Part shown: one piece after another, positions 1 to 64,000 of the stretch | How the letters are laid out: each line of letters begins with the position of its first letter | Position numbering within the stretch: position 1 is the stretch's first letter | Origin: an uncultured Polycyclovorans sp. | GTDB taxonomy: Bacteria > Pseudomonadota > Gammaproteobacteria > Nevskiales > Nevskiaceae | Reading direction: 5' to 3' | Assembly: GCA_964425915.1 (NCBI GenBank) | Contig: CAYROO010000010.1 | Location: 7,314 to 71,313 of the forward strand | DNA length: 64,000 bases | Position numbers and translations under genes: made by a program | Notes under the pieces: generated by a model | The model's database searches: none | What the model was told of the DNA's origin: nothing | Seen by the model: only the letters and a program-made list of their open reading frames with translations

Positions 1-13
1 CCGCGGCGCCCAG

Positions 14-3000
14 GTGCAGCTCGATACCCTCGCCGAGGGCCGTCGTCAGCGCCAGCAACAGGCGCAGCCGGCCGACATCGCCATCGTCGGCATTGGCACC
101 TTGCTACCCAAGGCGGATGGTCCCGACGCGTTCTGGCACAACATCCTGCACCAGGTTCGCAGCATCGGCCCGGTACCGCCGGAACGCTGGGATCCCGAGC
201 TGTATTTTGATGCCGACCGCAAGACCCGCGACAAGGTCTACTCGCGTTGGGGCGGCTTCCTCGACGAAGTCCCGTTCGACCCGATGCGCTACGGCATCCC
301 GCCACGCTCGATGAAGTCGATCGACCCGATGCAGCTGCTGACCCTGGAAGTGGCACAGCGCACCCTGGCCGATGCCGGCTATGGCGAAGGCGGCTTCGAC
401 CGCGAGAACACCTCCATCATCCTCGGCGCCGGCGGCGGCCTTGGCGACCTCGGCCTGCAATACGGCGTGCGTGCCGAACTGCCCCGCTTTGTCGAGAACC
501 CCGATCCGCGCGTGTGGGAACGGCTGCCGGAATGGACCGAGGAGTCCTTCGCCGGCACCCTGCTCAACGTGGCGGCCGGCCGCGTTGCCAACCGCATGGA
601 CTTCGGCGGTCTCAATTTTACGGTGGACGCCGCCTGCGCCTCGTCGCTGGCCGCCATTTCCATCGGCGTCAGCGAGCTGGAATCGGGCCGCAGCAATTTC
701 GTGCTGGCCGGTGGCATCGACACCGTACAGTCGCCGTTCGGCTTCCTCTGTTTCTCCAAGACCCAGGCGCTGTCGCCCACCGGCAACCCGCGCACCTTCG
801 ACCGCCAGGCCGACGGCATCGCCATCAGCGAAGGCCTCGCCGTGGTGGGCCTGAAGCGCCTGGCCGATGCCGAGCGCGACGGTGACCGTATCTACGCCGT
901 CATCAAGGCGGTCGCAGGCTCCAGCGACGGCAAGGCGCTGGGCCTCACCGCCCCGCGCCCTGATGGCCAGATCCGCGCGCTCAATCGCGCGTACGCCAAG
1001 GCCGGCTTCTCGCCCAGCACCCTGAGCCTGTTCGAGGCCCATGGCACCGGCACGCCAGTGGGCGACAAGGCCGAAGCGGAAACCATCACCCGTGCCCTGC
1101 GCGCGGAGAACGCGGCCCCGCAGACGGTCGCCGTCGGCTCGGTGAAGACCCTGGTCGGCCACACCAAGGCCAGTGCTGGCGTGGCCGGCCTGATCAAGAT
1201 GGCATTGTCGCTCTACCACCGGGTGCAGCCGGCACACTTCGGCGTCGACACGCCGATCGAACCTCTGGCTGCGGCAGATGCCCCGGCCTATCTGCTGAAG
1301 CAGCCGCGCCCGTGGCTGGCGCACCCCGATCACCCGCGGCGTGCGGGGGTCTCGGCCTTTGGCTTTGGCGGCACCAACTTCCATGCCGTGCTGGAGGAAT
1401 ACCAGGGCGCGCAAGCTGCCGCCGCCGGAGACGACCAATGGCCGCAGGAACTGCTGGTGTTCCGCGCCCGCGATGTCGCCCAGTTGCAGCAACAGATCGA
1501 GCAGCTGGTCCCGGTGACTCAGTCCCCAGGCCGCCTCAAACTCGGCACCCTGGCGCAATCGCTGGCTGCTGCCGCGGGCCGTCACGCCGACGCAGCGGTG
1601 ACCCTGGCCCTGGTGGCCCAGGACTTCGACGCGCTGCATCGCGACCTTGGCGCGGTGCTCAACCACCTGCGCGAAGGCAAGCCGCTGCCCCCGAGTGCAC
1701 GACTCAACCGCGAAACCCCGCGGGAAGCACCGGCCGTGGCTTTCCTGTTCCCTGGACAGGGCGCCCAGCACCTCAATATGGGGCGTGAGACTGCGCTCTA
1801 TTTCGATGAGATTCGCGGCGCGCTGGAACTGGCCGACCGTACCCTGGCGACGCAGCTGCCACGTCGCCTGTCCGACTACATCCTGCCACCGTCGGCCTTC
1901 GATGCGGCCACCGAGCAAGCCCAGCAACAGGCGCTCACCGATACCCGTGTGGCGCAACCCGCCATCGGCGCGGTGGCCCTGGGTTATCTGGGGCTGGCCC
2001 GCCGCCTCGGCCTGCAAGCACAGGCCACTGCCGGCCACAGCTACGGCGAATATGTCGCGCTGTCAGCGGCGGGCGTGATCTCCGCCGAAGACTGCCTGCG
2101 GCTGTCGGCCGTCCGCGGTGCCGCGATGGCCGCTGCCAGCGCCGCCTCGGTGCCGGGCACCATGGCGGCGGTTCAGGGCGAGCGATCGGCCATCGAAGCC
2201 CAACTCGGTGCCTTCGAGGGCGTTCGGGTCGCCAATCACAACAGCCCGGGTCAAAGCGTAATTTCGGGTCCGCGCGCCGCGGTGGAAGCGGCCGTGGAAG
2301 CCCTCGGCAAGGCTGGACTGCGCAGCACCCTGCTGCCGGTCTCCGGCGCATTCCACACCGAGCTGGTGGCCAGCGCGCGGCCGCCGCTCTCCGCCGCGAT
2401 CCAGGCGACCCCCTTCCACCCCGCTGCAGTACCGGTTTACAGCAATCGTAGCGGCGCCCCCTACCCGGAAGGCCCGGAGGCCATGAAGGCCCAGCTCGAC
2501 GAGCACCTGCTGTCGAGCGTGGAGTTCGTCCAGGAAATCACGGCGATGGCCGATCAGGGCTGTCGTCTGTTTGTCGAACTGGGGCCGAAAAGCATCTGCG
2601 CCAACATGGCGCGTGCCATCCTCGAAGGGCGCGCCGACATCGCCACCGTATCCCTCGACGGCCAGGGCGGCGGCATGCGCGGCCTGCTGCTCGGGCTCGC
2701 CGAACTCTGGACCCGCGGCGCGGCCCTGCAGCCGCAACGCCTGTTCGACGGCCGCAACCTGCCGATGCTGGAGATCACCGCGCTGGCGCAGGCGGCGGCT
2801 GAGCCAACACTGCCCGCGCACGTGTGGATGGTCAGCGGCGGCTGCGCCCGCCCGCAGCAGGATCGCGAACGTCGTACCGGCAGCCTGCCCGCGCTGACCC
2901 GCGCCACGGCTGAAGCCGCACGCGCGGCCGCTGCAACCCCACCGCCCGCTGCCGCCGTCGCATCCCCAGGGGCGCCGGCACCGGCGGCCCCGATACCCGC

Positions 3001-6000
3001 GGCCATGCCGGCTGGCTTCGGCAGCGACGCTTTGCTGGCATACCAGCAAACCATGCAGCAATTCCTGGCGCTGCAGGAGCGGGTGTTGCAGCAAGCCCTG
3101 GGCGCCCTGCCATCCGGTACACCGACCACGGCACCGATGCTGGCGCCCTCGGTGGCGGTTATCCCGCCGTCGATCACGCCCACCGTCCAGGTGGCGCCCC
3201 CGACGCCGGTGGCCGCCGCGGCTGCACCGACGGCCGCCACCACCGCGCCGCCAGCAGCCGCTGCGACGGCCCCGGTGCCCGCGCCGGCCGCCGTGGATCG
3301 CCGTGCGGTGTTGCTGGCCATCGTCGCCGAGCGCACCGGGTATCCCGAGGACATGCTGGGACTCGATGCCGACCTTGAGGCCGATCTCGGGGTCGACTCC
3401 ATCAAGCGTGTCGAGATCATGGGCGCCTTGCAGAAGGCTCTGCCGGGCAGCAGTGGCAGCGCGCTGCAGGCCCACATGGAGCAGTTCACCCAGGCTCGCA
3501 GCCTGTCCGCCATTCTGGCCGCGCTCGATGCGGTGGCCCCGGACCTCACCGAGGCCGCCACGCCGGCGCCGATGAAGCCCGCCACGGCGCTCGCCCCGAC
3601 AGTGGATATGCGTGCCCTGCTGCTCGGCATCGTCGCCGAGCGCACCGGTTACCCGGAGGACATGCTCGGCCTCGACGCCGATCTTGAAGCCGACCTCGGC
3701 GTCGATTCGATCAAGCGCGTCGAGATCATTGGCGCTCTGCAGAAGGCACTGCCCGCCGAAACCGGCGCCAGCCTGCAGGGTCAGATGGAGACCCTCACCC
3801 AGGCGCGCACCCTAAACGCCGTGCTGACCACCCTAGCGGCCATCGCGCCAACCGCGACAGCAGCCTCTGAGGCGGTCACGCCGGTGGCGCCTGTTGCGGT
3901 TGCGGCCGCGCTGGACCCCGGCCCACTGTTGCTGGGCCTCGTCGCCGAGCGCACCGGTTACCCGGAGGACATGCTCGGCCTCGACGCCGATCTTGAAGCT
4001 GATCTCGGTATCGATTCGATCAAGCGCGTGGAAATCATCGGCGCCTTGCAGAAAGCACTGCCGGCAGAGGCCGGTCAGGCCCTGCAAGCCGAGATGGAAC
4101 GCTTCACCCAGGCGCGCACGCTCAACGCCGTGCTTGCAGCGCTGGGTGCCGTGATGCCCACCGCCGCGACGCCCGCCGCCACAGCGGCAGCCGTGACGGC
4201 AACCGCTTCCGCTCCCACGACACCCGACTATCCAGCACTGTTGCTGCGGATCGTGGCGGAACGCACCGGGTATCCAGAGGACATGTTGGGCCTGGATGCC
4301 GACCTCGAAGCCGATCTCGGTGTCGACTCGATCAAGCGCGTGGAGATCATCGGCGCCTTGCAGCAGGCACTGCCACCGGCGATCGGACAGGCGCTGCAGG
4401 CCGGCATGGAGCAGCTCACCCAGGCCCGCAGCCTCAATGCCGTGCTGCAGGCACTGGCGGTGTTGGCGCCACAGGCCGTCCCCGCGGCAACGGCCAACCC
4501 CTCGGCATCCGCGGCATCCGCGGCATCCGCCCCCCTCAGCCCCGAGGTGCCGCGCGCGGACGCGACCATCCCGCGCTACGTGGTCCGTCCGATCCCGGCA
4601 CCGCTCCCCCCGCATCGCACTAAGCTGAGTGGCGCGACCCTGGTGCTGGGCGGCCCGGAAACCATCACCGAGGCCCTCGTAGCGCGCCTTCGCGCCGAGG
4701 GCTTGAACCCCACCGCCCTGAAGCAGCTGGACGCGGACGCACTGCGCAAGGCGCTGGACGCGGCTACGGCTGCCGGCACGCCGGTGAAGGCGGTCCTGCA
4801 TTTGTCGGGCCTGACACCGGCGCAAGATCCCGATGGCGTGGGCGCCCACCTGCTGCCCCTGTTGCACCTGGCGCAGCTGATGGGCAAGCACTTTGACGGC
4901 ATCCGTCTGATTGCGGCATCACGCCTCGGCGGCAGCTTCGGACGCGACAGCGAGGGCGACGGTGACCTGCTGGCGGGTGGTCTCAACGGCATGCTCAACT
5001 GCCTCCGCTTCGAATACCCGGAAGCGCGTCTGCGCGCCGTCGATTTCGACGGGCAGACCGATACCGAGATTGTCGCCGCCCTGTGCGATGAGCTGCTCTG
5101 CGACGACCCTGCCCCGGAAGTGGGGTACATCGGTAACGACCGCACCGGCAGTCGGGTGCTGGCGCAATCCGTGGGCTCGGGTGCCGGACTCGAGCCGGCA
5201 GCCGACTGGGTGGTGCTGGCCACCGGCGGTGCCCGTGGCATCACCGCAGAGCTGCTGGAGGCGATGGCAGTCCCCGGAATGCGTTTGGTGCTGGTGGGTC
5301 GCACCGCCGAGCCCACCGCCGAAGCCGAGGCGATCCGGACCTTGCGTGATGCAGCGTCCCTGCGCGGGCACTTTGTCAGCGAGGCCCGCAAGGCCGGCGA
5401 AACGCCGCGCCCCGCCGAGATCGACCGACGTATCCAGGCGGTGCTGGCCGCACGCGAGATTCGCGACAACCTCGAACGCTTGCGCCACACCGGCGCTCAG
5501 GTCGACTACCGAGCCTGTGATGTCCGGGATGCCCATGCCTTTGCCGGGCTGCTCGACCAGCTTTACCAGCAGCACGGTCGTATCGACGCGGTGATTCACG
5601 GCGCTGGCGTGATCGAGGACAAGTTGGTGGTCGACAAGACCGAGGACTCGTTCCGTCGTGTCATCGGCACCAAGCTCGACGGCGCGCGCGTACTGGCCGA
5701 TCACCTGCGGCCGGACAGCCTCAAGCTGCTGTGTTTCTTCACCTCGGTTGCGGGCCGCTTCGGCAATCGCGGGCAATCGGACTATGCCGCCGCCAACGAG
5801 ACCCTCAATCGCCTGGCCTGGGCGCTGCATCGCCGCTGGCCCGACACCCGCGTAATGGCGATCAACTGGGGCCCCTGGGACGCGGGCATGGCCAGTGAGG
5901 CGGTGCGCGAAGGCTTCCGCACGCAGGGTATCGAGCCGATTCCGGTTCCCGCCGGCCGGCGTTTCTGGATGGATGAGATTCGCCACGGCGCGCGCAGCGA

Positions 6001-6961
6001 TGTTGAGCTGGTGGCCGGTCGCGGTCGCTGGGGCGATGATGACGCTCAGCCGGTCAATCCGCCTGCGGCGGCCGCCAACGATCTGGTGTTGATCGCCCAC
6101 GCCCCGCGGATGGGCCCTGGCGGCGCCATGACCCTGGACCACGTGTTCAGTGCCGGTCGCGATCCCTATCTGCTGGATCACCGCATCGATGGCAAGCTGG
6201 TGTTGCCAGCCGCGGGCGCCGCCGAATGGATGGCGCAGTTTGCAGCCGCTGCTTGGCCCGGTTGGCAGGTCAGTGAGATCCGCGATCTGCGGCAGTTCAA
6301 CGGCATCACCCTGGACCGCGATGGCGAGCGCCTGATCCAGCTTCGGGCACGGGCCTCATCCCACTCCGATGCCGGCACGCAGTCGATCACGGTGGAGATG
6401 GTGGACCCCGCGCAGAAGCGACCCTGCTACCGCGCCACCATCTGTCTGGTGGAACAGTTGCCTGCGGCGCCGGTACTTGACCTCGCCGCACTGGCGGAAG
6501 CGCAGGCGGTCAGCGCCAGCGATGCCTACCATCGTTATCTATTCCACGGGCCGCGCTTCCAGCTGATCGACCGCATCGATGGGGTCGCCCGTGCCGGTAT
6601 CGACGCCAAGGTCCGCGGCGCCGACGTCAATGCCTGGGTGGAACGACCGGGGCAGTGGCTATTCGATCCAGGTTTGCTCGATCTGGCGCCGCAGCTGGCC
6701 ATCGTCTGGTCACGCGTCCAGCACGACATGACCGCCCTGCCCTCGGCCTTCGGTCGGGTGCAGCGCTTTGCCGGTGCCCATCGCGATCAGCCCCTTCGGC
6801 TGGCCCTGCGCATGCTGCCCGAGGAGCAGGCCAACGCCATCCGCTACGACGCCTGGTTCGTCGACGCGCAGGGGCGCGTGGCCTTGGCGATGGAGCGCTG
6901 CGAGGGCCACATGAGCGCCGCACTCAACCGCCTCGCCGGCGAGGCCAGCCAGCGTGGCTGA
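14..6961 (+). CDS. PfaA-like iterative type I PKS / PUFA-synthase-like subunit (KS-AT-4xACP-KR-DH)
   Basis: Domain motifs in order: KS (VDAACASS with Cys208, EAHGTGT, GHTKASAG); AT (GHSYGE, Ser676); Ala/Pro-rich linker; four tandem ACPs with LGxDSIKRVEI (Ser codons at 3398, 3707, 4016, 4328); KR Rossmann motif (GGARGIT); PKS-type DH (LLDHRIDGKLVLP). GTG 14 is the first in-frame start, but there is no stop between nt 2 and 14, so the 5' end may lie upstream of the window. Confidence 0.9.
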   Translation: MQLDTLAEGRRQRQQQAQPADIAIVGIGTLLPKADGPDAFWHNILHQVRSIGPVPPERWDPELYFDADRKTRDKVYSRWGGFLDEVPFDPMRYGIPPRSMKSIDPMQLLTLEVAQRTLADAGYGEGGFDRENTSIILGAGGGLGDLGLQYGVRAELPRFVENPDPRVWERLPEWTEESFAGTLLNVAAGRVANRMDFGGLNFTVDAACASSLAAISIGVSELESGRSNFVLAGGIDTVQSPFGFLCFSKTQALSPTGNPRTFDRQADGIAISEGLAVVGLKRLADAERDGDRIYAVIKAVAGSSDGKALGLTAPRPDGQIRALNRAYAKAGFSPSTLSLFEAHGTGTPVGDKAEAETITRALRAENAAPQTVAVGSVKTLVGHTKASAGVAGLIKMALSLYHRVQPAHFGVDTPIEPLAAADAPAYLLKQPRPWLAHPDHPRRAGVSAFGFGGTNFHAVLEEYQGAQAAAAGDDQWPQELLVFRARDVAQLQQQIEQLVPVTQSPGRLKLGTLAQSLAAAAGRHADAAVTLALVAQDFDALHRDLGAVLNHLREGKPLPPSARLNRETPREAPAVAFLFPGQGAQHLNMGRETALYFDEIRGALELADRTLATQLPRRLSDYILPPSAFDAATEQAQQQALTDTRVAQPAIGAVALGYLGLARRLGLQAQATAGHSYGEYVALSAAGVISAEDCLRLSAVRGAAMAAASAASVPGTMAAVQGERSAIEAQLGAFEGVRVANHNSPGQSVISGPRAAVEAAVEALGKAGLRSTLLPVSGAFHTELVASARPPLSAAIQATPFHPAAVPVYSNRSGAPYPEGPEAMKAQLDEHLLSSVEFVQEITAMADQGCRLFVELGPKSICANMARAILEGRADIATVSLDGQGGGMRGLLLGLAELWTRGAALQPQRLFDGRNLPMLEITALAQAAAEPTLPAHVWMVSGGCARPQQDRERRTGSLPALTRATAEAARAAAATPPPAAAVASPGAPAPAAPIPAAMPAGFGSDALLAYQQTMQQFLALQERVLQQALGALPSGTPTTAPMLAPSVAVIPPSITPTVQVAPPTPVAAAAAPTAATTAPPAAAATAPVPAPAAVDRRAVLLAIVAERTGYPEDMLGLDADLEADLGVDSIKRVEIMGALQKALPGSSGSALQAHMEQFTQARSLSAILAALDAVAPDLTEAATPAPMKPATALAPTVDMRALLLGIVAERTGYPEDMLGLDADLEADLGVDSIKRVEIIGALQKALPAETGASLQGQMETLTQARTLNAVLTTLAAIAPTATAASEAVTPVAPVAVAAALDPGPLLLGLVAERTGYPEDMLGLDADLEADLGIDSIKRVEIIGALQKALPAEAGQALQAEMERFTQARTLNAVLAALGAVMPTAATPAATAAAVTATASAPTTPDYPALLLRIVAERTGYPEDMLGLDADLEADLGVDSIKRVEIIGALQQALPPAIGQALQAGMEQLTQARSLNAVLQALAVLAPQAVPAATANPSASAASAASAPLSPEVPRADATIPRYVVRPIPAPLPPHRTKLSGATLVLGGPETITEALVARLRAEGLNPTALKQLDADALRKALDAATAAGTPVKAVLHLSGLTPAQDPDGVGAHLLPLLHLAQLMGKHFDGIRLIAASRLGGSFGRDSEGDGDLLAGGLNGMLNCLRFEYPEARLRAVDFDGQTDTEIVAALCDELLCDDPAPEVGYIGNDRTGSRVLAQSVGSGAGLEPAADWVVLATGGARGITAELLEAMAVPGMRLVLVGRTAEPTAEAEAIRTLRDAASLRGHFVSEARKAGETPRPAEIDRRIQAVLAAREIRDNLERLRHTGAQVDYRACDVRDAHAFAGLLDQLYQQHGRIDAVIHGAGVIEDKLVVDKTEDSFRRVIGTKLDGARVLADHLRPDSLKLLCFFTSVAGRFGNRGQSDYAAANETLNRLAWALHRRWPDTRVMAINWGPWDAGMASEAVREGFRTQGIEPIPVPAGRRFWMDEIRHGARSDVELVAGRGRWGDDDAQPVNPPAAAANDLVLIAHAPRMGPGGAMTLDHVFSAGRDPYLLDHRIDGKLVLPAAGAAEWMAQFAAAAWPGWQVSEIRDLRQFNGITLDRDGERLIQLRARASSHSDAGTQSITVEMVDPAQKRPCYRATICLVEQLPAAPVLDLAALAEAQAVSASDAYHRYLFHGPRFQLIDRIDGVARAGIDAKVRGADVNAWVERPGQWLFDPGLLDLAPQLAIVWSRVQHDMTALPSAFGRVQRFAGAHRDQPLRLALRMLPEEQANAIRYDAWFVDAQGRVALAMERCEGHMSAALNRLAGEASQRG
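3290..4470 (+). repeat. Four tandem ACP-domain coding repeats (period 309/309/312 nt)
   Basis: The phosphopantetheine Ser codons are spaced 309, 309 and 312 nt apart. Repeats 2 and 3 share an identical 60-nt run (cgtcgccgagcgcaccggttacccggaggacatgctcggcctcgacgccgatcttgaagc, starting at 3631 and 3941). Confidence 0.9.
4503..4529 (+). repeat. Perfect 3 x 9-bp in-frame microsatellite (cggcatccg) in the ACP-KR linker
   Basis: Read directly at 4503-4511, 4512-4520 and 4521-4529. It encodes the SAASAASA stretch of the linker. Confidence 0.85.
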
Positions 6962-9900
6962 GCCCTTGGATATCGCCATCATCGGCATGTCCGGCGTTTA
7001 TGCCGGCTCGCGCGATGTACCGGCCTATTGGCAGAACATCCTCGACCGGCGCTATTGCGTCAGCGAGGCACCGGAGGCCTGGTCGCGCGGCGTGCTCGAC
7101 CGCGACGGCCGCGCGCCCAACCGGGTCTACACCGCGCAAGGGGGCTGGCTGCACGATCTGGCGGAGTTTGATCCCCGCGAGTTTGGCGTCATGCCCAACA
7201 CCGTGGACGGGCGCGAGCCTGATCACTTTCTGGCGCTGAAGCAGTCGCGCGATGCCCTGCGCGACAGCGGTTACCTCGACAAGCCGTTCAACCACGAACG
7301 TGCCGGGGTCATCCTCGGCCGCGGCAACAACACCAACCGCGGTGCGGCCAACCTGATCGCCCATGGCAACGAAATCGATCAGATGGTCGATCTGGTAGCC
7401 AAGGTTCGCCCGGACCTCAGTGAGACCGAGCTGGATGCCCTGCGCGAGGGTCTGCGCGCGCAGCTGCCGCCCTTCAATCCGGAGATGCTGCCGGGGCTGA
7501 TTCCCAATGTGACCACCGGGGTGATCGCCAACCGTTTGGACCTGATGGGGCCCAACTGCATCGTCGACGCCGCCTGCGCATCATCGCTGGTGGCGCTGGA
7601 GCAGGCCTGCCGTGAGCTGCAGCTCGGGCGCTGCGATCTGATGCTGTCTGGCGGCGTGCACGCGCAGACGCCGCCCCACAGCTACATGATCTTTTCGCAG
7701 ATCAACGCCCTCTCGCGTGAGCGAATCCGCCCCTTCGATGCAGCCGGCACGGGCACCCTGCTCGGCGAGGGCTGCGGCGTCGTTGTGTTGAAACGCCTCG
7801 CCGATGCCGAACGCGACGGCGACCGAATCTATGCGGTGATCAAGGGCATCGGGGTCGCCAGCGACGGCCGCGCCAAGGGCCTGTTCGCGCCACGCAGCGA
7901 AGGCCAGGTGGTCGCCATGCGGCGCGCCTATGAGGCGAGCGGCATCGACCCCGCCACGGTCAGCCTGATCGAGGCGCATGCCACCGGCATCCCGCTCGGC
8001 GACCGCACCGAAATCCAGTCGCTCAAGGAGATCTTTGGCGAACGCCAGGGGGCGCTACCGCATATCGCACTGGGCTCGGTGAAGAGCCAGATCAGCCATG
8101 CGATCCCGGCCTCGGGCGCGGCCAGTCTGATCAAGATCGCCTTGGCACTGCAGCAGAAGGTGCTGCCGCCGATGCTGATCGATGCACCGGCCCCCCACCT
8201 GGAACTCGAACAGACCCCGTTCTACCTCAACTCCGAAGCTCGCCCCTGGGTCCACGACCCGCGTCAGCCACGTCGGGCGGGCGCCAATGCCTTTGGGTTT
8301 GGCGGGATCAACGCCCACGTGCTGCTGGAGGAATACCGCCCGGGTAACCGACCAGTTCAGGTGCCGGTACTGCACGCCCCCAGTGACGGCGAGTTGGTGA
8401 TGCTCGCCGCGGCCGACCGGACCGCCCTGCTGGTGCGGGTGGCGCAGCTACAGCACCGTCTGGAGCAGACCCCGCGCCCACCGCTATCGTCGGTCGCCCA
8501 GCACTGCGCAAATATGGCCGAGGGCGCCCATCGCCTCGCGATCGTCGCCAGCGACATCGACGACCTGCAGAAGAAGCTCGGGCAGGCGCATGACAAGCTG
8601 GCCAAGGACGATGCCCGCCCGTTCAAGACCCGCAACGGGATTCATTACGGGGCCGGCCCCGCGCCTGGCAAGCTGTGCTTCCTGTTCCCGGGCGAAGGCG
8701 CGCAATACCCGGGCATGCTGCGCGATCTCTGTGTGCAGTTCCCGGCGGCGCGGGCCTGGTTCGATTTTCTTGAAGAAACGGTGGTGCCGGGTGAACGCGA
8801 TTCGCGCGCGCCGATCGTGTTTGCCCCGCCGACCACCCTGGACGCATCGACCCGGGCCGCGCTGGAACAGCGCTTGTTCGACATGGATATTGCCTCCGAA
8901 ACCGTGTTTGCCGCGAGCATGGCGCTGTTCGACGTCCTGACCGGACTCGGTCTCAAAGCCGACGCCATGCTCGGCCACTCCACCGGCGAGAACACTGCCC
9001 TCACCGCCTCGCGGGTGCGCCGCTTCACCGACCGGCGGGAGATCGCGGACACCGTTCGCGACCTCAACCGGATCTACCGCGAACTGGACGCCCGCGGCGA
9101 GATCGTCGAAGGCAGCCTGCTGACCATTGGCGCGCTCAAGCCCGACCGTCGCCAGGCACTGCTGTCACAGGCCGGTGGCGACATCGTGGTGGCGATGGAT
9201 AACTGCCCCAACCAGCTGGTGATCTTCGGCAGCCGTGAAGCGGTGGCGTCGGTGCGCGAGCGCGAAGCGGCCGAAGGCGCGATCTGCGCCGAGCTGCCGT
9301 TTGGCCGTGCCTACCACACCGCCCTGTTCAAGCCGATTGCCGATGCCTATCGCGAATACTTCGCCGGCATCGAGTTCGGCGAGGGGATCGCCACGCTGTA
9401 CAGCGCCCGCAGCGCCGCGCCGTTCAGCCATGACGCCGCGGGCATCCGGGAACTGGTGGCGCAACAGTGGGAAAGCCGGGTCCGCTTCACCGAGACCATC
9501 GAACGGCTGTATCAGGACGGCTACCGCGTGTTTGTCGAGGTCGGCCCCAGTAGCAACCTCACCGGTTTCGTCAGCGATATCCTGCGCAGCGCCGACGATG
9601 TGGTGGTGGTCGGCACCGACAGCCGTCGCAAGGCCGGTCTCGCCGCGCTGCGTTCGGCACTGGCACAGATTTTTGCCGCAGGGGTCAACTTCCCGCCGGC
9701 CGCGCTGTTCGCCCATCGCGACATTCCGCCGATGGCGGATTCGGCGCCACTCAAGCCGATGCCACGGCTCAACCTGATGATGCCCCGGCTGAGCTGGCCG
9801 GAATCACTGCCGGTGCCGCCGCTGCCGATGACCCCCGCTGCCGCCGATGGGCCACTGCAAGCCGCACCGGTGGCAGCACCGGCAGCGTCGGTGGCCAGCC

Positions 9901-11783
9901 CCTCGGATCCGCGTCAGCTCGCCTTGCAGACCCATTTTGCGCTGATGCGCGATTTTCTCGATTCCCAGGCCCGGGTGATGGGGCTGGTGGCGGCGCCGGC
10001 CGGATCCGCCGTGACGGCTCCCGGACCCGCGGCGACTACGATGACGTCCCAAGGCGTGCGCTTCCCCCTGTTACACGGCGCCGAGAAAAAGGTCGACGGC
10101 ACGCGTGTGGTGTTCGAGAAGCGCCTCTGTCTGGAGCAGGACGCGTTCCTGCAGGATCACACCATCGGCGGCGCCCCCAGTGCCCACGACCCGACGCTGT
10201 TACCGATTCCGGTGGTGCCGTTCACCTTCAGCATGGAGCTGTTGGCGGAGGCTGCCCAATCCATGCTGGGGCGCAGTGACCTGCGCGTGGTGGGGCTCGA
10301 CCAGGTCCGCGGCAGCCGCTGGCTGTCCTTGGATCAGGGGGAATTGCGGCTGCGCGTGGTGATGGAACCGCGCCCCGGCAGCGATGACGCACCGCAGCTG
10401 TTCGGGCGGATCTTCGCGCTTGGCATCGGAGGCCCCCCGGGCGGCCTGGCGGTCTTCGAGGGCCTGGTACGCCTCGGCCGCGCCTATGCAACGCCGCCTG
10501 CAGCACGCCCGTGGAGTTCGCCCGATGAACACCCGCCGCGCAACAATCCGGATGGCGAGCTGTACGCCCACGGCATGTTCCATGGGCCGCGACTGCAGGG
10601 CGTCCGCCATATCCGCCGCTGGGGCGAAAACGCCATCGAGGCGGATCTGGAGGCGATCCCCACCCACGACTACTTCAGCCGCTTCAGCACCCCGTCGTTC
10701 GAGCTGGACGCGGCCATGCTCGATGCCGCCGGACAGCTTGCCGGTTACTGGCTCACCGAGAAACATACCTGGGGCTTCAACTGCTTCCCGTTCCGCCTGG
10801 CTCGCTTTGACCTTTTCGCACCGCCGCCGGCGCCGGGCACCCGGGTGCTGTGCCGGATGACGCTGCGCATGACTGGAGAGCAGTTGCTGGAAGCCTCGAT
10901 GGACATGATCGGACCGGACGGCACACTGGTCATGCGCGCCGATCATTGGGAGGACCGCAAGTTTTCGGTGCCGCAGCGGCTGTATGACTATCGTCTACAG
11001 CCACAGACCCGCACGATGTCCGAGCCCTGGCTGCGGTCGCAGACCGGCCAGGATCATCACTACGCCCGCCTGATGGAACCTTTTGCCGCCGATTTCCTGG
11101 ATGAGGGCGGCGGGATCTGGCGGCGCATGCTGGCCCACATGGTGCTGGGTCATCGCGAGCGAGCGGCCTTCTACAGCCTGCCCGCCAACAGTAGCCGGCG
11201 CGAAGAGTGGCTGATGGGCCGCATCGCCGCCAAGGAGGCACTGCGCGAGTGGATGAAGGCCACGCACGGCCATGAACTCGCCTCGGCCGACTTCGAGCTG
11301 ATCGCCGATGAGCGCGGTCAGCCCCGTGCCAGCTGCGCGCCGTTGCCCGAGCTGGCCATGCCAACCGTATCGATCAGCCACAGCCGTCGCTGGGCGGCGG
11401 CCAGCCTGTCGCCTCCTGGCGAACCCTGTGGACTCGACTATCAGCGGCTCGATCATGTCGACCCGGATCTGCTTGCAGCCGGCGCCCTCACCGACCTCGA
11501 GCGCGCACTGCTGCAACCCTGGCGCTCGCTGCCCAGCTATGCCCAGGTCACGGTGGCGCTGTGGGCCAGCAAGGAGGCCGCAGCCAAGTCGCATGGTGAG
11601 GGTCTGGGTGGCCGACCGGTGGACTGGCGCGTGGTGTCGCTATCGGGTGAGCCCTTGCCGGCCCACGCTGCGGTAGAGCACCGCGGGTGGCGCTATCTGA
11701 TCAGTCTTCTCTACCCCGGCCCCGGCGAGGTGGTCGCGTTCTGCTGCGAGCGCCACAACATCGCCCTGCCGCAGCCTGCCTGA
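6954..11783 (+). CDS. Type I PKS subunit KS-AT-DH fused to a C-terminal Sfp-type 4'-phosphopantetheinyl transferase domain
   Basis: KS motifs (IVDAACASS with Cys208, EAHATGIPLGD, KSQISHA); AT (FLFPGEGAQ, GHSTGE with Ser676); PKS-type DH (FLQDHTIGG...P). The C-terminal ~230 aa carry PPTase signatures (ISHSRRWAAA, GLDYQ, WASKEAAAK). The GTG start overlaps the upstream stop by 8 nt. Confidence 0.88.
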   Translation: MAEPLDIAIIGMSGVYAGSRDVPAYWQNILDRRYCVSEAPEAWSRGVLDRDGRAPNRVYTAQGGWLHDLAEFDPREFGVMPNTVDGREPDHFLALKQSRDALRDSGYLDKPFNHERAGVILGRGNNTNRGAANLIAHGNEIDQMVDLVAKVRPDLSETELDALREGLRAQLPPFNPEMLPGLIPNVTTGVIANRLDLMGPNCIVDAACASSLVALEQACRELQLGRCDLMLSGGVHAQTPPHSYMIFSQINALSRERIRPFDAAGTGTLLGEGCGVVVLKRLADAERDGDRIYAVIKGIGVASDGRAKGLFAPRSEGQVVAMRRAYEASGIDPATVSLIEAHATGIPLGDRTEIQSLKEIFGERQGALPHIALGSVKSQISHAIPASGAASLIKIALALQQKVLPPMLIDAPAPHLELEQTPFYLNSEARPWVHDPRQPRRAGANAFGFGGINAHVLLEEYRPGNRPVQVPVLHAPSDGELVMLAAADRTALLVRVAQLQHRLEQTPRPPLSSVAQHCANMAEGAHRLAIVASDIDDLQKKLGQAHDKLAKDDARPFKTRNGIHYGAGPAPGKLCFLFPGEGAQYPGMLRDLCVQFPAARAWFDFLEETVVPGERDSRAPIVFAPPTTLDASTRAALEQRLFDMDIASETVFAASMALFDVLTGLGLKADAMLGHSTGENTALTASRVRRFTDRREIADTVRDLNRIYRELDARGEIVEGSLLTIGALKPDRRQALLSQAGGDIVVAMDNCPNQLVIFGSREAVASVREREAAEGAICAELPFGRAYHTALFKPIADAYREYFAGIEFGEGIATLYSARSAAPFSHDAAGIRELVAQQWESRVRFTETIERLYQDGYRVFVEVGPSSNLTGFVSDILRSADDVVVVGTDSRRKAGLAALRSALAQIFAAGVNFPPAALFAHRDIPPMADSAPLKPMPRLNLMMPRLSWPESLPVPPLPMTPAAADGPLQAAPVAAPAASVASPSDPRQLALQTHFALMRDFLDSQARVMGLVAAPAGSAVTAPGPAATTMTSQGVRFPLLHGAEKKVDGTRVVFEKRLCLEQDAFLQDHTIGGAPSAHDPTLLPIPVVPFTFSMELLAEAAQSMLGRSDLRVVGLDQVRGSRWLSLDQGELRLRVVMEPRPGSDDAPQLFGRIFALGIGGPPGGLAVFEGLVRLGRAYATPPAARPWSSPDEHPPRNNPDGELYAHGMFHGPRLQGVRHIRRWGENAIEADLEAIPTHDYFSRFSTPSFELDAAMLDAAGQLAGYWLTEKHTWGFNCFPFRLARFDLFAPPPAPGTRVLCRMTLRMTGEQLLEASMDMIGPDGTLVMRADHWEDRKFSVPQRLYDYRLQPQTRTMSEPWLRSQTGQDHHYARLMEPFAADFLDEGGGIWRRMLAHMVLGHRERAAFYSLPANSSRREEWLMGRIAAKEALREWMKATHGHELASADFELIADERGQPRASCAPLPELAMPTVSISHSRRWAAASLSPPGEPCGLDYQRLDHVDPDLLAAGALTDLERALLQPWRSLPSYAQVTVALWASKEAAAKSHGEGLGGRPVDWRVVSLSGEPLPAHAAVEHRGWRYLISLLYPGPGEVVAFCCERHNIALPQPA

Positions 11784-11834
11784 ACCCCATCACACGCTTC
11801 TCAAATCCCATTACCAAGACGTCCGGATTTTCCC

Positions 11835-13433
11835 ATGACCTCCACGCTGTTCATCGGCCTCGACGGCTGCACGTTCACTGTTCTCAACGAGATGGTGAAG
11901 GACCTCCCCGGCGAAGGCATCACCATGCCGTTCATGAAGAAGGTGCTCGAAGGCGGCGTCCGCGCCCGTCTGCGCTCCACGCCCAACCCGCTGACTCCGC
12001 CCGCATGGTGTTCCATCATGACCGGCAAGAACCCCGGGGCTCACGGCGTGTTCGACTTCATCCGCGCCGAGGACAAGGGCGGTGAGGTGTTCTGGACGCT
12101 CTATGACGCCCGCGATGTCGACAGTGAGATGATCTGGTCGATTGCCAGCCGCAAGAAGAAGTCGGTGGCCGCGCTCAACTTCCCGCTCACCGCACCACCG
12201 CCCGAGGTCAACGGCTGCATCGTGCCCGGGTTCATCCCGGCCAAGCACCTGCGCCGCAATACCCACCCGCGGGAACTGTTCGAACGGTTGAAGCAGAACG
12301 TCCCCGACTTCAACCCCAAGGAACTGGCCTGGGATTTCGACAACGAAAAGCAGGCCCTGGAAGTGCTGTCGCCCGAGGACACCGAAAAGTGGGTGCGCTA
12401 CCACCTGCCGCGTGAGGAGCAGTGGTTCAAGGTGGCGGAGTACGTGCTGGAAAATGACAAGCCGGACCTGATGGCCGTGATGTTCGACGGCACCGACAAG
12501 ATCCAGCACCAGGCCTGGCCCTCACTGGATCCCGCGCTGGTGCCGAAGAATCCGCAGGGACACGACCTCGCCATGCGGCAGGTCTGCCTCGAGTACTTCC
12601 GCAACCTGGATCGCTATATCGAGCGCCTGGTCTCCCTGGCCGGCCCGGAGGCCCAGGTGTTCTTCGCCTCCGACCATGGCTTCACCGCCAGCACCGACGT
12701 CCTGCGTATCAACGCCTATCTGGCCGAGCTCGGCTACCTCACCTGGGCCGAGAACGATGGCTCTGAGCAGGCCCTGCGTCGCGAGGCCAGCGACTTCGCC
12801 AACCTCGACTGGTCGAAGACCACCGCCTATTGCCGCACACCGTCCTCCAACGGCATTCACATCCGCGTGGCGGAAAAGCCCGGCGATCCGGGCATCTCGC
12901 CAGACGACTACGAGCGCTTCCGCGACAAGCTGATTGCCGACCTCAAGGCGCTGCGTCACCCGATCACCGGCAAGGCCTTCGTGGCCGACGTGCTGAAGCG
13001 TGAGGAGTGGTTCCCGGGCGCGCACATGAAGGAGGCCTGCGACCTCACCCTGGTGCTGCACGACCACGGCTTCGTGTCGATCCGCAATCTCAGCCCCTCA
13101 GTGGTGCAGCGGCCGACGCCGGCAGGCACCCACCATCCGGACGGCATCTTCCTGGCCTACGGCAAGGGCATCGCGCCGCGCGGCGAGGTCGATCTCCAGC
13201 AAATCGTCGATGTCTGCCCGACCCTGCTGCACAGCATGGGACTGTCGGTCCCCTCAGACCTGGAAGGCCAGGTGGCGCTGAACTTCTTCGACGAGGGCTG
13301 GCTCCAGGAGCACCCGGTCAAGCAGGGCGCCAAGACACGCGCCGTCGCCTCGCGCGCGCCCAGCGAGGAAATGGATGCGCAGGAGCGTCAACAAATGATC
13401 GAGCAGCTGCAGATGCTCGGTTACATGGAGTGA
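11835..13433 (+). CDS. Alkaline-phosphatase superfamily protein (type I phosphodiesterase / nucleotide pyrophosphatase-like)
   Basis: The N-terminal LFIGLDGCTF and the STPNPLTPPAWCSIMTG region resemble the NPP/AP-family metal and nucleophile motifs. ASDHGF appears later in the protein. The gene lies 51 nt after the PKS gene on the same strand. Confidence 0.7.
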   Translation: MTSTLFIGLDGCTFTVLNEMVKDLPGEGITMPFMKKVLEGGVRARLRSTPNPLTPPAWCSIMTGKNPGAHGVFDFIRAEDKGGEVFWTLYDARDVDSEMIWSIASRKKKSVAALNFPLTAPPPEVNGCIVPGFIPAKHLRRNTHPRELFERLKQNVPDFNPKELAWDFDNEKQALEVLSPEDTEKWVRYHLPREEQWFKVAEYVLENDKPDLMAVMFDGTDKIQHQAWPSLDPALVPKNPQGHDLAMRQVCLEYFRNLDRYIERLVSLAGPEAQVFFASDHGFTASTDVLRINAYLAELGYLTWAENDGSEQALRREASDFANLDWSKTTAYCRTPSSNGIHIRVAEKPGDPGISPDDYERFRDKLIADLKALRHPITGKAFVADVLKREEWFPGAHMKEACDLTLVLHDHGFVSIRNLSPSVVQRPTPAGTHHPDGIFLAYGKGIAPRGEVDLQQIVDVCPTLLHSMGLSVPSDLEGQVALNFFDEGWLQEHPVKQGAKTRAVASRAPSEEMDAQERQQMIEQLQMLGYME

Positions 13434-13438
13434 GGCCG

Positions 13439-13723
13439 ATGGCACCCGACACCATCATCGCCAGGCTCATCGCCCTGCTTGAAGACTTCACCCAGGACTG
13501 GGACCAGGAGCCCGACGCCGGCATGTCGGCGGATACGCTGCTGCTGGCCGATCTCGGCTTCGAGTCGGTCGACATCATCCAGCTCACCGTCGCCATCGAA
13601 GAAGAGTTCAAACTGTTCCGCACGCCGTTCGACAAGCTGCTGATGAAGGACGGCCGCTACGTCGATGACCTCAGCATCGGCCAGATCGCGACCTTCCTGC
13701 AGCCCTACGTGCAGGCCGCCTGA
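13439..13723 (+). CDS. Discrete acyl carrier protein
   Basis: 94 aa starting at an internal ATG of ORF 13007..13723. It has an ACP-like helix II motif (LADLGFESVDIIQL), is acidic, and lies 5 nt after the preceding stop. Confidence 0.7.
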   Translation: MAPDTIIARLIALLEDFTQDWDQEPDAGMSADTLLLADLGFESVDIIQLTVAIEEEFKLFRTPFDKLLMKDGRYVDDLSIGQIATFLQPYVQAA

Positions 13724-13732
13724 GGCCGGCGC

Positions 13733-14593
13733 ATGGCTTTTGCCTCGGTCGACAATGCCCAGCTCGCCTGGCAGCAGCTGGGCGAAGGTCCCGACCTGGT
13801 GCTGGTTCACGGGCTGGCGACCAATCGTGCGTTCTGGTTTGGCCATGCCATGCGGCTGTCGCAGCGGTTCCGCGTCACCCTGTTCGATCTGCGGGGTCAT
13901 GGCTACAGCAGCACGCCAGAACACGGCTACGAGATTCGACGACTGGGCGCCGACATCCTTGGCCTGATGGATCAACTGTCGATCCCACAGGCGGCGCTGA
14001 TCGGCCATAGCTACGGCGGTGCGGCCGCCATTGAAGCGGCGGTGCAGGCACCGGAGCGGGTCACCGCAATGGCGGTGCTGGATGCCCGCAGCCTGCTTTT
14101 TCAGCCGCAGATGTGGCTGCATGAGGCGCCCGACCTCAGCCCCTTCGAGGCGGAGATCGCACAGGGCACGGAAGTCGACTGGCCGCGCGAGCCGCAGGTG
14201 GGACTGCGTTTCCTGGAGATTGCCGCGCGGCGCTGTCTGGCCGGGCAGGCGCCTGGCGCGCGCGATCCCGTCACCCCCTTTGGCGAAGGTCGCGGTGCCC
14301 GCAAGGCGGCGCGGCAGTGGCTGAACCTGATCGAGCAGACCACCGCCTGGGACGACTTTCATCGCCCGGGCGCCGACATCCCGGCGTTACGCTCGCTTTC
14401 GCAACCGACCCTGCTGATGTACGCCGATGGCAGCCGCTGCCTGAAATCGGGAGAGGGCCTGCGGAACCTGTGGCCGGCGGCGCGTTTCCAATTGCTGGAA
14501 GGCGCGGCGCACTTTTTCCCCCTGACCCACGCGGAACAAGTGGTTCACCAGCTGTTCGACTTTCTTGCCCCCCTGACCCTGACGGAGGCCTGA
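13733..14593 (+). CDS. Alpha/beta-fold hydrolase
   Basis: LVLVHGL oxyanion region and GHSYGG nucleophile elbow. Typical size of 286 aa. Confidence 0.8.
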   Translation: MAFASVDNAQLAWQQLGEGPDLVLVHGLATNRAFWFGHAMRLSQRFRVTLFDLRGHGYSSTPEHGYEIRRLGADILGLMDQLSIPQAALIGHSYGGAAAIEAAVQAPERVTAMAVLDARSLLFQPQMWLHEAPDLSPFEAEIAQGTEVDWPREPQVGLRFLEIAARRCLAGQAPGARDPVTPFGEGRGARKAARQWLNLIEQTTAWDDFHRPGADIPALRSLSQPTLLMYADGSRCLKSGEGLRNLWPAARFQLLEGAAHFFPLTHAEQVVHQLFDFLAPLTLTEA

Positions 14594-14596
14594 CCG

Positions 14597-15475
14597 ATGA
14601 AGTCCTTGATCCCCCTGTTGCTCACCCTGACGACCCTGGCCTGTCACGCCCCGACCAGCGTCCGTGCCGACGACGGCAGTACCCAGACCTATACGTTCAA
14701 GGCCGGCGGCCACGAGCGCAGCTACGAGGTCTATCGCCCCGCCAGCGCGAAGGGCAGCGACAAGCGTCCGCTGGTGGTGGCGCTGCACGGCGGCTTCGGC
14801 ACCGGCGAGATCATGGCGGAACAGAGCCGCTTCAACGCGGTCGCGGATCGCGCCGGCTTCATCGTGGCGTATCCGGACGGCATCGCCCGGGCCTGGAACG
14901 CCGGACGCTGCTGCGCCAAGCCGATGAAGGAGAAAGTCGACGACGTCGCCTTCATCAAGGCGGTGATCGACCGCATCGCAGCCGACTACCCGATTGATCG
15001 CAGCCGGGTGTTCGGCACCGGTTTCTCCAACGGGGCCATGATGGTGCACCGGATCGCCTGTGAGGCGCCGTCGGTGTTTGCCGCCATCGCGCCGGTGTCG
15101 GGTGGCGTCATGCTGGACCGTTGCGACAGCGGACGCGGCGTCCCCACCCTGATGATCCAGGGCAAGCTGGACAAGCGCATTCCCTGGGACGGCGGCACGG
15201 TGGAAGACAGCTACCGCCCTTCGATGGCGGCCTTGGTGGACATGCTCGGCAAGCGCAACGGCTGCGGGGCGCAAGCCAAGCAGCTGCAGAAGCGCGGCCA
15301 GCTCGCCTGCTACCGGCAGGAGGGCTGCAAAGCCGCCCTGGAATGGTGCGGGCTGGATGAAGTCGGGCATCAATGGCCCGGCGGCAAGACCTTGATGGCC
15401 CGCTTCCTGGGCCCCAATACCCAGGCCTTCGATGCCAGCCAGGGGATCTGGGCGTTCTTCGCCGCTCAGCGCTGA
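14597..15475 (+). CDS. Secreted PHB-depolymerase-family (LpqC-like) esterase
   Basis: Signal peptide (MKSLIPLLLTLTTLACHA). Also PLVVALHGG, DDVAFIKAVIDRI and GFSNGAMM (nucleophile elbow). Confidence 0.75.
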   Translation: MKSLIPLLLTLTTLACHAPTSVRADDGSTQTYTFKAGGHERSYEVYRPASAKGSDKRPLVVALHGGFGTGEIMAEQSRFNAVADRAGFIVAYPDGIARAWNAGRCCAKPMKEKVDDVAFIKAVIDRIAADYPIDRSRVFGTGFSNGAMMVHRIACEAPSVFAAIAPVSGGVMLDRCDSGRGVPTLMIQGKLDKRIPWDGGTVEDSYRPSMAALVDMLGKRNGCGAQAKQLQKRGQLACYRQEGCKAALEWCGLDEVGHQWPGGKTLMARFLGPNTQAFDASQGIWAFFAAQR

Positions 15476-15645
15476 ACATCGGGGTCAATTCTCCCGTTGA
15501 CCCTGCGGGGGCGGTCCGGTAGAACCGGCGCTTTACTGCGGCCTGCCGGCCGCGGAGGGCGGCCCGTCCGCCCCTGACATCAACAATCGGACCGACCGGG
15601 CCTGCCCACGCAGGCGCCTGCCGGCGTGGGGGAGCTTGACCGTAT

Positions 15646-16401
15646 ATGTCGCTAACGGCGTCTAGAGTGGCACTGATCACCGGTGCCGCCGGGGGTATCG
15701 GTCAGGTGACCGCCCAGCAGTTCGCGCAGGCGGGGTATCGTTTGGCCCTGCTCGACCAGCAGGCCGGTCCACTGGCGGTGACGGTGGACGGCCTGCGGGC
15801 CTCCGGCTTCGAGGTGCGCGGCTACGTCGCCGACCAACGTGATGCCGCGGGGCTGACGGCCGCCTTTTCGGCCATGCGGAACGACTTTGGCCGGCTCGAC
15901 GCCGCCTTCAACAATGCCGGCGTGCCATCCCGACACTTGCCCCTGCACGAGCTCACCGATGAGGAGTGGGGCAACTGTCTGGACGTCAATCTCAACGGCA
16001 CCTGGCGTTGCATGCGCGAGGAGATCCGCTGGATGCTCGACGTCGGTGGCGGCTGCATCGTCAATAATGCTTCAGTCTACGCACTCAATGGCGGTCCCAG
16101 TCCGGCCTACACCGCCAGCAAGCACGGCATTGCCGGCCTCACCAAGACAGCTGCATTGCAGTACGCCGCACGCAGTATTCGGGTCAATGCGGTGTGTCCG
16201 GCGTTGGTGACGGCTGGCATGGGCTTGAAGGCGATTCAGCATGCGGCGCTGAGCAAGACCGACCTGCTCGAAAAGCATCCCGCCGGTCGTGCTGCCAGTG
16301 CCGAGGAAGTGGCGCGCGCGGTACTCTGGCTATGCTCGCCCGACGCCGACTTCATCCACGGCCACATGCTGGCGCTGGACGGCGGTTACGGGGCTCGCTG
16401 A
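15646..16401 (+). CDS. Short-chain dehydrogenase/reductase (SDR)
   Basis: TGAAGGIG cofactor motif, NNAG, and YTASK catalytic motif (YxxxK). 251 aa. Confidence 0.88.
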   Translation: MSLTASRVALITGAAGGIGQVTAQQFAQAGYRLALLDQQAGPLAVTVDGLRASGFEVRGYVADQRDAAGLTAAFSAMRNDFGRLDAAFNNAGVPSRHLPLHELTDEEWGNCLDVNLNGTWRCMREEIRWMLDVGGGCIVNNASVYALNGGPSPAYTASKHGIAGLTKTAALQYAARSIRVNAVCPALVTAGMGLKAIQHAALSKTDLLEKHPAGRAASAEEVARAVLWLCSPDADFIHGHMLALDGGYGAR

Positions 16402-17897
16402 AGCCCCGGATCGAGACCGGAGATCGCGCCCGCGCAGGCATAGCCGCGATTGCGTTCGGGCGCCCCAGAGGTCCCGCCGTTCGCCGCCAGGAGCGTCTCG
16501 AACGGGGTCTCCAACAAGCTGTCCACCAGCTGCTGGTAGGCATCCCGCATGGCAGGCAGCGCCTCGAACAGCACCTGCTCGGTGCTGTCCTCGGCAGTGT
16601 GATGAAAGGGGTTGGCACCGGTCAGACTCATCATCGGGATGCCGAGGTTGTACGCCACCTCGGCCTCGCCCGGCGCCGCCTGCCCCGCAGCAAAGCGGAA
16701 GAACATCCCCAGGTCACCGACCCGGAAGGCATCATTAACGAGGGCTTCCAAGACTGGGTTTTCAGACACCACTAGGGCGCGGGTCTGGGTCGGCCCTGGC
16801 ATCGGCACGGCACCGCCCAGGGCCTCCAGATAGCCGCGGCTGACCAGACCGGCACCCAGGTGCACGTAGGCCATGACACCCTCTGGGCGCACACAGTTCA
16901 GCGCCCGCTCCAACCCATAGCCATAGACCTCATGACCGCCGGTGGCGAGAAACATGACGGTGTAGGGCAGCGGCCCCTCACGGCGCGACCGCGCGGCCAG
17001 ATGTCGGGCCAGGGCCACGGTCAGGGCCGCGCCCGGGGCCCGCTCACCCGTCCCGCTGAGCCAGGTGTTCATGGGTGTGCCGATGATGAGAAGGCGGGGA
17101 TCCCGGCCCGGCAGCAGGGCGATACTGTTGTCAACGGCGCCGCTGACGACATCGGCCGTCAAGGTCAGTGTCGCCGACTCACCGCGTCTGGCGGCGCTGG
17201 CCAGGCGGTTGAAGTCCTCGCGCCCGACGATCACTGTGGGTAGCTGCCCCAGTGGATACTGGATGTCGTAGTTGTGCGCCGCGATCAGATTATCTGGGGC
17301 ATCAAACGTGACCACGGCGCCGACCGCGCCGTCGGCCTCGGCGGCGCGCAAGGCTTGATGGGTATCGGCGGCATCTGCATTGAACTGGCGGGAGAACCGC
17401 AGCAGCGCGATGCGCCCCTCCAGCTCCGGGCGACCGATCAGCGGCAGACCGGGCGGCGCCAGTGGCGCGCGTAGGCCAGCAGCGGAGGTCACCCCCTGTC
17501 CGAACCATGGAAAAGCCGACACTGCCTCGGGCCCGTCTCCGAGATCCGCCTGCAATGACACCGCCCGCACACGGAAACGCGGAAAGGCGAAGCGCTGTCG
17601 CTGCACCTGTGTCAGCTCCGGAATCGCGGAGAACTCGGTGCGGATCCACTCATGCACCGCGTCGCCCAGGCCACTGCCACTGCGCGGGCCGCGCAGGCAG
17701 TGTCCCACCGCCGCCGGTGCGCCCTGCCAGCATTCGTCGAAGCGGGGATCCAAGGCCACCACATCCTGGTAGGCACGGACCAGGGCACCGACATCGGCAG
17801 CGGCGCTTGGCGGCCCCGCCGGCGCCTCAATTGCGCCGCCGCCGCCACAGGCCGCCAGCAGGCCCACCGCGAAAAGCGTGAGCAGACGCCCCCTCAT
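16386..17897 (-). CDS. Lipoprotein with PA-domain / M28-like peptidase features
   Basis: ATG 17897 is preceded by GGAGGGGG. Lipobox LLAAC-GGGG. The central segment resembles a protease-associated domain, and the C-terminal half resembles an M28-type fold (GGHEVYGYG). Function is uncertain. Confidence 0.5.
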   Translation of the reverse strand: MRGRLLTLFAVGLLAACGGGGAIEAPAGPPSAAADVGALVRAYQDVVALDPRFDECWQGAPAAVGHCLRGPRSGSGLGDAVHEWIRTEFSAIPELTQVQRQRFAFPRFRVRAVSLQADLGDGPEAVSAFPWFGQGVTSAAGLRAPLAPPGLPLIGRPELEGRIALLRFSRQFNADAADTHQALRAAEADGAVGAVVTFDAPDNLIAAHNYDIQYPLGQLPTVIVGREDFNRLASAARRGESATLTLTADVVSGAVDNSIALLPGRDPRLLIIGTPMNTWLSGTGERAPGAALTVALARHLAARSRREGPLPYTVMFLATGGHEVYGYGLERALNCVRPEGVMAYVHLGAGLVSRGYLEALGGAVPMPGPTQTRALVVSENPVLEALVNDAFRVGDLGMFFRFAAGQAAPGEAEVAYNLGIPMMSLTGANPFHHTAEDSTEQVLFEALPAMRDAYQQLVDSLLETPFETLLAANGGTSGAPERNRGYACAGAISGLDPGLQRAP

Positions 17898-17959
17898 GAT
17901 CCCCCTCCGGTGATGACGATATAGGTCCATCATCGCGTGTGTCTCCCGTGACATTCCGG

Positions 17960-18898
17960 CTACCGCACGGTGCCCGCTTCGACCGTGTCTTCGCGGTCTT
18001 CGTAACCGTAACTCCGGGCCAAGGCGCGGACCTCGGGATCAAACGCGGCGCCGTCATCACGCCAGGGCACCGGCCCCGCAAGCGAATAGGGCGGTGCCGG
18101 TAGGGTGATGCCGTCCAGCACGGGATCCAGCACCTCCATCTCCAGACCACGCGGCGCCTCGGGCGGCCCGAACCCCGCAAATGGGCTGTCGGCTGCCGCC
18201 ATCATCCGGTCGCACACCGCGGTCTCGACGGGCGCCAGGCCAAGCCCGGCGATCAGCGCCGACAGGGCCTGGTCCGGCTGCGACTGCAGGGATTCCATGC
18301 GCAGCATCCTGCGCTGTGCGGCGGGCCACCAGCGCTGCAGATTTCGCTGGCAGCGAAGCCAGGGCAACTGTGGTTCGATCGCGGCCGGCTGCGGTGAGCG
18401 TGCGTGGTCACGATAGTCGGCCGGGACAAACACTTGCGATGCCAGCCAGCGCGACCACACCACACCGTGTGGCAGCGGGTGCCGCAGGCAGTGAACGAGG
18501 TCCGCCTGCGGCGCCAACGCCTGCCAGCGCAACAGTTCATGGGGCCGCAGGGCGCTTTCACTGTCCGGGATCACCAATCGGCGGGGCGCCACGGCGGCCG
18601 CCAGTGCAGCCAACACATCGGCGGTACGCTGATTCGAGCGCTGCTGCAGCCAGTCCCGAGCGGCCGCGATGCCGCGCGCATTCTGGCCGCCGGTCAGGTG
18701 CTCAGCGATGGCGCGCAGCAACCCGTCGGCGATGGGGGCCTGACTGATCGCAAAGATTTCGAGCAAGGCATCCACCCGCTCTGCGAGGCCCAGCCTAAGC
18801 TCTGGCATCGGCGCCAGCTGCGGATGCGACCCCAGCATCTGTGCCAGCAGCGACGTGCCCGAGAACGGCGCGCCGAACACCAGGATGGGTGCGCTCAT
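17960..18898 (-). CDS. Sulfotransferase-family protein
   Basis: N-terminal PAPS 5'-phosphosulfate-binding-like loop (ILVFGAPFSGTSLLAQML). A CLRHP...S region resembles the 3'-phosphate motif. The start overlaps the upstream stop (ATGA). Confidence 0.6.
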   Translation of the reverse strand: MSAPILVFGAPFSGTSLLAQMLGSHPQLAPMPELRLGLAERVDALLEIFAISQAPIADGLLRAIAEHLTGGQNARGIAAARDWLQQRSNQRTADVLAALAAAVAPRRLVIPDSESALRPHELLRWQALAPQADLVHCLRHPLPHGVVWSRWLASQVFVPADYRDHARSPQPAAIEPQLPWLRCQRNLQRWWPAAQRRMLRMESLQSQPDQALSALIAGLGLAPVETAVCDRMMAAADSPFAGFGPPEAPRGLEMEVLDPVLDGITLPAPPYSLAGPVPWRDDGAAFDPEVRALARSYGYEDREDTVEAGTVR

Positions 18899-20382
18899 CG
18901 CCAGCCTCCAGGCCGCCCGAGCCAGATCTCACAGCCACCGCGATGGTTGTCGATGTAATGCCAGTCGCCACCCGTCTGCTGCTGGGCGATGGTGGGCCCG
19001 TAGGGGTTGGCGGTGGCGACGAATAGCCCATGCGGCGTCGACGCAAAATTGCGGATGCCCCAGTTGTAGCGGTTACCAAAGGCGTTGCGGGTCACCGGCT
19101 GCCAATGCTCGCCATCGGCGCTGCGCCAGACCTCGGCGCCCCCCAGGTGGGTGGTCAGCCAGTCCCTGCCCCACAAATCGAGTAGGGCCACCGCGTCGGG
19201 CGGCCAGGTGTGCAGCGGCAGATAGGCCAGGTTCTGGCCCCAGCTGAAGGTTCCGGCGTAGAGCCAGCCGTCATGCACGACCATGCGCCACACATAGCCG
19301 TTGAACAGCTTCTCGAAACCCGGCCCCAGCCCCGACAGCGGGTAACGCAGACCCTGGGGTGTGCTGCGCGACTCGCCGACGATCAGCTCCCAGCGGTCAT
19401 CGGGCCAGACGCGAATGATCTCAGCAGCGGCTGGGCCGATGCCCGTGGCGCGGTGAAAGCCACCGTTGAGCACCCCGGTGCCGACATAGAGCGCGCCGCG
19501 AAACGCGCAAAGCGAGACGCCCACTTCGTTAAAGACACCCCGCCCGGCGCCGCGCGCCAGCACCCGGGTCCAGCGATAGGGCAAGTCACCGCCTGCGGTC
19601 TTCCATAACTCGAAGCCGGTCTTGGGGTTGACGGTGGCGGCGTAGAGGTGGCCGTTAAACTCCTCCATCTCGAAGACGGTGACGTTGGCCTTGCTGCCGA
19701 AGCCCTCCTCATTGGCGGCCTGCCAGTCGGCACTCTGAATGTCGTCCGTCGCATAGATGGTGGAGTCGGAGCCGATACTGTCGGAAATCTTGCGGGCGCC
19801 CTGCGATGAGCTGGTCGGCGTGGTGTGGACACGCCCCTGAAACACCTGCAGGGTCCGAAAGGACCGCACTGCCGGGCTGAAAGGCGGACGCGCGGCCGGC
19901 GCAAAGTGACGGCCGTCCTCGCTGCGCAGAATATCCGGCGGATCGGTCAGCTGTGGCGCCCAGGTCGACACATACAGGCAGGGCTTATGGTCGCTGGCGC
20001 CCTGAAAAACGCCGATACCGCGGTAGCCGATGTAGCGCGGCACCTGCAGGTTGCCGCGGCTCGCTGGCACCAGTGGCGCCTGGTACACGCGGGTCCACTG
20101 ATCCTCGGCCGGATCAAAACACCAGATCTCCGCCTGTCGCGGAATGTCGTAGATGAAGTCCGGACTATCGACCGGCCAGGGCCGAATATCCGGACGCAGC
20201 TGGTTCCACTTGTGGGCCGGGATGATCGCCCGGGTGGTGCCGACATACACCCGCCCTTCGAACACGGCCATGCTGTGGGCATAGTGATTCTGCCCATCGC
20301 CAAAGCCGTTGGGGCCGGTCAGACGGAAATCGGCCTCGCCAAGCCCGGCGGCCTCCGGGATGTCGGTGCTCAGGGCAGCCAC
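18895..20382 (-). CDS. Six-bladed beta-propeller-like protein of unknown function
   Basis: Six copies of an F/H-x-G-x-[LV]-[YFH]-x-[GAT]-T motif: FEGRVYVGT, FQGRVHTTP, FNGHLYAAT, FRGALYVGT, HDGWLYAGT, PHGLFVAT. No N-terminal hydrophobic signal peptide. Confidence 0.55.
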   Translation of the reverse strand: MAALSTDIPEAAGLGEADFRLTGPNGFGDGQNHYAHSMAVFEGRVYVGTTRAIIPAHKWNQLRPDIRPWPVDSPDFIYDIPRQAEIWCFDPAEDQWTRVYQAPLVPASRGNLQVPRYIGYRGIGVFQGASDHKPCLYVSTWAPQLTDPPDILRSEDGRHFAPAARPPFSPAVRSFRTLQVFQGRVHTTPTSSSQGARKISDSIGSDSTIYATDDIQSADWQAANEEGFGSKANVTVFEMEEFNGHLYAATVNPKTGFELWKTAGGDLPYRWTRVLARGAGRGVFNEVGVSLCAFRGALYVGTGVLNGGFHRATGIGPAAAEIIRVWPDDRWELIVGESRSTPQGLRYPLSGLGPGFEKLFNGYVWRMVVHDGWLYAGTFSWGQNLAYLPLHTWPPDAVALLDLWGRDWLTTHLGGAEVWRSADGEHWQPVTRNAFGNRYNWGIRNFASTPHGLFVATANPYGPTIAQQQTGGDWHYIDNHRGGCEIWLGRPGGWR

Positions 20383-22721
20383 GACCAGACTTCGACAAAC
20401 AGGAATCGCCAGAGCGCACGAGTGAACACCACCAGCGCGATGTGGCGCTCGCCGGTGGCCTTGCCGACCCCCGTCATCCCCGATTTCAGCCGCTGCTCCT
20501 CATCCTGGAGCGCGATCTGTACACGGACCACCTTGCCGTAACGGGATGCCTCGGCGGCCGGCGCGATGGCCGTGACCTCACCGTCGAACTCGGTGCCCGG
20601 ATAGGCCCACACCTTGGCGGTCGCCGGACGCCCAACGGCCACCTCGCCGACCGCGGACTCCGGCAGTTTGATTTCCGCCTGGCGCAGGCCGGCATCCTCG
20701 ATGACCGCGAGCACTTCGCCGCGCTCCAGATAACGGCCCACTGCGAACTGCAGCCCGCTCGATACCACCCGCCCCGCGATCGGCGCCGTCAGCTCGGTTT
20801 GCGACAGCTGCTCCCGATGGAAGGCCAGCAAGGCCTCCTCGCGAGCAATCTGCGCCTGCACCGCATTGATGTTTTCGTCGCGCGCCGGGCTGGTCAGCAA
20901 TTCCAGGGCGCGCTGCGCCTCGGCCAGCAATTGGGCATCGACTTCAGCGGTGCCGCGGGCGCGATCGAAGTCCTCGACGCTGACGCCGCCCTGCCGATAG
21001 GCGCGCGCCAACCGGTCGGCGCTGCTGCGGGAAAACTCATTGCGCTTGGTGAGCGTGGCGACGCGGCTACGCGCCACTTCGATTTCTTCCTCCCGAGCCC
21101 CCTTTTCCAGCAGGGTCAGGTCGGCACGCAACTGCGCCAGATTGGCCTCACTGGCGGCGACCTTGGCACGCTGCTCCGCATCGGCAATACGCACCAGCGG
21201 CTGCCCGGCAGCGACCATGTCGCCTTCGGCGACCAGCACCTCGCGGATATCGCCGGGCACCAGCGCGCGCACGTCGGCACGCGCCTGCGGCAGGATCTCC
21301 AGGTCGCCACTGGGCTCATAGCGGTAAGGAAACAGGCAGAGCAACAGAATGCCGCCGAAGATGAACCCTTGCCGCCGCGTCGGCCGCCAGGCTTTCAGCT
21401 GCTGCCAGCGTGTATCCCAGCCCAGACCGTCTCGCGGCATCGGCGGCCGCCCCAATTGCTTGAACATGACTACCCCTATCACCGCGAGGATTGCAAGAAA
21501 ACCCAGACCGCCCGTGACGTCGATCAATGCGGGCGCCGAGTAGCGCCCGATCAACAGCAACACCAGGGAACCGAACAGAAAAGTGGCGATGTAGTACGCC
21601 CGCAGCCACCGCTGCGTCAGCGGGCGCAATTGCTGCTGCCATGGCCGGCTTTTGCCGAGAATGGCGAAAAAGGACTGCTGCTTGAGGTCCGGCATGCCGA
21701 CCCAATGCGACAGGAAGGCGTAGCCATCGTAGCGGGCCAGCGGGTTCGCCCGCACCAGCACCGAGGTGGCGATGAGGACCATCAAGGCGGTAAGGCTCTC
21801 GGTCAGCGCCCCACCCTCGCGAAACTGCACCAACCAGACCAGCATGAGCAGACCCATCAGCGCCAGGCTGCCGGTCACCGGCGCGGCGATGATGCGCAGT
21901 CTGACGGATCGCCGGCTGAGCTCGGGAATCCCCCGGGTATCGACCTTGATGACGGGCACCGGCGGCCGGCCCCAGCTCAGTCCCACGCGCGGCGCAGCTG
22001 CACAAAGTCGCGCCACCGCATAGGCACAGCTGGCCTGCGACACCAGGTTGATCAGGACCACCCCTGATGGCAGAGACCACCACAGGCCACCGCTCTGAAC
22101 GTGCTGAACAGCCGCGTCCCACCAAACCATCCGGTGTCCCCACACGGCAGCCAGCAGCAGTATCAACACCATCAGCCCCAGCAGGCCCGCAGATCGGCTG
22201 ATCAGCGGCCAGGCAAACAGTCGTCCCAGTGCAACGAACGGCGCGGCCGCCAGCGGCCGGTCCAAGGCACTGTCGTGGCCGGCACCCACATAGAACTTGT
22301 GAAGCCCCCCCACCAGTGCCGGCTGCGCTAACGACCCCGGCACCGTCGACGGCACCAGGGCTGCCGCGCGGTTGGCGCGAATCGGGCGGCCACGACGTTC
22401 GGCTTCGTTCCAGGCCAGCGTATTGCGGGGCACCGGAATCGGCTCCAGCCGTCCCGGCGCCAGCAGTGCATGCTGTCCGAGCCAGGCCTCGATGTCGCGA
22501 CATCGCGACGGGTCGATCCCGGCCTCCGCCGCCATCGCCCAGCGCTGTTCCGGGGCACGGGCGCCGTTGAGGGCTTCGGCGACCCGCTGCACGCTGCGAT
22601 CGTCGGCAGGCCAGGCTTCCGACAACTGCAGCCGCCGGCCGAGCTCATCGACCGGAATGCGCAGGCTGAGATAGCGCGACGCAGCGCTCACGGCGTGCCG
22701 GGTACGCGGACTGGCGTCCAT
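20370..22721 (-). CDS. Fusion of a polytopic inner-membrane domain (site-2-protease-like, HExxH lost) with a HlyD-family periplasmic adaptor
   Basis: About 130 aa of soluble N-terminus, then about 8 hydrophobic segments (aa ~160-470). The C-terminus has a lipoyl-like segment, a coiled-coil hairpin and a beta-barrel typical of HlyD/MFP. NPLARYDG (21723-21746) resembles the S2P NxxPxxxxDG motif. No HExxH occurs anywhere in the protein. Confidence 0.7.
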   Translation of the reverse strand: MDASPRTRHAVSAASRYLSLRIPVDELGRRLQLSEAWPADDRSVQRVAEALNGARAPEQRWAMAAEAGIDPSRCRDIEAWLGQHALLAPGRLEPIPVPRNTLAWNEAERRGRPIRANRAAALVPSTVPGSLAQPALVGGLHKFYVGAGHDSALDRPLAAAPFVALGRLFAWPLISRSAGLLGLMVLILLLAAVWGHRMVWWDAAVQHVQSGGLWWSLPSGVVLINLVSQASCAYAVARLCAAAPRVGLSWGRPPVPVIKVDTRGIPELSRRSVRLRIIAAPVTGSLALMGLLMLVWLVQFREGGALTESLTALMVLIATSVLVRANPLARYDGYAFLSHWVGMPDLKQQSFFAILGKSRPWQQQLRPLTQRWLRAYYIATFLFGSLVLLLIGRYSAPALIDVTGGLGFLAILAVIGVVMFKQLGRPPMPRDGLGWDTRWQQLKAWRPTRRQGFIFGGILLLCLFPYRYEPSGDLEILPQARADVRALVPGDIREVLVAEGDMVAAGQPLVRIADAEQRAKVAASEANLAQLRADLTLLEKGAREEEIEVARSRVATLTKRNEFSRSSADRLARAYRQGGVSVEDFDRARGTAEVDAQLLAEAQRALELLTSPARDENINAVQAQIAREEALLAFHREQLSQTELTAPIAGRVVSSGLQFAVGRYLERGEVLAVIEDAGLRQAEIKLPESAVGEVAVGRPATAKVWAYPGTEFDGEVTAIAPAAEASRYGKVVRVQIALQDEEQRLKSGMTGVGKATGERHIALVVFTRALWRFLFVEVWSWLP

Positions 22722-22740
22722 GGACGTCCGACGTCGGCCA

Positions 22741-24129
22741 TCAGGGCGTGAGCGCGACGGCGCCCGACAGCAAGCGGTTGAGATGAACCGCGTCGGCCGC
22801 GACCAAGGTGCCGGCAGCCTGCTTCAGCGCCAATGACTGCAATAGCAGCTCGTAGCGCAGAGCCTGGTAGCGCACCTCCGCCGCAAAGCGCTGCTCCAGT
22901 GCGTTGAACACATCGGCACTGGTCCGGGTGCCGGCCTCGAAACCGGCACGCGTCCCGGACTCGGCAAGTCGGGCGGCCTCCACCGCATCCTGCAATGCGC
23001 TGACCTGTTGTTGCGCCGCCATCATGCCAAGAAATGCCTTGCGTGCGGCGAACACCGCATCGGTCTGCGCCTGTTCCAGGGCTGCTTCGGCGCGGATCCG
23101 CTGGAGGTCGGCCTGATCGATAACCGCACTGAGCTGCCCGCCCGAGAACAGCGGCATTGCGGCCCGCAGACCGATCCGCGCTTCTCGCTCGTCACGCTCG
23201 CCGGCGAGCCCGCCGCCGGCATCAATCTGATAGGCGGCTCCGACAATATCCAAGGTGGGCCAGCGGCCGCGGTGCGCCTTACGGACATCCAGTTCCGCCA
23301 ACCGCAAGGACAGCGCAGCCTGCAACACCTGCGGGTTGTCAGTGCGGGCACGCTCGACCCAGGCGTACTCGTCGGGCGGATTCGGCAGCAGGCCGTTGAA
23401 GCTGGGCGACAGGCCCAGAATACGCGCATCGCGGCGGCCGGCCGCGGCATGAAGGCGGCGGGTGGCGATGCGGGCATCCGACTCCACCTCCGTCCGCCTC
23501 GCCACCGCCAGCTTCACTGCCGCCTCGGCATACTGGCGTTCCGCCTCGGTGGTGAGCCCGGCATCGGCCTGACTGACCACCTGGTCCCGTTGCTGACGCA
23601 CCGCACTCAAGCGGGCCTTGGCCAATCCCACCGCTTCCTGGGCCGCCAGTGCACCGAAGTAGGCCTCCGCTACGTCCAGCAGCAAGCCGCTGCGTTGCGC
23701 CTTCAGCGCCAGTTGCGATTGCTGTTCCCGCACTTCGGCCTGATCGAGCTCGGCCCACAGAGTGGGCTGCACGACGGCCTGGCTGAGGTTGACCCCGTAA
23801 AGATACCGCTCGTATTCGTCTTCGCGGTCGACGTCAACGATGCCGAAATAATCACCGGTGATGGATTCATCGACATAGGCGCCCTCGGCAAACGCCGAGA
23901 GTTGCGGCAACAGCTTGCCGCGCGCACGCTCGATGCCGCGGGCGGCCACCGCCGCCAGGGCGTCCGCACTGCGAGCGTCAGGGTGGTTCCGCAGGGCATC
24001 ACCGTAGTAGCTGACCAGGTCCGCGGTGTCCTCCGCTGCCACTGCCAGCGGTGCCAGCAGGATCGACAACACCATCAGCAGCACGCGACGTTGCCCGCCC
24101 CGGGCGGTGCCCCAGCAATATTCAGCCAT
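22741..24129 (-). CDS. TolC-family outer-membrane efflux protein
   Basis: Signal peptide followed by two tandem repeats of long alpha-helical and beta segments typical of outer-membrane factors. 462 aa. It lies 19 nt upstream of the adaptor-fusion gene. Confidence 0.85.
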   Translation of the reverse strand: MAEYCWGTARGGQRRVLLMVLSILLAPLAVAAEDTADLVSYYGDALRNHPDARSADALAAVAARGIERARGKLLPQLSAFAEGAYVDESITGDYFGIVDVDREDEYERYLYGVNLSQAVVQPTLWAELDQAEVREQQSQLALKAQRSGLLLDVAEAYFGALAAQEAVGLAKARLSAVRQQRDQVVSQADAGLTTEAERQYAEAAVKLAVARRTEVESDARIATRRLHAAAGRRDARILGLSPSFNGLLPNPPDEYAWVERARTDNPQVLQAALSLRLAELDVRKAHRGRWPTLDIVGAAYQIDAGGGLAGERDEREARIGLRAAMPLFSGGQLSAVIDQADLQRIRAEAALEQAQTDAVFAARKAFLGMMAAQQQVSALQDAVEAARLAESGTRAGFEAGTRTSADVFNALEQRFAAEVRYQALRYELLLQSLALKQAAGTLVAADAVHLNRLLSGAVALTP

Positions 24130-24302
24130 GTCGTTCGTTCATTGGTAGGTCCCCGGTGCCCGCGCTCTGGCCACCAGGAGCGCGCTAGCTTGCCTCAAGT
24201 CGTCAAGCGAAAATGTAAGACAATGCCGTGATCATCGGACTCGTCGCCGAGCCGGTCCCCGGCCGGTGCAGGATACCGAGATTGCCGTTGGAGGGCATAT
24301 CT

Positions 24303-24662
24303 ATGTGGCCATTGCTGTTGATATTTGCTGTCGCCATCGCCGCCCTGGGCTGGCGTCTGCGTCAGCTTTCCCGGCTGATGAGCCGGATGGAAACCGAGCT
24401 TTCAGCGCTGGCGGGCGCCCGAGCGTTGGAGGGTCCGGACGTCGAGGCATTGCTGGCGCCGGAGCGTCCCAGCCTCATCACCATCGAGATCCTCAACCCG
24501 TTTGAACTGGCCATGCGCGAATCCAAGCTCGCCGGCACCTTCGGGTCGCTGGCACCGGCCCTGGTCCGCCAGGAAGTGCTGCGTCAGGCCACTCAGCGGG
24601 TGCGTCAGCAACTGGCCGAACAGGGCGTTGAAGCCGAGGTGCAGCTTGTTCGTGGCCGCTAG
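24303..24662 (+). CDS. Small membrane-anchored hypothetical protein
   Basis: ATG preceded by GGAGGG. N-terminal TM segment (MWPLLLIFAVAIAALGW) followed by a helical region. No recognised family. Confidence 0.5.
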   Translation: MWPLLLIFAVAIAALGWRLRQLSRLMSRMETELSALAGARALEGPDVEALLAPERPSLITIEILNPFELAMRESKLAGTFGSLAPALVRQEVLRQATQRVRQQLAEQGVEAEVQLVRGR

Positions 24663-25092
24663 TGCCGGGCTGCTGGCGGTCGGCCTGATCGCGCTGCTGC
24701 TGGTGGAACGCGCCTTGTCGCGTCGCGCCCGGCACTGGGCGCGAATGGCAAGACGCCTGGCTGTGCGGGCCCACGATGCCGAGCTTCGCATCGAGCAACA
24801 GCAGCGGCTGGCGGACATGCAGCGCCGGGCCGAGCAGGCGGTGGAACAGACCAATGCCACGGTGCGCGCCATCCACCGCGGCATCGCCCGGATCCCCTTT
24901 GGCATCCTGTCGCGCTTACAGGCGACTCGGGCACCCGCACGCGTGGTGGAAGTGGTCCACGACGAAACCAGCGATGTGGTCTATGACAGCATCTCGGCGG
25001 TGAATCGACTGGTCGGCGCCCAGGTCCGGCGAGGCCTGCGCCCCCAGGAAGACCTGCCGACACTGAAGTCCGATGATCCGCCCCCGCTATGA
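24652..25092 (+). CDS. Hypothetical membrane-anchored coiled-coil protein
   Basis: Candidate GTG 24652 or TTG 24646 start inside ORF 24502..25092. It has a TM segment (AASAGLLAVGLIALLLV) and then a charged helical region. The start is uncertain. Confidence 0.4.
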   Translation: MAASAGLLAVGLIALLLVERALSRRARHWARMARRLAVRAHDAELRIEQQQRLADMQRRAEQAVEQTNATVRAIHRGIARIPFGILSRLQATRAPARVVEVVHDETSDVVYDSISAVNRLVGAQVRRGLRPQEDLPTLKSDDPPPL

Positions 25093-25122
25093 TCCAGCCT
25101 CCGCTTCCATCCGCACCTCGCC

Positions 25123-25671
25123 ATGACCGCCCATGCACGCTACGCACCCATCAGCATCGCCCTGCACTGGTTCATGCTGCTGTTGTTGGCGGCCACCTAC
25201 GCGTGCATTGAACTGCGCGAGCTGTTTCCCCGCGGCAGCGACCCGCGCGAGCTGATCAAGACCTGGCATTTCATGTTGGGCCTGAGCGTTTTTCTGCTGG
25301 TGTGGGTCCGACTGCTGGCGCGCTGGCGCCACCCGGCACCGCCCATCATCCCGACCCCATCCCGCTGGCAGCAGAGACTGGCGGCCGCCATGCACATGGC
25401 GCTTTATGGCCTGATGCTGGGTATGCCAATCGGGGGCTGGCTGATCCTCAGTGCCGAAGGAAAGCCGGTCCCTTTCTTTGGCCTGACCCTGCCGCCCCTG
25501 ATGGGCCCGGATGCCGACACGGCCGAGCTGATCGAGGAGCTCCACGAAACCTTCGGGGTGATCGGCTACTGGCTGATCGGCCTGCATGCCGCGGCCGGCC
25601 TCGTGCACCACTACCTTCTGCGGGACAATACGCTGGAGCGTATGCGCCCTCTTCGCAGGACCGAAGGATGA
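25123..25671 (+). CDS. Cytochrome b561 family protein
   Basis: The N-terminal ISIALHW, four hydrophobic helices and conserved His positions (HW, WHF, MH, LH) are typical of the CybB family. 182 aa. Confidence 0.8.
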   Translation: MTAHARYAPISIALHWFMLLLLAATYACIELRELFPRGSDPRELIKTWHFMLGLSVFLLVWVRLLARWRHPAPPIIPTPSRWQQRLAAAMHMALYGLMLGMPIGGWLILSAEGKPVPFFGLTLPPLMGPDADTAELIEELHETFGVIGYWLIGLHAAAGLVHHYLLRDNTLERMRPLRRTEG

Positions 25672-25901
25672 AGCGCGGACGTCACCCGATGCTGAACCGA
25701 ACCGCCGTCGGCGCAGGCCTGGTGATGCTGCTCGGCGGCTGCGCCCCAGTGCAGCCCTGGCAGCGGGGCGACCTTGCCCGCGAGGACATGCAACTGATTT
25801 CCGATCGAGCCCAGGCGGCCTTCGAGGACCACGCCTATTTCAGCAAGGAGGGCTCGAGCGGTGGCCGCGGCTTTGGTGGTGGAGGTTGTGGATGCAACTG
25901 A
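25668..25901 (+). CDS. DUF4266-like small lipoprotein, copy 1 (C-terminal GGGGCGCN)
   Basis: ATG overlaps the cytochrome b561 stop (ATGA). Lipobox LLGGC. Mature ~53 aa end in SSGGRGFGGGGCGCN. Family name is from memory. Confidence 0.7.
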   Translation: MKRGRHPMLNRTAVGAGLVMLLGGCAPVQPWQRGDLAREDMQLISDRAQAAFEDHAYFSKEGSSGGRGFGGGGCGCN

Positions 25902-27154
25902 GGCCGGGGCTACTGGGTGCCGCAGCTGCTGCGATGCTGGGCGCCCCTGAGGCCGCGCCGGCCGAAACCACCTGGGACGTCGACGCCGCAACATTGCTCT
26001 ACAGCGAATTTGATGGCCGCGTCAGCGGCATCGAGTCTCGACTCCGAGGCGGTCGCGAACTCGACGACATCCGGCAGTTGAGCCTGGGCGCGACGGTTGA
26101 CGTCCTGGTGGGCGCGTCCCCCAACGGGGCGCTGCCGGCGGACGCACCTCAAACCTTCTCGCGGCCATCCGGCAAGGGCGACTACACGACGCAAGCCGGC
26201 GATCTGCCACTGGACGATACGTTTCAGGACACCCGACTCGCACTGGACGTGGCTTACCTGCACACACTTGACGTGCTTCGCGCCAAGGCGACCGGCTTTA
26301 TCTCGGCCGAGTACGACTACCTCTCCATTGCCCTCGGTGGCGTCATCGCCAGAGACTTCAACCTCCGAAACACCACGGTGAGCCTCGGCATCAATGTGGC
26401 CCAGGACACACTGGATCCGGTGGGCGGCCCCCCGAAAGCGCTATCCATCATGCCCGCCCCCGGTCAGCCCACCGGCCGTACGGTGCGCACCCTGGAAAAG
26501 CAGGTCCACGACCTGCTGCTCAGCTTGACGCAGGTCCTCAGCGCGCAATCGCTACTGCAGGTCAGCTACTCCATGAGTCACGCACGTGGGTATCTGACCG
26601 ACCCCTATAAGGTGCTGTCGGTGGTCGACGGCCAGGGTGCGCCGCTGCGTTACGCTTACGAGGGTCGGCCAGACCGCCGCCTCAAGCAGGCCGTCTACGC
26701 CCAGTACAAACAGCTCACCGCCGGCGCTAACGTGCTCGACACGTCGGCGCGGCTGATGCGTGATGACTGGGGCCTGCAGTCGTTGACCCTGGATGTCAGC
26801 TTTCGATTCAACTTCAGGCCCGACCGCTATCTAGAACCCCATCTACGTTGGTACCGACAATCCGCCGCCGACTTTTATCGGCTCGCCTTGTTCGATGGCG
26901 AGGAGACAGCTTTGCGATTCGCCACTTCGGACCAACGCCTCGGTCGTTTCGATGCGATCACGCTGGGCCTGAAGTATGGCGGCCGGCTGCGCTCCGGTAA
27001 TGACTGGAACATCCGGCTCGAGGGGTATACCCAGATTGCCGAGATCGCAGGCCTTTCCGCGCAAGCTGCGCAAGCGCTGGCAGCGCGAGCCATCGAGCCC
27101 GAACTCGACGCGGTGATGCTCAGCGCGGGATACCGGTTTCGCTGGACACCATGA
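25892..27154 (+). CDS. DUF3570-like predicted outer-membrane beta-barrel protein, copy 1
   Basis: ATG 25892 lies inside the last codons of the DUF4266-like gene. It has a signal peptide, alternating beta-strand pattern and C-terminal ...GYRFRW. It is paralogous to 28792..30045. Confidence 0.7.
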   Translation: MQLRPGLLGAAAAAMLGAPEAAPAETTWDVDAATLLYSEFDGRVSGIESRLRGGRELDDIRQLSLGATVDVLVGASPNGALPADAPQTFSRPSGKGDYTTQAGDLPLDDTFQDTRLALDVAYLHTLDVLRAKATGFISAEYDYLSIALGGVIARDFNLRNTTVSLGINVAQDTLDPVGGPPKALSIMPAPGQPTGRTVRTLEKQVHDLLLSLTQVLSAQSLLQVSYSMSHARGYLTDPYKVLSVVDGQGAPLRYAYEGRPDRRLKQAVYAQYKQLTAGANVLDTSARLMRDDWGLQSLTLDVSFRFNFRPDRYLEPHLRWYRQSAADFYRLALFDGEETALRFATSDQRLGRFDAITLGLKYGGRLRSGNDWNIRLEGYTQIAEIAGLSAQAAQALAARAIEPELDAVMLSAGYRFRWTP

Positions 27155-28071
27155 CGACGCGCTGGACCCTTCATCCCGCAGCTGGCGGCCGCCGTTGCCG
27201 CATCCAATTTTCGGCAATGGCCTCTCCCTGTGAGATCTGGGTCGACGGCGCCTCGCCCGACACTTGGCCGGATCTCGCCGAATGCGCCTATCAGGAGGCC
27301 CATCGCATCGAGCGGAAGTGGAGCCGATATCGCGATGACAACTTGATTCACCGGATCAACTCGGCCAACGGATCTGAAACCGAAGTCGACGAAGAAACCG
27401 CGCGTCTGCTCGACTATGGCGCGGTGCTGTTCGAAGCGAGCGAGGGTCGCTTCGACCTGACGTCTGGAAGGCTACGTCAGGCATGGCGATTCGACGGCCG
27501 CCATCGTCTGCCGGACCCAAAGCAGATTGAACAGCTGCTGCACCATGTGGGCTGGCATCGGGTTCGCTGGCAGCGGCCGATTCTGCAGATGCCGGCGGGC
27601 ATGGAGGTCGATCTGGGTGGCATTGGCAAGGAGTACGCGGTCGACCGCAGCCTGGCCTTGTTGCAAGCCCATACCGATGCCGCGCTGCTGGTGAACTATG
27701 GTGGCGATCTCGCCGCCAATCGGGCGCCTGCAGGGGACAGCCCCTGGCGTGTTGGAATCGGCGATGAGGGCCAGCCGGAGGGTGGCACCCCGCTCATCCG
27801 ACTGCGCAATGGCGGCATCGCCACCAGCGGCGATGCGCACCGGTTCATCGAGGTCGATGGCATCCGATACGGGCATGTCCTAGACGCCCGCACCGGCTGG
27901 CCGCCGCCTCGGGCACCCCATTCCGTCACCGTCGCTGCCAGCACCTGTAGTCAGGCGGGCAGCCTGTCAACCCTGGCCATGCTGAGCGGCACCGGTGCGG
28001 AAGCCTTTCTGCGCGATCAAGGTGTCGACTTCCATGTCCAGCGCGCCACCGCCGGGGCATCCCCGGGTTAA
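27151..28071 (+). CDS. apbE: FAD:protein FMN transferase (ApbE family)
   Basis: DLGGIGKEYA, IATSGD and YGHVLDARTG motifs. The start overlaps the upstream stop (ATGA). No N-terminal signal peptide or lipobox is evident. Confidence 0.85.
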   Translation: MTTRWTLHPAAGGRRCRIQFSAMASPCEIWVDGASPDTWPDLAECAYQEAHRIERKWSRYRDDNLIHRINSANGSETEVDEETARLLDYGAVLFEASEGRFDLTSGRLRQAWRFDGRHRLPDPKQIEQLLHHVGWHRVRWQRPILQMPAGMEVDLGGIGKEYAVDRSLALLQAHTDAALLVNYGGDLAANRAPAGDSPWRVGIGDEGQPEGGTPLIRLRNGGIATSGDAHRFIEVDGIRYGHVLDARTGWPPPRAPHSVTVAASTCSQAGSLSTLAMLSGTGAEAFLRDQGVDFHVQRATAGASPG

Positions 28072-28148
28072 CGAATGTTCATGTCCTCAACAGGCTGGGG
28101 ACAGACCGCAAAGCGGACACTGGCACTTCATCAACAGCGTGGAGTGTC

Positions 28149-28592
28149 ATGTCAAAACTGTCGACCCTGCTGGGCGGCTTGCTGATTGGATTTTCAGCCG
28201 TGGCCGCCGCCAACCCGGCCCTGGAGGTCCTCAAGCCCTACCGCGGCAAACCGGTATACGTTGATTTCTGGGCCTCCTGGTGCGTGCCCTGCGCGCAATC
28301 GTTCCCATGGCTCAATGACATGCGCTCACGGTATGGCGACGACATCCAGTTTGTCGGCGTCAATGTGGATGAACATCGACGGGATGCCGACCGATTCCTG
28401 AAACGCCACCCCGCCCAGTTCGATCTGCTGTTCGATCCCGCAGGCGCGATGGCCACTCATTTCGCGCTGGAAGGCATGCCAAGCGCCGTGATTCTCGATG
28501 CCAACGGTCAGGTGCTGTGGCAACACAGCGGCTTCCGCGCTGCAGAAACCCCGAACTACGAACAGGCGATTCAGGAGGCCATTCGTCCATGA
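28149..28592 (+). CDS. TlpA-like periplasmic thiol:disulfide oxidoreductase (thioredoxin fold)
   Basis: Signal peptide plus the WASWCVPCAQSFPW CxxC motif. 147 aa. Confidence 0.85.
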   Translation: MSKLSTLLGGLLIGFSAVAAANPALEVLKPYRGKPVYVDFWASWCVPCAQSFPWLNDMRSRYGDDIQFVGVNVDEHRRDADRFLKRHPAQFDLLFDPAGAMATHFALEGMPSAVILDANGQVLWQHSGFRAAETPNYEQAIQEAIRP

Positions 28593-28801
28593 TCAAGCGA
28601 CTTTCCCTCACGCTGGCCCTGGCGCTGATCGCCAGCGCCTGTGCGCCGGTGCAACCCTGGCAACGCGGCACCCTCGCGCGGCCGGACATGCAGCTCGTGA
28701 CCGACCCGGCCCAGGCCGCTTTTGAAGACCACACCTATTTCAGCAAGGAAGCCTCCAGCGGCGGCCGTGGCTTTGGCGGAGGGGGCTGCGGATGCAACTG
28801 A
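28589..28801 (+). CDS. DUF4266-like small lipoprotein, copy 2
   Basis: ATG overlaps the TlpA-like stop (ATGA). Lipobox LIASAC. The mature region is 46/53 identical to copy 1 and ends in the same GGGGCGCN. Confidence 0.7.
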   Translation: MIKRLSLTLALALIASACAPVQPWQRGTLARPDMQLVTDPAQAAFEDHTYFSKEASSGGRGFGGGGCGCN

Positions 28802-30045
28802 AACCGAATGCCTTGAGCGCGGCCGCGCTCGCCCTACTGGGGTCGACGGGCACCCAGGCTGCCGATACCGGCAAATGGCAATTCGACGCCGCCACCCTCG
28901 TCTACAGTGAGGCTGACAGCCGCGTTCAGGCAGTCGAGCCGAAGCTGCGCGCCACCCGCGCGCTCGACAATGACCGGAGCATCAGCGCGGCCGTGACAGT
29001 CGACGTCCTCACCGGCGCCTCCCCCAACGGCGCCGCCCCCGCCGACAGCCCACAGACCTTCACCAGCGCCTCCGGCAACAAGCCCTACACGGTAGACGCG
29101 TTCGAAACGCCACTGGATGACGACTTCCGTGACACCCGTGTGGCAGTGGACGGCAGCTTCACCACGCCGGTGGGCGATCAGACCCTGACCACATCACTGG
29201 CGGCATCCAAGGAATACGATTACCTGTCGATCTCTGCAGGTGCGGTGCTGTCGAAGGACTTCAACCGCAACAACACCACGGTCAGTGCCGGCATCAACGT
29301 GGCCAACGACACCATTGATGCCGTCGGCGGAGCGCCAGTGCCGCTGTCGGTGATGCCAGCGCCCGGCAATCCACGGCCAGAAACAACCGAAACCAAGCAG
29401 ATCTACGATCTGTTGTTCAGTGTGACGCAGGTGCTATCGCCGGTCAGTCTGATGCAGATCAGCTACTCGCTGAGCCAGTCGGACGGCTATCTCAACGATC
29501 CTTACAAACTGCTGTCGGTGGTGGACGCCAACGGGGACCCATTGCGCTACGTCTACGAATCTCGACCGGACACGCGCCTCAAGCATGCGCTGTTCGCGCA
29601 GTACAAGCGTTTTGTATTCGGGCGCGACGTGATCGACGTATCACTCCGACTCATGAGCGACGACTGGGGTATCACGTCCGAAACCCTGGATACCACCTAC
29701 CGCTGGAACTTCTCCGAAACCCGATACCTGGAGCCGCACCTCCGCTACTATCGTCAAAGCGAAGCCGATTTCTATCGGGCGGCCTTGTTCGACGGTGAGG
29801 AGAACACGCTGACCGAGGCCAGTGCAGATCCGCGCCTCGGCCAGTTCGATGCCGTCACGGTGGGCTTGAAGTATGGCCAAACCCTCCCCAGCGGTAACGA
29901 GTGGAATGTGCGCCTTGAGGCGTACACCCAGCTCGGCAAGACCAGCGGGGTACCCGCACAGGCCGCTGCCGGACTCAGCCGTTTCGACCTGGAGCCTACG
30001 CTCGATGCGCTGATGCTCACTGCGGGCTACCGCTTCAGCTGGTAG
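28792..30045 (+). CDS. DUF3570-like predicted outer-membrane beta-barrel protein, copy 2
   Basis: It has the same 10-nt overlap (ATGCAACTGA) with its DUF4266-like partner as copy 1. It also has a signal peptide and a C-terminal GYRFSW. Confidence 0.7.
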   Translation: MQLKPNALSAAALALLGSTGTQAADTGKWQFDAATLVYSEADSRVQAVEPKLRATRALDNDRSISAAVTVDVLTGASPNGAAPADSPQTFTSASGNKPYTVDAFETPLDDDFRDTRVAVDGSFTTPVGDQTLTTSLAASKEYDYLSISAGAVLSKDFNRNNTTVSAGINVANDTIDAVGGAPVPLSVMPAPGNPRPETTETKQIYDLLFSVTQVLSPVSLMQISYSLSQSDGYLNDPYKLLSVVDANGDPLRYVYESRPDTRLKHALFAQYKRFVFGRDVIDVSLRLMSDDWGITSETLDTTYRWNFSETRYLEPHLRYYRQSEADFYRAALFDGEENTLTEASADPRLGQFDAVTVGLKYGQTLPSGNEWNVRLEAYTQLGKTSGVPAQAAAGLSRFDLEPTLDALMLTAGYRFSW

Positions 30046-30144
30046 GACAGCGGGCGCGTGAACGAGACCCGCCCGGTGTCGACAACCGGCTACCCTATGC
30101 AGGCTGACGATTCGGTCAGCCTGCCGCGGGGGAGCGGCTGTACC

Positions 30145-30828
30145 ATGCGGATCTTGATCATCGAAGATGACGCCGAGCAGGCGCGTTTCCTGCTCAAGGG
30201 CTTGCGCGAAAGCGGGCATCGGGTGGACCACGCCGCCAACGGCCGTGACGGTCTGTTTCTGGCCGTCTCAGAGCCCTACGACCTGTGTATCGTCGACCGC
30301 ATGCTGCCGCAGATGGACGGGCTCGCCGTGATCACGGCTTTGCGTGCCGCCGGCCAGCAGACGCCGGTCATCATCCTGTCAGCCCTCGGACAGGTCGACG
30401 ACCGCGTGCGCGGGCTGAAGGCGGGCGGCGATGACTATATCGTCAAGCCCTATGCCTTCCAGGAGTTGCTGGCACGAATCGAGGCCATCACCCGTCGAGG
30501 CAGCCCGACGGTGGCGGCTGAGGCAACTGTGCTGCGGGTTGCCGACCTTGAACTCGACCGCCTGTCGCGAACCGTGCGCCGCGGCGCCCACACCATCGAT
30601 CTCAAGCCGCAGGAATACCGCCTGCTGGAATACCTGATGCGTCACGCCGGCCAGGTGGTCACCCGCACCATGCTGCTGGAGGGGGTCTGGGACTACCACT
30701 TCGATCCGCAGACCAATGTCATTGACGTCCACATTTCACGCCTGCGCGCCCGAATCGACCCGGCCGGCAATCGACCGTTGATCCATACCATCCGCGGCGC
30801 TGGCTATTGTCTTCGGGACGAAAGCTGA
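30145..30828 (+). CDS. OmpR-family response regulator
   Basis: MRILIIEDD receiver start, the phospho-acceptor region IVDRMLPQMDG, and a C-terminal winged-helix domain (LKPQEYRLLEYL...IHTIRGAGY). The internal ATG was chosen over ORF start 30058. Confidence 0.88.
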   Translation: MRILIIEDDAEQARFLLKGLRESGHRVDHAANGRDGLFLAVSEPYDLCIVDRMLPQMDGLAVITALRAAGQQTPVIILSALGQVDDRVRGLKAGGDDYIVKPYAFQELLARIEAITRRGSPTVAAEATVLRVADLELDRLSRTVRRGAHTIDLKPQEYRLLEYLMRHAGQVVTRTMLLEGVWDYHFDPQTNVIDVHISRLRARIDPAGNRPLIHTIRGAGYCLRDES

Positions 30829-32216
30829 TGACCTGGCGCTTCCGCCCGGGCCTTCTGCTCCGGCTTGCGCTGACCAATGCCCTAGTGTTCAGTGTGGGCG
30901 CCGGCCTGGTCATCTTCAGCATCACCTCGCTCAGCCTGAAGTACCTGCAGGGTCACCTCGACGAAAGCGTCACCGCAGAACTGGAGATCCTGGAGTCTGA
31001 CTACGTGATCGACGGGCTCACGGGTGTGGTCGGACTCATCCGTGAACGCGACCGTCTCGAATCCGCATGGCATGGCCGGATCTATCGCCTGGAAACACCG
31101 GACGGCCAGGTGCTCGCGGGCGACTTCCCGCACTGGCCGGAAGCCCTCGACATCGGCGCGGGGCCCATTGCAACATCGGCACAGATCACGCCCGGGGCGC
31201 CGATAACCGAGTGGATGATGGCCGCCCGCCTGCTACCCGGCGGCGAACGCCTGCTGGTCGGCTTTGATCGTACCGAGACGCTCGCGCTGTCTTCGCAGAT
31301 CCGTCGTGCTGCCGGGTGGAGCATCCCCCTGGCGGTGCTGCTGGCGGTGATCGGCAGCATTGCCGCCAACCGCACCGCAGCACGGCAGATCCGCACCATC
31401 GATGCCAGTGCGCGACGCATCGTCGAGGGTGACTTGCGGCACCGTATTCCGCTACAGGGCAGCGGTGATGAACTGGACCGCCTGACCCAGACCCTCAACA
31501 CCATGCTCGACCGGATCAATGACCTGATCGCCGCGACCCGGGGCGCCACCGACGCCATTGCGCACGACCTGCGCACGCCGCTCGCGCGCTTGCGCGTGGC
31601 GCTGGAAGATGCCCAGCCGCACCCGCCGAGTGCAGATCAGTGGCATCCCTGGCTACAGGACCGTGTCGATGACATAGACCGCGTACTCGGCAGCTTCTCG
31701 GCACTGCTGCAACTGGCCACGGTGGAGTCGGGCGTGCTGAGAACCCAATTCCAGTCCGTGGGCCTGGCGACGGTGGTCAGTGACGTGGTGTCCCTGTACG
31801 AGGCGGTGGCCGCTGACGCGGACTGCACCCTGAGATTCAGCGCAGTAGAGGGCAATACGCCCATCATGGGCGACCGCCACCTGCTGTTTCAGGCCATCGC
31901 CAATCTGCTCGACAATGCCCTCAAGTTCACGCCGAAGGGCGGTCAGATCCAAATACGGCTCACGCGCGAAGGCAGCCACCTCCAGTTGGAGGTCGAGGAC
32001 AGCGGTCCGGGCATTCCCACCGGCGACGAGGAGCGGGTATTCGAGCGGCTGTTCCGCCACGACCACGCACGCCAGTCTGCCGGCTTTGGTCTGGGGCTCA
32101 GCCTGGTCCGCGCAATCGCGCGCCTGCATGACGGCGACTGCGTGGTGGTGCCGAAGGCGCAGGGCGCGCTGTTGCGGATCCGCCTACCGGTAGCTCAGAG
32201 AAACTCGCAGAGGTAG
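30828..32216 (+). CDS. Sensor histidine kinase (two TM segments, HAMP, HisKA, HATPase)
   Basis: H-box IAHDLRTPL, N-box LLDNALKFT, G-boxes DSGPGI and GFGLGLS. The start overlaps the response-regulator stop by 1 nt. Confidence 0.88.
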   Translation: MTWRFRPGLLLRLALTNALVFSVGAGLVIFSITSLSLKYLQGHLDESVTAELEILESDYVIDGLTGVVGLIRERDRLESAWHGRIYRLETPDGQVLAGDFPHWPEALDIGAGPIATSAQITPGAPITEWMMAARLLPGGERLLVGFDRTETLALSSQIRRAAGWSIPLAVLLAVIGSIAANRTAARQIRTIDASARRIVEGDLRHRIPLQGSGDELDRLTQTLNTMLDRINDLIAATRGATDAIAHDLRTPLARLRVALEDAQPHPPSADQWHPWLQDRVDDIDRVLGSFSALLQLATVESGVLRTQFQSVGLATVVSDVVSLYEAVAADADCTLRFSAVEGNTPIMGDRHLLFQAIANLLDNALKFTPKGGQIQIRLTREGSHLQLEVEDSGPGIPTGDEERVFERLFRHDHARQSAGFGLGLSLVRAIARLHDGDCVVVPKAQGALLRIRLPVAQRNSQR

Positions 32217-32476
32217 GCGGCGGGCCCGTCCACCGGGCTGACGTCGAAGCCGCTGTTGGCGGCGATTTCGAAAGCGGTGCCGGCCGGGTATAGCGCCCAT
32301 TCGCCTGCGTCCGGCCGCACCCGCAGCTGCCCACTGACCACGGTCATGCGCTCTGCCGCCTCGGTGCCGAAGTGGTAGGTCCCGGGGGCAATGACACCAA
32401 CCGTGGCCCGACGACCATGACGTTCGTATCCGACACTCTGGACGCCGCCATCGAAATAGCTGTTGTGCTTGAGCAT
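32195..32476 (-). CDS. ppnP: Pyrimidine/purine nucleoside phosphorylase PpnP (YaiE/DUF1255 family)
   Basis: 93-aa core MLKHNSYFDGGVQSVG...GTYHFGT...E.M.VVSG is characteristic of PpnP. The start is set at the internal ATG. Confidence 0.8.
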   Translation of the reverse strand: MLKHNSYFDGGVQSVGYERHGRRATVGVIAPGTYHFGTEAAERMTVVSGQLRVRPDAGEWALYPAGTAFEIAANSGFDVSPVDGPAAYLCEFL

Positions 32477-32580
32477 ATCGCCTCTGATCAATGAGAAATA
32501 CCGTGAAGGGCGGCGCATTGTAGCGGCACGATGGCCTACACTTTGCTTCCCTGAAATCACTCCCGAGCAGGAACGCTGTC

Positions 32581-33345
32581 GTGATCAAACGCGTGGTATT
32601 CAACCAGAAGGGCGGTGTCGGCAAGACCACCATCGTCGCCAATCTCGCCGCCATCGCCGCCAGCCGCGGTCTACGCACCCTGGTGATCGATCTCGACACC
32701 CAGGGGAACGCCAGCCAGTACCTGCTGGGCTCGTCGGTCACCCCGGCCGAGACCATCGCGGACTTCTTCGAGGGCACGCTGTCGTTCTCGCTCAGTCAGC
32801 CGGGGTTTGCCAGCTTTGCCACCGCCACCCCGTTCGACAACCTCGATGTTGTGGCCGCCAGCCCACGACTCGATGAGCTGATCGTCAAACTGGAAGCCAA
32901 GCAGAAGATCTATAAGCTGCGGGACGCCCTGCGCAAGCTGCGGGGCTACGATGCGGTGTTCATCGACACCCCACCCGCGCTGAACTTCTACAGCCGCTCC
33001 GCCCTGATTGCGGCGGACCGGGTGCTGATCCCCTTTGACTGCGACGAGTTCGCCCGCCAGGCGCTGTATACGTTGTTGGAGAACCTGCAGGAGCTGAAGG
33101 CCGACCACAATGAAGACCTGCAGGTCGAAGGCATCGTGGTCAACCAGTTCCAGTCGCGCTCGCGGCTGCCGCAACGGCTGGTCGACGAGCTGCGCGAGGA
33201 GGGTCACCCCGTGATGGCGCAGACGCTGTCCAGCTCGGTGAAGGTCAAGGAGTCCCACGAGCACCACCGCCCGCTGGTGTGGGAGGATCCCCGCCATCGC
33301 GTTACCCAGGAGTACCTGGCGCTGTTTGCGGCGCTGGACGCCTGA
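32581..33345 (+). CDS. ParA/Soj-family ATPase (orphan; no adjacent parB)
   Basis: Deviant Walker A motif NQKGGVGKTT, and Walker B motif VFIDTPP. 254 aa. Confidence 0.85.
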   Translation: MIKRVVFNQKGGVGKTTIVANLAAIAASRGLRTLVIDLDTQGNASQYLLGSSVTPAETIADFFEGTLSFSLSQPGFASFATATPFDNLDVVAASPRLDELIVKLEAKQKIYKLRDALRKLRGYDAVFIDTPPALNFYSRSALIAADRVLIPFDCDEFARQALYTLLENLQELKADHNEDLQVEGIVVNQFQSRSRLPQRLVDELREEGHPVMAQTLSSSVKVKESHEHHRPLVWEDPRHRVTQEYLALFAALDA

Positions 33346-33376
33346 GCCCCAGTCTGACCGGGGGCGCCGGCCAGCC

Positions 33377-34504
33377 TCAGGGCTTGAGGTGGTCGTCGAA
33401 GAAGCGCTTGGCCTTGTCCAGCCAGGAGGTGGTTTCCGGATTGTGGCGGGCGCCGTCGCCGGCGAGCGTCTCACCCAGCTCGCGCAGCAGTTCACGCTGA
33501 CGCTTGCCGAGATTGACCGGCGTTTCCACCCGCACATTGCAGAGCAGGTCCCCCTGCCCGGCACCTCGGACCGACTTCACCCCGAGGCCGCGAAGGCGGA
33601 AGGTCTTGCCGGTCTGCGTGCCCTCGGGAATCTTCAGTGCAGCGCGTCCATCCAGGGTGGGCACCTCAAGCTCGCCACCCAGCGCGGCGGTAACCATGCT
33701 CACCGGCACCGTGCAGTAGAGGTCGTTACCCTCCCGCTCGAAAAAGTCATGCGGGCGGACGTTGATCTGGACGTAGAGATCGCCCGCGCCGGCACCGGTC
33801 TCGCCGGGCTCGCCCTCACCGGACAGGCGGATCCGGTCGCCAGTGTCCACACCGGGGGGCACCTTGACCTGCAGGGTCTTGTCGGTCTGCACCTTGCCCG
33901 CGCCGCGACAACTGCGGCAGGGGTCGGTCACCATCGTGCCGCGCCCGCGGCAATGGGGACAGGTCTGCTGCATGACAAAGAAGCCCTGCTGGACCCGCAC
34001 CTTGCCGGTGCCGCGACAGGTCCCGCACGTGCTGGGCGCCTTGCCGTCGGCGGTGCCGTGGCCGTGGCAGGGCTCACAGTTGTTCCAGGTGGGAATGCGA
34101 ATGGTTTCCTCAGTGCCGAACGCCGCCTGCTCCAGAGACAGTTCCATCATGTAGCGCAAATCGGCTCCGCGGCGCGGACCGCCACGGCCGGCGCCGCCGA
34201 AGATGTCCGAGAAGACGTCACCGAAGATGTCCGAGAACCCGGCGCCGCCGAAGCCGCCACCACCGCCCCCACCGCCGCGGTTCAGACCATCATGGCCGTA
34301 CTTGTCGTACACCGCGCGTTTTTGGGTATCGCTGAGCACCTCGTAGGCCTCGCTGGCCTCCTTGAACGCTTCTTCGGCTTCGGCATTGCCGGGATTACGA
34401 TCCGGGTGATGTTTCATCGCCAAACGGCGATACGCCTTCTTGATGGCGTCGTCGGCGGCATCACGGCCGACGCCGAGCACCTCGTAGTAGTCGCGTTTGG
34501 TCAT
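33377..34504 (-). CDS. dnaJ: Molecular chaperone DnaJ
   Basis: J-domain with HPD, a G/F-rich region, and four CxxCxGxG zinc-finger repeats. Confidence 0.97.
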
Positions 34505-34601
34505 AAAAACGTGCGGCGTTCGGGGTCAGGCGGGAGAGGCAAAAAGCGTCAAAGGCGAGGCGCGAGGGGAATGCTCCGCCTCGCGCCCCGCCCTTCGGGC
34601 C

Positions 34602-36518
34602 TCACTTCTTGTCGTTGTCCTTGACTTCGGTGAACTCGGCGTCAACCACATCGCCATCCGCGCCGCCATCGGCCGCGCCCGGCTGGCCACCCTCGGCCGC
34701 ACCGGCCTTGGCATAGGCGCGCTCTGCCAGCTTGGCGCTGGCCTCGCTGAGCGCCTGGGTCTTGGCCTCAATGGCATCCTTGTCATTGCCCTTGAGGACT
34801 TCCCGCAGTTCAGCGATCGCCGCCTCGATACGCGTCTTCTCATCGCCTTCGACCTCGGATTCGAGATCCTTGAGCGACTTTTCCACCGCGTGGACCATCT
34901 GGTCGCCCTGGTTGCGGGCGGCGACCAGTTCGTTGAACTTGCGGTCCTCTTCAGCGTGCGCCTCGGCATCCTTCACCATGCGCTGAACTTCCTCGTCGGA
35001 CAGGCCGGAGTTGGCCTTGATGACGATGGACTGGGACTTGCCGGTGGCCTTGTCGCGCGCCGACACGTTGAGAATGCCGTTGGCGTCGATGTCGAAGGTC
35101 ACTTCGATCTGCGGCATGCCGCGCGGTGCCGGCGGGATGTCCGCCAAGTCGAACCGGCCCAGTGACTTGTTGGCCGAGGCAATCTCACGCTCACCCTGGT
35201 AGACCTGGATGGTCACCGCCGTCTGGTTGTCATCGGCGGTGGTGAAGGTCTCCGACTTCTTGGTCGGGATGGTGGTGTTCTTCTCGATCAGCTTGGTCAT
35301 CTTGCCGCCCAGAGTCTCGATGCCCAGCGACAACGGGGTCACATCCAGCAGCAGCACGTCCTTGACGTCGCCGGCCAGCACGGCGCCCTGAATCGCGGCA
35401 CCGACCGCCACCGCTTCATCCGGGTTGACGTCCTTGCGCGGCTCGCGGCCGAAGAAGCTCTTGACCGTCTCCTGCACCTTCGGCATGCGGGTCTGGCCAC
35501 CGACGAGGATGATCTCCTGGACGTCGCTCGCCTGCAGGCCGGCATCCTTCAGCGCAATCTTGCAGGGCTCGATGGTGCGGCTGACCAGGTCATCCACCAG
35601 CGATTCCAGCTTGGCGCGAGTCAGCTTCAGGTTGAGGTGCTTGGGCCCTGAGGCATCCGCTGTGATGTACGGCAGGTTGATTTCGGTCTGGGTGGTGCTG
35701 GACAGCTCGATCTTGGCCTTCTCCGCGGCTTCTTTCAGGCGCTGCAGGGCCAGCGGATCCTTTTTCAGGTCGACCCCCTGCTCCTTCTGGAACTCGGTGG
35801 CGATGTAGTCGATCACGCGCATGTCGAAGTCTTCCCCACCGAGGAAGGTGTCCCCGTTGGTGGCCAGCACTTCGAACTGATGCTCACCGTCGACTTCCGC
35901 GATCTCGATGATGGACACGTCGAAGGTGCCACCACCCAGGTCGTAGACGGCGATCTTGCGGTCGCCCTTGACCTTGTCCATGCCGAAGGCCAGCGCTGCG
36001 GCCGTGGGCTCGTTGATGATGCGCTTAACTTCCAGACCGGCGATCTTGCCCGCGTCCTTGGTGGCCTGGCGCTGGCTGTCGTTGAAGTAGGCCGGGACGG
36101 TGATCACGGCCTCGGTCACAGGCTCGCCTAGATAGTCCTCAGCGGTCTTCTTCATCTTCATCAGCACTTCGGCGCTGACCTGCGGCGGGGCCATCTTCTT
36201 GCCCTTCGCCTCGACCCAGGCATCGCCGTTGTCGTTCTTGATGATCTTGTAGGGGACCATGGCGATGTCCTTCTGCACCACACCATCGTCAAACCGACGA
36301 CCGATGAGGCGCTTCACCGCAAACAGGGTGTTGTGAGGATTGGTCACCGCCTGTCGCTTGGCGGGACGACCGACGATGGTGCCATCGTCGGTGTAAGCGA
36401 CGATGGACGGCGTGGTGCGCTCGCCCTCTGCGTTTTCGATCACCTTGGCGTTGCCGCCGTCCAGGATTGCCACGCAGCTATTGGTGGTGCCGAGGTCGAT
36501 ACCGATGATTTTGGCCAT
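34602..36518 (-). CDS. dnaK: Molecular chaperone DnaK (Hsp70)
   Basis: [18 protein letters not shown] and the full-length Hsp70 pattern. 638 aa. Confidence 0.98.
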
Positions 36519-36554
36519 GTTGGGCTCCGAAAAATTCGTAAAACGTCTGTCTGG

Positions 36555-36583
36555 AAGGTGGGCGCGCCGGCGCCCGATTCAAG
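36555..36583 (-). promoter_or_regulatory. Putative sigma32 (RpoH) heat-shock promoter upstream of dnaK
   Basis: The minus strand reads CTTGAAT-N14-CCCACCTT, close to the CTTGAAA-N13-15-CCCCATnT consensus. Confidence 0.5.
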
Positions 36584-36587
36584 GGGC

Positions 36588-37142
36588 TCAGGCGGCCGAA
36601 TCAGTGCCGCCGGTCGGGGCTTTGGCCACCACCACCATGGCAGGACGCAGCAAACGGCCATGCAGCTGGTAGCCCTTCTGCATCACCGACAGCACATGGT
36701 TGGGCGCCACATCGCCGCTCTCGATCATGCTCATCGCCTGGTGCAGCTCGGGGTCAAACGGCTGGCCGGCGGGGTCGACCACGGTGACGCCCTGCTTCTC
36801 CAGCAGGCTGCCGAACTGCTTGTGGGTAAGGGCCATGCCGTCCAGAAGGGCTGGCATCTGAGCATCGGGCCGTTCGGCCGCCTTGATGCCCAGCTCCAGC
36901 GAATCCACCACGTTGAGCAGCTCACGCAAGAGTCCTTCGGCGGCAAAGCGGGCGCTGTTCTGCGCCTCACGCTCCAGTCGTCGACGGCTGTTCTCCAGCT
37001 CCGCGGCAGCCCGCAGCTGGGCGTCTCGGGTCTGGTCGGCCTGGGCATGGGCATCGGCCAGGGCCTTCTCGAGCTCAGCAATTCGCTGCTGCGGGTCCTG
37101 GGCTTCAGGCGGAAGATCTTGGGACATGTCGGTCGGGCTCAT
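36588..37142 (-). CDS. grpE: Nucleotide exchange factor GrpE
   Basis: Coiled-coil N-terminus and a C-terminal GrpE signature (VLSVMQKGYQLHGRLLRPAMVVV). Confidence 0.95.
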   Translation of the reverse strand: MSPTDMSQDLPPEAQDPQQRIAELEKALADAHAQADQTRDAQLRAAAELENSRRRLEREAQNSARFAAEGLLRELLNVVDSLELGIKAAERPDAQMPALLDGMALTHKQFGSLLEKQGVTVVDPAGQPFDPELHQAMSMIESGDVAPNHVLSVMQKGYQLHGRLLRPAMVVVAKAPTGGTDSAA

Positions 37143-37214
37143 GGTTGGGCCTGGGTGTTCGATAGGGATGGAACGCGCGGACCACCGACGGCTGAACCGC
37201 CGGCACCTGCGAGG

Positions 37215-37243
37215 ACGTGGGGGCAGCCGCCCGCCTTTTCAAG
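37215..37243 (-). promoter_or_regulatory. Putative sigma32 (RpoH) heat-shock promoter upstream of grpE
   Basis: The minus strand reads CTTGAAA-N13-CCCCCACGT in the hrcA-grpE spacer. Confidence 0.55.
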
Positions 37244-37271
37244 GGGGCGGAGCATGCCGAGCGCGGTGGCG

Positions 37272-38303
37272 CTAGTCCAGCCCCTGGGACAACAGGCGCG
37301 CGGTTTCGCGGACCAAGGGAATGATGCGCTGGTAGGCCATGCGGGTCGGTCCGATAACGCCGAGTATGCCGGCCACCTGCCCTTCGACATAGTAAGGCGA
37401 CGTCACCACCGCCATCTCATCGAGCACCTGATAGCCAGACTCTTCGCCGATGAAGACCTGGACCCCATCGGCCTCCAGGCATTGGTCGAACAGATTGAGC
37501 AGATCGCGCTTGCGGTCGAGGGCGTCGAACAGACCCCGAAGTCGCTGAACATCCGCGAGCTCCTGGAAACCGAACAGGTTGGCGCCGCCCGCGTGTACGA
37601 AGTCCTTCTGCTGCCCCGGGGCGACCGCCTGGCTGGCCATGCGAGCCGCTTCTTGTAGCACGCGGTTCACCTCATTCTGCGCAACCACCGCGTCTTCCAG
37701 CAGGGCGCGCCGAAGGTCTACCAGATTGCGACCGGCGAATCGCTCATTGAGCAGGTTGGCGTACTGCACCAGCTCGTCGGCGCCATAGGCGCGGTCCATC
37801 TGCAGCACCCGGTTCTGAACCTCGTGCTGATTGACCACCAGGATGGCCAGCACTCGCTGATCGGACAGCGGCAGAAACTCGATCCGTCGGAGCACCGTCA
37901 GGTTGCGCCGGGGCAAGGTCACCACGCCCGCCATGCGCGAAAGCTGGGACAGCAGCCCGCTGGCGGCCTGGGCCAGATCCTGCGGCGAGCCGTGGCGACT
38001 GCGGCCGAATTCCGCTTCCAAGGCCTCCCGGCTGGCCTCGTCCAGCGGCTCGGGCGCCAGCAGACTATCGACGAAATAGCGGTAGCCCCGCTGCGTCGGA
38101 ATCCGCCCCGCGGAGGTATGAGGCGACGCAACAAAGCCCAACTCATCGAGATCGGCCATGACGTTGCGGATGGTGGCCGCCGACAGCCCCAGGCCAGCCG
38201 CGCGCGACAGGGTACGGGAGCCCACCGGTTGGCCGTCCTGGATATAGCGCTGAATCAGCAGCTTGAGCAGCTCTTCGGCGCGGCTGTTGAGCACGTCAGA
38301 CAT
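37272..38303 (-). CDS. hrcA: Heat-inducible transcription repressor HrcA
   Basis: N-terminal winged-helix region (LLKLLIQRYIQDGQPVGSRTL) and C-terminal HrcA domains. The start is set at MSDVLNSRAEE. Confidence 0.92.
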   Translation of the reverse strand: MSDVLNSRAEELLKLLIQRYIQDGQPVGSRTLSRAAGLGLSAATIRNVMADLDELGFVASPHTSAGRIPTQRGYRYFVDSLLAPEPLDEASREALEAEFGRSRHGSPQDLAQAASGLLSQLSRMAGVVTLPRRNLTVLRRIEFLPLSDQRVLAILVVNQHEVQNRVLQMDRAYGADELVQYANLLNERFAGRNLVDLRRALLEDAVVAQNEVNRVLQEAARMASQAVAPGQQKDFVHAGGANLFGFQELADVQRLRGLFDALDRKRDLLNLFDQCLEADGVQVFIGEESGYQVLDEMAVVTSPYYVEGQVAGILGVIGPTRMAYQRIIPLVRETARLLSQGLD

Positions 38304-38408
38304 GGAACTCGCGGCAGTCGTGGTGTTCGGGACGCTAGCGAAAGGGGGCCGCCACCGCAAGGTGTAGGGCGGATGCCGCAGCGCTCAGCGGTATGAAATA
38401 CTGCGCGC

Positions 38409-39284
38409 ATGTCCCATTTTGCCCGCCTCGGTGTCATCGCCAAGCAGGACGCGCGCGCCGTCGATACCGCCCGCCGCCTGCTCGTCCACCTTGCGCACTG
38501 CGGCCATGCCCCTTTGCTCGACCGCCATCTGGCGCACCGTCTGCACGCCGATGCCGCGCGCATTCGCGACCGCCACACGCTGGGCACCGAATGCGACCTG
38601 GTGATCGTGGTGGGAGGCGACGGCACGCTGTTGTCCGCCGCGCGCGATCTCGCCCCCAGTGGCGTACCGATCCTGGGAATCAATCAGGGGCGGCTGGGCT
38701 TTATGGTGGATGTTGCCCCGGACGACATGGAACGACATCTCGGCGACGTCCTGGCGGGCCGATACGTGGCTGAACAACGCTTGCTGCTGAGCGCACAGAT
38801 CGAAGGCAGTGGCGGCTTGCGCGGGCCGTTCCTGGCGGTCAACGACGTGGTGGTGCGCAATCTCGCCGCCATTCGCATGCTGGAGTTCGAAACCTGGCTT
38901 GATGACCAGTTCATCAGCCAGCATCGGGCCGATGGCATGATTTTCAGCACGCCCACCGGATCCACGGCCTACGCGCTGTCCGGTGGCGGTCCGGTGGTGC
39001 ACCCCACGCTGGAAGCCCTGTCTCTGGTGCCGATCTGTCCGCATACCCTGTCGGATCGCCCGATCGTGGTCGGCGCCGACCGGCCGGTGCACCTGGTTCT
39101 CGGCGGCGGCAGTGGTGCCACTGCTACCGTGACCTGCGATGGCCAGACCAACGAGATGTTGCAGCTGGGCGATCGCCTTTCCATCAGCCGCTCCAGCCAT
39201 CGACTGCACCTGATTCATCCGGCGCCGTACGATTACTTCAGCATTCTTCGCGACAAGCTTCATTGGGGCCGGGCACCGGCCTGA
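38409..39284 (+). CDS. nadK: NAD(+) kinase
   Basis: GGDGT motif (VVGGDGTLL) and the NGxxGFL-like INQGRLGFM motif. 291 aa. Confidence 0.95.
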   Translation: MSHFARLGVIAKQDARAVDTARRLLVHLAHCGHAPLLDRHLAHRLHADAARIRDRHTLGTECDLVIVVGGDGTLLSAARDLAPSGVPILGINQGRLGFMVDVAPDDMERHLGDVLAGRYVAEQRLLLSAQIEGSGGLRGPFLAVNDVVVRNLAAIRMLEFETWLDDQFISQHRADGMIFSTPTGSTAYALSGGGPVVHPTLEALSLVPICPHTLSDRPIVVGADRPVHLVLGGGSGATATVTCDGQTNEMLQLGDRLSISRSSHRLHLIHPAPYDYFSILRDKLHWGRAPA

Positions 39285-39290
39285 GACGGC

Positions 39291-40970
39291 ATGCTCATTT
39301 CCCTGACGATACGCAACCTCGCCATCATCGAGCAGCTGACGCTCGAGTTCGAACCGGGCTTCACCGCACTGACCGGCGAGACCGGCGCGGGTAAATCCAT
39401 CCTGCTTGACGCCCTGGGGCTGCTACTTGGCGGCCGTGCCGACACCCAGCTGGTCCGCGATGGCTGCGACCGCGCCGAGGTCAGCGGTATCTTCAGTGTG
39501 CCGGCGGATGGACCAGCCCGAGCCTGGCTGGAGACCCAGGCGCTCAGCGATCCGGATGCACCCGATCAGCTGTTGATCCGCCGGGTTGTCAGCACCGAGG
39601 GCCGTACCCGCGCCTTCATCAACGGTCAGCCCGTTAATACCGGCCCACTGCGCGAGCTCGCCGAGACGCTGGTGGAGATCTTCGGCCAATCGGAATCGCA
39701 GACGCTGTTGCGCGCCGAAGTGCAGCGCCAGCAGCTCGACGCCTTCGGCAATACCGCTGAAGCATTGGCCGAGGTGGCGCGCTGTCACGACATCCTGAAA
39801 ACCCTGGACGCCCGCGAGACAGCCCTACGCAACGCCGGCCAAGTGGATCCGACCCAGTTGGAGTTCCTGCGCTACCAGGTGCAGGAGCTGGAGGCACTGG
39901 ACCTGCGGCCGGAGAGCCTCGGGCAGCTGGAACAGGATCACCGCAGACTGGCGCATGCCGGCCAGCTGCTGTCCGACGGCGGTGCCGCGCTGGACCTGCT
40001 CTACAGTGGCGAGAGTTCAGCGGCCGCCCGAGTTGGCGAGGCCATGTCGCGGCTGACTGCACTGGTCGATCTGGACCCCGACTTCGAACAGATCCTGCGG
40101 CTGGCCGAGGGCGCCGACGCGCACCTGTCGGAGGCCGCCGAAAGCCTGCGCCGTGTGCTGGATCGTCTGGAACTGGATCCCACCCTACTTGCCGAGCTGG
40201 AGCGGCGCCTGGAGGCGGTCCACGACCTGGCGCGCAAGCATCGCGTCAAGGCCGGCGCCCTGGGCGAGCGTTTGAGCGCCTTGCAGCAGCAGCTGGCCGA
40301 CAGCGAGGGGGCGGAATCGGCGCTGGCCAAGATCGCCCAGCAGCGGAAGGCGGCAACCCTCGACTATCGAAAGGCCGCCGAGACCCTGCGCCAGCATCGC
40401 CTACGGTCCGCCGACGACCTGGCGCAGCAGGCCACCGCGCTGATTCGCCAGCTGGGCATGCCCAATGCCCGCTTCCAGATCGCGGTGCTGCCGCTGGCCG
40501 ATGACGACTTGCGACGGCACGGCCAGGACGATGTGCGCTTCGACTTCAGCGCCAACCCCGGCCAGGTCCCCCGCCCGCTCGCCAAAGTGGCCAGCGGCGG
40601 CGAACTGTCTCGGATCTCACTGGCGCTGCAAGTGGTACTGACCCGCGACCTTGGCGCCGAGACGCTGATCTTTGATGAGGTCGACGCCGGCATCAGCGGC
40701 GCGGTGGCCGAAATCGTCGGCCAGCAATTGCGCAGCCTTGGACACCAGCACCAGGTGCTGAGCGTGACCCACCTGGCGCAGGTGGCCGCACAGGCCATGC
40801 ATCACGTTGGCATCCGAAAGGCGGTCCGCGACGGACAAACCTTCACCCAGGTTCAGGTGCTCGATGCCGAACAGCGGGTGGACGAGCTGGCCCGCATGCA
40901 GGGCGGCGTATCGGTTACAGCACGGGCGCGTGAGCACGCCCGGGAGCTGCTGGACCGGGCGGGAACCTGA
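39291..40970 (+). CDS. recN: DNA repair protein RecN
   Basis: N-terminal Walker A (LTGETGAGKSIL), a long coiled coil, and a C-terminal signature with Walker B (SGGELSRISLAL...LIFDEVDAGI). Confidence 0.96.
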   Translation: MLISLTIRNLAIIEQLTLEFEPGFTALTGETGAGKSILLDALGLLLGGRADTQLVRDGCDRAEVSGIFSVPADGPARAWLETQALSDPDAPDQLLIRRVVSTEGRTRAFINGQPVNTGPLRELAETLVEIFGQSESQTLLRAEVQRQQLDAFGNTAEALAEVARCHDILKTLDARETALRNAGQVDPTQLEFLRYQVQELEALDLRPESLGQLEQDHRRLAHAGQLLSDGGAALDLLYSGESSAAARVGEAMSRLTALVDLDPDFEQILRLAEGADAHLSEAAESLRRVLDRLELDPTLLAELERRLEAVHDLARKHRVKAGALGERLSALQQQLADSEGAESALAKIAQQRKAATLDYRKAAETLRQHRLRSADDLAQQATALIRQLGMPNARFQIAVLPLADDDLRRHGQDDVRFDFSANPGQVPRPLAKVASGGELSRISLALQVVLTRDLGAETLIFDEVDAGISGAVAEIVGQQLRSLGHQHQVLSVTHLAQVAAQAMHHVGIRKAVRDGQTFTQVQVLDAEQRVDELARMQGGVSVTARAREHARELLDRAGT

Positions 40971-40973
40971 GCC

Positions 40974-41390
40974 TCAGGCTTTCTTCTTTTTGGGCTTCAC
41001 GTACAGCACGAGGCTATGGTCGTGCACCACATAGCCGTGCTTGTCGGCGATCTGCTTCTGCAGCCGCTCAATTTCCTCGCTGACAAACTCGATCACGGTG
41101 CCGGTCTCGACACAGACCATATGGTCGTGGTGGTCGCCCTTGGCCAGCTCGAAGACCGCGTGGCCGCCTTCGAAGTTGTGACGAACCACCAGGCCCGCTG
41201 CTTCGAACTGGGTCAGCACGCGGTAAACGGTTGCCAGCCCGATCTCTTCATTGGCGTCCAGCAGGCGGCGATAGATATCCTCAGCCGACAGATGGGCATC
41301 CGGATGCGTCTCGAGGATCTCGAGAATCTTCAGCCGTGGGAGCGTGACCTTCAGGCCGGCACTGCGCAGATCGGAGGATTCCACCGGCAA
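40974..41390 (-). CDS. fur: Ferric uptake regulator Fur
   Basis: LKVTLPRLKILEIL, HHDH and the overall Fur pattern. 138 aa. Confidence 0.95.
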   Translation of the reverse strand: MPVESSDLRSAGLKVTLPRLKILEILETHPDAHLSAEDIYRRLLDANEEIGLATVYRVLTQFEAAGLVVRHNFEGGHAVFELAKGDHHDHMVCVETGTVIEFVSEEIERLQKQIADKHGYVVHDHSLVLYVKPKKKKA

Positions 41391-41448
41391 ATCTCATGAG
41401 GGCGATGGGGTATTATGCCCGCTCACCCTGTTCCGGCAAGCCTCTACG

Positions 41449-41919
41449 ATGCGTGGATCGTTGCTCTCCGCAGTCTTCCTGCCCTTGGCCCTGTTCATCT
41501 CCGGCTGCCAGCTGGTGTACACCCTGCCGACCCGGCAAGGGAATGTGATTGAGCAGAAGAAGTTGGAACAACTGCAGGTCGGCATGACACGTGAGCAGGT
41601 TCGCTACCTGCTCGGCACGCCGCTGGCAGCAAGCCCCTTTGACGCTGATCGCTGGGACTACCTCGGCTACTACCGCTCTCCGCGCGGTTCCGAAGTCGAC
41701 CGTACCGTCACGCTCTATTTTGAGCAGGACACCCTGGTCCGGATGGAAGGGATCGAGATGGCCGATGCCAAGGCCGCCATTGAGACGCCGGACCTGCAAA
41801 CCGTCGTGGAAGAAGAAGAGCGCGCCCTGCTGGAAGCTGAACGCAAGGAAAGCGAAGCACGGGGCGTCATCATCCGACAGGAAGAGGACGCCGGTCAGCC
41901 GGGCAATCCCGGCCCCTGA
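41449..41919 (+). CDS. bamE: Outer-membrane protein assembly factor BamE (OmlA/SmpA)
   Basis: Lipobox FISGC, then GMTREQVRYLLGTP and RWDY motifs. The start is at the internal ATG 41449. Confidence 0.9.
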   Translation: MRGSLLSAVFLPLALFISGCQLVYTLPTRQGNVIEQKKLEQLQVGMTREQVRYLLGTPLAASPFDADRWDYLGYYRSPRGSEVDRTVTLYFEQDTLVRMEGIEMADAKAAIETPDLQTVVEEEERALLEAERKESEARGVIIRQEEDAGQPGNPGP

Positions 41920-41948
41920 TCGCCGCCGGCGGGGCCAGGTCGACGGCG

Positions 41949-42239
41949 TCAAGCGCCACGCGCTGCGCGCTGTCTCCGGACTTCCTTCGGGTCGGCGATC
42001 AGCGGACGGTAGATCTCCACCCGATCGCCACTGGCGACGGTGTCGTCCAGGCGCACCAGCCGAGCGTGGATGCCCACCTTGTTGTCGCCGTCCAGATCAA
42101 TCTCGGTGAAGCGTCCAAGGATGCCCGACTGAATCACCGCATCGCGGACGGTCGCACCCTTGGGCAGATCCACCTTGAGCACGACCTGATCACCCGGTCG
42201 GGCGTAGGCCACTTCCACCTGCAGCAGATCACCGCTCAC
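41949..42239 (-). CDS. rnfH: RnfH family ubiquitin-like protein (UPF0125)
   Basis: GTG start. The 96 aa run L.VEV.YA.P......V.L..G.TV.DA...SG.........VGI.......[20 protein letters not shown]. Confidence 0.85.
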
Positions 42240-42265
42240 GATTACCCTCGTATCGATCAAGGCCC

Positions 42266-43648
42266 TCAGGCCTCGTTCCAAAGTCCCAGCAGCGCCTCTG
42301 TCACGCCAAGCGCCTGTAACAGCAATACCATCAGCACCACCCGCGTCGGGTAGCGCAGCACGAAATACCAAAGGCCAAATCCCCAGCCGCTGCCGTAGGC
42401 GGCACGCGCCATTTCGCGCGGAATAATGCGGGCGCAGAATACACAAAACAACAAGGCTGCCAGAGGCGCCGCCAATTGCGCGGTGATGAACTGCAAAGCC
42501 TCGAATACGGTGACGCCGGCAAAACGCAGCGGGGCATCCCCGGCAAAGCTCAGCAAGGTGAGCACGCCGAGCGCCCAGATCACCACCGCCGCGCTGGTGG
42601 CTGCAAAAACGCGCGTGACCCGCCAACGCTCCATGGCGAAGCGGGTCACCGGCTCCAGCAGTGCGACCGCCGACGCCAGCGTGAGGATGACCACCAGGCC
42701 GTAGAACGTGACCCCGAGCAATGCCCCTTCGACGCCGGACGGCAGGGCCAGCGGCAGACTCTGGAAGATGACGCCAAGCCCGCGTGCTGGCGCCAGGTCG
42801 GCGCCACCGAGCAGCAGATACAGCGCAGCGCCGAGGGTCATGGAGAACAGTAGATCGAGCCCGATCACCAGGCTGGCAGTGCGGACCAGCGGTGTCCGCG
42901 CTGGCAGGTAGCTCCCCAGCATCAGCATCACACCCAGCCCAAGGCTCAGGGTTACGAAGGCCTCCTGCAGCGCGCGCAGCGCCGTCACCAGCAGACCGGC
43001 TGGCGGCAGCGCCGGACGCAGCCAGGCGACAAGACCGTCCATCGGCTGGCGCCACAGCAGATAGCCCACCAACAGCAGCGCCACCAACAGGCTCAAGGGA
43101 ATGATGCGCAGCGCGATCCGCTCGATGCCCTCACGAAAGCCATGGGCCACCACGATGCAGGCCATCACCATGAAAATGGTGTGCCAGGCAAGACCACGTT
43201 CCGGCTCCCGCGCCAGCGTGAGGAAGGTCGCCACCAGATCGGCCGGGGCCTGTCCAGCGAGGGCGCCGCTGGCGGCGCGGAACACATAGCCGAGACTCCA
43301 ACCGGCCATGACGCTGTAGTAGGAGAGGATCAACCCGGCCGATGCCACCATCAACATGCCCAGCCAGCGCCACTGCGCGCGCGCGCCGGCCCCTTCGGCG
43401 ACATGGCCAAGACCACTGACCGGCTCTTCCCGCATCCAGCGCCCGAGTCCCCACTCGGCCACCAGTAGCGGCAGCCCCACCAGCGCCATCGCCAACAGGT
43501 AAAACCCCAGAAACACCACGCCACCGTGCTGCTCGGTCAAACCCGGCAAGCGGACCATATTGCCCATCCCAACGCAGGCGCCCACCGCCACCCAGACAAA
43601 GCTACGGGTGGATTGCCAGGTGCCGAACCGCGGTTCACGGATTTCCAT
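42266..43648 (-). CDS. Sodium-dependent transporter (neurotransmitter:sodium symporter family)
   Basis: The N-terminal W.S...[19 protein letters not shown] matches the NSS signature, and the protein has about 11-12 TM segments. The start is set at ATG 43648 to avoid overlapping smpB. Confidence 0.85.
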
Positions 43649-43679
43649 GGCCGCAGTGTAGCGTTCGTATAATCCCCCC

Positions 43680-44159
43680 ATGAAAGCAGCTTCCAGCGCT
43701 GGCGACAGCAACCCGGTCATCGCCGTCAATCGGCGCGCCCGACACGATTACTTCATCGAAGACCAGTACGAGGCTGGCCTCGCCCTGCAAGGCTGGGAGG
43801 TCAAATCTCTGCGCGCCGGTCGCGCCCAAATTGCCGAGGCCTACGTCGTCCTGCGCGCAGGCGAGGCCTACCTGATCGGCGCCCACATCACACCCTTGCC
43901 CCAGGCCTGCACCCATGAGGTGGCCGAGGCCACTCGCACCCGCAAGCTGCTGTTGCACCGAAAGCAGCTCGCCACCCTCATCGGCAAGGTCGAGCGCGCT
44001 GGCTACACCCTGGTGCCGCTTGACCTGCACTGGACCCGCGGCCGCGCCAAACTGGTGGTCGGCCTCGCCAAGGGCAAGAAGCAGCATGACAAGCGCGCCG
44101 ACATCAAGCAGCGCGACTGGAAACGCGAGCAGGAGCGTCTGCTCCGCAAGCGGGCCTGA
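43680..44159 (+). CDS. smpB: SsrA-binding protein SmpB
   Basis: [14 protein letters not shown]...GWEVKSLR...YLIGAHI motifs. 159 aa. It lies directly upstream of the tmRNA. Confidence 0.96.
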
Positions 44160-44194
44160 ACTTCCTGGCGGCGTGCTACTCTAATGACCACAAC

Positions 44195-44548
44195 GGGGAT
44201 GACTGGCTTCGACGTCGGTGCCGAAACCCGCGGTGCATGCCGAGCTGCAGGTCTGCTCGTTAAACGGTCTGCAAACAAGCTAGTTGCGAACGACGCTAAC
44301 TACGCCCTCGCCGCTTAATCCGGCGAGCGTCTGACCGGTCGGTGTTGGTACCGCCGAATCAGATGTCGACTCATACCAACTCGCGCTGAGGGTCGCCCTT
44401 ACCTGATGCGCTAAAACCCCAAGGGGATAAGCGTCGGCGATCCGTGCCGGTCCGGGAGCCGACGACGAAAACCAAAGATTCGGCTACGCATGTAGATCTG
44501 TAGGCGTAAGACTGGCGGACGCGGGTTCAATTCCCGCCATCTCCACCA
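44195..44548 (+). ncRNA. ssrA: tmRNA (SsrA), tag reading frame ANDANYALAA
   Basis: The 5' GGGGAUG pairs with the 3' CAUCUCC-ACCA, including G3:U70. The T-arm is GCGGGTTCAATTCCCGC. The tag ORF gcgaacgacgctaactacgccctcgccgcttaa lies at 44286-44318. Confidence 0.95.
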
Positions 44549-44587
44549 ACATTGTCAGGCCGGTGCAGCCTGATCGCGGTACCCCAA

Positions 44588-44614
44588 GGGAAAGCCTCGG
44601 CTTTCCCTTTTTTG
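44588..44614. terminator. Rho-independent terminator hairpin between ssrA and the convergent TetR gene
   Basis: The sequence is gggaaagcc-tc-ggctttccc followed by tttttt. Confidence 0.75.
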
Positions 44615-44631
44615 TTGCCTGAACCTGCGCC

Positions 44632-45288
44632 TCAACCCATGGCACTGGGCAGCGCAGGTGATGCAGGGATTCCGTTTGCGGCTTCCAGACCCGCCATCAG
44701 CGTGCGCACCATCTGCGGCACCAGTTGATGGACCTGACGACCCATGACGAACTGTCCCGCCACCTCCAGTGACACCAGGCCGTGGGCACCCGCCCAGAAC
44801 AGGTGGCTGGCGGTCAGTGGGTCGACGGACAGCTTGAGGTCGCCCGAGGCCTGCGCGGCGGCAACCGTTCGGGTGCAGACATCCAGTGAGTCCCGCTTGG
44901 CCGCAGCCAATTCCAGTGAGCGCGGGCCTTCCTCGACCCCCGGCAGACGAAAGAACATCAGGGCGTAGCGGCCGGGCCGTTCGATGCCAGCGCGGACAAA
45001 GGCCTCGGCCAGTTGCCACAGGCGCTGGCGCGGCGGTGCGGTCGGCACGATCGCCTCCAGCATGCTGCGTTCCATCCACCGGAAGGCCTCCGCCCGCATC
45101 GCAGTCAGCAGCGCGTCCTTGCTGGGAAAGTACCGGTAGGGTGCGGAGTAACTGCAGCCCAATGCGGCCGCCACCTTGCGGAAACTCACCGCCTCCAGCC
45201 CACCGGCCTCAAACAAGGTCATGGCGGCATTGAGGATTTCGGAACGGCGCTGCTCCACCGCGTGTTCGGTCAAGGATTGTCGAGGCAT
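44632..45288 (-). CDS. TetR/AcrR-family transcriptional regulator
   Basis: N-terminal HTH (FRKVAAALGCSYSAPYRYFPSKDALL). 218 aa. Confidence 0.9.
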   Translation of the reverse strand: MPRQSLTEHAVEQRRSEILNAAMTLFEAGGLEAVSFRKVAAALGCSYSAPYRYFPSKDALLTAMRAEAFRWMERSMLEAIVPTAPPRQRLWQLAEAFVRAGIERPGRYALMFFRLPGVEEGPRSLELAAAKRDSLDVCTRTVAAAQASGDLKLSVDPLTASHLFWAGAHGLVSLEVAGQFVMGRQVHQLVPQMVRTLMAGLEAANGIPASPALPSAMG

Positions 45289-45297
45289 GAGCTAGAG

Positions 45298-45324
45298 TTG
45301 ACGTTATTAATTTAATAGTGTCAA
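45298..45324. promoter_or_regulatory. AT-rich 27-bp imperfect palindrome, candidate TetR operator in the divergent promoter region
   Basis: The sequence is TTGAC-gt-TATTAA-t-TTAATA-gt-GTCAA. It lies between the TetR start (45288) and the membrane-protein start (45380), in the most AT-rich stretch of the window. Confidence 0.5.
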
Positions 45325-45379
45325 TCTTTCACCGCGCCCGAGTGGCGAACCACAACCAATAAATGAGAGGGGACCCGAA

Positions 45380-45874
45380 ATGCATCAGGAACGCCTGAGC
45401 GCGCGTGAGCGCGCGCGCATTCTGGCACCGGCCGCGGCGCTGTTCGCGCTGGCCCTGGTGATTGGACTGATCTTCACCTTCAAAGCCATTGGCCACGTCG
45501 CCGCGTGGCCACTGATCCCCGTTCTCGATATCGAGATGCCGGGGACCGAGGCGGCGTGGCGACGGACGCACCTCGGCGCCCTGATGAATGCGCTGGCGAT
45601 GATGGCGTTCGCCGTCGCCGGCAGCAGTCTGCGACTGAGTGCGCGCGCCCGTCAGTGGTATGTGGTCAGCGTCTGCATCACCGGCTGGGGCAATACCCTG
45701 GGCTTTCTGGTCGGTGCATTGTTCGGGGTTCGTGGGCTCGCCTTCGGTGGCGCCTGGGCCAATTCGCTGAACTATCTGCTGTTTCTGGTGGCCGCCGCCA
45801 CCGCCTTCATCCAAGCCTGGTTGCTTTGGCAGGGTGCCCGCGCGCGCAGTCACGAAGGGGAGGACACGCCATGA
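45380..45874 (+). CDS. Hypothetical integral membrane protein (4 TM)
   Basis: Four hydrophobic helices and no recognised motif. The stop overlaps the next start (ATGA). Confidence 0.55.
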   Translation: MHQERLSARERARILAPAAALFALALVIGLIFTFKAIGHVAAWPLIPVLDIEMPGTEAAWRRTHLGALMNALAMMAFAVAGSSLRLSARARQWYVVSVCITGWGNTLGFLVGALFGVRGLAFGGAWANSLNYLLFLVAAATAFIQAWLLWQGARARSHEGEDTP

Positions 45875-46839
45875 ATCCGCTCGCCATCATTGCAGGGCTA
45901 TTGCAGGGGCTGTGGCAGGCACCGCGGCATCTTCGCTTCGCCAGCGCATTTCTCGACCACTGGAACGCCCATGACGCGGCCGCCGTCACCCAGGCGCTCT
46001 CCGGCGGTCGCTATCGTGATCCGCTGACCCAGCGGCCGATCAGCGGCGCTGTGCTGCAGACGCACGTGCAGGCGCTGTTCACCGCCTTCCCCGATTTGCG
46101 GTTGTCGCTGGGTGATGCCGTGATGGCGGGGCGCAACGCGGTGTCCGCCCGTTATCGTCTGGAGGGTCACCACACCGGGCCACTCCCCGGTGGCCTCGGG
46201 ATCGACGCAGTCGCGCCGACCGGCCAGGCGCTGTCTCTGGAGGCGACCCTGTTCATCGCCTTCAACAGCGATGGCAGCGTCCGGGTGGAAAATCACTTCG
46301 ACCTGCAGGATCTCGCCCAGCAGCTGGGCTTCATGTCACTGCTGATGCCGCGACAGCAGGGCCATTATGACTTTGGCGCCTTCTACCGCCTGCACAAGGG
46401 CAATCCGACGCCACCGGAGGCGATCGGCATCACCTGGCTGCATGTGCGAGGCGGTGAGGCCGCCTTCGACGAGGCGGCCGTGGTCACCAATGCGGTGCTG
46501 GAGAGCTTTTCCGACAAGCCCGGCTTCGTCACCGGCATCATCGGTGCACGGCCACCCGACACCGCCGGTCATTCCTTCGGGTTCACGCTGTCAGCATGGG
46601 AGTCTTTGGAGGCCCTGGAGGCCAACCTTCTGCCCAATCCCGACCACCAGCAGGTGGTCCACAAGTTCATGAAGGAAGGTTTCGCCTACGGCACCCACTC
46701 GCGGGTCTATCAGCTGGTACGGGCCAAGCCGGTGATGATCGCCTGCCCGCAGTGCGGCAAGAAGAACAACGCCCACAAGAAGGTGCACACCTGCTCCGCC
46801 TGCCAGACCGCCTTGGAGCCGGCGCCGCCCTATTGGTGA
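45871..46839 (+). CDS. SnoaL-like (ester-cyclase-type) domain protein with a C-terminal CxxC...CxxC zinc ribbon
   Basis: The N-terminal ~150 aa (FLDHWNAHD...FPDL...GHHTG) resemble SnoaL-like ester cyclases. The C-terminus has CPQCGKKNNAHKKVHTCSAC. The start is at the internal ATG 45871. Confidence 0.5.
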   Translation: MNPLAIIAGLLQGLWQAPRHLRFASAFLDHWNAHDAAAVTQALSGGRYRDPLTQRPISGAVLQTHVQALFTAFPDLRLSLGDAVMAGRNAVSARYRLEGHHTGPLPGGLGIDAVAPTGQALSLEATLFIAFNSDGSVRVENHFDLQDLAQQLGFMSLLMPRQQGHYDFGAFYRLHKGNPTPPEAIGITWLHVRGGEAAFDEAAVVTNAVLESFSDKPGFVTGIIGARPPDTAGHSFGFTLSAWESLEALEANLLPNPDHQQVVHKFMKEGFAYGTHSRVYQLVRAKPVMIACPQCGKKNNAHKKVHTCSACQTALEPAPPYW

Positions 46840-46951
46840 GGCTTCCGAGGCATCGCAGCCGGTCGCGGTACCATGCAACTAGATGACGGTCGGGAATCCT
46901 GCGGGGTTCCCGCGGTCCATCTGCATCGCCCCCCGCTTCCGGACCTCCCCA

Positions 46952-49900
46952 GTGTGGCTGACTGATACCGCCGTCAAACGACCGGTTACCGCAACCGTTT
47001 TCAATCTGCTGCTGATCGTATTCGGGGTGTTCGCGGCCACCACGCTGTCGGTACGCGAATACCCGGACGTGGACGCGCCGGTGGTTTCAGTGGACACCGA
47101 GTATTTCGGTGCATCCGCTGCGGTGGTTGAAACCCAGATCACCCAGGTGCTGGAGAATGAGCTTGCCGGCATCGAGGGCGTCCGCAGCCTGACCAGCAGC
47201 TCACAGGACGGCCGCTCGCGCATCACGGTGGAATTCGAGCCCAATCGGGACATCGACGCTGGCGCCAATGACGTCCGTGACCGCGTCTCGCGCGTGCTGG
47301 ACCGGCTACCGGACCAGGCAGAAGCGCCCGCCATCGAAAAGGCAGACTCGGACACGCAACCCGTCATGTGGTTCGTGCTCACCAGCGACCGCCTCAGTAA
47401 TCTCGAACTGTCGGACTACGCGGAGCGCTACCTGGTGGATCGGCTGTCCACAGTCGAGGGCGTGTCGCAGATCCGCCTCGGCGGCGACCGGCGCTACGCC
47501 ATGCGGGTGTGGCTGGACCGGCAACAGATGGCCGCACGGCAGCTCACGGTCGAGGACATCGAGAGCGCGCTGCGCGCCCAGAACGTGGAACGCCCGGCCG
47601 GTCGGGTCGAATCCATTGACCGAGAATTCAGCCTGCGCACGACCCGCCCGTTCCGGACAGCGGCGGATTTCGAAGACCTGGTCATCCTCCGCGATAATGA
47701 CGGCTATACCGTGCGACTTGGCGATGTGGCCCGCGTCGAGCTGGGCGCCGAGAATCCGCGCGGCAGCTTTCGCGCCAACGGTGTGCCTTCCTTGGGCATG
47801 GGGGTGATCAAGACCTCTACCGCCAATACGCTGGCAGTGGCTGAGGGGGTTCGCGCCGAAGTCGACCGCCTGCGCCCTGGGCTACCCGAGGGCATGCAGA
47901 TCGGGCTCAACTATGACGCCTCCGAGTTCATTCAGGGCGCGCTGGACGAGGTGACGCGCACGCTGGTGTACGCCGCCCTGTTCGTCATTGCCGTGATCTT
48001 CATCTTCCTCGGCAACGTCCGCGCCACCGTGGTACCGGCGGTGACCGTACCGATTTCGGTGGTGGCCTCCTTCATCTTTCTGGCATTGATGGGCTTCTCC
48101 ATCAACATCCTGACGCTGTTGGCGCTGGTGCTGGCGATTGGCCTGGTGGTAGACGACGCCATCGTCATGGTTGAGAACATTCACCGTCGGCTTGAGCTGG
48201 GCGAGACCCCACTGGTTGCGGCCTACCGCGGCGCACGCGAGGTGGGTTTCGCCATCGTCGCCACCACCGCCGTGCTGATCGCTGTGTTCGCGCCGTTGGC
48301 GGTACTCGAAGGCAATATCGGACGCCTATTCCGTGAGTTTGCGCTGGCGATGGCGGCGGCCGTGGCGGCGTCGTCACTGGTGGCACTTACGCTGTGCCCG
48401 GTTCTCGCAAGCCTGCTGCTGCGGCGGCACGCTGCGGCGGACAAACCGGGCTTCCCCCGCGCAATGGATGCGCTGTTTGAGCGACTTTCGGCAGGCTATC
48501 GACACCTGCTAGAAGCACTGATCCAACGATCTTGGATTGGGCTTGTGATGCTGGTCGGGCTGGGAATCGGCGCCTGGCTGATCCTCGGGCAGATTCGTCA
48601 GGAATTCGCGCCGTTCGAAGACCGTGGCGGCTTTTTCGTCAGTGTTACCGGCCCCGAGGGCGCAAGTTTTCCGTACATGGAATCGGTGATGACCGCCGTC
48701 GAAGCGCCGCTGCTCGACCGCCTCGATGACGAGGTCAAGCGCGTCCTGATTCGGGTACCAGGATTTGGCGCCGGCGACGAGGTGAACTCCGGCATCGCGA
48801 TTGCCACACTCGACCATTGGGACGCACGTGCGCGCAGCTCCGACGTCATCGCCGAAGAGGTGGCGCGCGCGCTCGGCGACATCACCGATGCCCGGGCGGT
48901 CGTCATCCAACGCAGCGGCTTCCAGAGCCGCCCCGGACAGCCGCTTGAGCTGGCCATCGGCGGTGGCACGTATGAGGAGCTGGCGGAATGGCGTGACCGT
49001 ATCCTGGCGCGGGTCGCCGAAAACCCGGGCCTGGTGCGTCTCGACGCCGACTACAAGGAGACGAAACCGCAGATCATGCTGGACATCGCGGTGGAAAAGG
49101 CCGGCCAGCTGGGCGTACCGGTGGTCCAGATCGCGCAGGCACTGGAAACCTTCATGGGCGGCCGACGGGTCACGACGTTCGAGGACGCCGGCGAAGAGTA
49201 CGACATCATTCTGCAGGCGCCGGACGACGCCCGCCGCTCACCGGCCGTCCTCGACGACATCCACGTCCGCTCCAGCATCGACGGCAGCCTGGTGCCGCTG
49301 GCCAACCTGGTCAGCCGCCGCGAAAACGCGGCCGCGGCGCGCCTCAACCGCATTGATCGCCTGCGCGCCATCACCTTCAGCGCCAACCTTGCGCCCGGCT
49401 ACACCCTGGGCGAAGCGCTCGACTACATGCAGCGGATCATCCGCGAGGAGTTGCCGGACACGGTGCAGATCAAGTTTGTCGGCGAATCCCGTGAGTATCG
49501 TGATTCATCGCAGGCCATCGTATTCACTTTCGCCATGGCGCTGCTGATCGTGTTTCTGGTGCTGGCGGCTCAATTCGAAAGCTTCGTCCACCCGTTGGCG
49601 ATCATGTCAACGGTGCCGCTTGCTGTATTCGGCGCCCTGCTGGCGCTCTGGGGCCTCGGCATGACCCTCAACATTTATTCACAGATTGGCGTGGTGATGC
49701 TGGTGGGGCTGGCGGCCAAAAACGGCATCCTGATCGTCGAGTTCGCCAACCAACTGCGCGATGCGGGACGGCCGTTCGAGGAGGCATTGATCGAGGCCGC
49801 GACCATCCGCCTGCGTCCAATCCTGATGACCAGCCTGTCAACGCTGGCCGGCGCGCTGCCGCTGATGATGGCCAGCGGTGCCGGCAGCGAAGCGCGCGCG

Positions 49901-50059
49901 ATTCTCGGCGTCGTCATTTTTTGCGGCGTGGCCTTTGCCACCCTGCTCACCTTGCTCGTGGTACCCACCGCCTATGCGCTGCTGTGCCGACGCACCGGCT
50001 CGCCGGAGGCACGCACGCGCGCCCTGCAGTCGCAAAGCGTCAAGTCGGACGTGTTCTGA
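46952..50059 (+). CDS. RND efflux transporter permease (AcrB/HAE family), with no adjacent adaptor gene
   Basis: The N-terminal (M)WLTDTAVKRPVTATVFNLLL and 12-TM, two-large-loop architecture fit the family, with conserved VVDDAIVMVENI. The GTG 46952 start is preferred; ORF ATG 46883 is the alternative. Confidence 0.88.
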   Translation: MWLTDTAVKRPVTATVFNLLLIVFGVFAATTLSVREYPDVDAPVVSVDTEYFGASAAVVETQITQVLENELAGIEGVRSLTSSSQDGRSRITVEFEPNRDIDAGANDVRDRVSRVLDRLPDQAEAPAIEKADSDTQPVMWFVLTSDRLSNLELSDYAERYLVDRLSTVEGVSQIRLGGDRRYAMRVWLDRQQMAARQLTVEDIESALRAQNVERPAGRVESIDREFSLRTTRPFRTAADFEDLVILRDNDGYTVRLGDVARVELGAENPRGSFRANGVPSLGMGVIKTSTANTLAVAEGVRAEVDRLRPGLPEGMQIGLNYDASEFIQGALDEVTRTLVYAALFVIAVIFIFLGNVRATVVPAVTVPISVVASFIFLALMGFSINILTLLALVLAIGLVVDDAIVMVENIHRRLELGETPLVAAYRGAREVGFAIVATTAVLIAVFAPLAVLEGNIGRLFREFALAMAAAVAASSLVALTLCPVLASLLLRRHAAADKPGFPRAMDALFERLSAGYRHLLEALIQRSWIGLVMLVGLGIGAWLILGQIRQEFAPFEDRGGFFVSVTGPEGASFPYMESVMTAVEAPLLDRLDDEVKRVLIRVPGFGAGDEVNSGIAIATLDHWDARARSSDVIAEEVARALGDITDARAVVIQRSGFQSRPGQPLELAIGGGTYEELAEWRDRILARVAENPGLVRLDADYKETKPQIMLDIAVEKAGQLGVPVVQIAQALETFMGGRRVTTFEDAGEEYDIILQAPDDARRSPAVLDDIHVRSSIDGSLVPLANLVSRRENAAAARLNRIDRLRAITFSANLAPGYTLGEALDYMQRIIREELPDTVQIKFVGESREYRDSSQAIVFTFAMALLIVFLVLAAQFESFVHPLAIMSTVPLAVFGALLALWGLGMTLNIYSQIGVVMLVGLAAKNGILIVEFANQLRDAGRPFEEALIEAATIRLRPILMTSLSTLAGALPLMMASGAGSEARAILGVVIFCGVAFATLLTLLVVPTAYALLCRRTGSPEARTRALQSQSVKSDVF

Positions 50060-50072
50060 TGACGCGGCCGGC

Positions 50073-50684
50073 TTAGCGCTGGCGCAGCAGGCCCAGGAAC
50101 TCTCCACGAGTGCGGGCGTCCTCGCGGAAGCGCCCCAGCATGGACGAGGTGGTCATCGAAGCCGCCTGCTTTTCGACGCCACGCATCATCATGCACATGT
50201 GCTGCCCTTCGACGACCACCGCCACACCTTCGGCGCCGGTGACGGTCTGGATGCACTCGGCAATCTGCCGGGTCATGTTTTCCTGAATCTGCAGACGCCG
50301 CGCAAACATGTCGATGATGCGGGGGATCTTCGACAGCCCGATCACCGTCCCCGCCGGCAGGTAGGCAATGTGAGCGCGACCGAAAAACGGCAGCAGATGA
50401 TGTTCACACAATGAGTAGAACTCGACATCGCGCACCATCACCATTTCGCGGTTGTCAGACGCAAAGCGAGCACCGTTGACCAGTGTCTCCACATCCTGCT
50501 GATAGCCGCGCGTGAGAAAGGCCATGGCCTTGGCGGCCCGCTTCGGTGTGCTCAGCAGACCTTCACGCGCAGGGTCCTCGCCGAGCAGGCGCAAAATCGC
50601 TTCGTAATGAGATGCCGTAGCATCGATCACATCGGCGTGGTCGCGGTCCAACAACTCGACGGGGCGTAGGTCGTCCATGGGCAT
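50073..50684 (-). CDS. folE: GTP cyclohydrolase I (FolE)
   Basis: [20 protein letters not shown] and [13 protein letters not shown] motifs. Confidence 0.95.
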
Positions 50685-50757
50685 CTCCTCAGTAGGTGTG
50701 CCGATGCTACGTGTTCAAGGCCTGTATTACTTTTGGCTAGGCAAATACGATACAACT

Positions 50758-51759
50758 TCAGGCAGCCTGCCGTAGCCCCAGGGCAGACAGGTCGAATCCG
50801 TCACTGCGCAGCACCTGCAACAACACCCGTTCCATGCTGTGCCGCGCCGCGGCGGTGGTGCGATGCAGGCGATCATGCAGTTGGGCCTCTTCAGGCGAGG
50901 CCGAGGCGCACTGCTGGCTGTACTGCTCAAAGGCCGACAGGCTGCTGATGAGACTGGCGAGATGCTGCGGGCACTCGCAGCGCAAGGTGGGGTCCAGCGC
51001 TGCCACCTGTAGCAGCTGATGGTCGTTGAAGGTACGCGGTTGTGGCGCATCATTGGCCGCATCCGCGGCCGCCTGACCGTTGCGCGGCGCGGCCATCCGG
51101 CAGATCCGCATCAGCTGCGTGAGGTCTGCTGGCGCGCGGATGCACAACACATTGAGCAAATCGAGCCGCCGCAGAATGCGGCGCCCGGTGAACCCGTAGA
51201 CCACGATGGTCAAGCCGGCGCCCGCCTGCTGCACCAGCTGGCACAGCGGCTCGACGTCATCGGGATGCAGGGTCGGCACCTCGATGATCAGCACATCAGC
51301 ACGATGGTCCGCGATCCCGGCGCGGGCTGCCGGCACATCCTCAAACGTGGCGGACACCTGAAGATTGGGGTCAGCGCCATCCGGCCCGCCCATCAGGGTC
51401 GGCAAACTCGGTCCCACCACCACCAGCCGGGTCCCCGCCAAGCTCGACGCCGAACGTCGCGCCGACGAGGCATCCCGCAGGCGACCCCGAATGTCTTCGT
51501 CGGACAGCGGCGCCACGGTGCCAATGGCGTGGCCAGCCTGCACGGCAGCCTGCAGCAATGCCAGTCGCGCCACGTGCTCACGCGTGTAGAGGCGCCCGCC
51601 AGCCGGCGTCCGCAGCGGGGTCACCACCCCATAGCGGCGCTCCCACATGCGCAGGGTGGGCAGCGCAATGCCGGTCATGCGTGCAACCGCGCCGATGCGG
51701 TATTGCCCGTGCTCGGTGTCGGGGGTCATGGGGCGTCCTCTTTTTTGATCATCAATCAT
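50758..51759 (-). CDS. MerR-family regulator with a CarH/LitR-like C-terminal extension
   Basis: N-terminal MerR HTH (YRIGAVARMTGIALPTLRMWERRYG). The central Rossmann-like segment (LVVVG...VLIIEV...IVVYG) has no DxHxxG. A Cys-containing C-terminal domain follows. Confidence 0.7.
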   Translation of the reverse strand: MIDDQKRGRPMTPDTEHGQYRIGAVARMTGIALPTLRMWERRYGVVTPLRTPAGGRLYTREHVARLALLQAAVQAGHAIGTVAPLSDEDIRGRLRDASSARRSASSLAGTRLVVVGPSLPTLMGGPDGADPNLQVSATFEDVPAARAGIADHRADVLIIEVPTLHPDDVEPLCQLVQQAGAGLTIVVYGFTGRRILRRLDLLNVLCIRAPADLTQLMRICRMAAPRNGQAAADAANDAPQPRTFNDHQLLQVAALDPTLRCECPQHLASLISSLSAFEQYSQQCASASPEEAQLHDRLHRTTAAARHSMERVLLQVLRSDGFDLSALGLRQAA

Positions 51760-51818
51760 CGTTCAAGAAAAAATAATACCTTTTTACAGCTGACCATCGT
51801 TACCGGTCGCGAACGAAC

Positions 51819-51847
51819 AAAAAAAAGCCCCGGCATAGCCGGGGCCC
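51819..51847 (-). terminator. Rho-independent terminator downstream of clpX
   Basis: The minus strand reads gccccggc-tat-gccggggc followed by tttttttt. Confidence 0.85.
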
Positions 51848-51869
51848 GTGAACCGCGTCAGCGGTGACG

Positions 51870-53144
51870 TCAGGCAGCGGAGGGTTTGGCCTCGCGCTTG
51901 GTCTCGGCGCTCTCGTAAACGATGAAAGGCTTCACCTCGCCTTTCACCACCGCCTCGTCGATCACCACCTTGGCCACGTTCTGCATGGACGGTAGGTCGT
52001 ACATGACGTCCATCAAAATGTTCTCCATGATGGTCCGCAGCCCGCGCGCGCCCGTCTTGCGCTCGCGCGCTTTGGCAGCGATGGCATGCATGGCGTCATC
52101 ACGAATCTCGAGCTGCGCACCCTCCATCTGGAACAGCTTGGCGTACTGCTTGACCAAGGCGTTCTTGGGCTCGCGCAGGATGGAGATCAGAGCCGCTTCA
52201 TCCAGTTCCTCGAGCACGGCGGCGACCGGCAGGCGCCCGACGAACTCCGGGATCAGGCCGAAGCGCACCAGATCGTCCGGCTCAAGCTGGCGCATCACCG
52301 CGTTGATTTCCTTGGCATCGCCCTTGGAGCGAACATCGGCGTTGAAGCCGATCCCGGTCTTCTCGGTACGCTGCTGGATCACCCGGTCGAGCCCCGGGAA
52401 CGCACCGCCGCAGATGAACAGGATGCCCGCCGTGTTGACCTGCAGGAATTCCTGTTGCGGATGCTTGCGCCCGCCCTGGGGCGGAACGCTGGCGATCGTA
52501 CCCTCGATCAGCTTAAGCAGCGCCTGCTGTACGCCCTCCCCCGAAACGTCGCGGGTGATGGACGGGTTCTCCGACTTGCGGGCAATTTTGTCGATTTCGT
52601 CGATGTAAACGATGCCGCGCTGGGCCTTCTCGACATCGTAGTCACACTTCTGCAACAGCCGCGCAATGATGTTCTCGACATCCTCACCGACGTAACCGGC
52701 CTCGGTCAGGGTGGTGGCGTCGGCGATGGCGAACGGCACGTCGAGCAGACGTGCCAGCGTTTCCGCCAGCAGCGTCTTGCCGGACCCGGTGGGCCCGATC
52801 AGCAGAATGTTGGACTTGGCAATCTCCACCCCGTCAGCCGCCCCCCGGGTGGAGAGCCGCTTGAAGTGGTTGTAGACCGCTACCGCCAGAATCTTCTTGG
52901 CCTGGTCCTGGCCGATGACGTATTCGTCGAGCACCGCACGGATTTCATGCGGCTTGGGCAGGCCTTTTGCCTGCGGCTTGCTCTGGACCTCTTCGCGGAT
53001 GATGTCGTTGCACAGGTCGACGCATTCGTCGCAGATGTACACCGACGGACCCGCAATCAACTTGCGAACCTCGTGCTCGCTTTTTCCGCAGAAGGAGCAG
53101 TACAGAACGCGACCACCCGATCCGCTGCGTGCTTCGTGACTCAT
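51870..53144 (-). CDS. clpX: ATP-dependent Clp protease ATP-binding subunit ClpX
   Basis: N-terminal zinc finger CSFCGK...CDEC and Walker A GPTGSGKT. 424 aa. Confidence 0.98.
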
Positions 53145-53232
53145 TGGCTCTCTCGTTGCACCGGAATGACGTCCCGGTGACAGGTGTATAGCACAGCGTC
53201 GCCTCGTGGCAAACCGCGCCCCGACGAGTGTC

Positions 53233-53862
53233 TCAAGCGGGGGCGCCGCCCGGTCGACGCTCGATGATGCTGTCGATCAGACCGTAAGCCTTGGAGGCCT
53301 CGGCGTTCATGAAGAAGTCACGCTCGACGTCCTGCTCGATTCGTGACAGCGGCTGACCGGTATGGTGCGCCAGCAGTGCATTCAGCCGCTCCCGCATGTA
53401 CAGGATTTCGCGGGCCTGAATCTCGATGTCCGACGCCTGCCCCTGGGCGCCGCCGGATGGCTGGTGGATCATCACGCGCGAATTGGGCAGGCAATAGCGC
53501 TTGCCCGCCGCCCCCGCCGCCAGCAGGAACGAGCCCATACTGCAGGCCTGGCCGATGCACATGGTGGCCACGTCAGGCTTGATGAACTGCATCGTGTCGT
53601 AGATCGACATACCGGACGTGATGATGCCGCCCGGCGAGTTGATGTACAGGTGGATGTCCTTGTCCGGATTCTCGGACTCCAGGAACAGCAGCTGCGCCAC
53701 CACCAGGTTGGCGACGTTGTCGTCGATCGGGCCGACCAGAAACACCACCCGCTCTTTCAGCAGGCGCGAGTAGATGTCGAAAGCCCGCTCACCACGAGCG
53801 GTCTGCTCGACCACCATGGGAACGAGCATGGACTGCGGGGGCATCATGGAGTTCATGGTCAT
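53233..53862 (-). CDS. clpP: ATP-dependent Clp protease proteolytic subunit ClpP
   Basis: GQACSMGS (catalytic Ser) and MIHQPSGG (catalytic His). Confidence 0.97.
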
Positions 53863-53903
53863 CTCGATCGAAAAACGGGAAAGGCGACGCGGCGCCTGCC
53901 GAA

Positions 53904-55250
53904 TCAGGCGTCTGCCGACGGTGCTGCCGGCTGCGGCGGCTGCAGCAGCGCATCCAGCGACATGCTCACGGCGGTCGGGCTTGCCTTGGCCAACAGCGCA
54001 TCCACCACCTGCTCTTCCAGCACCATCGCACGCAGGCCCTGCAGCAGGTCCGGCCGCGACTGATAGTACTGACGCACCTGCTCGGGTTGCTCGTAATCGG
54101 CGGCAATGCTGGTGATCTCGGCGTCAACGCGGGCAGCGTCGAGTTCGATCTTCTCGGACTTCATCACCTCCCCGATCAACAGACCCAAGGCCACCCGGCG
54201 CTGTGCTTGCGGCGCAAAGATCTGTGCCGGCAGCATCTGATCGAGCTGCTCGACCTTGAACCCGGGCTGGTTCTGTAGGCCCATGCGAGCCGCTGCCTCC
54301 TGCTGCAGACGCGGCGTCTCCTGCGTGATCAGTGCCTCCGGGACCTCAATCGGGTTGGCAGCCAGAAGCTGATCCATCACCTGCTGCTTGAGCCGGTTGC
54401 GCACGGCCTTGTCGCGTTCCTTCTCCAGCGCCTGCCGACACTTGTCGCGCAGACCGCTCTCGCCGGCGTCCGGATCGACGTTGTGGCTTTTCAGGAACTC
54501 GGCGTCAATGTCGGGCAGTCGCGGCGCTTCCACCTTCTTCAGGACAACATCGAACTGCGCCGTTTTGCCCTGCAGGTCTTCCCGACGATAGTCGGCGGGA
54601 AACGCCACATCGACGGTGAAGCTGTTCGGGGCGGTCTTGCCCACCATGCCGGCTTCGAGGTCGGGCAGGAACTGGCCGGCGCCGATCTCCAGCCGGACAT
54701 CCTTGCCCTCACTGCCACCGAAGGGCTCGCCATCAAGCTTGCCGACAAAGTCCACCGTGACCGTGTCGCCCTGCTCGGCAGCCCGCTCAACGGGCTCAAA
54801 GCTGCGGCGCGACTTGCGCAGGTTTTCCACCAGACGGTCGACATCGGCGTCGGTCACCGTAACCTCCGGCCGCTCGATCTTGAGGGCATCAAGCCCCTGC
54901 AAGGTGATCTCCGGATACACCTCAATGTGGGCGACGTATTCCAGCGGCTCGCCGGCTTTCTCCGCGGTGATGTCGATCCGCGGCTGTCCGGCCGGCGCCA
55001 CCCCCGCCTCGCGCAGGGCTTCCGGGTAGGTTTGATTGACCAGATCCGACACTGCGTCCAGGCGCGCGGCGTCGCCATATTGCTGGAGAATCACCTTCAT
55101 CGGCGCCTTGCCCGGACGAAATCCCGGGACCTTGGCGCGTCGCGCCATGCCCTTCAGGCGCTCATCGACGGCTTGGCTGACACGCTCGGCGGGGAGGCGA
55201 ACACGCAATTCCCGGCGCAGTCCACCGGGGTTGTCCAGTTGTACTTCCAT
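53904..55250 (-). CDS. tig: Trigger factor
   Basis: N-terminal GFRPGKAP ribosome-binding motif and a central PPIase domain. 448 aa. Confidence 0.96.
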
Positions 55251-55360
55251 GGGTGTAAAGGATTCTCTTCGTCAGTCGTTCAGGATGCACGCCACGGAGG
55301 CCAGCAACGACGCGTAAACGCGGGCCACCGTATTGGGGTTCGGATCCGATGCGATCCAGA

Positions 55361-55445
55361 TGGTGCGGGAGGCGAGACTCGAACTCGCACGCCTTGCGGC
55401 GCTGGAACCTAAATCCAGTGCGTCTACCAATTCCGCCACTCTCGC
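55361..55445 (-). tRNA. tRNA-Leu (anticodon UAG)
   Basis: The reverse complement reads gcgagag-tg-gcgg-aattggtaga-cgca-ctgga-ttTAGgt-tccag, then a long variable arm, then gcgag-ttcgagt-ctcgc-ctcccgc-acca. There is one A:C mismatch in the acceptor stem. Confidence 0.9.
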
Positions 55446-55527
55446 ATCGGGCCGCACAGTATATCAGCGTGCTTCCTGAGCGGCGGGAACGTCGTATGGC
55501 GTTGCTGGGCTCATGACGGCTTGCATT

Positions 55528-55549
55528 ACTAATGATAATCGTTATCATT
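55528..55549. promoter_or_regulatory. Fur box upstream of hemP-hmuUV
   Basis: actAATGATAATCgTTATCatt matches 16/19 positions of GATAATGATAATCATTATC. It lies ~25 nt upstream of hemP. Confidence 0.75.
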
Positions 55550-55571
55550 TGAATCACTGATGGAGGACCCC

Positions 55572-55757
55572 ATGCAAGACGCCCTGACCCGCCCGCTGAC
55601 GCCGCACCTTTCCGCCTTCCGCCGCCCGCGCACGCCGGCTCCACGTTTGCGCAGCGAAGACCTGTTCCGCGACACCCACGAACTGGTGATCGAACACCAC
55701 GGCGAGGAATACCGGCTTCGCCTCACCCGCAACGACAAGCTGATCCTGAACAAGTAG
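55572..55757 (+). CDS. hemP: Hemin uptake protein HemP
   Basis: The C-terminal ...ELVIEHHGEEYRLRLTRNDKLILNK is the HemP/HmuP signature. ATG 55572 follows a GGAGGA Shine-Dalgarno sequence; ATG 55560 is the alternative. Confidence 0.8.
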   Translation: MQDALTRPLTPHLSAFRRPRTPAPRLRSEDLFRDTHELVIEHHGEEYRLRLTRNDKLILNK

Positions 55758-55795
55758 CCCGCCCGCGGCCGCGTTGCCGCAGGTAAGCTTGGCGG

Positions 55796-56824
55796 ATGCT
55801 CGTCGCCCGCCCTTTGCGCCTGCTGCCGCTGGCCCTGTTGACCGTCCTGTTGGCGGCGATCGCCCTGTGGGTCGGCCCTTCGAACCTCGGGCCTGCTCGC
55901 ATCGCGGCCAGCCTGGGCATCGGTGCGGCAGCGCCACTGGCCCCTTACGAATGGGCGGTGCTCACCGACATCCGCCTGCCGCGCGTCCTGCTCGGCTTGC
56001 TGGTCGGCGCTGCCTTGGCCCAGGCCGGCGCAGCGATGCAGGGCTTGTTCCGCAACCCGCTGGCAGAGCCGGGCGTAGTCGGCGTATCGGGAGGCGCGGC
56101 GCTGGCCGCGGTCTGCGCACTGGTCGTCGGGTTGCCGTCCGCCCTTCCGCTGCCGACCGGCTTGCTGTTACCGGCGGCCGCTTTCCTCGGCGGCTGGTTG
56201 GCGACGCTGAGCGTGATGTCACTGGCGCGCGTCGATGGCAGCCTGCGAATGGCCACCCTGCTGCTTGCCGGCATGGCCATCAATGCCCTGACCAGTGCGG
56301 GCATCGGCTTTCTCGCGCATACCGCCGATGCCACCGCACTGCGTACCTTGACCTTCTGGCTGTTCGGCTCGCTCGGCCGCGCCAGTTGGCCAGAACTGGC
56401 CTGGACTGCGCCGCTGCTCTGCCTCCCCCTGCTGTGGCTACCGCGCCGCGCCCGCGCCCTCAACGCACTGTTGCTGGGCGAAGCCGAAGCTCAGCATCTC
56501 GGCGTTTCGGTGGAGCGACTGAAGCGGGAGATCGCGCTGCTGTCGGTGTTGGCGGTGGCCACGAGCGTCGCCGCCACTGGCGTCATTGCCTTTGTCGGAC
56601 TGATCGTGCCGCATTTGCTGCGCCTGCGGCATGGTCCCGATCATCGGCTGCTGCTGCCGGGCGCTGCGCTGGGTGGGGCCTGCCTGCTGACCGCCGCCGA
56701 CCTGCTGGCGCGAACCCTGATGGCTCCAGCCGAGTTGCCCATCGGCGTGTTGACCGCACTGCTGGGCGGACCATTCTTCCTTTGGCTGCTGGCGCGCGGG
56801 CAGGACCGCGAAGCGCTGGCATGA
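55796..56824 (+). CDS. hmuU: Hemin/iron-siderophore ABC transporter permease (FecCD family)
   Basis: About 9-10 TM segments, with LTDIRLPRVLLGLLVGAALA and GPFFLWLL motifs typical of FecCD/HmuU. Confidence 0.88.
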   Translation: MLVARPLRLLPLALLTVLLAAIALWVGPSNLGPARIAASLGIGAAAPLAPYEWAVLTDIRLPRVLLGLLVGAALAQAGAAMQGLFRNPLAEPGVVGVSGGAALAAVCALVVGLPSALPLPTGLLLPAAAFLGGWLATLSVMSLARVDGSLRMATLLLAGMAINALTSAGIGFLAHTADATALRTLTFWLFGSLGRASWPELAWTAPLLCLPLLWLPRRARALNALLLGEAEAQHLGVSVERLKREIALLSVLAVATSVAATGVIAFVGLIVPHLLRLRHGPDHRLLLPGAALGGACLLTAADLLARTLMAPAELPIGVLTALLGGPFFLWLLARGQDREALA

Positions 56825-57600
56825 GCCTGGACCTGGTCGACGTGAGCTGGCATGACGGCGCCCAGGCCCGCCTTCAACGCGTGAGCCTGTCCCTCGAACC
56901 TGGACAGATGCACGCGGTACTCGGCCCCAACGGCGCCGGCAAATCGAGCCTGGTGACACTGCTGGCCGGCGACCACCCGCCGACGACCGGACAGGTCCTG
57001 CTGGACGACCGCCCCTTGGGTCAGTGGTCGCCGAGCGCGCTGGCGCAACGTCGCGCGGTGATGCTGCAGCAGGATGGGCTGCAATTCGGATTCCGAGTGG
57101 CGCAGGTGGTGGCGCTGGGCCGACTGCCCCACCCGCCGTCGGCGGCGGACCTTGAACACCAACGGATCATGGAGGCGCTGCAGGTCACCGGCGCGGCCCA
57201 CCTCCTCCAGCGACGCTACACCCAGCTCAGTGGTGGTGAACGTCAGCGCGTCCGCCTGGCGCGGGTTCTGGTACAGGTCTGGCCGACACCGGACGCCACG
57301 GGCTATTTGCTGCTCGACGAGCCCACCACGGCGCTGGATCTGGCCCATCAGCACGATTGTCTGGCCGCGCTCCAGCGCTGGGCGCGTGATGGCTACGGTG
57401 TGTTGGTGGTGCTGCACGATCCCAACCTGGCGCTGGCGTTCGCCGATCAGGTCTCACTGATGTGCTGCGGTGAGCTGGTCGCCCAGGGCGCACCGGCCGA
57501 GGTGCTGACACCCGCCCGCATGCAACAGATCTTCGGCATCCGAACCCGGATGCTGCGCCGCGAGGACGGGCGCCCCCAGCTCCTGGTCGAGGGTCGCTGA
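56821..57600 (+). CDS. hmuV: Hemin ABC transporter ATP-binding protein
   Basis: Walker A GPNGAGKSSL, signature LSGGERQRV and Walker B LLLDEPT. The ATG overlaps the hmuU stop (ATGA). Confidence 0.9.
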   Translation: MSLDLVDVSWHDGAQARLQRVSLSLEPGQMHAVLGPNGAGKSSLVTLLAGDHPPTTGQVLLDDRPLGQWSPSALAQRRAVMLQQDGLQFGFRVAQVVALGRLPHPPSAADLEHQRIMEALQVTGAAHLLQRRYTQLSGGERQRVRLARVLVQVWPTPDATGYLLLDEPTTALDLAHQHDCLAALQRWARDGYGVLVVLHDPNLALAFADQVSLMCCGELVAQGAPAEVLTPARMQQIFGIRTRMLRREDGRPQLLVEGR

Positions 57601-57614
57601 GGTATGCCTGCGGG

Positions 57615-58301
57615 TCACTCGTCGTCGTCATTGCCCTCGGGGGCCGGCACCTCCAGCGAAGCCGCCTCGGCCTGCATCAGGCGTTGCGCCAGCAGCGCCG
57701 CCTGGGTGCGTCGGACCAGCCCCAACTTGCGCAGTATGGCCGTGACGTGGGCCTTTACTGTGGCCTCAGTGACGTGAATCTCATAGGCGATCTGCTTATT
57801 GAGGAAGCCTTCCGCCAACATCATGAAGACGCGGAATTGCTGCGGGGACAGACTGGCGATGCGCCGCGCCTGGTCCCGATCAGTCTGCGATACCGATGCC
57901 CCCTGCAGTTGCGACGGCACCCAGATGCCGCCTTCGGTGACCCGGTTCAGCGCCTCCGACAGCACCGGCAGCCCAGCCGACTTGGGAATGAACCCCGACG
58001 CGCCGAAGTCGAGCGCGCGTCGCATCACTGCCGGATCCTCATGACCTGACACCACCACCACTGGCAGCGCCGGATGCTCGTTGCGCAGATACAGCAATGA
58101 CGAAAAGCCCTTCGCGCCCGGCATGTGCAGATCCAGTAGCACCAGTTCGGCTTCGGGCGCCTGCTCCACGGCCGCTCGCAGGGATTCGAAACGGTCGACC
58201 TCGATGACCCGAACGCCGGACATCAGACCAAGCAGCGCCTGCACCAGGGCGGCCCGGAACAGCGGATGATCGTCCGCCACGATCACAGTGGACGGCAGCA
58301 T
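57615..58301 (-). CDS. NarL/FixJ (LuxR-type HTH) response regulator
   Basis: Receiver domain (VIVADDHPLFR...LVLLDLHMPG) plus a C-terminal LuxR HTH (LSPQQFRVFMMLAEGFLNKQIAYEIHVTEATVKAHV). The start is set at MLPSTV. Confidence 0.88.
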   Translation of the reverse strand: MLPSTVIVADDHPLFRAALVQALLGLMSGVRVIEVDRFESLRAAVEQAPEAELVLLDLHMPGAKGFSSLLYLRNEHPALPVVVVSGHEDPAVMRRALDFGASGFIPKSAGLPVLSEALNRVTEGGIWVPSQLQGASVSQTDRDQARRIASLSPQQFRVFMMLAEGFLNKQIAYEIHVTEATVKAHVTAILRKLGLVRRTQAALLAQRLMQAEAASLEVPAPEGNDDDE

Positions 58302-58551
58302 GGTGGTCACGCCTCTCGTCGATACCGGAAGTTCCGGTTGGATGGTTGCCGCCATGGTATCCGCCTTATCTCGAATCATCACCCGCTTCTACGCCTCTGC
58401 CCGACCGAACGCCATTCGACCTTGGCGGCAATCGCCTTTGGTCGTAGCCAGCGGCGTCATTCGACCAAGGAGGAATGGCGGTCTTTCAAGCGTCGGCTGA
58501 CAGTCAGCCATCGCGCCCAACGAGGCGCTCGCGAAGAGAGGAGACACCACC

Positions 58552-59736
58552 ATGACCACCCGTTTCGGCGCCACCGGCGCCCTTGCCCTGTTGATGGGGC
58601 TGCCGATGAGCGTCCACGCAGGGGACATGACGCTGGGCAGCACGACGCTGACCTGGGGCGGCTATTTGAAAGCCGACGCACTCTACAGCCGCTTCTCCGA
58701 GGGGCGCGTCGCACAGGGTCTCGCCCGCGACTTCTACCTGCCCTCTGCGATTCCGGTGTCGGCCGGCGGCGGCGATAGCTACAGCGTGCTCGATGCCCAT
58801 GCCAAGGAAACCCGATTGTTCGTCGCCGCAAAAACCCACTATGAAGGCATCGCCATCGGCGGCCATATTGAGTTCGACTTCATCGTCAACCAGGGCGCCG
58901 GCGCAGACGAACGCATCACCAACGCCTACAACCCCGGGTTGCGACGCGCCTTCATCACCGTCGGCGACTGGCTGGTCGGGCAGGAGTGGACCACCTTCCA
59001 GAACCTGGGCGCCATTCCGGAAACCCTGGATTTCGTGGCGTTTCCCTCCGAAGGCACGGTATTCGAACGCCAGCCGATGATCCGCTACAGCCGTGGCGGC
59101 TTCGCCATCGCCCTGGAGAATCCTGAATCCACCATCCAGAACGGGGTCAGCGGCGGCGGCGCACCGATACGCGTCACCACCAACGACAACCGGCTGCCGG
59201 ACCTCACGGCCCGGTACCTGTTCAAGCTGACCGGCGCCGACCTCGGCATTGCCGCCCTGGTGCGCGAGATCGCCGTTGACCAGGCCGTGCCCGGCCTCGA
59301 CGACCGCGAGACCGGGTTCGGAATCAGCCTCTCGGGCAAGGTGCCGCTGGGCGGCCCAGACCTCCGCTTCATGGTCACCACGGGCGAAGGCATCGGCCGC
59401 TACGTGGCCCTGAATCTGGCGCCCGACGCGGCAGTGGACGCCAACATGGCGTTGGACGCTGTGGGGCTTACGGCGGGCTACATCGCCTATCGCCAGCCAT
59501 GGTCAACCCAGTGGCGCAGCACCGTCACCTACTCGCACCTGGCGGTGGATAACGACACAGCCACCACGGGCACCGCGACCACCCGGTCGGTCAGCAGTGC
59601 GAGCGTCAACCTGCTGTACTCGCCGGTGCCGAAGATCACGGTTGGCGTTGAGTTCCGCCACGCCGAACGCGAGCTGGAGAACGGAGACGATGGCAGCCTG
59701 GACCGACTGCAGTTCTCGGCCAAATACCTGTTTTAG
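58552..59736 (+). CDS. Outer-membrane porin (DcaP-like beta-barrel)
   Basis: Signal peptide ...SVHA, an alternating beta-strand pattern, and a C-terminal ...LQFSAKYLF. Confidence 0.7.
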   Translation: MTTRFGATGALALLMGLPMSVHAGDMTLGSTTLTWGGYLKADALYSRFSEGRVAQGLARDFYLPSAIPVSAGGGDSYSVLDAHAKETRLFVAAKTHYEGIAIGGHIEFDFIVNQGAGADERITNAYNPGLRRAFITVGDWLVGQEWTTFQNLGAIPETLDFVAFPSEGTVFERQPMIRYSRGGFAIALENPESTIQNGVSGGGAPIRVTTNDNRLPDLTARYLFKLTGADLGIAALVREIAVDQAVPGLDDRETGFGISLSGKVPLGGPDLRFMVTTGEGIGRYVALNLAPDAAVDANMALDAVGLTAGYIAYRQPWSTQWRSTVTYSHLAVDNDTATTGTATTRSVSSASVNLLYSPVPKITVGVEFRHAERELENGDDGSLDRLQFSAKYLF

Positions 59737-59761
59737 GCTACACTCCCGCCCCTCGCGACAT

Positions 59762-59787
59762 GGTACCCGGCGCATGCGCCGGGTACC
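59762..59787. terminator. Perfect 26-nt GC-rich palindrome after the porin gene (hairpin with no U-tract)
   Basis: The sequence is ggtacccggcgc-at-gcgccgggtacc. It lies 26 nt after the porin stop and 22 nt before tRNA-Pro. Confidence 0.45.
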
Positions 59788-59808
59788 GTGATTCTGGAGT
59801 CCGGCTGT

Positions 59809-59885
59809 CGGGGCGTAGCGCAGTTTGGTAGCGCATCTGCTTTGGGAGCAGAGGGTCGGGGGTTCGAATCCCTCCGCCCCGACCA
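59809..59885 (+). tRNA. tRNA-Pro (anticodon GGG)
   Basis: The cloverleaf reads cggggcg-ta-gcgc-agtttggta-gcgc-a-tctgc-ttGGGag-gcaga-gggtc-ggggg-ttcgaat-ccctc-cgccccg-acca. Confidence 0.92.
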
Positions 59886-59893
59886 ATCCGGCT

Positions 59894-60520
59894 TCAGATG
59901 CCCAGGGCCGCCAACGGCCCGGCGCCTTCGCGCAGCACTTCGGGGACGTCGCCGGTGAGATCCACCACCGTGGTCGGCACCGTTCCGCAAGGCCCCGCTG
60001 CCACCACCACATCGACCTGCTGCAGCAGGGCATCGCGCCATTCCTCGGGATCATCCACCGGCGACGACGCCTCAGGCAGCTGCAGCGTGCAGGAGATCAG
60101 CGGCTGGCCCAGTGTCGTCAACAGTGCCTGGCTGACGGTGTGCTGCGGCACACGGATCCCAATGGTCTTGCGGCGTTCATGCGCCACCCGCTTGGGCAAT
60201 TCCTTGGTCGCCAGCAGGACGAAGGTATAGGGCCCCGGTGTGAGCTGCTTGAGCAATCGGAACTGCCGGTTATCCACCCGCGCATAGGTCGAGATTTCGG
60301 AAAGATCCCGACAGACCAGGGTGAACTGGTGATGTTTGTCGAATTGCCGGATGCGACGCAGGCGGTCGGCAGCCGCACGGTCGTCGAGATGACAGCCGAG
60401 CGCGTAGCCGGAATCGGTGGGATAGGCAATCACCGCACCCGCCTGGATCCGCGCGGCCACCTGCGACAGCTGACGCCGGTGCGGGTTGTCGGGGTGTACG
60501 TCATACCAATCGGCGGCCAT
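59894..60520 (-). CDS. L-threonylcarbamoyladenylate synthase family protein (YciO/YrdC-like)
   Basis: The IAYPTDSGYALGC motif, the YrdC fold length (208 aa), and synteny with yciB/yciI. Confidence 0.85.
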   Translation of the reverse strand: MAADWYDVHPDNPHRRQLSQVAARIQAGAVIAYPTDSGYALGCHLDDRAAADRLRRIRQFDKHHQFTLVCRDLSEISTYARVDNRQFRLLKQLTPGPYTFVLLATKELPKRVAHERRKTIGIRVPQHTVSQALLTTLGQPLISCTLQLPEASSPVDDPEEWRDALLQQVDVVVAAGPCGTVPTTVVDLTGDVPEVLREGAGPLAALGI

Positions 60521-60549
60521 CGCCCATTGTACGCCGCCGACTCCTTACA

Positions 60550-61095
60550 ATGCGGCGCATGAAGCAGATCCTCGACCTCGCCCCCGCCGTTGTGTTCTTC
60601 GTCGCCTACTATTTGGGCGACATTTACACGGCCACCGCCGCCGTCATTGTCGCGCTGTTTGTGGTGGTGGCGGTCTACGGCCTGATCGAACGACGCCTGC
60701 ACAAGATGCACGCGGCGGCAGCCGTGCTCGCCCTCGCCCTGGGCGGTCTCACCCTCTATGTGCGGGACCCCGTCTTCATCAAGTTCAAGCCCAGTGTGGT
60801 GTATGCCTTGCTCGGCCTGATTCTCGCCGGCAGCCACTGGATCGGCGACCGGGTGCTGCTGGCGCGCCTACCGCAAACGCTATTTGTCCTGCCGCCTGCG
60901 CTTTGGCGTCGCATCAATGCCGTCTGGGCGGCCTTTTTCTTTGGTCTGGCTGCGCTCAACCTGTACGTGGCCAGCCAGCTGAGTGAAGCGACGTGGGTGC
61001 AGTTCCGCACCTATGGCTATTCCATCTTGATGTTCGCCTTCCTGATGGCGCACTTGCCATTTCTGTCCAAGTACATGCCGGAGTCGCAAGGCTGA
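60550..61095 (+). CDS. yciB: Intracellular septation protein A (YciB/IspZ)
   Basis: MKQILDLAPAVVFFVAYY..., five TM segments, and the FKPSVVYALLG motif. Confidence 0.9.
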   Translation: MRRMKQILDLAPAVVFFVAYYLGDIYTATAAVIVALFVVVAVYGLIERRLHKMHAAAAVLALALGGLTLYVRDPVFIKFKPSVVYALLGLILAGSHWIGDRVLLARLPQTLFVLPPALWRRINAVWAAFFFGLAALNLYVASQLSEATWVQFRTYGYSILMFAFLMAHLPFLSKYMPESQG

Positions 61096-61394
61096 TGCAG
61101 TATTTGATTCTCGCGGATGACAACCCAGGCAGCGGCGCGTTGCGGCGCGAAACCCGCCCTGCCCATCTTCAGTATCTGCAGGGCCTGCTCGATCAGGGCC
61201 GCTTGTTGCTGGCCGGGCCGCGGCTGCTGACGGACGCCCCCGATCCCAGCGCCGGCGTCATCGGCAGCATCATCGTGGCGGAGTTCGACAGCCTGGAAGC
61301 GGCACACGCCTGGGCAGAACAGGACCCTTATGCCCGAGCCGGACTGTTCGCCGCGGTGCGCATCGAGCCGATGATCAAGGCCCTGCCAGCATGA
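61095..61394 (+). CDS. yciI: YciI-family protein
   Basis: MQYLILADD...RPAHLQYL...AEQDPYARAGLF. 99 aa. The start overlaps the yciB stop. Confidence 0.88.
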   Translation: MQYLILADDNPGSGALRRETRPAHLQYLQGLLDQGRLLLAGPRLLTDAPDPSAGVIGSIIVAEFDSLEAAHAWAEQDPYARAGLFAAVRIEPMIKALPA

Positions 61395-61666
61395 CCGACC
61401 GTATCGCACGGATCGAAGCGGCGCTGCGGGCCGCCTTGGCGCCCACCGAGCTGTCGGTGCGCGATGACAGCCACCTACACGTGGGCCATGCCGGCGCCCG
61501 AAGTGGCCGCGGGCACTTTCACCTCACGCTGCGCAGCGCGATGTTTCAGGATATGCCGCTGCTGGCCCGGCATCGGGCCGTGTATGCCGCTCTGGGCAGC
61601 CTGATGGACACCGATATTCATGCCCTATCGATGGATTTGCAGCCATCGAAGCCGTCGCGCACCTGA
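61391..61666 (+). CDS. BolA-family protein
   Basis: ...DDSHLHVGHAGA....HF.L...S..F......RHR.VY..L, the BolA signature. 91 aa. Confidence 0.88.
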   Translation: MTDRIARIEAALRAALAPTELSVRDDSHLHVGHAGARSGRGHFHLTLRSAMFQDMPLLARHRAVYAALGSLMDTDIHALSMDLQPSKPSRT

Positions 61667-61802
61667 ATTCCGCTGCCGATCCTGTAGGACATTACCGATA
61701 GTCACAACCCCCGCCAGCCCCAGGGGGTATGCCACAGCCCTGGCACTGTGAGAAGATCGTGGGGTCGTTTTTACCTCACAGAAACACATAGGGGCTAAGG
61801 GT

Positions 61803-62867
61803 ATGAAATCCAAAGTGATGTTGAGCGGGGTGGTCCTCACCACCGCAATCGGGCTCTCCGGCCCGGCCGCGGCGCAGAGTCTGTTGTGCGATTGCAGTGT
61901 GGTCGACCGCTATCTGGGCGTGCTCGGCACCTACACCTTCGCCGACGACGAGCGCCTGGCTGATATCGATTACGCCACCGGCATCAAGCTGCTCTATGGC
62001 AAGCAGTTTGCGGAAAGCAATTTCGGCTACGAGCTTCATGTGGCGCTCGATACCTACGAAACCGACCTGATCGGCACCGACTTCTACCGTCATGGCCTCG
62101 GCCTTGACCTGACCTATCGCTTTGGCGACCGCAGCGGCTTCACGCCGTTCCTGATCGCGGGCATCGGCGGGGCCTACAACGATGTGGTCCCTGACAAGGA
62201 AGACGACTTCGACTTCACCGCCAACGCCGGCCTGGGTTTCGTATCCGGCCCGCTGACCGATTCCGGGCAACTGCGACTGCGTGGCGAAGGCCGCTATGTC
62301 TATGACAATTTCCTCGACGGCTTCGATGAAGCACGCGTGTCACTGGGCCTTGAGTACGCCCTGTTCCGCCCCGCCGCCACACCCGCACCGGCGGAAGCCG
62401 ATGTACAGGTGGTGGAAGTGCCCACGGGATTGCTGGACTCCGACGGCGATGGCGTCGTCGATGACAAGGACAACTGTCCGGACACCCCGGCCGGTACCCG
62501 CGTCGATGGCGCTGGCTGCCCGCTGGAGAGCGTCATCACCCTGCACGGCGTGACCTTCGAGTTCGACAAGGATCGCCTGACCGCGGATGCCAAGACCATC
62601 CTCGAACAGGGCGTGGAAATCCTCACCAAGTACCCGGACATGCAGGTCCAGGTTGCCGGTCACACTGACTCTGTGGGCTCCGACGACTACAACCTCGCCC
62701 TGTCCAAGCGCCGCGCCGCGGCCGTGGTCGAGTACTTCGTCGCCAACGGCGTCGGCGAGAGCCAGCTGAGCTCGGAAGGCTACGGCGAGTCCGAGCCGAT
62801 CGCTACCAACGACACCGCTGAAGGCCGCGAGCTGAACCGTCGCGTCGAGCTGCGCGTGCTGAACTAA
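61803..62867 (+). CDS. OmpA-family outer-membrane protein with thrombospondin type-3 repeats
   Basis: Signal peptide, an N-terminal beta-barrel, DSDGDGVVDDKDNCPDTP, and a C-terminal OmpA domain (GHTDSVGSDDYNLALSKRRA...NRRVEL). Confidence 0.9.
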   Translation: MKSKVMLSGVVLTTAIGLSGPAAAQSLLCDCSVVDRYLGVLGTYTFADDERLADIDYATGIKLLYGKQFAESNFGYELHVALDTYETDLIGTDFYRHGLGLDLTYRFGDRSGFTPFLIAGIGGAYNDVVPDKEDDFDFTANAGLGFVSGPLTDSGQLRLRGEGRYVYDNFLDGFDEARVSLGLEYALFRPAATPAPAEADVQVVEVPTGLLDSDGDGVVDDKDNCPDTPAGTRVDGAGCPLESVITLHGVTFEFDKDRLTADAKTILEQGVEILTKYPDMQVQVAGHTDSVGSDDYNLALSKRRAAAVVEYFVANGVGESQLSSEGYGESEPIATNDTAEGRELNRRVELRVLN

Positions 62868-62885
62868 TTCAAGGGATATCACACC

Positions 62886-63698
62886 ATGAACAACCTCAAA
62901 AACTGGATGGGTACCGCCGCGCTGGCGGGCTTCGTCACCCTGAGCGCCGGCCTGGCCGGCTGCAGCGCCGACGGCGCGCTGGATTTCGACTCCGGCTCAG
63001 GCTCCGTTGGCGGCGGCCTCGACCCGGACGTCGACGTCATTGATCCCGTCAACGGCTTCCTCAATGACGGCTCAATCGGTGGCTCGGTGTCTGTCGATGG
63101 CGTGCTCATCGACGGCACCTTCAAGTGCCTCAACAGCGCGCAGTCGCAGTTCGGTGCCACCACCGAAGTGGGCAGTGGCGGCCTGCTGGGCGGTCCGCTG
63201 TCGTTCCTCTTGCAATTGCTGGGTGGCGTGCCGGTCACGGCCCTGACCAACAGCGTCAAGGACAAGAACGACGCCATCGACGGCAGCCTGACCACCCACA
63301 GCACCTTCCAGCTGACGGTCGACCTGCTGAGCCTGCTCGATTCGCTTGACCAGTCCGTGCTGCTGCCGACCAGCCGCAATGCAGGCAGCTATGCTGCCTT
63401 CGCGGTGGGCTTCCCGGCGGGCACGGTGAACCTGTCGCTGGCGAACCAGATCAGCGTTACCACCTTCCTCAATGGTGTCGAACAGGAAACCTCGGTGCCG
63501 CTCAATCAGAGCGCACTCGACCTGCTCGGCCTCACCCTGGCGGGCGACGCTTACGCGTTTGTGGGCCTCAAGGCCACCAAGCCGTTTGATCGGGCGACCC
63601 TGAGCCTGGCGCCGGCACTGCTGAGCCTTGACGTCGGTGAAGGCATGTATGTCTACGAGATGTGCACCAACCTGCAGGTGATTCCGCCCGCGCCGTAA
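62886..63698 (+). CDS. Hypothetical lipoprotein
   Basis: Lipobox LAGC after a signal peptide. The mature part is Gly/Ser/Asp-rich. No recognised family. Confidence 0.6.
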   Translation: MNNLKNWMGTAALAGFVTLSAGLAGCSADGALDFDSGSGSVGGGLDPDVDVIDPVNGFLNDGSIGGSVSVDGVLIDGTFKCLNSAQSQFGATTEVGSGGLLGGPLSFLLQLLGGVPVTALTNSVKDKNDAIDGSLTTHSTFQLTVDLLSLLDSLDQSVLLPTSRNAGSYAAFAVGFPAGTVNLSLANQISVTTFLNGVEQETSVPLNQSALDLLGLTLAGDAYAFVGLKATKPFDRATLSLAPALLSLDVGEGMYVYEMCTNLQVIPPAP

Positions 63699-63721
63699 CG
63701 GGCGCATCGCGGGATGCGGGA

Positions 63722-64000
63722 TCAACGGGGGCCTTCGGCCCCCGTTTTTTTCGGGCGATCAAATGACCGCCGACCGCGCCACCACAGCGTAACCGCCGAC
63801 TGAACGGCCAGCGCTGCCAGCGCGCCGTAAAGTGCCAGCATCAACTGCGGCCAGGCCCGCGCCACCAGTCGCGGCAGGTGGCCCTTGTATAAACCCTTGA
63901 CCAGCCCAAGCCCTGGGTGCGGTCGCAGCAGTCGTGGCGCTGCCGCGATGACGAAGTCCAGCCCCGCAGGCCCGCGGTGCGCCCCTTCGCGCAACACGGG
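63722..64000 (-). CDS. Partial hypothetical protein (5' end beyond the window)
   Basis: The open frame runs to the window edge and contains one hydrophobic segment. Its last codons are formed by the terminator hairpin, so it may be spurious. Confidence 0.3.
   Translation of the reverse strand, partial: PVLREGAHRGPAGLDFVIAAAPRLLRPHPGLGLVKGLYKGHLPRLVARAWPQLMLALYGALAALAVQSAVTLWWRGRRSFDRPKKTGAEGPR
63725..63751. terminator. Rho-independent terminator (possibly bidirectional)
   Basis: The sequence is acgggggcc-ttc-ggcccccgt followed by tttttt, 27 nt after the lipoprotein stop. Confidence 0.8.

Follow-up and report, generated by a model that had tools for sequence, protein, structure and literature searches.

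A probable ArsA/ArsD-like synthase operon for a long-chain secondary lipid in a Polycyclovorans-like member of the Nevskiales

The window analysed here is a stretch of 64,000 nucleotides from an uncultured Polycyclovorans sp. (contig CAYROO010000010.1). On its plus strand, the cluster consists of two large synthase genes (ORF1 and ORF2) followed by genes for an NPP-like enzyme, a free-standing ACP, an alpha/beta hydrolase, an Esterase_PHB protein, and an SDR (Table 1). A preliminary description had assigned the domain orders KS-AT-4xACP-KR-DH to the part of ORF1 in the window and KS-AT-DH-PPTase to ORF2, and had named the five downstream products as an alkaline-phosphatase (AlkP)-superfamily enzyme, an ACP, an alpha/beta hydrolase, a signal-bearing esterase, and an SDR. 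All of these assignments hold at the positions listed, with Pfam matches for both domain orders. The cluster exceeds the span first reported (nt 1-16401), as it includes a gene for a sulfatase-like (STM4013-like) hydrolase upstream and a convergent operon downstream. The conserved gene set thereby runs past nt 16401 to approximately nt 24129 on the minus strand.

Table 1. Features of the cluster, with positions in the window
Feature	Position (nt)	Strand	Basis or remark
ORF1, 5′-truncated by the window edge	1..6961 (as listed, 14-6961)	+	Pfam and NCBIfam matches
ORF1 KS	~74-1240	+	Pfam
ORF1 AT	~1742-2650	+	Pfam
ORF1 ACPs, four in tandem	~3296-4453	+	PP-binding domains and motifs
ORF1 KR	~5213-5902	+	Pfam
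ORF1 DH, PKS-type	~6125-6910	+	Pfam
ORF2, KS-AT-DH-PPTase	6954..11783	+	Start overlaps ORF1 stop by 8 nt
ORF2 KS	~6969-8177	+	Cys-His-His triad intact
ORF2 AT	~8679-9689	+	Pfam
ORF2 DH, PKS-type (PS-DH)	~10065-10952	+	Pfam
ORF2 PPTase, Sfp-type (ACPS match)	~11184-11648	+	Pfam
NPP/PhnA-like AlkP-superfamily enzyme, cytoplasmic (PF01663)	11835..13433	+	Pfam Phosphodiest, 2e-42
Free-standing ACP, 94 aa, LGFESVD	13439..13723	+	Weak PP-binding match and sequence
Alpha/beta hydrolase, GHSYGG nucleophile elbow	13733..14593	+	Pfam, 9e-28
PHB-depolymerase-type (LpqC-like) esterase, predicted secreted	14597..15475	+	PF10503; N-terminal signal-like sequence
Classical SDR, FabG-like, TGxxxGxG and YxxxK	15646..16401	+	Domain and motif matches
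Predicted lipoprotein, 522 aa, weak PA-domain match	16386..17954	-	Sequence
Sulfotransferase (ST)-family protein (PF13469)	17960..18898	-	Profile match
Beta-propeller, 495 aa, no Pfam family	18895..20382	-	Co-occurs with the cluster
M50-HlyD fusion, 783 aa: intramembrane HExxH (M50-like) and HlyD/RND-type periplasmic adaptor	20370..22721	-	
TolC-family outer-membrane channel	22741..24129	-	Homologue in locus L002

The domains of ORF1 match Pfam models with E-values from 2e-59 to 3e-14. Its four ACPs form a tandem array with a 309-nt repeat (nt 3309-4447), and each carries the sequence DLG(V/I)DSIKRVEI, confirming the LGxDSIKRVEI-type signature noticed previously. The part of ORF1 within the window scores 1331.8 bits against the TIGR02813 PfaA model, which places it above the curated cutoff of 1010.1, and ORF2 scores 589.6 bits, under that cutoff. 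The earlier view that these genes form a PfaA-like, two-subunit iterative synthase operon is supported.

The same description held that the synthase lacks an enoyl reductase (ER) and relies on KR and DH as its only reductive domains, and it proposed a conjugated polyene or a hydroxy/enoyl lipid as the product by analogy with enediyne PKSE enzymes. Within the window, KR and DH are indeed the only reductive domains visible, and no other NMO domains were found there. However, the window edge lies 13 nt before the listed start codon of ORF1, and the frame has no stop 5′ of nt 14 within the window. Moreover, the translation of nt 2-13, RGAQ, carries on the reading frame found in a Polycyclovorans relative (locus L008; 97% amino acid identity) whose DNA aligns with that of the window. 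The ORF1 counterpart in L008 is 2,977 aa long, and its approximately 670 extra N-terminal residues match PF03060 NMO, TIGR03151 FabK, and FabK crystal structures. This N-terminus is a tandem NMO region with ECGGHVGP in its second half. An ER homologue is encoded immediately 5′ of the first KS (KS1) in 59 of 60 related loci. The open frame at the window edge, the N-terminal ER of L008, and the pattern among these loci together indicate that a FabK/PfaD-type ER is fused to ORF1 just outside the window. The full subunit 1 is therefore predicted to have the order ER-KS-AT-ACP4-KR-DH, where the ER of this genome is deduced from orthologues.

The apparent absence of an ER is thus an artefact of the window edge, and the polyene proposal, along with the PKSE analogy, loses its basis. 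RerA (KS-AT-ACP2-KR-DH) and RerB (PPTase-Y-TE) of Rhodococcus erythropolis do make C17-C22 polyenes (PMC11563203), but a comparable ER-less route at this locus is largely refuted and must be regarded as very improbable. In addition to the ER evidence, the nearest relatives of KS1 are ER-bearing ArsA-like synthases, and the top PDB matches of the two KS domains include no enediyne PKS. Recognition of this artefact removes a false lead, the apparent ER-less PUFA-like synthase, and new polyene chemistry should not be inferred from this window.

The KS domains of ORF1 and ORF2 both carry the sequence DAACASS and two His residues, and both are catalytically intact. Because its Cys-His-His triad is preserved, the KS of ORF2 (KS2) is not a CLF but an old paralogue. 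In the KS comparison, KS1 groups with ArsA-like and Streptomyces KS1 domains, and KS2 falls in a separate clade that is common to cyanobacteria and Streptomyces. Both DH domains match only PS-DH/PKS_DH_N in Pfam. As proposed previously, neither a CLF nor a FabA-type DH is present in the synthase, as judged from Pfam matches and the KS motif check. The PPTase of ORF2 carries the motif VSISH, which fits hShxH, the P1b′ variant that characterises types M-T in the classification of Shulse & Allen (PMC3098273). Jointly, the two subunits hold all the activities of a complete reductive cycle as well as self-priming.

The PfaA score of ORF1 and its PUFA-type tandem ACPs are features expected of a canonical PUFA synthase variant that yields EPA/DHA-type polyunsaturated fatty acids. 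Of the two upstream genes that the preliminary description had said would overturn its reading, the PfaD-type ER is present, as seen via relatives. The other, a PfaC-like gene for a KS-CLF/FabA-DH subunit, was found neither upstream in relatives nor in the synthase itself, nor among large ORFs elsewhere in the window. The lack of a FabA-type dehydratase/isomerase and of a CLF in these same places, the non-PUFA motif of the PPTase, and the saturated acids reported for the nearest characterised relative make this a highly improbable explanation, with almost no weight left to it.

Among the downstream plus-strand genes, the NPP-like enzyme has kept the residues for metal binding and, in LTPPAW, a motif with a Thr nucleophile. 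Its AF2 model (pLDDT 83) gives PhnA 1ei6, Xac NPP, and ENPP1/6 as best Foldseek matches, which are generic, and full-length cyanobacterial orthologues with 60-63% identity adjoin the same synthase. The free ACP has positionally conserved orthologues in Nevskiales, Fischerella, and Anthocerotibacter; a non-orthologous ACP takes its place in Streptomyces. The alpha/beta hydrolase is a candidate chain-releasing thioesterase or acyltransferase. The PDB entries most similar to it are generic esterases and lactonases. Nevskiales, Anthocerotibacter (35% identity), and Streptomyces all have it following the ACP. The last two genes are variable members of the cluster. The esterase, which scores 173.9 bits against NF050058 (cutoff 150), is carried by only some relatives, and the SDR, which starts 170 nt past the preceding gene, is found among relatives in L004 and L006 only.

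The set comprising the sulfatase-like hydrolase, synthase, NPP-like enzyme, ACP, and alpha/beta hydrolase recurs in Sinimarinibacterium, Nevskia, Panacagrimonas, Hydrocarboniphaga, and Solimonas. The synthase, ACP, NPP-like enzyme, and propeller are present in both Fischerella and Anthocerotibacter. Between these two cyanobacteria, only Fischerella has the ST and a weak (25%) M50-HlyD homologue, and only Anthocerotibacter has the alpha/beta-hydrolase orthologue. Streptomyces has the synthase, ACP, and hydrolase with another tailoring set. We conclude that this is an operon for long-chain ‘secondary’ lipid synthesis that is conserved among bacteria and uncharacterised; a literature search found no paper on its product. 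More specifically, nt 1-16401 probably constitutes most of a conserved secondary-lipid operon of a Polycyclovorans-like bacterium (Nevskiales), built around an iterative type I fatty-acid/polyketide synthase of the PfaA family that resembles ArsA/ArsD.

Parts of the convergent minus-strand operon accompany the synthase in several genomes. Orthologues of the ST adjoin the cluster in L004, L006, L071, L074, and the Fischerella locus L077. The propeller, whose AF2 model (pLDDT 87) matches only generic Kelch-like folds, has an orthologue with 44% identity directly 3′ of the hydrolase on the same strand in Anthocerotibacter, and another in Fischerella. M50-HlyD homologues occur in L002 and L004. 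The 522-aa lipoprotein, which has a homologue in none of the related loci, probably lies outside the system. An alternative explanation is that the two operons are mere neighbours and that the minus-strand genes form an unrelated export or peptide-processing system. Consistent with this possibility, the M50-like part matches the daptide intramembrane protease model, the HlyD part matches bacteriocin-type adaptors, the ST appears degenerate, and the minus-strand operon was not found beside one Hydrocarboniphaga synthase copy. Chance proximity is nevertheless somewhat unlikely, as Fischerella and several genera of Nevskiales have the ST and propeller next to the synthase, and in Anthocerotibacter the propeller gene comes after that for the hydrolase, in the same orientation.

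The only solved relatives of the ST homologue are the ST domains of OLS (4gox; 6e-7) and CurM (4gbm; 4e-6). This similarity, together with the conserved free ACP and alpha/beta hydrolase and the CurM-like SPRSxTS and VDKSP motifs retained in the cyanobacterial ST orthologue, raises the possibility of a terminal olefin. The ST would sulfonate a beta-hydroxyacyl-ACP, which the hydrolase would then hydrolyse with decarboxylative sulfate elimination, a route known from the curacin and cyanobacterial olefin synthase pathways. However, in the ST of the window PRSGST has become PFSGTS, such that the PAPS-loop Arg is replaced by Phe, and the Lys of DKSP is lost. Other Nevskiales show the same exchange of Arg for Phe and loss of Lys. 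The window ST retains the Glu of PEL, but one orthologue has Gln at the presumed catalytic Glu. Furthermore, there is no ST-TE didomain, the ST and hydrolase are encoded on opposite strands, the CurM TE is absent from the 60 best PDB neighbours of the hydrolase, and the one Hydrocarboniphaga copy noted above lacks an adjacent ST. An olefin product is therefore improbable.

For a saturated-lipid pathway, the steps can be proposed as follows. The PPTase domain of ORF2 would prime the free ACP as well as those in the tandem array, the AT domains would load malonyl units, and the two KS domains would extend the chain iteratively with reduction by KR, DH, and ER. If the system behaves like ArsA/ArsD, the resulting chain would be long and for the most part saturated. 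A hydroxyl or double bond may be kept, and a synthase with two DH and two KS domains could leave unsaturations or hydroxyls. The chain might then be handed to the free ACP, freed by the alpha/beta hydrolase, or both. The NPP-like enzyme and the upstream STM4013-like hydrolase, both cytoplasmic AlkP-superfamily proteins, may install or process a head group of the phosphate- or sulfate-ester type, and the convergent operon (ST homologue, propeller, M50-HlyD, and TolC) may modify the lipid and export it to the cell envelope. What the two AlkP-family enzymes, the propeller, and the free ACP do in this scheme is conjecture. Overall, the likeliest product is a long and mostly saturated acyl chain, which would be given a head group and exported. 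A bolder and only tentative proposal is that the synthase, free ACP, two AlkP-superfamily enzymes, propeller, CurM-like ST homologue, and M50-HlyD/TolC exporter could all belong to one pathway, shared by Nevskiales and cyanobacteria, for an undescribed envelope lipid. Such a lipid would combine a very-long-chain acyl or alkyl group with a phosphate- or sulfate-ester head group, and its assembly would use chemistry unlike that of known pfa, ars, hgl, or ols systems.

What stays after this reassessment is a well-conserved, cross-phylum secondary-lipid cluster whose hosts are hydrocarbon-degrading, alga-associated Nevskiales and cyanobacteria. If the lipid were identified, functions could be assigned to two alkaline-phosphatase-family enzymes, an unannotated beta-propeller family, and a branch of PfaA/ArsA-like synthases that has been catalogued but not characterised. 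The compound could turn out to be a new lipid of the envelope, or one with surface activity, that matters for life where oil or air meets water.

Among characterised systems, the ArsA/ArsD type I fatty-acid synthase (FAS) of the alkylresorcinol (ars) cluster is nearest in sequence. The preliminary description had overlooked this system. In the ars cluster, the two FAS genes flank those for the type III PKS enzymes ArsB and ArsC, which leads to alkylresorcinols or alkylpyrones. The cluster is known from Azotobacter vinelandii and corresponds to ‘Type P’ of Shulse & Allen 2011, which also includes Beijerinckia indica pBIND02 (PMC3098273). Its type I FAS reportedly makes C22-C26 acids from malonyl-CoA, which are kept on the ACP (PMC3098273, PMC4824345). 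The ArsA-like protein of pBIND02 (NMO-KS-AT-ACP2-KR) shares 40% identity over 2,111 aa with the L008 orthologue of ORF1, and its KS is 53% identical to KS1. The Beijerinckia ArsD-like protein shares PS-DH and ACPS domains with ORF2, whose C-terminus (DH-PPTase) aligns with it at 28% identity over 87% of its length (E 8e-38). Common to both systems are an N-terminal tandem NMO/ER followed by KS-AT-ACP-KR in the same order, a second subunit that ends in DH-PPTase, and exporter genes nearby. In contrast to ars, subunit 1 of the present synthase contains four ACPs against two and an additional DH, and subunit 2 contains an additional KS-AT. Type III PKS genes, two of which are present in Beijerinckia, are absent from nt 1-24129 and from the syntenic loci. 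The two AlkP-family enzymes, free ACP, alpha/beta hydrolase, beta-propeller, and ST homologue also set the present cluster apart from ars.

The cluster resembles PfaABCDE in the PfaA match of ORF1, the tandem LGxDSIKRVEI ACPs, a PfaD-like NMO ER, and a PPTase of its own, but here the ER and PPTase form part of the megasynthase polypeptides. The ORF2 PPTase also departs from the PUFA-type motifs P0 (hRxhLS) and P1b ((F/S)NxSH) (PMC3098273). With regard to the Hgl architecture (PMC3098273), no HglC KS-CLF-AT, HglB-type reductase, or glycosyltransferase occurs in the window. RerA/RerB and enediyne PKSE share the iterative KS-AT-ACP(n)-KR-DH order with an associated PPTase, but these polyene-forming systems are without an ER, whereas the present cluster has an ER on subunit 1 and a second KS-AT-DH. 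The relationship to CurM and OLS lies in the ST homologue and in the presence of an alpha/beta hydrolase and an ACP. Here, however, the ST and hydrolase are discrete genes on opposite strands rather than an ST-TE fusion at the synthase end, and the PAPS-binding residues of the Nevskiales ST are degenerate. The claim that the tailoring set is unlike that of any characterised pfa, hgl, or ole cluster is upheld.

Finally, types M-O of Shulse & Allen 2011, the uncharacterised ‘secondary lipid’ synthases of Frankia/Streptomyces and Gloeobacter/Dinoroseobacter, belong to the same superfamily as this cluster. The tailoring sets of some members differ from the one described here, with GT and MT in Streptomyces and TauD and MT in Rhodobacteraceae SC52. 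A Streptomyces plasmid (L079) carries ER-KS-AT-ACP-KR, KS-AT-DH-PPTase, an ACP, and a hydrolase as seen here, and Anthocerotibacter (Gloeobacterales) adds an NPP-like enzyme and a propeller to this same set, again as in the present cluster.

The gene for synthase subunit 1, ORF1, continues past the 5′ edge of the window, since nucleotides 2-13 are in frame with it, contain no stop codon, and encode RGAQ. A genome scan with the ketosynthase (KS) region of this subunit (KS1) as the query yielded 63 related loci, the closest of which is from an uncultured Polycyclovorans MAG (L008; 97% amino acid identity). Window nucleotides 1-120 align with the DNA of L008, whose ORF1 orthologue has 2,977 amino acids and carries the sequence CRGAQVQLD, continuous, in mid-protein. 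Approximately 670 additional N-terminal residues of the L008 protein match PF03060 (nitronate monooxygenase, NMO) and the TIGR03151 FabK model, as well as crystal structures of the FMN-dependent enoyl-ACP reductase FabK (9pl0, 5gvh, 2z6i and 7l00). This enoyl reductase (ER) region is a tandem NMO, with a degenerate first half (GHEAGGW) and an intact second half bearing ECGGHVGP, which corresponds to the GGH motif of FabK/PfaD-type reductases. The arrangement suggests that a pseudo-ER/ER pair is carried on one polypeptide.

A tblastn search with the L008 ER against all loci placed the domain immediately before KS1 in 59 of the 60 relatives, with identities of 54-85% when L008, as the query's own locus, is left out. 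Only a Planctomycetota protein with 48% identity departs from this pattern. NMO is also the first domain in the gene calls of L071, L077 (Fischerella) and L078, and no second NMO domain was found anywhere in the window. The lack of an ER, the most striking feature in the preliminary description, is therefore an edge artefact caused by the position at which the window starts. Because ER, KR and DH are all present, the polyene or enoyl-lipid product proposed from that description loses its basis, and a polyene synthase without an ER, which the truncated ORF1 had seemed to represent, is very improbable given the ER fusion in L008 and its relatives. We consider it highly probable that the cluster encodes an ER-containing, ArsA-like synthase.

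Features of the window and of locus L008 (positions are those of the window unless L008 is named)
Feature	Position	Strand	Characteristics
Sulfatase-fold protein, 271 aa	L008 7157-7969		Pfam Sulfatase; directly before synthase
ORF1 orthologue	L008 7988-16921
ER region of ORF1 orthologue	L008 7988-10000		tandem NMO
ORF1	14-6961 (as listed)	+	ketoacyl-synt N and C, Acyl_transf_1, four PP-binding stretches, KR, PS-DH/PKS_DH_N (Pfam)
ORF1 ACP array	3309-4447	+	309-nt tandem repeat
ORF2	6954-11783	+	KS, AT, PS-DH, ACPS-type PPTase (Pfam)
NPP-like enzyme	11835-13433	+	PF01663, alkaline-phosphatase superfamily (Pfam)
Free ACP, 94 aa	13439-13723	+	co-directional with ORF2
Alpha/beta hydrolase	13733-14593	+	GHSYGG
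PHB-depolymerase-type esterase	14597-15475	+	N-terminal signal-like sequence
Classical SDR	15646-16401	+
Lipoprotein	16386-17954	-	no homologue in relatives
Sulfotransferase homologue (ST)	17960-18898	-	Sulfotransfer_3 profile match
Propeller, 495 aa	18895-20382	-	without any Pfam or NCBIfam family
M50-HlyD fusion, 783 aa	20370-22721	-	HExxH intramembrane-protease-like (M50/daptide-type) and HlyD/RND adaptor
TolC	22741-24129	-
DUF3570/ApbE/two-component stretch	25586-32216	+	ApbE flavin-transferase gene between two DUF3570 genes, then OmpR-type response regulator and histidine kinase
dnaK	34602-36518	-
Candidate ORF	36333-37658	+	single Pfam match, PF10712 'NAD-GH'

The previous map of nucleotides 1-16401 proved to be correct. 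ORF1 scores 1331.8 bits against the PfaA model TIGR02813 in an NCBIfam search (cutoff 1010.1 bits), and a motif scan found DLG(V/I)DSIKRVEI in each of its four carrier domains. The gene for synthase subunit 2, ORF2, overlaps the ORF1 stop by 8 nt. Its KS (KS2) is 39-40% identical to KS1, and both domains retain the DAACASS cysteine and both histidines. Thus, ORF2 is not a chain-length factor (CLF), and its assignment as a KS-CLF subunit was rejected. The dehydratases of both subunits are PKS-type rather than FabA-type, and so the reported absence of a CLF and of a FabA-type dehydratase stands. PDB sequence searches with each KS brought up largely generic PKS neighbours, together with the PfaC KS-CLF entry 6riw. 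No enediyne PKS was among the matches, which have no power to tell clades apart. The ORF2 PPTase motif, VSISH, fits the hShxH form assigned to types M-T, as opposed to the PUFA form, by Shulse & Allen (PMC3098273). A true PUFA synthase would be in keeping with the PfaA-model score, but with these dehydratases and this PPTase motif it is scarcely credible. Overall, the preliminary description is partly confirmed in its observations and partly supported in its interpretation.

Upstream of the L008 synthase, the sulfatase-fold protein lacks a CxPxR formylglycine motif, and its match to the NCBIfam model for STM4013/SEN3800-family hydrolases falls short of the cutoff. Counting L008, 49 loci have a sulfatase-like gene at this position, with 76-83% identity across Nevskiales genera, and in most of those loci its conservation exceeds, equals or is comparable to that of KS1. 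Farther upstream, a LysR regulator is preceded by leuCD, leuB and asd, with no separate pfaC- or pfaD-like gene. Of the two components that might have been expected there, a pfaD-type ER and a KS-CLF-FabA subunit, the former exists in L008 as a fusion to ORF1 and the latter is missing.

Among the plus-strand tailoring genes, the NPP-like enzyme is predicted from its sequence to be cytoplasmic and has both the metal ligands and a nucleophile motif with Thr. A PDB sequence search with this protein gave zero matches. Its AlphaFold model (pLDDT 83) resembles phosphonoacetate hydrolase, bacterial NPP and ENPP1/6 at the fold level only, and the fold search returned only generic NPP/PhnA matches. Cyanobacterial orthologues are full-length and 60-63% identical. 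The NPP-like and ACP genes (13433-13439) are 5 nt apart in the window, where the hexapeptide acyltransferase of most Nevskiales loci is missing.

A convergent minus-strand operon follows the SDR gene, with genes that overlap or lie 0-20 nt apart. The M50-HlyD fusion adjoining TolC is an unusual exporter architecture near a lipid cluster. The only solved relatives of ST are the activating sulfotransferases 4gox (olefin synthase, 6e-7) and 4gbm (CurM, 4e-6), which would be consistent with terminal olefin formation in the manner of CurM. However, the Fischerella orthologue retains SPRSxTS and VDKSP, whereas the window ST and other Nevskiales ST proteins read APFSGTS and VIPDSES, in which the PAPS-loop Arg is replaced by Phe and the DKSP Lys is lost. 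In Sinimarinibacterium, PQL replaces PEL, placing Gln at the presumed catalytic Glu. Therefore, sulfonation may be weakened or lost in the Nevskiales lineage, and we view the olefin route as improbable. The 495-aa protein is confidently predicted to be a beta-propeller (pLDDT 87), and its homologues are all annotated as 'hypothetical'. A fold search gave nothing beyond generic Kelch/beta-propeller matches, and resemblance to glucosinolate specifier-type proteins was too weak to use.

Synteny was compared in Sinimarinibacterium, Nevskia soli, Panacagrimonas, Hydrocarboniphaga, Solimonas and one further relative. All share the sulfatase-like gene, the ER-synthase, KS-AT-DH-PPTase, the NPP-like enzyme, the ACP and the alpha/beta hydrolase; esterase and SDR are variable members. 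The hexapeptide-repeat acyltransferase, whose position was compared in L002, L004, L071, L072 and L074, lies between the NPP-like and ACP genes in every synteny locus but that of Nevskia soli. ST is near the synthase in all except one Hydrocarboniphaga copy, the propeller is beside ST in four of five ST-bearing loci (the Solimonas locus ends inside the ST gene), and the adaptor is present in two. Hydrocarboniphaga effusa AP103 has two synthase-locus copies (L048 and L049) approximately 200 kb apart on one contig with identical match statistics; the locus was either duplicated recently or doubled by an error of assembly.

The Fischerella genes run [NMO-KS-AT-ACP][KR-DH][KS-AT-DH-PPTase][ACP][NPP-like], followed by a protein weakly (25%) similar to the M50-HlyD fusion and by hydrolase, ST and propeller genes. 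Anthocerotibacter (Gloeobacterales) has [NMO-KS-AT-ACP][KR-DH][KS-AT][PPTase][ACP][NPP-like][alpha/beta hydrolase][propeller, 44% identical]. A Streptomyces linear plasmid encodes ER-KS-AT-ACP-KR, KS-AT-DH-PPTase, ACP and alpha/beta hydrolase, then a glycosyltransferase and a methyltransferase. This recurrence in Nevskiales, cyanobacteria and Streptomyces indicates that the synthase pair, ACP and hydrolase form an old module, to which, judging from gene content, different head-group enzymes are attached in different lineages. In both Nevskiales and cyanobacteria, propeller-family genes accompany the synthase. That the minus-strand operon is merely an unrelated neighbour of the synthase operon is compatible with the core reading, but we judge it rather unlikely. 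A related cluster on the Rhodobacteraceae SC52 plasmid (L076, 5295-19914) encodes ER-KS-AT-KR and AT-DH-PPTase subunits, between which lie genes for a TauD-family dioxygenase, two hypothetical proteins and a methyltransferase, and is an uncharacterised family variant.

The remainder of the window is unrelated to the cluster and includes dnaK, recN, clpX, tig, acrB, DUF3570/ApbE genes and a two-component system; the DUF3570/ApbE/two-component stretch likewise appears unrelated. The candidate ORF at 36333 matches Pfam precisely where it is antisense to the dnaK 5′ end and is probably spurious. A promoter/terminator scan of this GC-rich DNA was uninformative. Looking through the rest of the window, we found no concealed gene for an ER, a FabA, a sulfatase-like protein or a hexapeptide protein.

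With two KS domains predicted to be active, two ATs, four ACPs, a KR, two PKS-type dehydratases and an ER assigned through orthologues, the synthase is predicted to be self-priming and iterative. On the ArsA/ArsD pattern, iterative malonyl extension with full reduction would yield a chain that is long and for the most part saturated. Accompanying the synthase are the conserved free ACP, the alpha/beta hydrolase, AlkP-family enzymes and the neighbouring adaptor/TolC exporter. The chain might be moved to the free ACP or freed by the hydrolase, phosphate- or sulfate-ester chemistry on a head group could fall to the AlkP-family enzymes, perhaps with the ST homologue, and the lipid might then be exported to the envelope. 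We propose these steps downstream of the synthase tentatively; the combined explanation, an ER-containing ArsA-like synthase plus these steps, is the best overall and seems reasonably likely. The tailoring and export set is uncharacterised, is conserved across phyla and includes several conserved unannotated proteins.

No literature description of the cluster was found. The closest CHARACTERISED system is on Beijerinckia indica pBIND02, matched by the ORF2 C-terminus when the plasmid collection was searched at the protein level, and we used the ars-type cluster of this collection for comparison. In Shulse & Allen 2011 (PMC3098273), pBIND02 and Azotobacter vinelandii represent 'Type P', the ars alkylresorcinol cluster. 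The Beijerinckia ArsA-like protein (NMO-KS-AT-ACP2-KR) shares 40% identity with the L008 ORF1 orthologue across 2,111 aa, and its first NMO half is likewise degenerate (GHEAGGQ). Downstream are two type III PKS genes, followed by a gene for a 629-aa PS-DH-PPTase protein with 28% identity to the ORF2 C-terminus. ArsA/ArsD are reported to convert malonyl-CoA to C22-C26 fatty acids that are handed on from the ACP (PMC3098273, PMC4824345). In a neighbour-joining KS tree, which is rough because it lacks Pfa, Hgl and PKSE references, KS1 clusters with the KS domains of Fischerella, Ghiorsea and Blastocatellia; the KS of Rhodobacteraceae SC52 is the next to attach, and Streptomyces KS1 and the ArsA-like KS (53% identity) fall just outside. 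KS2 forms a separate clade of Nevskiales, cyanobacteria and Streptomyces. RerA/RerB of Rhodococcus erythropolis (KS-AT-ACP2-KR-DH and PPTase-Y-TE) produces C17-C22 polyenes (PMC11563203) and is a truly ER-less relative that fits the earlier model, whereas the present cluster has an ER. By its sequence, the cluster belongs among the PfaA/ArsA-like synthases of secondary lipids, in the group of types M-P.

Follow-up and report, generated by a model that had tools for sequence, protein, structure and literature searches.

Results

An operon with a TolC gene and no local pump

What could pass through a TolC-type channel whose operon encodes no pump? The question is raised by five minus-strand open reading frames (22741-24129, 20370-22721, 18895-20382, 17960-18898 and 16386-17954) in the window, that is, the whole 64-kb stretch of DNA analysed here. 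GC3 was 0.78-0.81 in all five frames, matching the expectation for real genes in DNA of 65-68% GC. The genes, and the domains assigned within the second of them, are as follows.

22741..24129, minus strand: TolC-family outer-membrane factor, 462 aa, signal peptide ending ...LAVAA/ED
20370..22721, minus strand: fusion protein, 783 aa, PqqD-like plus HExxH-less M50-like membrane domain plus HlyD adaptor
22452..22634, minus strand: PqqD/RRE-like cytoplasmic domain, fusion residues ~30-90 (profile of alignment A3)
21327..22229, minus strand: M50 (site-2-protease)-like membrane domain, fusion residues ~165-465 (NF041824, E=8.3e-8)
20412..21290, minus strand: HlyD/RND_mfp adaptor, fusion residues ~478-770, with lipoyl, long coiled-coil hairpin and beta-barrel parts
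18895..20382, minus strand: cytoplasmic beta-propeller of an uncharacterised family, 495 aa, GTG start
17960..18898, minus strand: stand-alone PAPS-type sulfotransferase, 312 aa (Sulfotransfer_3, E=1.4e-11)
16386..17897, minus strand: lipoprotein, 503 aa when read from ATG 17897, weakly matching the PA domain, lipobox LLAAC

On re-reading the sequence, the coordinates and the minimal spacing reported in a preliminary description of this DNA agreed with ours. A 19-nt gap separates the TolC stop codon (TGA) from the ATG of the fusion gene, the fusion stop overlaps the GTG start of the propeller gene by 13 nt (GTGGCTGCCCTGA), and an ATGA overlap at 18895-18898 couples the propeller and sulfotransferase genes. 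The lipoprotein gene begins 62 nt after the sulfotransferase stop when ATG 17897 is chosen as its start. This codon has an upstream Shine-Dalgarno sequence (GGAGG), and translation from it yields MRGRLLTLFAVGLLAAC, which contains the lipobox; the alternative start at 17954 (longest ORF) gives a spacing of 5 nt. The reported lack of a local energised transporter was likewise upheld: neither the operon nor the DNA directly beside it contains an ABC, RND or MFS gene, and the sole ORF of the window with an ABC-ATPase motif lies at 55750-57597.

Most of the earlier domain calls were retained, the exception being peptidase M28 in the lipoprotein, for which Pfam, NCBIfam and PDB sequence searches returned no match. 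The TolC protein, which carries an N-terminal hydrophobic segment, matched Pfam OEP (E=1.6e-42) and scored 219 bits against TIGR01844 (type_I_sec_TolC), slightly below the 225-bit cut-off. The PA match of the lipoprotein was sub-threshold, at about 19.3-19.4 bits (cut-off 23.9).

Four of the genes form a conserved module

Co-occurrence, which the preliminary description had envisaged for all five genes, was observed for four. Of 67 species genomes that could be evaluated, 53 have the order TolC-fusion-propeller-sulfotransferase, an arrangement far above chance. TolC lies upstream of the fusion gene in 57/63 evaluable loci, the fusion gene directly upstream of the propeller gene in 65/72 evaluable loci, and the sulfotransferase gene directly downstream of the propeller gene in 70/77 loci; gene calls place the propeller-sulfotransferase overlap at 4 nt in L001, L003, L004 and L006 and at 8 nt in L007. 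Collectively, TolC, fusion, propeller and sulfotransferase constitute a module that is conserved and in part translationally coupled. The PA-domain lipoprotein, with a homologue in 5 of 80 related loci, is a lineage-specific passenger outside it; elsewhere its slot holds a GDSL lipase and a transglutaminase-like gene, or M36 peptidases, or nothing.

The adaptor is fused to a putative dead intramembrane protease

The adaptor portion of the fusion protein was recognised by HlyD_3 (E=1.4e-17), HlyD_D23 (E=2e-17) and TIGR01730 (103 bits, above cut-off), and its C-terminal motif, RFxxVEVWSWLP, is nearly invariant. N-terminal to the HlyD part lie seven membrane helices, five identified by hydropathy and two added by the structure model. 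Whereas the preliminary description had left this part as an anonymous polytopic domain, sequence profiles assign it to the RiPP-type M50 family, preceded by a PqqD-like domain. The match to NF041824 (daptide intramembrane metalloprotease) ranges from 8e-8 in the window to 8e-31 and 1e-32 in cluster-linked homologues, with nearly the whole model covered; moreover, about 470 N-terminal residues of the fusion are homologous to the proteases of NF041824 and NF058609 (YydH/LiaK), which also share the N-terminal PqqD-like domain, the NPxxxxDG motif (NPLARYDG in the fusion) and the position of a predicted beta-hairpin (fusion residues 245-261). Unlike these proteases, the cluster-linked members score far below the equivalog cut-offs, are joined to an HlyD adaptor, occur in the context of a PKS cluster without a precursor peptide, and have lost HExxH in 86 of 86 homologues, SQASC standing in its place in the window. 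An HMM of the fusion's M50-like region matched the HExxH-bearing relatives P0311 (4e-26) and P0315 (8e-22), and the alignment with such relatives pairs sqaarA with HELAHG. Foldseek, queried with a fusion model of pLDDT 71, gave no significant match.

For the PqqD-like region, the single PDB match to the A3 profile was PqqD (3G2B, E=0.016). Pfam PqqD did not match the window's own fusion protein; among relatives it matched P0311 above its cut-off (27.5 bits), and also P0017 (E=0.027) and the fusion of L091 (E=6.9e-4). Together, these profiles indicate that the protein combines in one chain a PqqD-like domain, a homologue of RiPP-type M50 intramembrane proteases that is catalytically dead, and an HlyD adaptor.

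The propeller is paired with a predicted PKS-type sulfotransferase

The propeller had no Pfam or NCBIfam match, no signal peptide and no membrane helix. Its AlphaFold2 model (pLDDT 89.7) is a beta-propeller with generic structure matches, its family comprises 4188 representative clusters, and its top relatives, from other lineages, carry a fused SAM methyltransferase. No export signal was found in the propeller or the sulfotransferase. The only PDB relatives of the latter were the sulfotransferases of olefin synthase (4GOX, 5.9e-7) and CurM (4GBM, 4e-6), with which it shares a PKS context and with which the N-terminal PAPS-binding loop (GAPFSGTS in the window versus PRSGST) and the PEL motif align, pointing to an enzyme of the CurM/olefin-synthase type. 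Hydrocarboniphaga, Chondromyces and Sulfomarinibacteraceae either lack the sulfotransferase or have it displaced, and sulfation is therefore dispensable for the cluster in which the module resides.

The module travels with a PfaA-type PKS cluster

Seven plus-strand genes adjoin the operon in the window.

14..6961, plus strand: PfaA-type iterative PKS, KS-AT-4xACP-KR-DH (Pfam; TIGR02813 omega_3_PfaA, 1332 bits, above cut-off)
6954..11783, plus strand: second PKS protein, KS-AT-DH, ending in a phosphopantetheinyl transferase domain (Pfam)
11835..13433, plus strand: alkaline-phosphatase-superfamily "type I phosphodiesterase" (Pfam Phosphodiest, E=2.3e-42)
13439..13723, plus strand: discrete acyl carrier protein, 94 aa (PP-binding, 21.7 bits, above cut-off)
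13733..14593, plus strand: alpha/beta hydrolase, cluster-conserved (Abhydrolase_1, E=8.9e-28)
14597..15475, plus strand: PHB-depolymerase-family esterase, cluster-conserved (Esterase_PHB; NF050058, 174 bits, above cut-off)
15646..16401, plus strand: SDR/ketoreductase, beside the module in many loci (adh_short_C2, E=1.1e-52)

In the window, module and PKS genes point towards each other and are not co-transcribed; the SDR and lipoprotein genes, which face each other, overlap at their 3' ends by 16 nt. The discrete ACP is not a separate listed ORF because it is nested in a longer GTG ORF.

Neighbourhood comparison ties the module, which the preliminary description had considered self-contained, to this adjacent PfaA-type cluster (window 14-16401). 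Of the 52 loci with full flanks, 43 have core or accessory PKS genes within 10 kb, and the other 9 have no PKS-cluster gene within that distance. When four distant relatives of the propeller were picked at random, three proved to have the same PKS context. In Polycyclovorans L001, a single co-directional run extends from the PKS genes through phosphodiesterase, hexapeptide transferase, ACP, hydrolase and esterase to OEP, fusion, propeller and sulfotransferase. The metagenome contig L091 carries PfaA-like, KS-AT-DH-PPTase, ACP, phosphodiesterase, hydrolase and propeller::MT genes followed by MT, MT, SDR, SDR, esterase, TPR, fusion and OEP, all co-directional except for a 136-aa ORF on the minus strand that follows the esterase. 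In Chondromyces and Sulfomarinibacteraceae, the propeller lies within the PKS operon and a ~800-aa fusion adjoins. Among cyanobacteria, propeller, sulfotransferase and fusion are accompanied by a phosphodiesterase match in Fischerella L085 and by a PfaC match in the Microcoleaceae locus L086, and Pelatocladus L088 and F. muscicola L087 have the propeller and sulfotransferase alone within the flank. The KS-AT-DH-PPTase gene is kept beside the module or the propeller in relatives, and the phosphodiesterase, which has no signal peptide, occurs in every cluster version, as do ~95-aa ACP homologues with an invariant DLxxES.D serine. Collectively, these loci, drawn from several phyla, show that propeller and fusion travel with the genes for PKS, ACP, phosphodiesterase and hydrolases.

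Discussion

Alternative explanations

The module could belong to an ordinary tripartite system, with an RND-superfamily, ABC or MFS transporter encoded elsewhere in the genome and the fusion acting as an adaptor with a membrane anchor, an explanation that we regard as doubtful but of appreciable weight. The outer-membrane factor and the periplasmic adaptor with its lipoyl, hairpin and beta-barrel parts are those of such systems, we know of no characterised TolC-dependent system without an energised partner, and our view of the genome spans 64 kb. Furthermore, 14 of 49 evaluable loci, in the Solimonas/Sinimarinibacterium clade, have a co-directional trio of DUF1329, BNR and RND-like genes (the last MMPL/ACR_tran, ~940 aa) immediately upstream of TolC; the module may therefore not be self-sufficient. 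The preliminary description had named a fusion that normally pairs with a nearby ABC or RND pump as counter-evidence to its proposal, and those loci supply this in part. The window does not, since the RND-like gene, DUF1329 and BNR have no homologue there, and neither do the closest relatives L001, L009 and L010; the trio is also missing from the distant cluster versions L083, L084 and L091. Most module loci encode no RND, ABC or MFS partner, and ABC ATPase motifs occur in 3 of 80 loci, never adjoining the module. The adaptor, moreover, has its own seven-helix domain, of protease-family rather than transporter-family origin, whose 300 residues and motif-level conservation across phyla go far beyond an anchor, and in a split version, L089, the M50-like protein has a gene of its own next to the HlyD gene.

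It is also conceivable, if unlikely, that the sulfotransferase activates its substrate as in CurM and olefin synthase, sulfating a beta-hydroxyacyl-ACP that an alpha/beta hydrolase of the cluster would hydrolyse and decarboxylate with elimination of sulfate to yield a terminal alkene; the exported product would then be a hydrocarbon or olefinic lipid and not a sulfate ester. The closest solved relatives are indeed activating enzymes, the cluster provides a discrete ACP and two hydrolases, and Nevskiales are, as their organism names indicate, hydrocarbon-associated bacteria. However, the window enzyme stands alone, coupled to the propeller and beside the exporter, instead of being embedded as ACP-ST-TE; the cluster also occurs without it; and it is interchangeable with methyltransferases, which replace it in related clusters of other lineages, and methylation cannot serve as leaving-group activation. 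The propeller of Fischerella is surrounded by genes for a sulfatase-like protein, a TauD-family dioxygenase and the sulfotransferase, which suggests that a sulfate ester persists.

We give still less credence to a RiPP-like system akin to RaxX/RaxST/RaxA/RaxB/RaxC, in which the PqqD-like domain would recognise a ribosomal peptide, tyrosine-sulfated in the cytoplasm, for secretion via the fusion and TolC, and the nearby PKS would be coincidental or serve lipidation. The homology of the fusion's N-terminal half to daptide- and YydH/LiaK-type intramembrane metalloproteases that bear a PqqD-like domain speaks for it, as do the peptide-export-like contexts of HExxH-bearing relatives. A cytoplasmic sulfotransferase, a membrane-fusion protein and a TolC-family channel are shared with the Xanthomonas oryzae system, which secretes sulfated RaxX by type I secretion, and the set recalls the rax genes. 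The module nevertheless lacks a RaxB-type peptidase-containing ABC transporter and a precursor peptide gene, for which its junctions (19, -13 and -4 nt) leave no room, and the cluster's ~95-aa ORFs are ACPs, not precursors. Its sulfotransferase is of a different subfamily and has its closest solved relatives among the PKS sulfotransferases, the protease motif is gone in every cluster-linked member, and the PKS linkage persists across phyla.

That the module is a protein-secretion system that secretes or processes the variable downstream hydrolases (PA lipoprotein, GDSL lipase with transglutaminase-like protein, M36 peptidases) is highly improbable: genes for predicted exported hydrolases do follow the sulfotransferase gene in several loci, but they vary among loci and are missing in most, neither an ABC component nor a secretion signal of RTX or C-terminal type was observed, and the PA protein has its own lipoprotein signal peptide and would therefore use Sec and Lol.

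A proposed tailoring and export arm for a polyketide lipid

With moderate confidence, we read the region as the tailoring and export arm of a phylogenetically widespread, uncharacterised PfaA-type polyketide ("secondary lipid") cluster that includes window positions 14-16401. The module most likely tailors a sulfated polyketide lipid and exports it in a TolC-dependent manner. One point speaks against this reading: RiPP leader peptidases that carry a peptide-binding domain are homologues of the fusion's N-terminal half, and a peptide cargo suits this homology better than a lipid does. We found no description of the module or the cluster in the literature, in keeping with the earlier statement that the gene combination could not be matched to a described system.

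Heterocyst glycolipids are made by Hgl/Pfa-like PKSs and exported by DevBCA together with the TolC homologue HgdD. The Anabaena system resembles ours in combining a PfaA/Hgl-type iterative PKS cluster with an HlyD-family adaptor and a TolC-family channel, in a cargo that is presumably an amphiphilic long-chain polyketide lipid bound for the cell exterior, and in a weak match of the window adaptor to TIGR02971 (DevB). In contrast, our module has no DevC/DevA ABC permease or ATPase, its adaptor is fused to the PqqD-like and dead M50 domains, and it tailors by sulfotransferase or methyltransferase with a propeller, not by glycosyltransferase.

In the polyketide-lipid reading, the PKS and discrete ACP would build a long-chain hydroxylated acyl product, a hydroxyl of which the cytoplasmic propeller and sulfotransferase would convert to a sulfate ester, a step that a propeller-fused methyltransferase would replace in other lineages. 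The anionic amphiphile would then enter the fusion's dead-protease membrane domain, with the M50-like part serving as a non-catalytic entry gate or platform; a cytoplasmic partner, for example the carrier protein or the propeller, would dock at the PqqD-like domain. Candidate energy sources are the membrane potential acting on the anionic cargo, proton coupling by the M50-like domain, and a transporter encoded elsewhere. Oligomerised like other adaptors, the HlyD part would dock onto its dedicated TolC paralogue, and the two may thereby carry the product through periplasm and outer membrane until it reaches the cell surface or the medium.

Gene organisation of the TolC operon

The open reading frames of all five minus-strand genes assigned to the operon by the preliminary description were recovered, and 5/5 display the third-position GC bias typical of real genes in a sequence of 65-68% GC.

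Genes of the TolC operon
22741-24129, minus strand: open reading frame, TolC/OEP outer-membrane factor
20370-22721, minus strand: open reading frame, fusion protein
18895-20382, minus strand: open reading frame, beta-propeller
17960-18898, minus strand: open reading frame, sulfotransferase
16386-17954, minus strand: longest open reading frame, lipoprotein (ATG at 17897 is a likely alternative start)

Three junctions were reproduced exactly as first described: a 19-nt gap between TolC and the fusion gene, a 13-nt overlap between the fusion and propeller genes, the latter starting with GTG, and an ATGA overlap between propeller and sulfotransferase. The 62-nt spacing between sulfotransferase and lipoprotein applies if the lipoprotein starts at ATG 17897, a codon that has GGAGG in front of it and begins a lipoprotein signal peptide with LLAAC at its end. 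Between 15400 and 24500, no promoter-like site was found against 0.9 expected from shuffles, and two terminator-like sites were found against 4.4 expected.

The domain calls proved sound for TolC, the HlyD part of the fusion, the beta-propeller and the sulfotransferase, but not for the M28 peptidase in the fifth gene. This gene had been read as a PA-M28 lipoprotein; its signal peptide agrees with a lipoprotein, but the PA match scores 19.4 bits, under the 23.9 cut-off, and no Peptidase_M28 match was detected in Pfam, even at E values up to 10, in NCBIfam or in a PDB sequence search. A PDB relative of the lipoprotein was likewise not found.

A four-gene module is conserved

With the propeller as seed, a genome scan recovered 80 loci from 185,579 species genomes and was far more productive than word-indexed homologue searches with the fusion as query, which returned 17-22 relatives. 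We annotated the 80 loci with the window proteins, and the counts use gene-end spacing. The fusion gene lies directly upstream of the propeller gene in 65/72 evaluable loci, TolC lies upstream of the fusion in 57/63, and the sulfotransferase directly follows the propeller in 70/77. Co-occurrence of all five genes had been suggested as a check; TolC, fusion, propeller and sulfotransferase stand in this order in 53 of the 67 evaluable loci, but a lipoprotein homologue occurs in 5 of the 80. In other loci, the position 3' of the sulfotransferase is either empty or taken by a GDSL lipase with a transglutaminase-like gene or by a pair of M36 peptidases. Because the four-gene order is frequent and the lipoprotein rare, the conserved unit consists of four genes, hereafter the module. 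Propeller and sulfotransferase are its tightest pair; in the gene calls of five loci they overlap by 4 nt (L001, L003, L004 and L006) or 8 nt (L007).

Two variants of this arrangement were observed. In Oceanococcus MAGs (loci L042, L058, L062, L070 and L071), single genomes carry two fusion-propeller-sulfotransferase copies, one with TolC upstream and the other lacking TolC and divergent from a PfaA-like gene. The Hydrocarboniphaga loci L005 and L046 have OEP, fusion and propeller with no sulfotransferase directly after them, and a weak sulfotransferase-like open reading frame lies 3-4 kb away.

The module belongs to the adjacent polyketide synthase cluster

The operon converges with a plus-strand polyketide synthase (PKS) cluster that adjoins the stretch covered by the preliminary description.

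Genes of the PKS cluster
14-6961, plus strand: KS-AT-4xACP-KR-DH protein, passing the TIGR02813 PfaA cut-off
6954-11783, plus strand: KS-AT-DH protein with a C-terminal phosphopantetheinyl transferase
11835-13433, plus strand: alkaline-phosphatase-superfamily phosphodiesterase
13439-13723, plus strand: discrete 94-aa ACP, concealed within a longer open reading frame
After the ACP, plus strand: alpha/beta hydrolase
14597-15475, plus strand: PHB-depolymerase-family esterase
3' end overlapping the lipoprotein gene by 16 nt, plus strand: SDR

A PfaA-like synthase with tandem ACPs, a second KS-AT-DH protein and a phosphopantetheinyl transferase are all present, as in a PfaA-type 'secondary lipid' cluster. 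PKS core or accessory genes were located within 10 kb of the module in 43 of the 52 loci with full flanks. In the Polycyclovorans locus L001, PKS, phosphodiesterase, hexapeptide transferase, ACP, hydrolase, esterase, OEP, fusion, propeller and sulfotransferase form one co-directional run. Beyond the Nevskiales the association is even more evident: in Chondromyces and a Sulfomarinibacteraceae genome, the propeller resides within the PKS operon itself (PfaA, PfaC-like, phosphodiesterase, hydrolase, propeller, SDR, esterase), which an ~800-aa fusion homologue adjoins. The metagenome contig L091 carries the full set in one direction except for one 136-aa minus-strand open reading frame, ending with a TPR protein, fusion and OEP. 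Among cyanobacteria, propeller, sulfotransferase and fusion are matched together with the phosphodiesterase in a Fischerella thermalis locus and together with PfaC in a Microcoleaceae locus, while the Pelatocladus and F. muscicola loci match propeller and sulfotransferase only, within the flank. Furthermore, three of four distant propeller relatives picked at random lie in this PKS context. Every cluster version contains a ~95-aa open reading frame, which encodes an ACP whose serine motif is invariant. Collectively, the module belongs to the adjacent PKS cluster, and the proposal of a self-contained five-gene system was not upheld.

Several further features of these loci were recorded. Phosphodiesterase and discrete ACP (window 11835-13723, plus strand) occur together in every cluster version examined, 5 nt apart in the window; the two genes are direct neighbours in the window, L008, L090 and L091, and are separated by a hexapeptide-transferase gene in L001 and L006. 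One idea is that the phosphodiesterase is a putative releasing enzyme that would act on the phosphopantetheine arm of the ACP to free the product. The esterase (14597-15475), an odd enzyme for a PKS cluster, scores 174 bits against the NCBIfam model 'extracellular catalytic domain type 1 short-chain-length PHA depolymerase' (cut-off 150). In Fischerella thermalis PCC 7521 (L085:9122-15992), the gene immediately before the propeller is a 274-aa sulfatase-like one, with genes for a TauD-family dioxygenase and a Sulfotransfer_3 protein close by; a similar small sulfatase gene lies near the propeller of L089. The plus-strand operon at 24305-32216, divergent from the module, encodes a small membrane protein, cytochrome b561, DUF3570, ApbE, a thioredoxin-like protein, a second DUF3570, a response regulator and a histidine kinase, and in L004 the same Trx/DUF4266/DUF3570/ApbE set is positioned just upstream of the TolC module.

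The fusion protein couples an M50-like membrane domain to an HlyD adaptor

The C-terminal part of the 783-aa fusion is an HlyD adaptor, with HlyD_3, HlyD_D23 and Biotin_lipoyl_2 matches covering the lipoyl, hairpin and beta-barrel elements and a score of 103 bits against TIGR01730, over the cut-off. Residues ~165-465 match the NCBIfam daptide intramembrane metalloprotease model (NF041824) at E=8e-8 in the window protein and at E=1e-32, 8e-31 and 2e-15 in cluster-linked homologues, and match the YydH/LiaK model (NF058609) more weakly; both profile matches are significant, yet far under their cut-offs. Pfam Peptidase_M50 gave weak matches confined to HExxH-bearing relatives. An HMM built from the membrane region retrieved such relatives at E=4e-26 and 8e-22, with HELAHG aligned to SQxxxA: the window protein has SQASC where relatives have HELAH, HELAHG or HETAHG, and HExxH is present in 0 of 86 cluster-linked homologues. 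The motif of the third zinc ligand (NxxPxxxxDG) is represented by NPLARYDG at residues 326-333, and NPxxxxDG is kept in 77 of the 86. A beta-hairpin is predicted by the structure model directly after the former HExxH helix. Since Foldseek of the N-terminal model (residues 1-480, pLDDT 71) against the PDB gave no significant match, with RseP ranking ninth at E=3.7, sequence profiles are the basis of the M50 assignment; they suggest that the membrane domain is an M50-like protease homologue devoid of the catalytic HExxH.

The first ~90 residues appear PqqD-like, in that the family profile has a single PDB match, PqqD 3G2B (E=0.016). Pfam PqqD exceeds its cut-off in the relative P0311 and is sub-threshold in the L091 fusion and in the database relative P0017; for the N-terminal 480 residues of the window fusion, Pfam at E values up to 5 gave no match, PqqD included. 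Hydropathy and the structure model indicate about seven membrane helices, a topology in which the PqqD-like domain would be cytoplasmic and the HlyD part periplasmic. In one locus the protein is split, with the M50-like and HlyD proteins encoded by separate adjoining genes.

The C-terminal tail, TRALWRFLFVEVWSWLP (window 20370-20441, minus strand; last ~24 residues), is weakly hydrophobic and nearly invariant among homologues (R772, F773, E777, W779, S780, L782, P783). Two relatives retain HExxH. P0311 (L092:2375-8952) is a 720-aa PqqD, M50 and HlyD fusion whose gene is flanked by an HlyD-like gene and a gene for a 657-aa SecA-like DEAD ATPase, followed by a further HlyD-like gene; this locus may encode a SecA-energised peptide exporter. 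The 1257-aa P0315 combines an HExxH M50 domain and a PqqD-like region with FHA and cyclic-nucleotide-binding domains, three of each kind, and also matches the 'bacteriocin-type transport-associated' cNMP family.

Energised transporters are usually missing from the module

Both an outer-membrane factor of the TolC/OEP family and an HlyD/MFP adaptor, as expected of a tripartite system, are encoded; the TolC protein matches Pfam OEP at E=1.6e-42 and scores 219 bits against TIGR01844, slightly below the 225-bit cut-off. In agreement with the preliminary description, no ABC, RND or MFS transporter gene was found in the operon or its flanks within the 64-kb window. ABC-ATPase motifs were detected in 3 of the 80 related loci, adjacent to the module in none, and 77/80 lack any ABC ATPase within ±10 kb. 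Pfam annotation of the flanking open reading frames and a follow-up search uncovered a co-directional trio of DUF1329, BNR (YCF48-like) and RND-like (MMPL/ACR_tran) genes directly upstream of TolC in 14/49 evaluable loci, which belong to the Solimonas/Sinimarinibacterium clade (L006:637-5923 and 13 others, e.g. L011, L015, L037 and L048); no homologue of the trio was found in the window, its closest relatives or the distant cluster versions. The analysis spans 64 kb of the genome, so a partner pump may be encoded elsewhere; we regard a distal pump energising the module as rather unlikely, albeit a serious contender.

An unlikely but more radical proposal is that fusion and TolC constitute a novel fourth type of TolC-dependent conduit, one that works without an ABC, RND or MFS pump. 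Here the catalytically dead intramembrane-protease domain, fused directly to the periplasmic adaptor, would have taken on the role of entry gate in the inner membrane, comparable to derlins and iRhoms in the rhomboid family; the PqqD-like domain would take cargo from the carrier protein of the cluster or from the propeller, and membrane potential or proton flux would power export of a sulfated, anionic lipid.

Propeller and sulfotransferase point to tailoring of a hydroxyl group

The AlphaFold2 model of the propeller protein (pLDDT 89.7) is a beta-propeller, for which fold searches returned generic Kelch/WD/GH-type propellers alone (TM at most 0.47) and no functional lead. The window propeller has a 100% match in the databases, P0018, and shares a 90%-identity cluster with Flagellatimonas centrodinii WP_228349656.1, which marks the source of the window as a close relative of this member of the Nevskiales. 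When 1.84 billion representative proteins were searched with a profile, 4188 relatives were retrieved, a family lacking a Pfam model. The best-scoring relatives are 730-860 aa long and fused to a SAM-dependent methyltransferase, and others carry secreted modules; fusion to a sulfotransferase was considered and rejected, the fused domain being the methyltransferase. Partnership with a sulfotransferase here and a methyltransferase elsewhere suggests tailoring of a single hydroxyl group on a common substrate.

The sulfotransferase matches Sulfotransfer_3 (E=1.4e-11), and its only PDB relatives, olefin synthase 4GOX (E=5.9e-7) and CurM 4GBM (E=4e-6), are sulfotransferase domains of polyketide synthases. 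These nearest solved relatives share the sulfotransferase fold with its PAPS-binding loop and would accord with an activating, CurM-like enzyme that leads to an alkene product. However, the CurM/OLS domains are embedded as ACP-ST-TE, whereas the window enzyme is a stand-alone 312-aa gene product, coupled to the propeller and apart from the PKS genes, and we hold this route to be decidedly doubtful.

A model for tailoring and export of a polyketide lipid

We lean slightly towards tailoring and TolC-dependent export of the PKS lipid via the module. PKS and ACP would build a long-chain hydroxylated product, on which the cytoplasmic propeller and the sulfotransferase would form a sulfate ester. 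The fusion would take the resulting anionic amphiphile into its dead-protease membrane domain, and its adaptor part would dock the dedicated TolC and hand the product on to the cell surface or the medium. Functionally, the closest analogue is DevBCA-HgdD, the exporter of heterocyst glycolipids, from which the window module differs in having no ABC component.

The PqqD-like domain raises the question of a sulfated RiPP as cargo, which we deem very improbable. Judging from the gene sequences, no precursor peptide is found near this domain: the tight junctions of the module leave no room for a small open reading frame, and the ~95-aa open reading frames of the clusters are the ACPs. The RaxST/RaxAB/RaxC system moreover includes an ABC transporter with a peptidase domain (RaxB) and a gene for the precursor (RaxX), whereas 77 of the 80 loci have no ABC ATPase within ±10 kb and no precursor open reading frame was found in the module. 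Secretion of downstream hydrolases by the module is scarcely credible, given the variable gene content 3' of the sulfotransferase.

The preliminary description could match the gene combination to no described system, and this still holds: the searchable literature yielded no description of a PqqD, HlyD and M50 combination, of the cluster (queried as PUFA synthase/ST/HlyD, secondary-lipid synthases and Nevskiales genera) or of the propeller family. We rate TolC-dependent export of a PKS lipid as a known kind of process, with an inner-membrane component unprecedented in that literature.

The module provides a first functional context for a large propeller family (4188 representative clusters), coupled to group-transfer enzymes. 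Whether TolC and an adaptor fused to a dead RiPP-type protease can move cargo by themselves, where an energised pump is usually missing, bears directly on the energisation and assembly of tripartite systems, and the pump question is amenable to genetics and lipidomics in cultivable Polycyclovorans, Solimonas and Flagellatimonas. The orphan cluster is widespread across Nevskiales, Halieaceae, Myxococcota, Sulfomarinibacteraceae and cyanobacteria, and its product is probably a sulfated or methylated polyketide lipid, placed at the cell surface or beyond it. For bacteria that associate with algae and hydrocarbons, like the one studied here, such a lipid could affect surface properties or host interaction.

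Follow-up and report, generated by a model that had tools for sequence, protein, structure and literature searches.

We analyzed a 64,000-nt stretch of DNA from an uncultured Polycyclovorans sp. (contig CAYROO010000010.1), referred to here as the window. All 11 open reading frames of positions 24303 to 32216 were upheld, and all are on the plus strand (Table 1).

Table 1. Genes and other features of positions 24303 to 32216 of the window
Feature	Position	Strand	Details
g1	24303..24662	+	119 aa; one N-terminal TM helix; no family
g2	24646..25092	+	~148 aa; one N-terminal TM helix; no family
CybB-like di-heme cytochrome b561	25123..25671	+	182 aa; PF01292 5e-28
DUF4266-A lipoprotein	25668..25901	+	PF14086 3e-22; lipobox LGGC; CGCN 25887-25898
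DUF3570-A outer-membrane barrel (predicted)	25892..27154	+	420 aa; PF12094 9e-105; DVLVGAS 26099-26119; Ser76 predicted FMN acceptor
ApbE FAD:protein FMN transferase	27151..28071	+	PF02424 9e-62; without signal peptide
77-nt spacer 5' of tlpA	28072..28148	+	Alignment to Flagellatimonas b561-tlpA spacer
TlpA/ResA/DsbE-like periplasmic thioredoxin	28149..28592	+	Redoxin 2e-16; signal peptide; CVPC 28281-28292
DUF4266-B lipoprotein	28589..28801	+	PF14086 4e-24; CGCN 28787-28798
DUF3570-B outer-membrane barrel (predicted)	28792..30045	+	417 aa; PF12094 1e-120; DVLTGAS 29002-29022; Ser77 predicted FMN acceptor
Perfect 10-bp hairpin, GCAGGCTGAC-N6-GTCAGCCTGC	30099..30124	+	Between barrel B and regulator gene
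OmpR-family response regulator, CopR/CusR/HprR ("heavy metal") class	30145..30828	+	Pfam Response_reg and Trans_reg_C; TIGR01387
Sensor histidine kinase	30828..32216	+	TM, ~130-aa periplasmic sensor, TM, HAMP, HisKA, HATPase_c (Pfam); TIGR01386

ATGA start/stop overlaps are present at 25668-25671, 27151-27154, and 28589-28592. A 10-nt overlap, ATGCAACTGA, is found with the same letters at 25892-25901 and 28792-28801, and the single base 30828 is common to the regulator stop and the kinase start. An earlier sequence-only reading had given the gene order and these junctions correctly. The family names that it gave are right by Pfam (PF01292, PF14086 twice, PF12094 twice, PF02424, Redoxin, an OmpR-type regulator, and a histidine kinase), with both copies of DUF4266 (PF14086) and of DUF3570 (PF12094) placed. 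It described an eleven-gene operon. The gene order and overlaps stand, but the description is too broad: g1 and g2 form an independent pair, the tlpA block retains an ancestral 5' spacer of its own, the two-component system has orthologs in Nevskiales only, and a cytochrome b beside the module is a minority, nonorthologous arrangement. Gaps of 30 nt (25092/25123), 77 nt (28071/28149), and 99 nt (30045/30145) separate the nonoverlapping genes, and therefore a single transcript does not follow from the layout. The core of the region, 25123 to 30045, corresponds to a variant of the ApbE/DUF3570 flavinylation module already in the literature.

The two small upstream genes had no Pfam or NCBIfam match. 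The start of g2, which overlaps g1, is TTG 24646 or GTG 24652. Only 13 homologs of g2 were found in 5.8 billion proteins, and all were Nevskiales-like. The pair is present without b561 or DUF3570 in loci L088 and L090, with Panacagrimonas among the hosts. g1 and g2 are a Nevskiales-only pair and, because they also occur without the redox genes, are probably codirectional passengers outside the redox module.

The neighborhood survey covered 86 loci, 47 of them with full flanks. In these 47, DUF3570 is accompanied by ApbE (47 loci), DUF4266 (47 loci), and TlpA (43 loci), so the association named in the sequence-only reading is real. The canonical order is TlpA-lipoprotein-barrel-ApbE (T-L-B-A), found in 80+ loci; the L-B-A-T-L-B order of the window is a unique mosaic. 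T-L-B-A is a self-contained unit. Beyond it, only histidine kinases (23 loci), DsbD, and response regulators (20 loci each for the latter two) recur as neighbors. DsbD is the most common accessory membrane partner (12/47 full-flank loci). None is encoded in the 64-kb window. The closest relative, L006, contains b561-DUF4266-DUF3570-ApbE without TlpA, a second barrel pair, or a two-component system. TlpA is dispensable in L006, since the locus lacks it.

The barrels are true paralogs with 58% identity, as are the lipoproteins with 70% identity. DUF3570-A is 82% identical to the sole barrel of L006. The AlphaFold (AF2) model of DUF3570-B has 16 long strands, with a pLDDT of 93.5 and a pTM of 0.88. 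Foldseek retrieved only outer-membrane barrels with this model, such as FadL, OmpG, OccK, AlgE, and BamA. The last residue is F, W, or Y in 78 of 98 DUF3570 sequences, a C-terminal aromatic signal. This signal and the confident model back the earlier prediction of an outer-membrane barrel, and copy B models as one with 16 strands.

The flavin motif is strongly conserved among the 98 sequences (D71, G75, and S/T77 in 98/98; A76 in 90/98). Each window barrel keeps one Dxx[S/T/V]GA[S/T] site. Both copies retain all 16 family-invariant residues, and neither contains a Cys. Among positions conserved at ≥90% (n = 47), 21 are in loops L2, L5, and L7 and none are in the periplasmic turns, which are 2 to 5 aa long. 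The model implies that the outer barrel end would hold the flavin site, along with most of the invariant residues, beneath long conserved loops, a placement read only from strand parity and from loop length and conservation.

The mature DUF4266 lipoprotein is ~50 aa. Its glycine-rich C-terminal arm closes with Cys-Gly-Cys-Asn. The GGGGCGCN C-terminus and a lipobox are found in 92/92 DUF4266 copies, both window copies included. It is predicted to be an outer-membrane-type lipoprotein. Its CXC motif was pointed out previously (Meheust et al. 2021, PMC8238504). DUF4266 is beside DUF3570 in 85/86 loci, and in every one of the 47 full-flank loci. As judged from the 10-nt overlap, translation of the DUF4266 and barrel genes is coupled. 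This coupling and the co-occurrence suggest that lipoprotein and barrel are in contact.

The window ApbE matches PDB ApbE structures. An independent gene caller placed its start at Met23 (27217), which would abolish the 27151 overlap. ATG 27151 is favored because the residues upstream of AMASPCE are conserved in ~80 homologs. A hydrophobic N-terminus is absent from the module ApbE of the window and of ~80 loci from several phyla. The module ApbE lacks a signal peptide in all of the loci, which implies that FMN would be attached before export.

The TlpA-like protein matches further thioredoxin-fold families in addition to Redoxin and is below every NCBIfam equivalog cutoff. The 77-nt spacer aligned to the Flagellatimonas spacer with a score of 9.5, compared with -5.9 ± 3.5 (maximum, 4.0) for shuffles. 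The alignment identifies the two spacers as homologous, and the tlpA block retains its ancestral spacer. This spacer is a candidate internal promoter/operator region.

Flavinylation of DUF3570 by its cognate ApbE has been demonstrated by experiment, and a DsbD-to-thioredoxin model was given for these clusters (Meheust et al. 2021, eLife 10:e66878, PMC8238504). That study described 543 DUF3570 clusters, of which 227 include DsbD and 316 lack it; the VIT1 ferrous iron transporter is present in 25 DUF3570 clusters. The "DsbD system" clusters share the same four families, the flavinylation motif, and the CXC lipoprotein with the window, which belongs to the class of 316 without a colocated DsbD. 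The window differs by a CybB-like b561 joined through a gene overlap, by two barrel/lipoprotein pairs per one ApbE in the order L-B-A-T-L-B rather than T-L-B-A, and by one [S/T]GA[S/T]-type site per barrel rather than the two shown for Chlorobium luteolum. The study makes no mention of the barrel fold, the absent ApbE signal peptide, or b561. The neighborhood had been called recurring but functionally uncharacterized. It does recur, but one biochemical step, DUF3570 flavinylation, was already assigned in that study, and the physiological job was not. The redox pathway to the outer membrane that was also proposed is partly supported; it missed the enzyme-substrate link between ApbE and DUF3570.

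The b561 aligned over its full length to E. coli CybB (PDB 5OC0; 4.5e-39), with four TM helices and conserved aligned histidines. It scored 145 bits against the E. coli CybB NCBIfam equivalog, under the cutoff of 170. Its gene overlaps the DUF4266-A gene by ATGA, whereas E. coli cybB is not known to be coupled to a flavinylation module. CybB is a superoxide:quinone oxidoreductase. PF01292 genes directly adjoin the module in Nevskiales and the Nitrospiria locus L060, and copies are farther from it in L067/L071, L024, L041, and L056. The module-adjacent cytochromes recur but are nonorthologous and fall into at least two unrelated PF01292 subtypes.

The region around the hairpin (30040-30150) has a folding energy of -58.5 kcal/mol (z = -3.4). 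The regulator start is most likely ATG 30145, not GTG 30058. The best match of the regulator was TIGR01387 (CztR/SilR/CopR; 258.6 bits, under the cutoff of 279), followed by CusR and HprR. The kinase scored 200 bits against TIGR01386 (heavy-metal sensor kinase, CztS/SilS/CopS), under the cutoff of 292. CusRS, CopRS, and HprRS are the families that score best with both proteins, and their architecture is identical, but the window proteins fall below the subfamily cutoffs. The periplasmic sensor domain had no relative among solved structures. Orthologs of the system were found inside Nevskiales only; the systems of other lineages are only ~36% identical.

We propose that the locus encodes a heme-free thiol-to-flavin redox relay that ends in the outer membrane, with a b561 link to quinone and two-component control. 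We give this reading a probability of about 0.45. One ApbE would serve both barrel/lipoprotein pairs. It would flavinylate unfolded barrel precursors in the cytoplasm, and these would then cross via Sec and BAM. We know of no precedent for Sec export of an FMN-bearing precursor. Each lipoprotein would dock on its own barrel, and its flexible CGC arm may reach the FMN via the lumen. The TlpA-like thioredoxin (CVPC), supplied by DsbD/CcdA encoded elsewhere, would reduce the CGC disulfide. The FMN would hand electrons to an acceptor, either at the outer membrane or beyond it. The CybB-like b561 may tie this relay to the quinone pool, serving either as an alternative port for electrons or to scavenge the superoxide that the exposed flavin makes. 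The CopRS/CusRS/HprRS-class system would turn the genes on upon an envelope metal or oxidant signal.

Parts of this relay resemble known systems. In FMN-bind carriers (NqrC, RnfG, PplA, and NosR/PceC), ApbE also links FMN by a phosphoester to the last Ser/Thr of Dxx[st]GA[ST] for extracytosolic electron transfer (PMC8238504 and general knowledge). The window carrier is instead a predicted integral outer-membrane beta-barrel without an FMN_bind domain, and its ApbE lacks the usual lipoprotein signal. Porin-cytochrome conduits of the MtrCAB/PioAB type also combine a barrel with a partner that moves redox equivalents into or through the outer membrane. The likeness is an analogy without homology. 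CxxCH heme motifs are absent from the module, its barrels are Cys-free, and its cofactors would be FMN and a dithiol. MtrB has 26 strands, compared with 16 in the modeled DUF3570 barrel. LptDE and RcsF-OmpA/C/F are analogous, not homologous, cases in which an outer-membrane lipoprotein is encoded beside or assembled with a barrel, partly inside its lumen.

It is unlikely that the system handles metals. In that role, the flavinylated barrel would detoxify Cu(II)/Fe(III) or aid its uptake by reducing it at the outer membrane, the CxC tail would bind Cu(I), the TlpA-like protein would keep thiols reduced, and the CopRS-like system would sense the metal. The best scores of regulator and kinase and the published VIT1 clusters are consistent with this role. 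So are the reduction by TlpA proteins of copper-site cysteines in Sco and CoxB, and the binding of Cu(I) by CxC motifs in CCS and metallothioneins. However, both scores are under curated cutoffs, the peroxide-sensing HprRS sits in the same subfamily, none of the solved metal sensors matches the sensor domain, and the two-component system is lineage specific. No recurrent metal transporter, chaperone, or multicopper oxidase was found near the module in the 86 loci.

It is similarly doubtful that the functional unit is only DUF4266-DUF3570-ApbE with or without TlpA. The b561, the two-component system, and the small genes would then be unrelated neighbors in a compact genome, and the second barrel pair would be redundant or decaying. 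The independence of g1-g2, the variation of two-component systems among lineages, and the absence of the second pair and of a two-component system from L006 point this way, as does the scarcity of b561 neighbors, which are nonorthologous (a cytochrome b is within 5 kb of the module in only 6/47 full-flank loci). Against it are the ATGA overlap of b561 with DUF4266-A and the fact that b561 keeps adjoining the module, not g1-g2, through Nevskiales rearrangements. An OmpR-type pair is directly beside the module in 11/47 full-flank loci from several families, mostly 3' of ApbE on the same strand. Neither barrel has lost any of the 16 family-invariant residues, and the tail is complete in both lipoproteins.

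The least probable alternative runs in the opposite direction, as a sulfhydryl oxidase or sulfur carrier: with the thioredoxin-like protein as intermediary, periplasmic thiols would give up electrons or a sulfur adduct to the CGC arm, which would pass them to the barrel FMN. O2, or quinone via b561, would reoxidize the FMN, and b561 would also clear superoxide. In Erv2p, Cys-Gly-Cys passes electrons to a flavin, and the SoxY carrier arm ends in GGCGG-COOH. Both are flexible, glycine-rich C-terminal arms with cysteine(s) that visit partner active sites. They have no sequence or fold relationship to DUF4266, a putative carrier. These two designs, the unvarying CGCN-COOH terminus, the closeness of b561 to CybB, and sulfur oxidizers (Thiodiazotropha, Thiomargarita, and Chromatiales) among the module hosts agree with this direction, but many other hosts, the majority, are not sulfur oxidizers, TlpA/ResA-type CxxC proteins are usually reductants, and the most frequent membrane partner is the reductant supplier DsbD (12/47 loci; 227 published clusters, PMC8238504).

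The TlpA-DUF4266-DUF3570-ApbE module and DUF3570 flavinylation by ApbE were already known (Meheust et al. 2021). New here are the modeled barrel fold, a flavin site that would be at its outer end, a predicted outer-membrane-type DUF4266 lipoprotein with an invariant tail and a gene translationally coupled to that of the barrel, and an ApbE without a signal peptide.

The plus-strand ORFs proposed in the sequence-only reading are present at their coordinates, as read from the sequence. HMM searches bore out all of the family names that it had given (see the table). Its start/stop overlaps were also found. Three are ATGA overlaps, read directly in the sequence at 25668, 27151, and 28589. Two are 10-nt overlaps with the same sequence, ATGCAACTGA, at 25892-25901 and 28792-28801. 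At 30828, the genes for the regulator and the kinase share one base. Identity is 58% between the two barrels and 70% between the two lipoproteins. Gene calls agree with those of a public assembly with the identical arrangement (L091), except for the ApbE start, which is placed there at Met23. We favor ATG 27151 as the probable start because the residues upstream of AMASPCE are conserved in about 80 homologues.

Features of the redox locus and its flanks, with the best family matches (window coordinates)
Feature	Position	Strand	Family	HMM E-value
522-aa protein, weak PA-domain match	16386-17954	-		
Sulfotransferase	17960-18898	-	Sulfotransfer_3	
495-aa protein, no family	18895-20382	-		
783-aa protein, polytopic N-terminal part fused to HlyD/RND adaptor	20370-22721	-		
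TolC-family protein	22741-24129	-		
Divergent cluster of the five genes above, conserved	16386-24129	-		
g1, small membrane-anchored protein	24303-24662	+		
g2, small membrane-anchored protein	24646-25092	+		
Cytochrome b561	25123-25671	+	PF01292	5e-28
DUF4266 lipoproteins, two copies		+	PF14086	3e-22, 4e-24
DUF3570 barrels, copies A and B	25892-27154; 28792-30045	+	PF12094	9e-105, 1e-120
ApbE	27151-28071	+	PF02424	9e-62
77-nt spacer	28072-28148			
Thioredoxin-like protein (tlpA)	28149-28592	+	Redoxin and related	2e-16
Perfect 10-bp inverted repeat	30099-30124			
Response regulator	30145-30828	+	Response_reg + Trans_reg_C	5e-26, 8.5e-28
Histidine kinase	30828-32216	+	HAMP-HisKA-HATPase_c	9.2e-11, 5.3e-06, 6.5e-27
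PpnP nucleoside phosphorylase ORF	32195-32560	-		

The module is of an already-known kind, and one of its biochemical steps has been demonstrated in the literature. DUF3570 of Chlorobium luteolum is flavinylated by its cognate ApbE at [S/T]GA[S/T] motifs (Meheust et al. 2021, PMC8238504). ApbE is therefore the enzyme and DUF3570 the substrate. Covalent FMN on DUF3570 was demonstrated for the C. luteolum homologue only (Meheust et al. 2021, PMC8238504). The same study counted clusters of ApbE, DUF3570, a thioredoxin-like protein, and DUF4266, 227 with DsbD and 316 without it, and proposed a hybrid thioredoxin/flavin system fed by DsbD, of uncertain function (PMC8238504). The sequence-only reading had proposed an electron-transfer or redox-maintenance pathway reaching the outer membrane. 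This stands in part; what it missed is the enzyme-substrate relation of ApbE and DUF3570. The main text of Meheust et al. 2021 (PMC8238504) mentions neither the barrel, nor a cytochrome b561 (PF01292), nor the missing ApbE signal peptide, and all three are likewise absent from the 2024 follow-up and the 2025 ApbE review. In the window, the module is duplicated and permuted, with a CybB-like cytochrome coupled to it and CopRS-like regulation.

Relatives of barrel B numbered 2055 among the scored candidates of a 90%-clustered collection and 959 at an E-value of <=1e-10 in a representative library. The module was found in several phyla. The nearest named organisms for barrel B are all Nevskiales (Flagellatimonas, 75% identity; Polycyclovorans, 70%; Sinimarinibacterium, 65%). 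We compared 80 genome loci and 11 context loci annotated by tblastn; the genomes were scanned with a 21-sequence alignment as the query. Canonically, the genes run TlpA-DUF4266-DUF3570-ApbE (T-L-B-A). In the 47 loci whose flanks both reach 5 kb or more, ApbE and DUF4266 were present in 47/47 and TlpA in 43/47. An OmpR-type two-component system was directly adjacent in 11/47, DsbD lay within 3 kb in 12/47, and a PF01292 cytochrome lay within 5 kb in 6/47. All-against-all clustering of 1246 flanking ORFs from 86 loci retrieved no further recurrent partner enzyme. The four-gene unit looks self-contained.

A second barrel was found in only two loci elsewhere, L004 (T-L-B-A-DsbD-B) and L005 (T-L-B-T-L-B-A-DsbD). 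The window order, L-B-A-T-L-B, was not found in any other species among the loci compared. The sole identical arrangement is that of L091, which has the same barrel protein and is from the same organism. The 64-kb window gave no tblastn match (E-value of <1e-4) to two DsbD proteins of L004 and L005, and the source of reductant must therefore be encoded elsewhere. This differs from the published "DsbD system" (PMC8238504), in which the DsbD (PF02683) gene lies inside the cluster. The module of the metagenomic locus L004 has as neighbours (2344-3978) YeeE/YedE-type genes for sulfur transport, an ArsR/HTH_20 regulator, and a YgaP-like transmembrane protein, a hint of a link to sulfur in some hosts.

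The DUF3570 copies scored 351.4 and 403.6 bits (Pfam cut-off, 25) and cover model positions 3-427. Copy B contains DVLTGAS, an exact match to [S/T]GA[S/T], with Ser77 as the predicted acceptor. Copy A contains DVLVGAS, with Ser76 as the predicted acceptor. It keeps the Ser, Gly, Ala, and Asp and has Val at the variable -3 position, as do 5/98 family members. D71, G75, and S/T77 of the motif are each conserved in 98/98 members and A76 in 90/98. Neither window copy has the second flavinylation motif that was reported in C. luteolum, and only 10/98 family members have at least two motifs. Each barrel contains zero cysteines.

An AlphaFold2 model of barrel B, made with a 98-sequence alignment, had a pLDDT of 93.5 and a pTM of 0.88. 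It contains 16 long antiparallel strands and a disordered, signal-peptide-like N-terminus (residues 1-22; pLDDT <50). The C-terminus is YRFSW, and F, W, or Y is terminal in 78/98 relatives. Foldseek against the PDB retrieved outer-membrane barrels only (FadL, OmpG, OccK, AlgE, BamA, and PelB) with TM-scores of 0.36-0.45; the barrel shape is therefore generic, with no specific family matched. With a signal-peptide-like N-terminus, an even strand number, short periplasmic turns, and an aromatic beta-signal, the modeled DUF3570 has the features of an outer-membrane beta-barrel. Conservation was mapped on strand order. The seven turns of periplasmic parity have 2-5 residues and zero positions conserved at >=90%. 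The loops of extracellular parity, L2 (76-112), L5 (233-260), and L7 (323-350), contain 21/47 positions conserved at >=90%. Conserved strand residues are mostly loop-proximal (E40, D71, G75, D114, R116, S139, E141, D143, R286, D290, R318, and Q322), and the ApbE motif lies exactly where strand 3 enters L2. Because strand parity, loop length, and conservation all place the motif there, the active site, including the flavin, is predicted to be at the outer end of the barrel.

The DUF4266 copies scored 79.8 and 85.9 bits (Pfam cut-off, 27). LGGC is the lipobox of one copy and ASAC that of the other; Ala-Pro comes next in both, and each copy ends in CGCN-COOH. The lipobox cysteine is present in 92/92 DUF4266 copies, and the next residue is mostly small and never Asp. 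DUF4266 is predicted to be an outer-membrane-type lipoprotein by the E. coli +2 rule. The C-terminus in 92/92 copies is ...HxYFSKE(A/G)(S/A/T)(S/A)GG-x-x-(F/Y)(G/A/S)GGGCGCN-COOH. The stop of DUF4266 and the start of the barrel share the 10-nt overlap, in which the Gly-Cys-Asn-stop codons contain the barrel's initial ATG-CAA-CTG. An ATG is present at this position in 43/92 copies, and the annotations of L001-L003 include the 10-nt overlap. Because the two genes are strictly adjacent and translationally coupled, we propose a 1:1 complex of DUF4266 and DUF3570. No natural fusion of the two was found among 268 proteins. With about 13 residues, the glycine-rich arm could reach across a barrel lumen. 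In Erv2p, a C-terminal Cys-Gly-Cys arm supplies a flavin, and SoxY has a C-terminal carrier cysteine on a glycine-flanked arm. The CGC arm of DUF4266 resembles both by analogy, with no homology.

ApbE scored 209.4 bits against a cut-off of 25.6 over the full-length PF02424 domain. Among solved structures, it matched TM1553 (1e-38) and FMN transferases (about 1e-24). It scored 85 bits with NF007774, the E. coli/Salmonella periplasmic lipoprotein type, under the cut-off of 498. About 20 non-hydrophobic residues lie between its first possible start and the F-x-A-M-A-S-P-C-E domain onset. ApbE is without a signal peptide in essentially all 80 loci, including those of Nitrospiria, Elusimicrobiota, and Gemmatimonadales; in the few cases where the N-terminus extends further, the extra part is apparently spurious ORF sequence from upstream. 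Because it has no hydrophobic N-terminus, the module ApbE is probably cytoplasmic. DUF3570-linked ApbEs (27151-27240 in the window; L001-L087) have a common N-terminal F-x-A-M-(A/G)-S-P-C-E with a conserved cysteine. The common motif and the missing signal peptide mark them as a putative subfamily distinct from the periplasmic lipoprotein ApbEs. Cytosolic ApbEs are known only for cytosolic fumarate reductases (2025 ApbE review).

This presents a puzzle: the enzyme is of a cytoplasmic type, its substrate is an exported barrel, and the acceptor serine is predicted at the outer end. The simplest reconciliation would be that ApbE flavinylates the precursor while it is still unfolded and not yet exported by Sec. 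It fits the published expression experiment, in which signal-less DUF3570 and ApbE were coexpressed in the E. coli cytoplasm and DUF3570, from an insoluble pellet and purified under denaturing conditions, was yet flavinylated (PMC8238504). If this is true, a supply of FAD to the periplasm would no longer be needed. A broader and doubtful proposal is that DUF3570 and DUF4266 together form a haem-free outer-membrane electron conduit. The signal-less ApbE would flavinylate the unfolded cytoplasmic precursor, which would pass through Sec and BAM, and the FMN at the outer end of the 16-strand barrel would be serviced from the periplasm by the CGC swinging arm.

Three versions of the locus are syntenic: those of Flagellatimonas (L001), the closest relative (L006), and the window. 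They have common flanks, with TolC/HlyD-like genes upstream and PpnP, ParA, DnaJ, and DnaK downstream. With RR-HK for the regulator and kinase, the order is g1-g2-b561-T-L-B-A-RR-HK in Flagellatimonas, g1-g2-b561-L-B-A in L006 (ParA 94% identical), and g1-g2-b561-L-B-A-T-L-B-RR-HK in the window. The annotation of L006 lacks the DUF4266 gene, which the locus does contain. Barrel A shares 82% identity with the barrel of L006 and 64% with that of Flagellatimonas; for barrel B, the values are 58% and 75%, respectively. The 77-nt spacer is homologous to L001 9275-9351 (score of 9.5 versus -5.9 +/- 3.5 for shuffles). It follows apbE in the window and b561 in Flagellatimonas and is upstream of tlpA in both. 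Both tlpA spacers contain GCGGACACTG and a GTTCA element. That this spacer is kept between the two suggests that the tlpA block has a promoter or operator of its own. The simplest history, from gene order and identities, would begin with an ancestor containing b561, T-L-B-A, and RR-HK and a duplication of the module. The first tlpA and the second apbE would then have been lost, and the whole second block would later have been lost in L006. Each barrel copy keeps 16/16 family-invariant residues. Both barrel/lipoprotein pairs look functional, with one ApbE for both, because the barrels keep these residues and the lipoproteins keep the complete tail.

Coupling overlaps join b561 to ApbE, tlpA to barrel B, and regulator to kinase. 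Three intergenic gaps interrupt the series, one with the conserved spacer and another with a strong hairpin. For the single eleven-gene operon proposed earlier, the overlaps tie the genes within three blocks, and g1 and g2, which occur apart from the rest, are probably not members. A scan of 23900-32700 for sigma-70 promoters and terminators found nothing exceeding the shuffled expectation. The inverted repeat, GCAGGCTGAC-GATTCG-GTCAGCCTGC, is located in the gap that separates DUF3570-B from the regulator gene, at the presumed site of the loss of the second apbE. It occurs once in the window and lacks a T-run. The 111 nt around it fold at -58.5 kcal/mol (z = -3.4). It is a possible attenuator, RNA-stability element, or operator.

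Proteins g1 and g2 have no family match. Among 5.8 billion proteins, g2 has 13 homologues, all Nevskiales-like. The genes overlap and form a Nevskiales-restricted pair (24303-25092 in the window; L088, 7643-8471; L090, 7652-8426). Both proteins have one TM helix, at the N-terminus, and a helical domain, rich in Arg/Gln, that is predicted to be cytoplasmic. Unrelated genes lie alongside the pair in Panacagrimonas, and in L090 it lies beside a TolC cluster, without b561 and without the redox module. We rejected g1 and g2 as dedicated module subunits on this context and treat them as a putative independent two-gene unit. The divergent five-gene cluster recurs in L001 and L006; L090 has four of the genes, sulfotransferase to TolC. 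The N-terminal part of its 783-aa protein weakly matches a daptide HExxH intramembrane metalloprotease model. The cluster looks like an export or modification system. The PpnP ORF (121 aa; 93 aa by the gene caller) is convergent with the kinase gene and overlaps its end by about 20 nt. In L001, the two genes overlap tail to tail in the same way.

The thioredoxin-like protein contains a signal peptide and CVPC. Its scores fell under the cut-off of every named equivalog, among them 46.7 bits against 230 for TlpA (Bradyrhizobium-type NF047696), 69.6 against 170 for ResA, and 65.1 against 123 for DsbE/CcmG. We class it as a TlpA-like periplasmic thioredoxin, the orthologue of no named one. Our preferred model, with a probability of about 0.45 as a whole, is a thiol-to-flavin relay to the outer membrane. 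DsbD or CcdA, encoded elsewhere, would reduce the TlpA-like thioredoxin, which would reduce the CGC arm of DUF4266. Electrons would go from the arm to the DUF3570-bound FMN, at the barrel's outer end, and from the FMN to some acceptor. Cytochrome b561 would provide coupling to quinone or scavenge superoxide, and the CopRS/HprRS-like system would induce the genes. L006 is without TlpA and the two-component system and keeps b561, which cuts against reduction of the arm by the thioredoxin being obligatory. In this lineage, the constant partner may be the cytochrome rather than the thioredoxin.

The cytochrome b561 scored 98.4 bits against the Pfam cut-off of 30.1 (PF01292) and 145 bits against the equivalog cut-off of 170 (CybB-type NF008566). 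It aligns over its full length to E. coli CybB (4.5e-39) and keeps all aligned CybB histidines. CybB is a superoxide:quinone oxidoreductase. The b561 genes were rejected as one orthologous partner family, since the PF01292 neighbours are of at least two subtypes. A 182-aa CybB-like type is present in the window, L001, and L006, with about 32% identical relatives in Acinetobacter and L041. L002 and L056 have a 254-aa type, to which the genes of L060, L024, and L063 are more weakly related. It is unlikely that only the lipoprotein, barrel, and ApbE, with or without the thioredoxin, are functional and that b561 and the two-component system are passengers. In Nevskiales, b561 tracks the module and not g1-g2, and in the Nitrospiria locus (L060) a PF01292 gene lies 52 nt downstream of ApbE; a functional link of b561 to the module seems favored by this context.

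In the thiol-to-flavin relay, induction would fall to the two-component system. The best score of the regulator was for the heavy-metal CopR/SilR type (TIGR01387; 258.6 bits versus a cut-off of 279.2), with CusR and HprR next. That of the kinase was for the heavy-metal sensor kinase (TIGR01386; 200.4 versus 292.55 bits). The heavy-metal class thus appears to be the nearest for both proteins, each under the membership cut-off. That the locus encodes a copper or iron reductase or handling device is improbable; this nearest class would fit it, and the periplasmic sensor of the kinase has no relative among solved structures (best E-value 0.64, a noise match to lactoferrin). Orthologues of the system were found only in other Nevskiales (regulator, 75-84% identical; kinase, 44-59%). 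In Moraxellaceae and Cellvibrionaceae, the identity of the systems that adjoin the module is only about 36%. The two-component system was rejected as a universal partner, with regulators about 36% identical outside Nevskiales. A dedicated regulator is a recurrent theme, and the regulators are not one family. It is quite unlikely that the same parts work in the oxidative direction, with the locus encoding an oxidase of thiols or sulfur.

Little is understood of how reducing power reaches the Gram-negative outer membrane when multihaem cytochromes are not involved, and the module is widespread. Published work put the flavin on DUF3570 and left its location and partners open. The outer-end flavin, the 1:1 lipoprotein with an invariant CGC arm, and the cytoplasmic ApbE are new in silico inferences that lead to specific tests. 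The haem-free conduit, if true, would represent a new type of redox wire in the outer membrane and, with a cytoplasmic ApbE, the first pre-export flavinylation of a secreted protein. The window organism offers genetic handles in its two diverged barrel/lipoprotein pairs on one ApbE and its coupled CybB-like cytochrome. It also has a dedicated regulator, and the inducing signal would indicate the physiological role.
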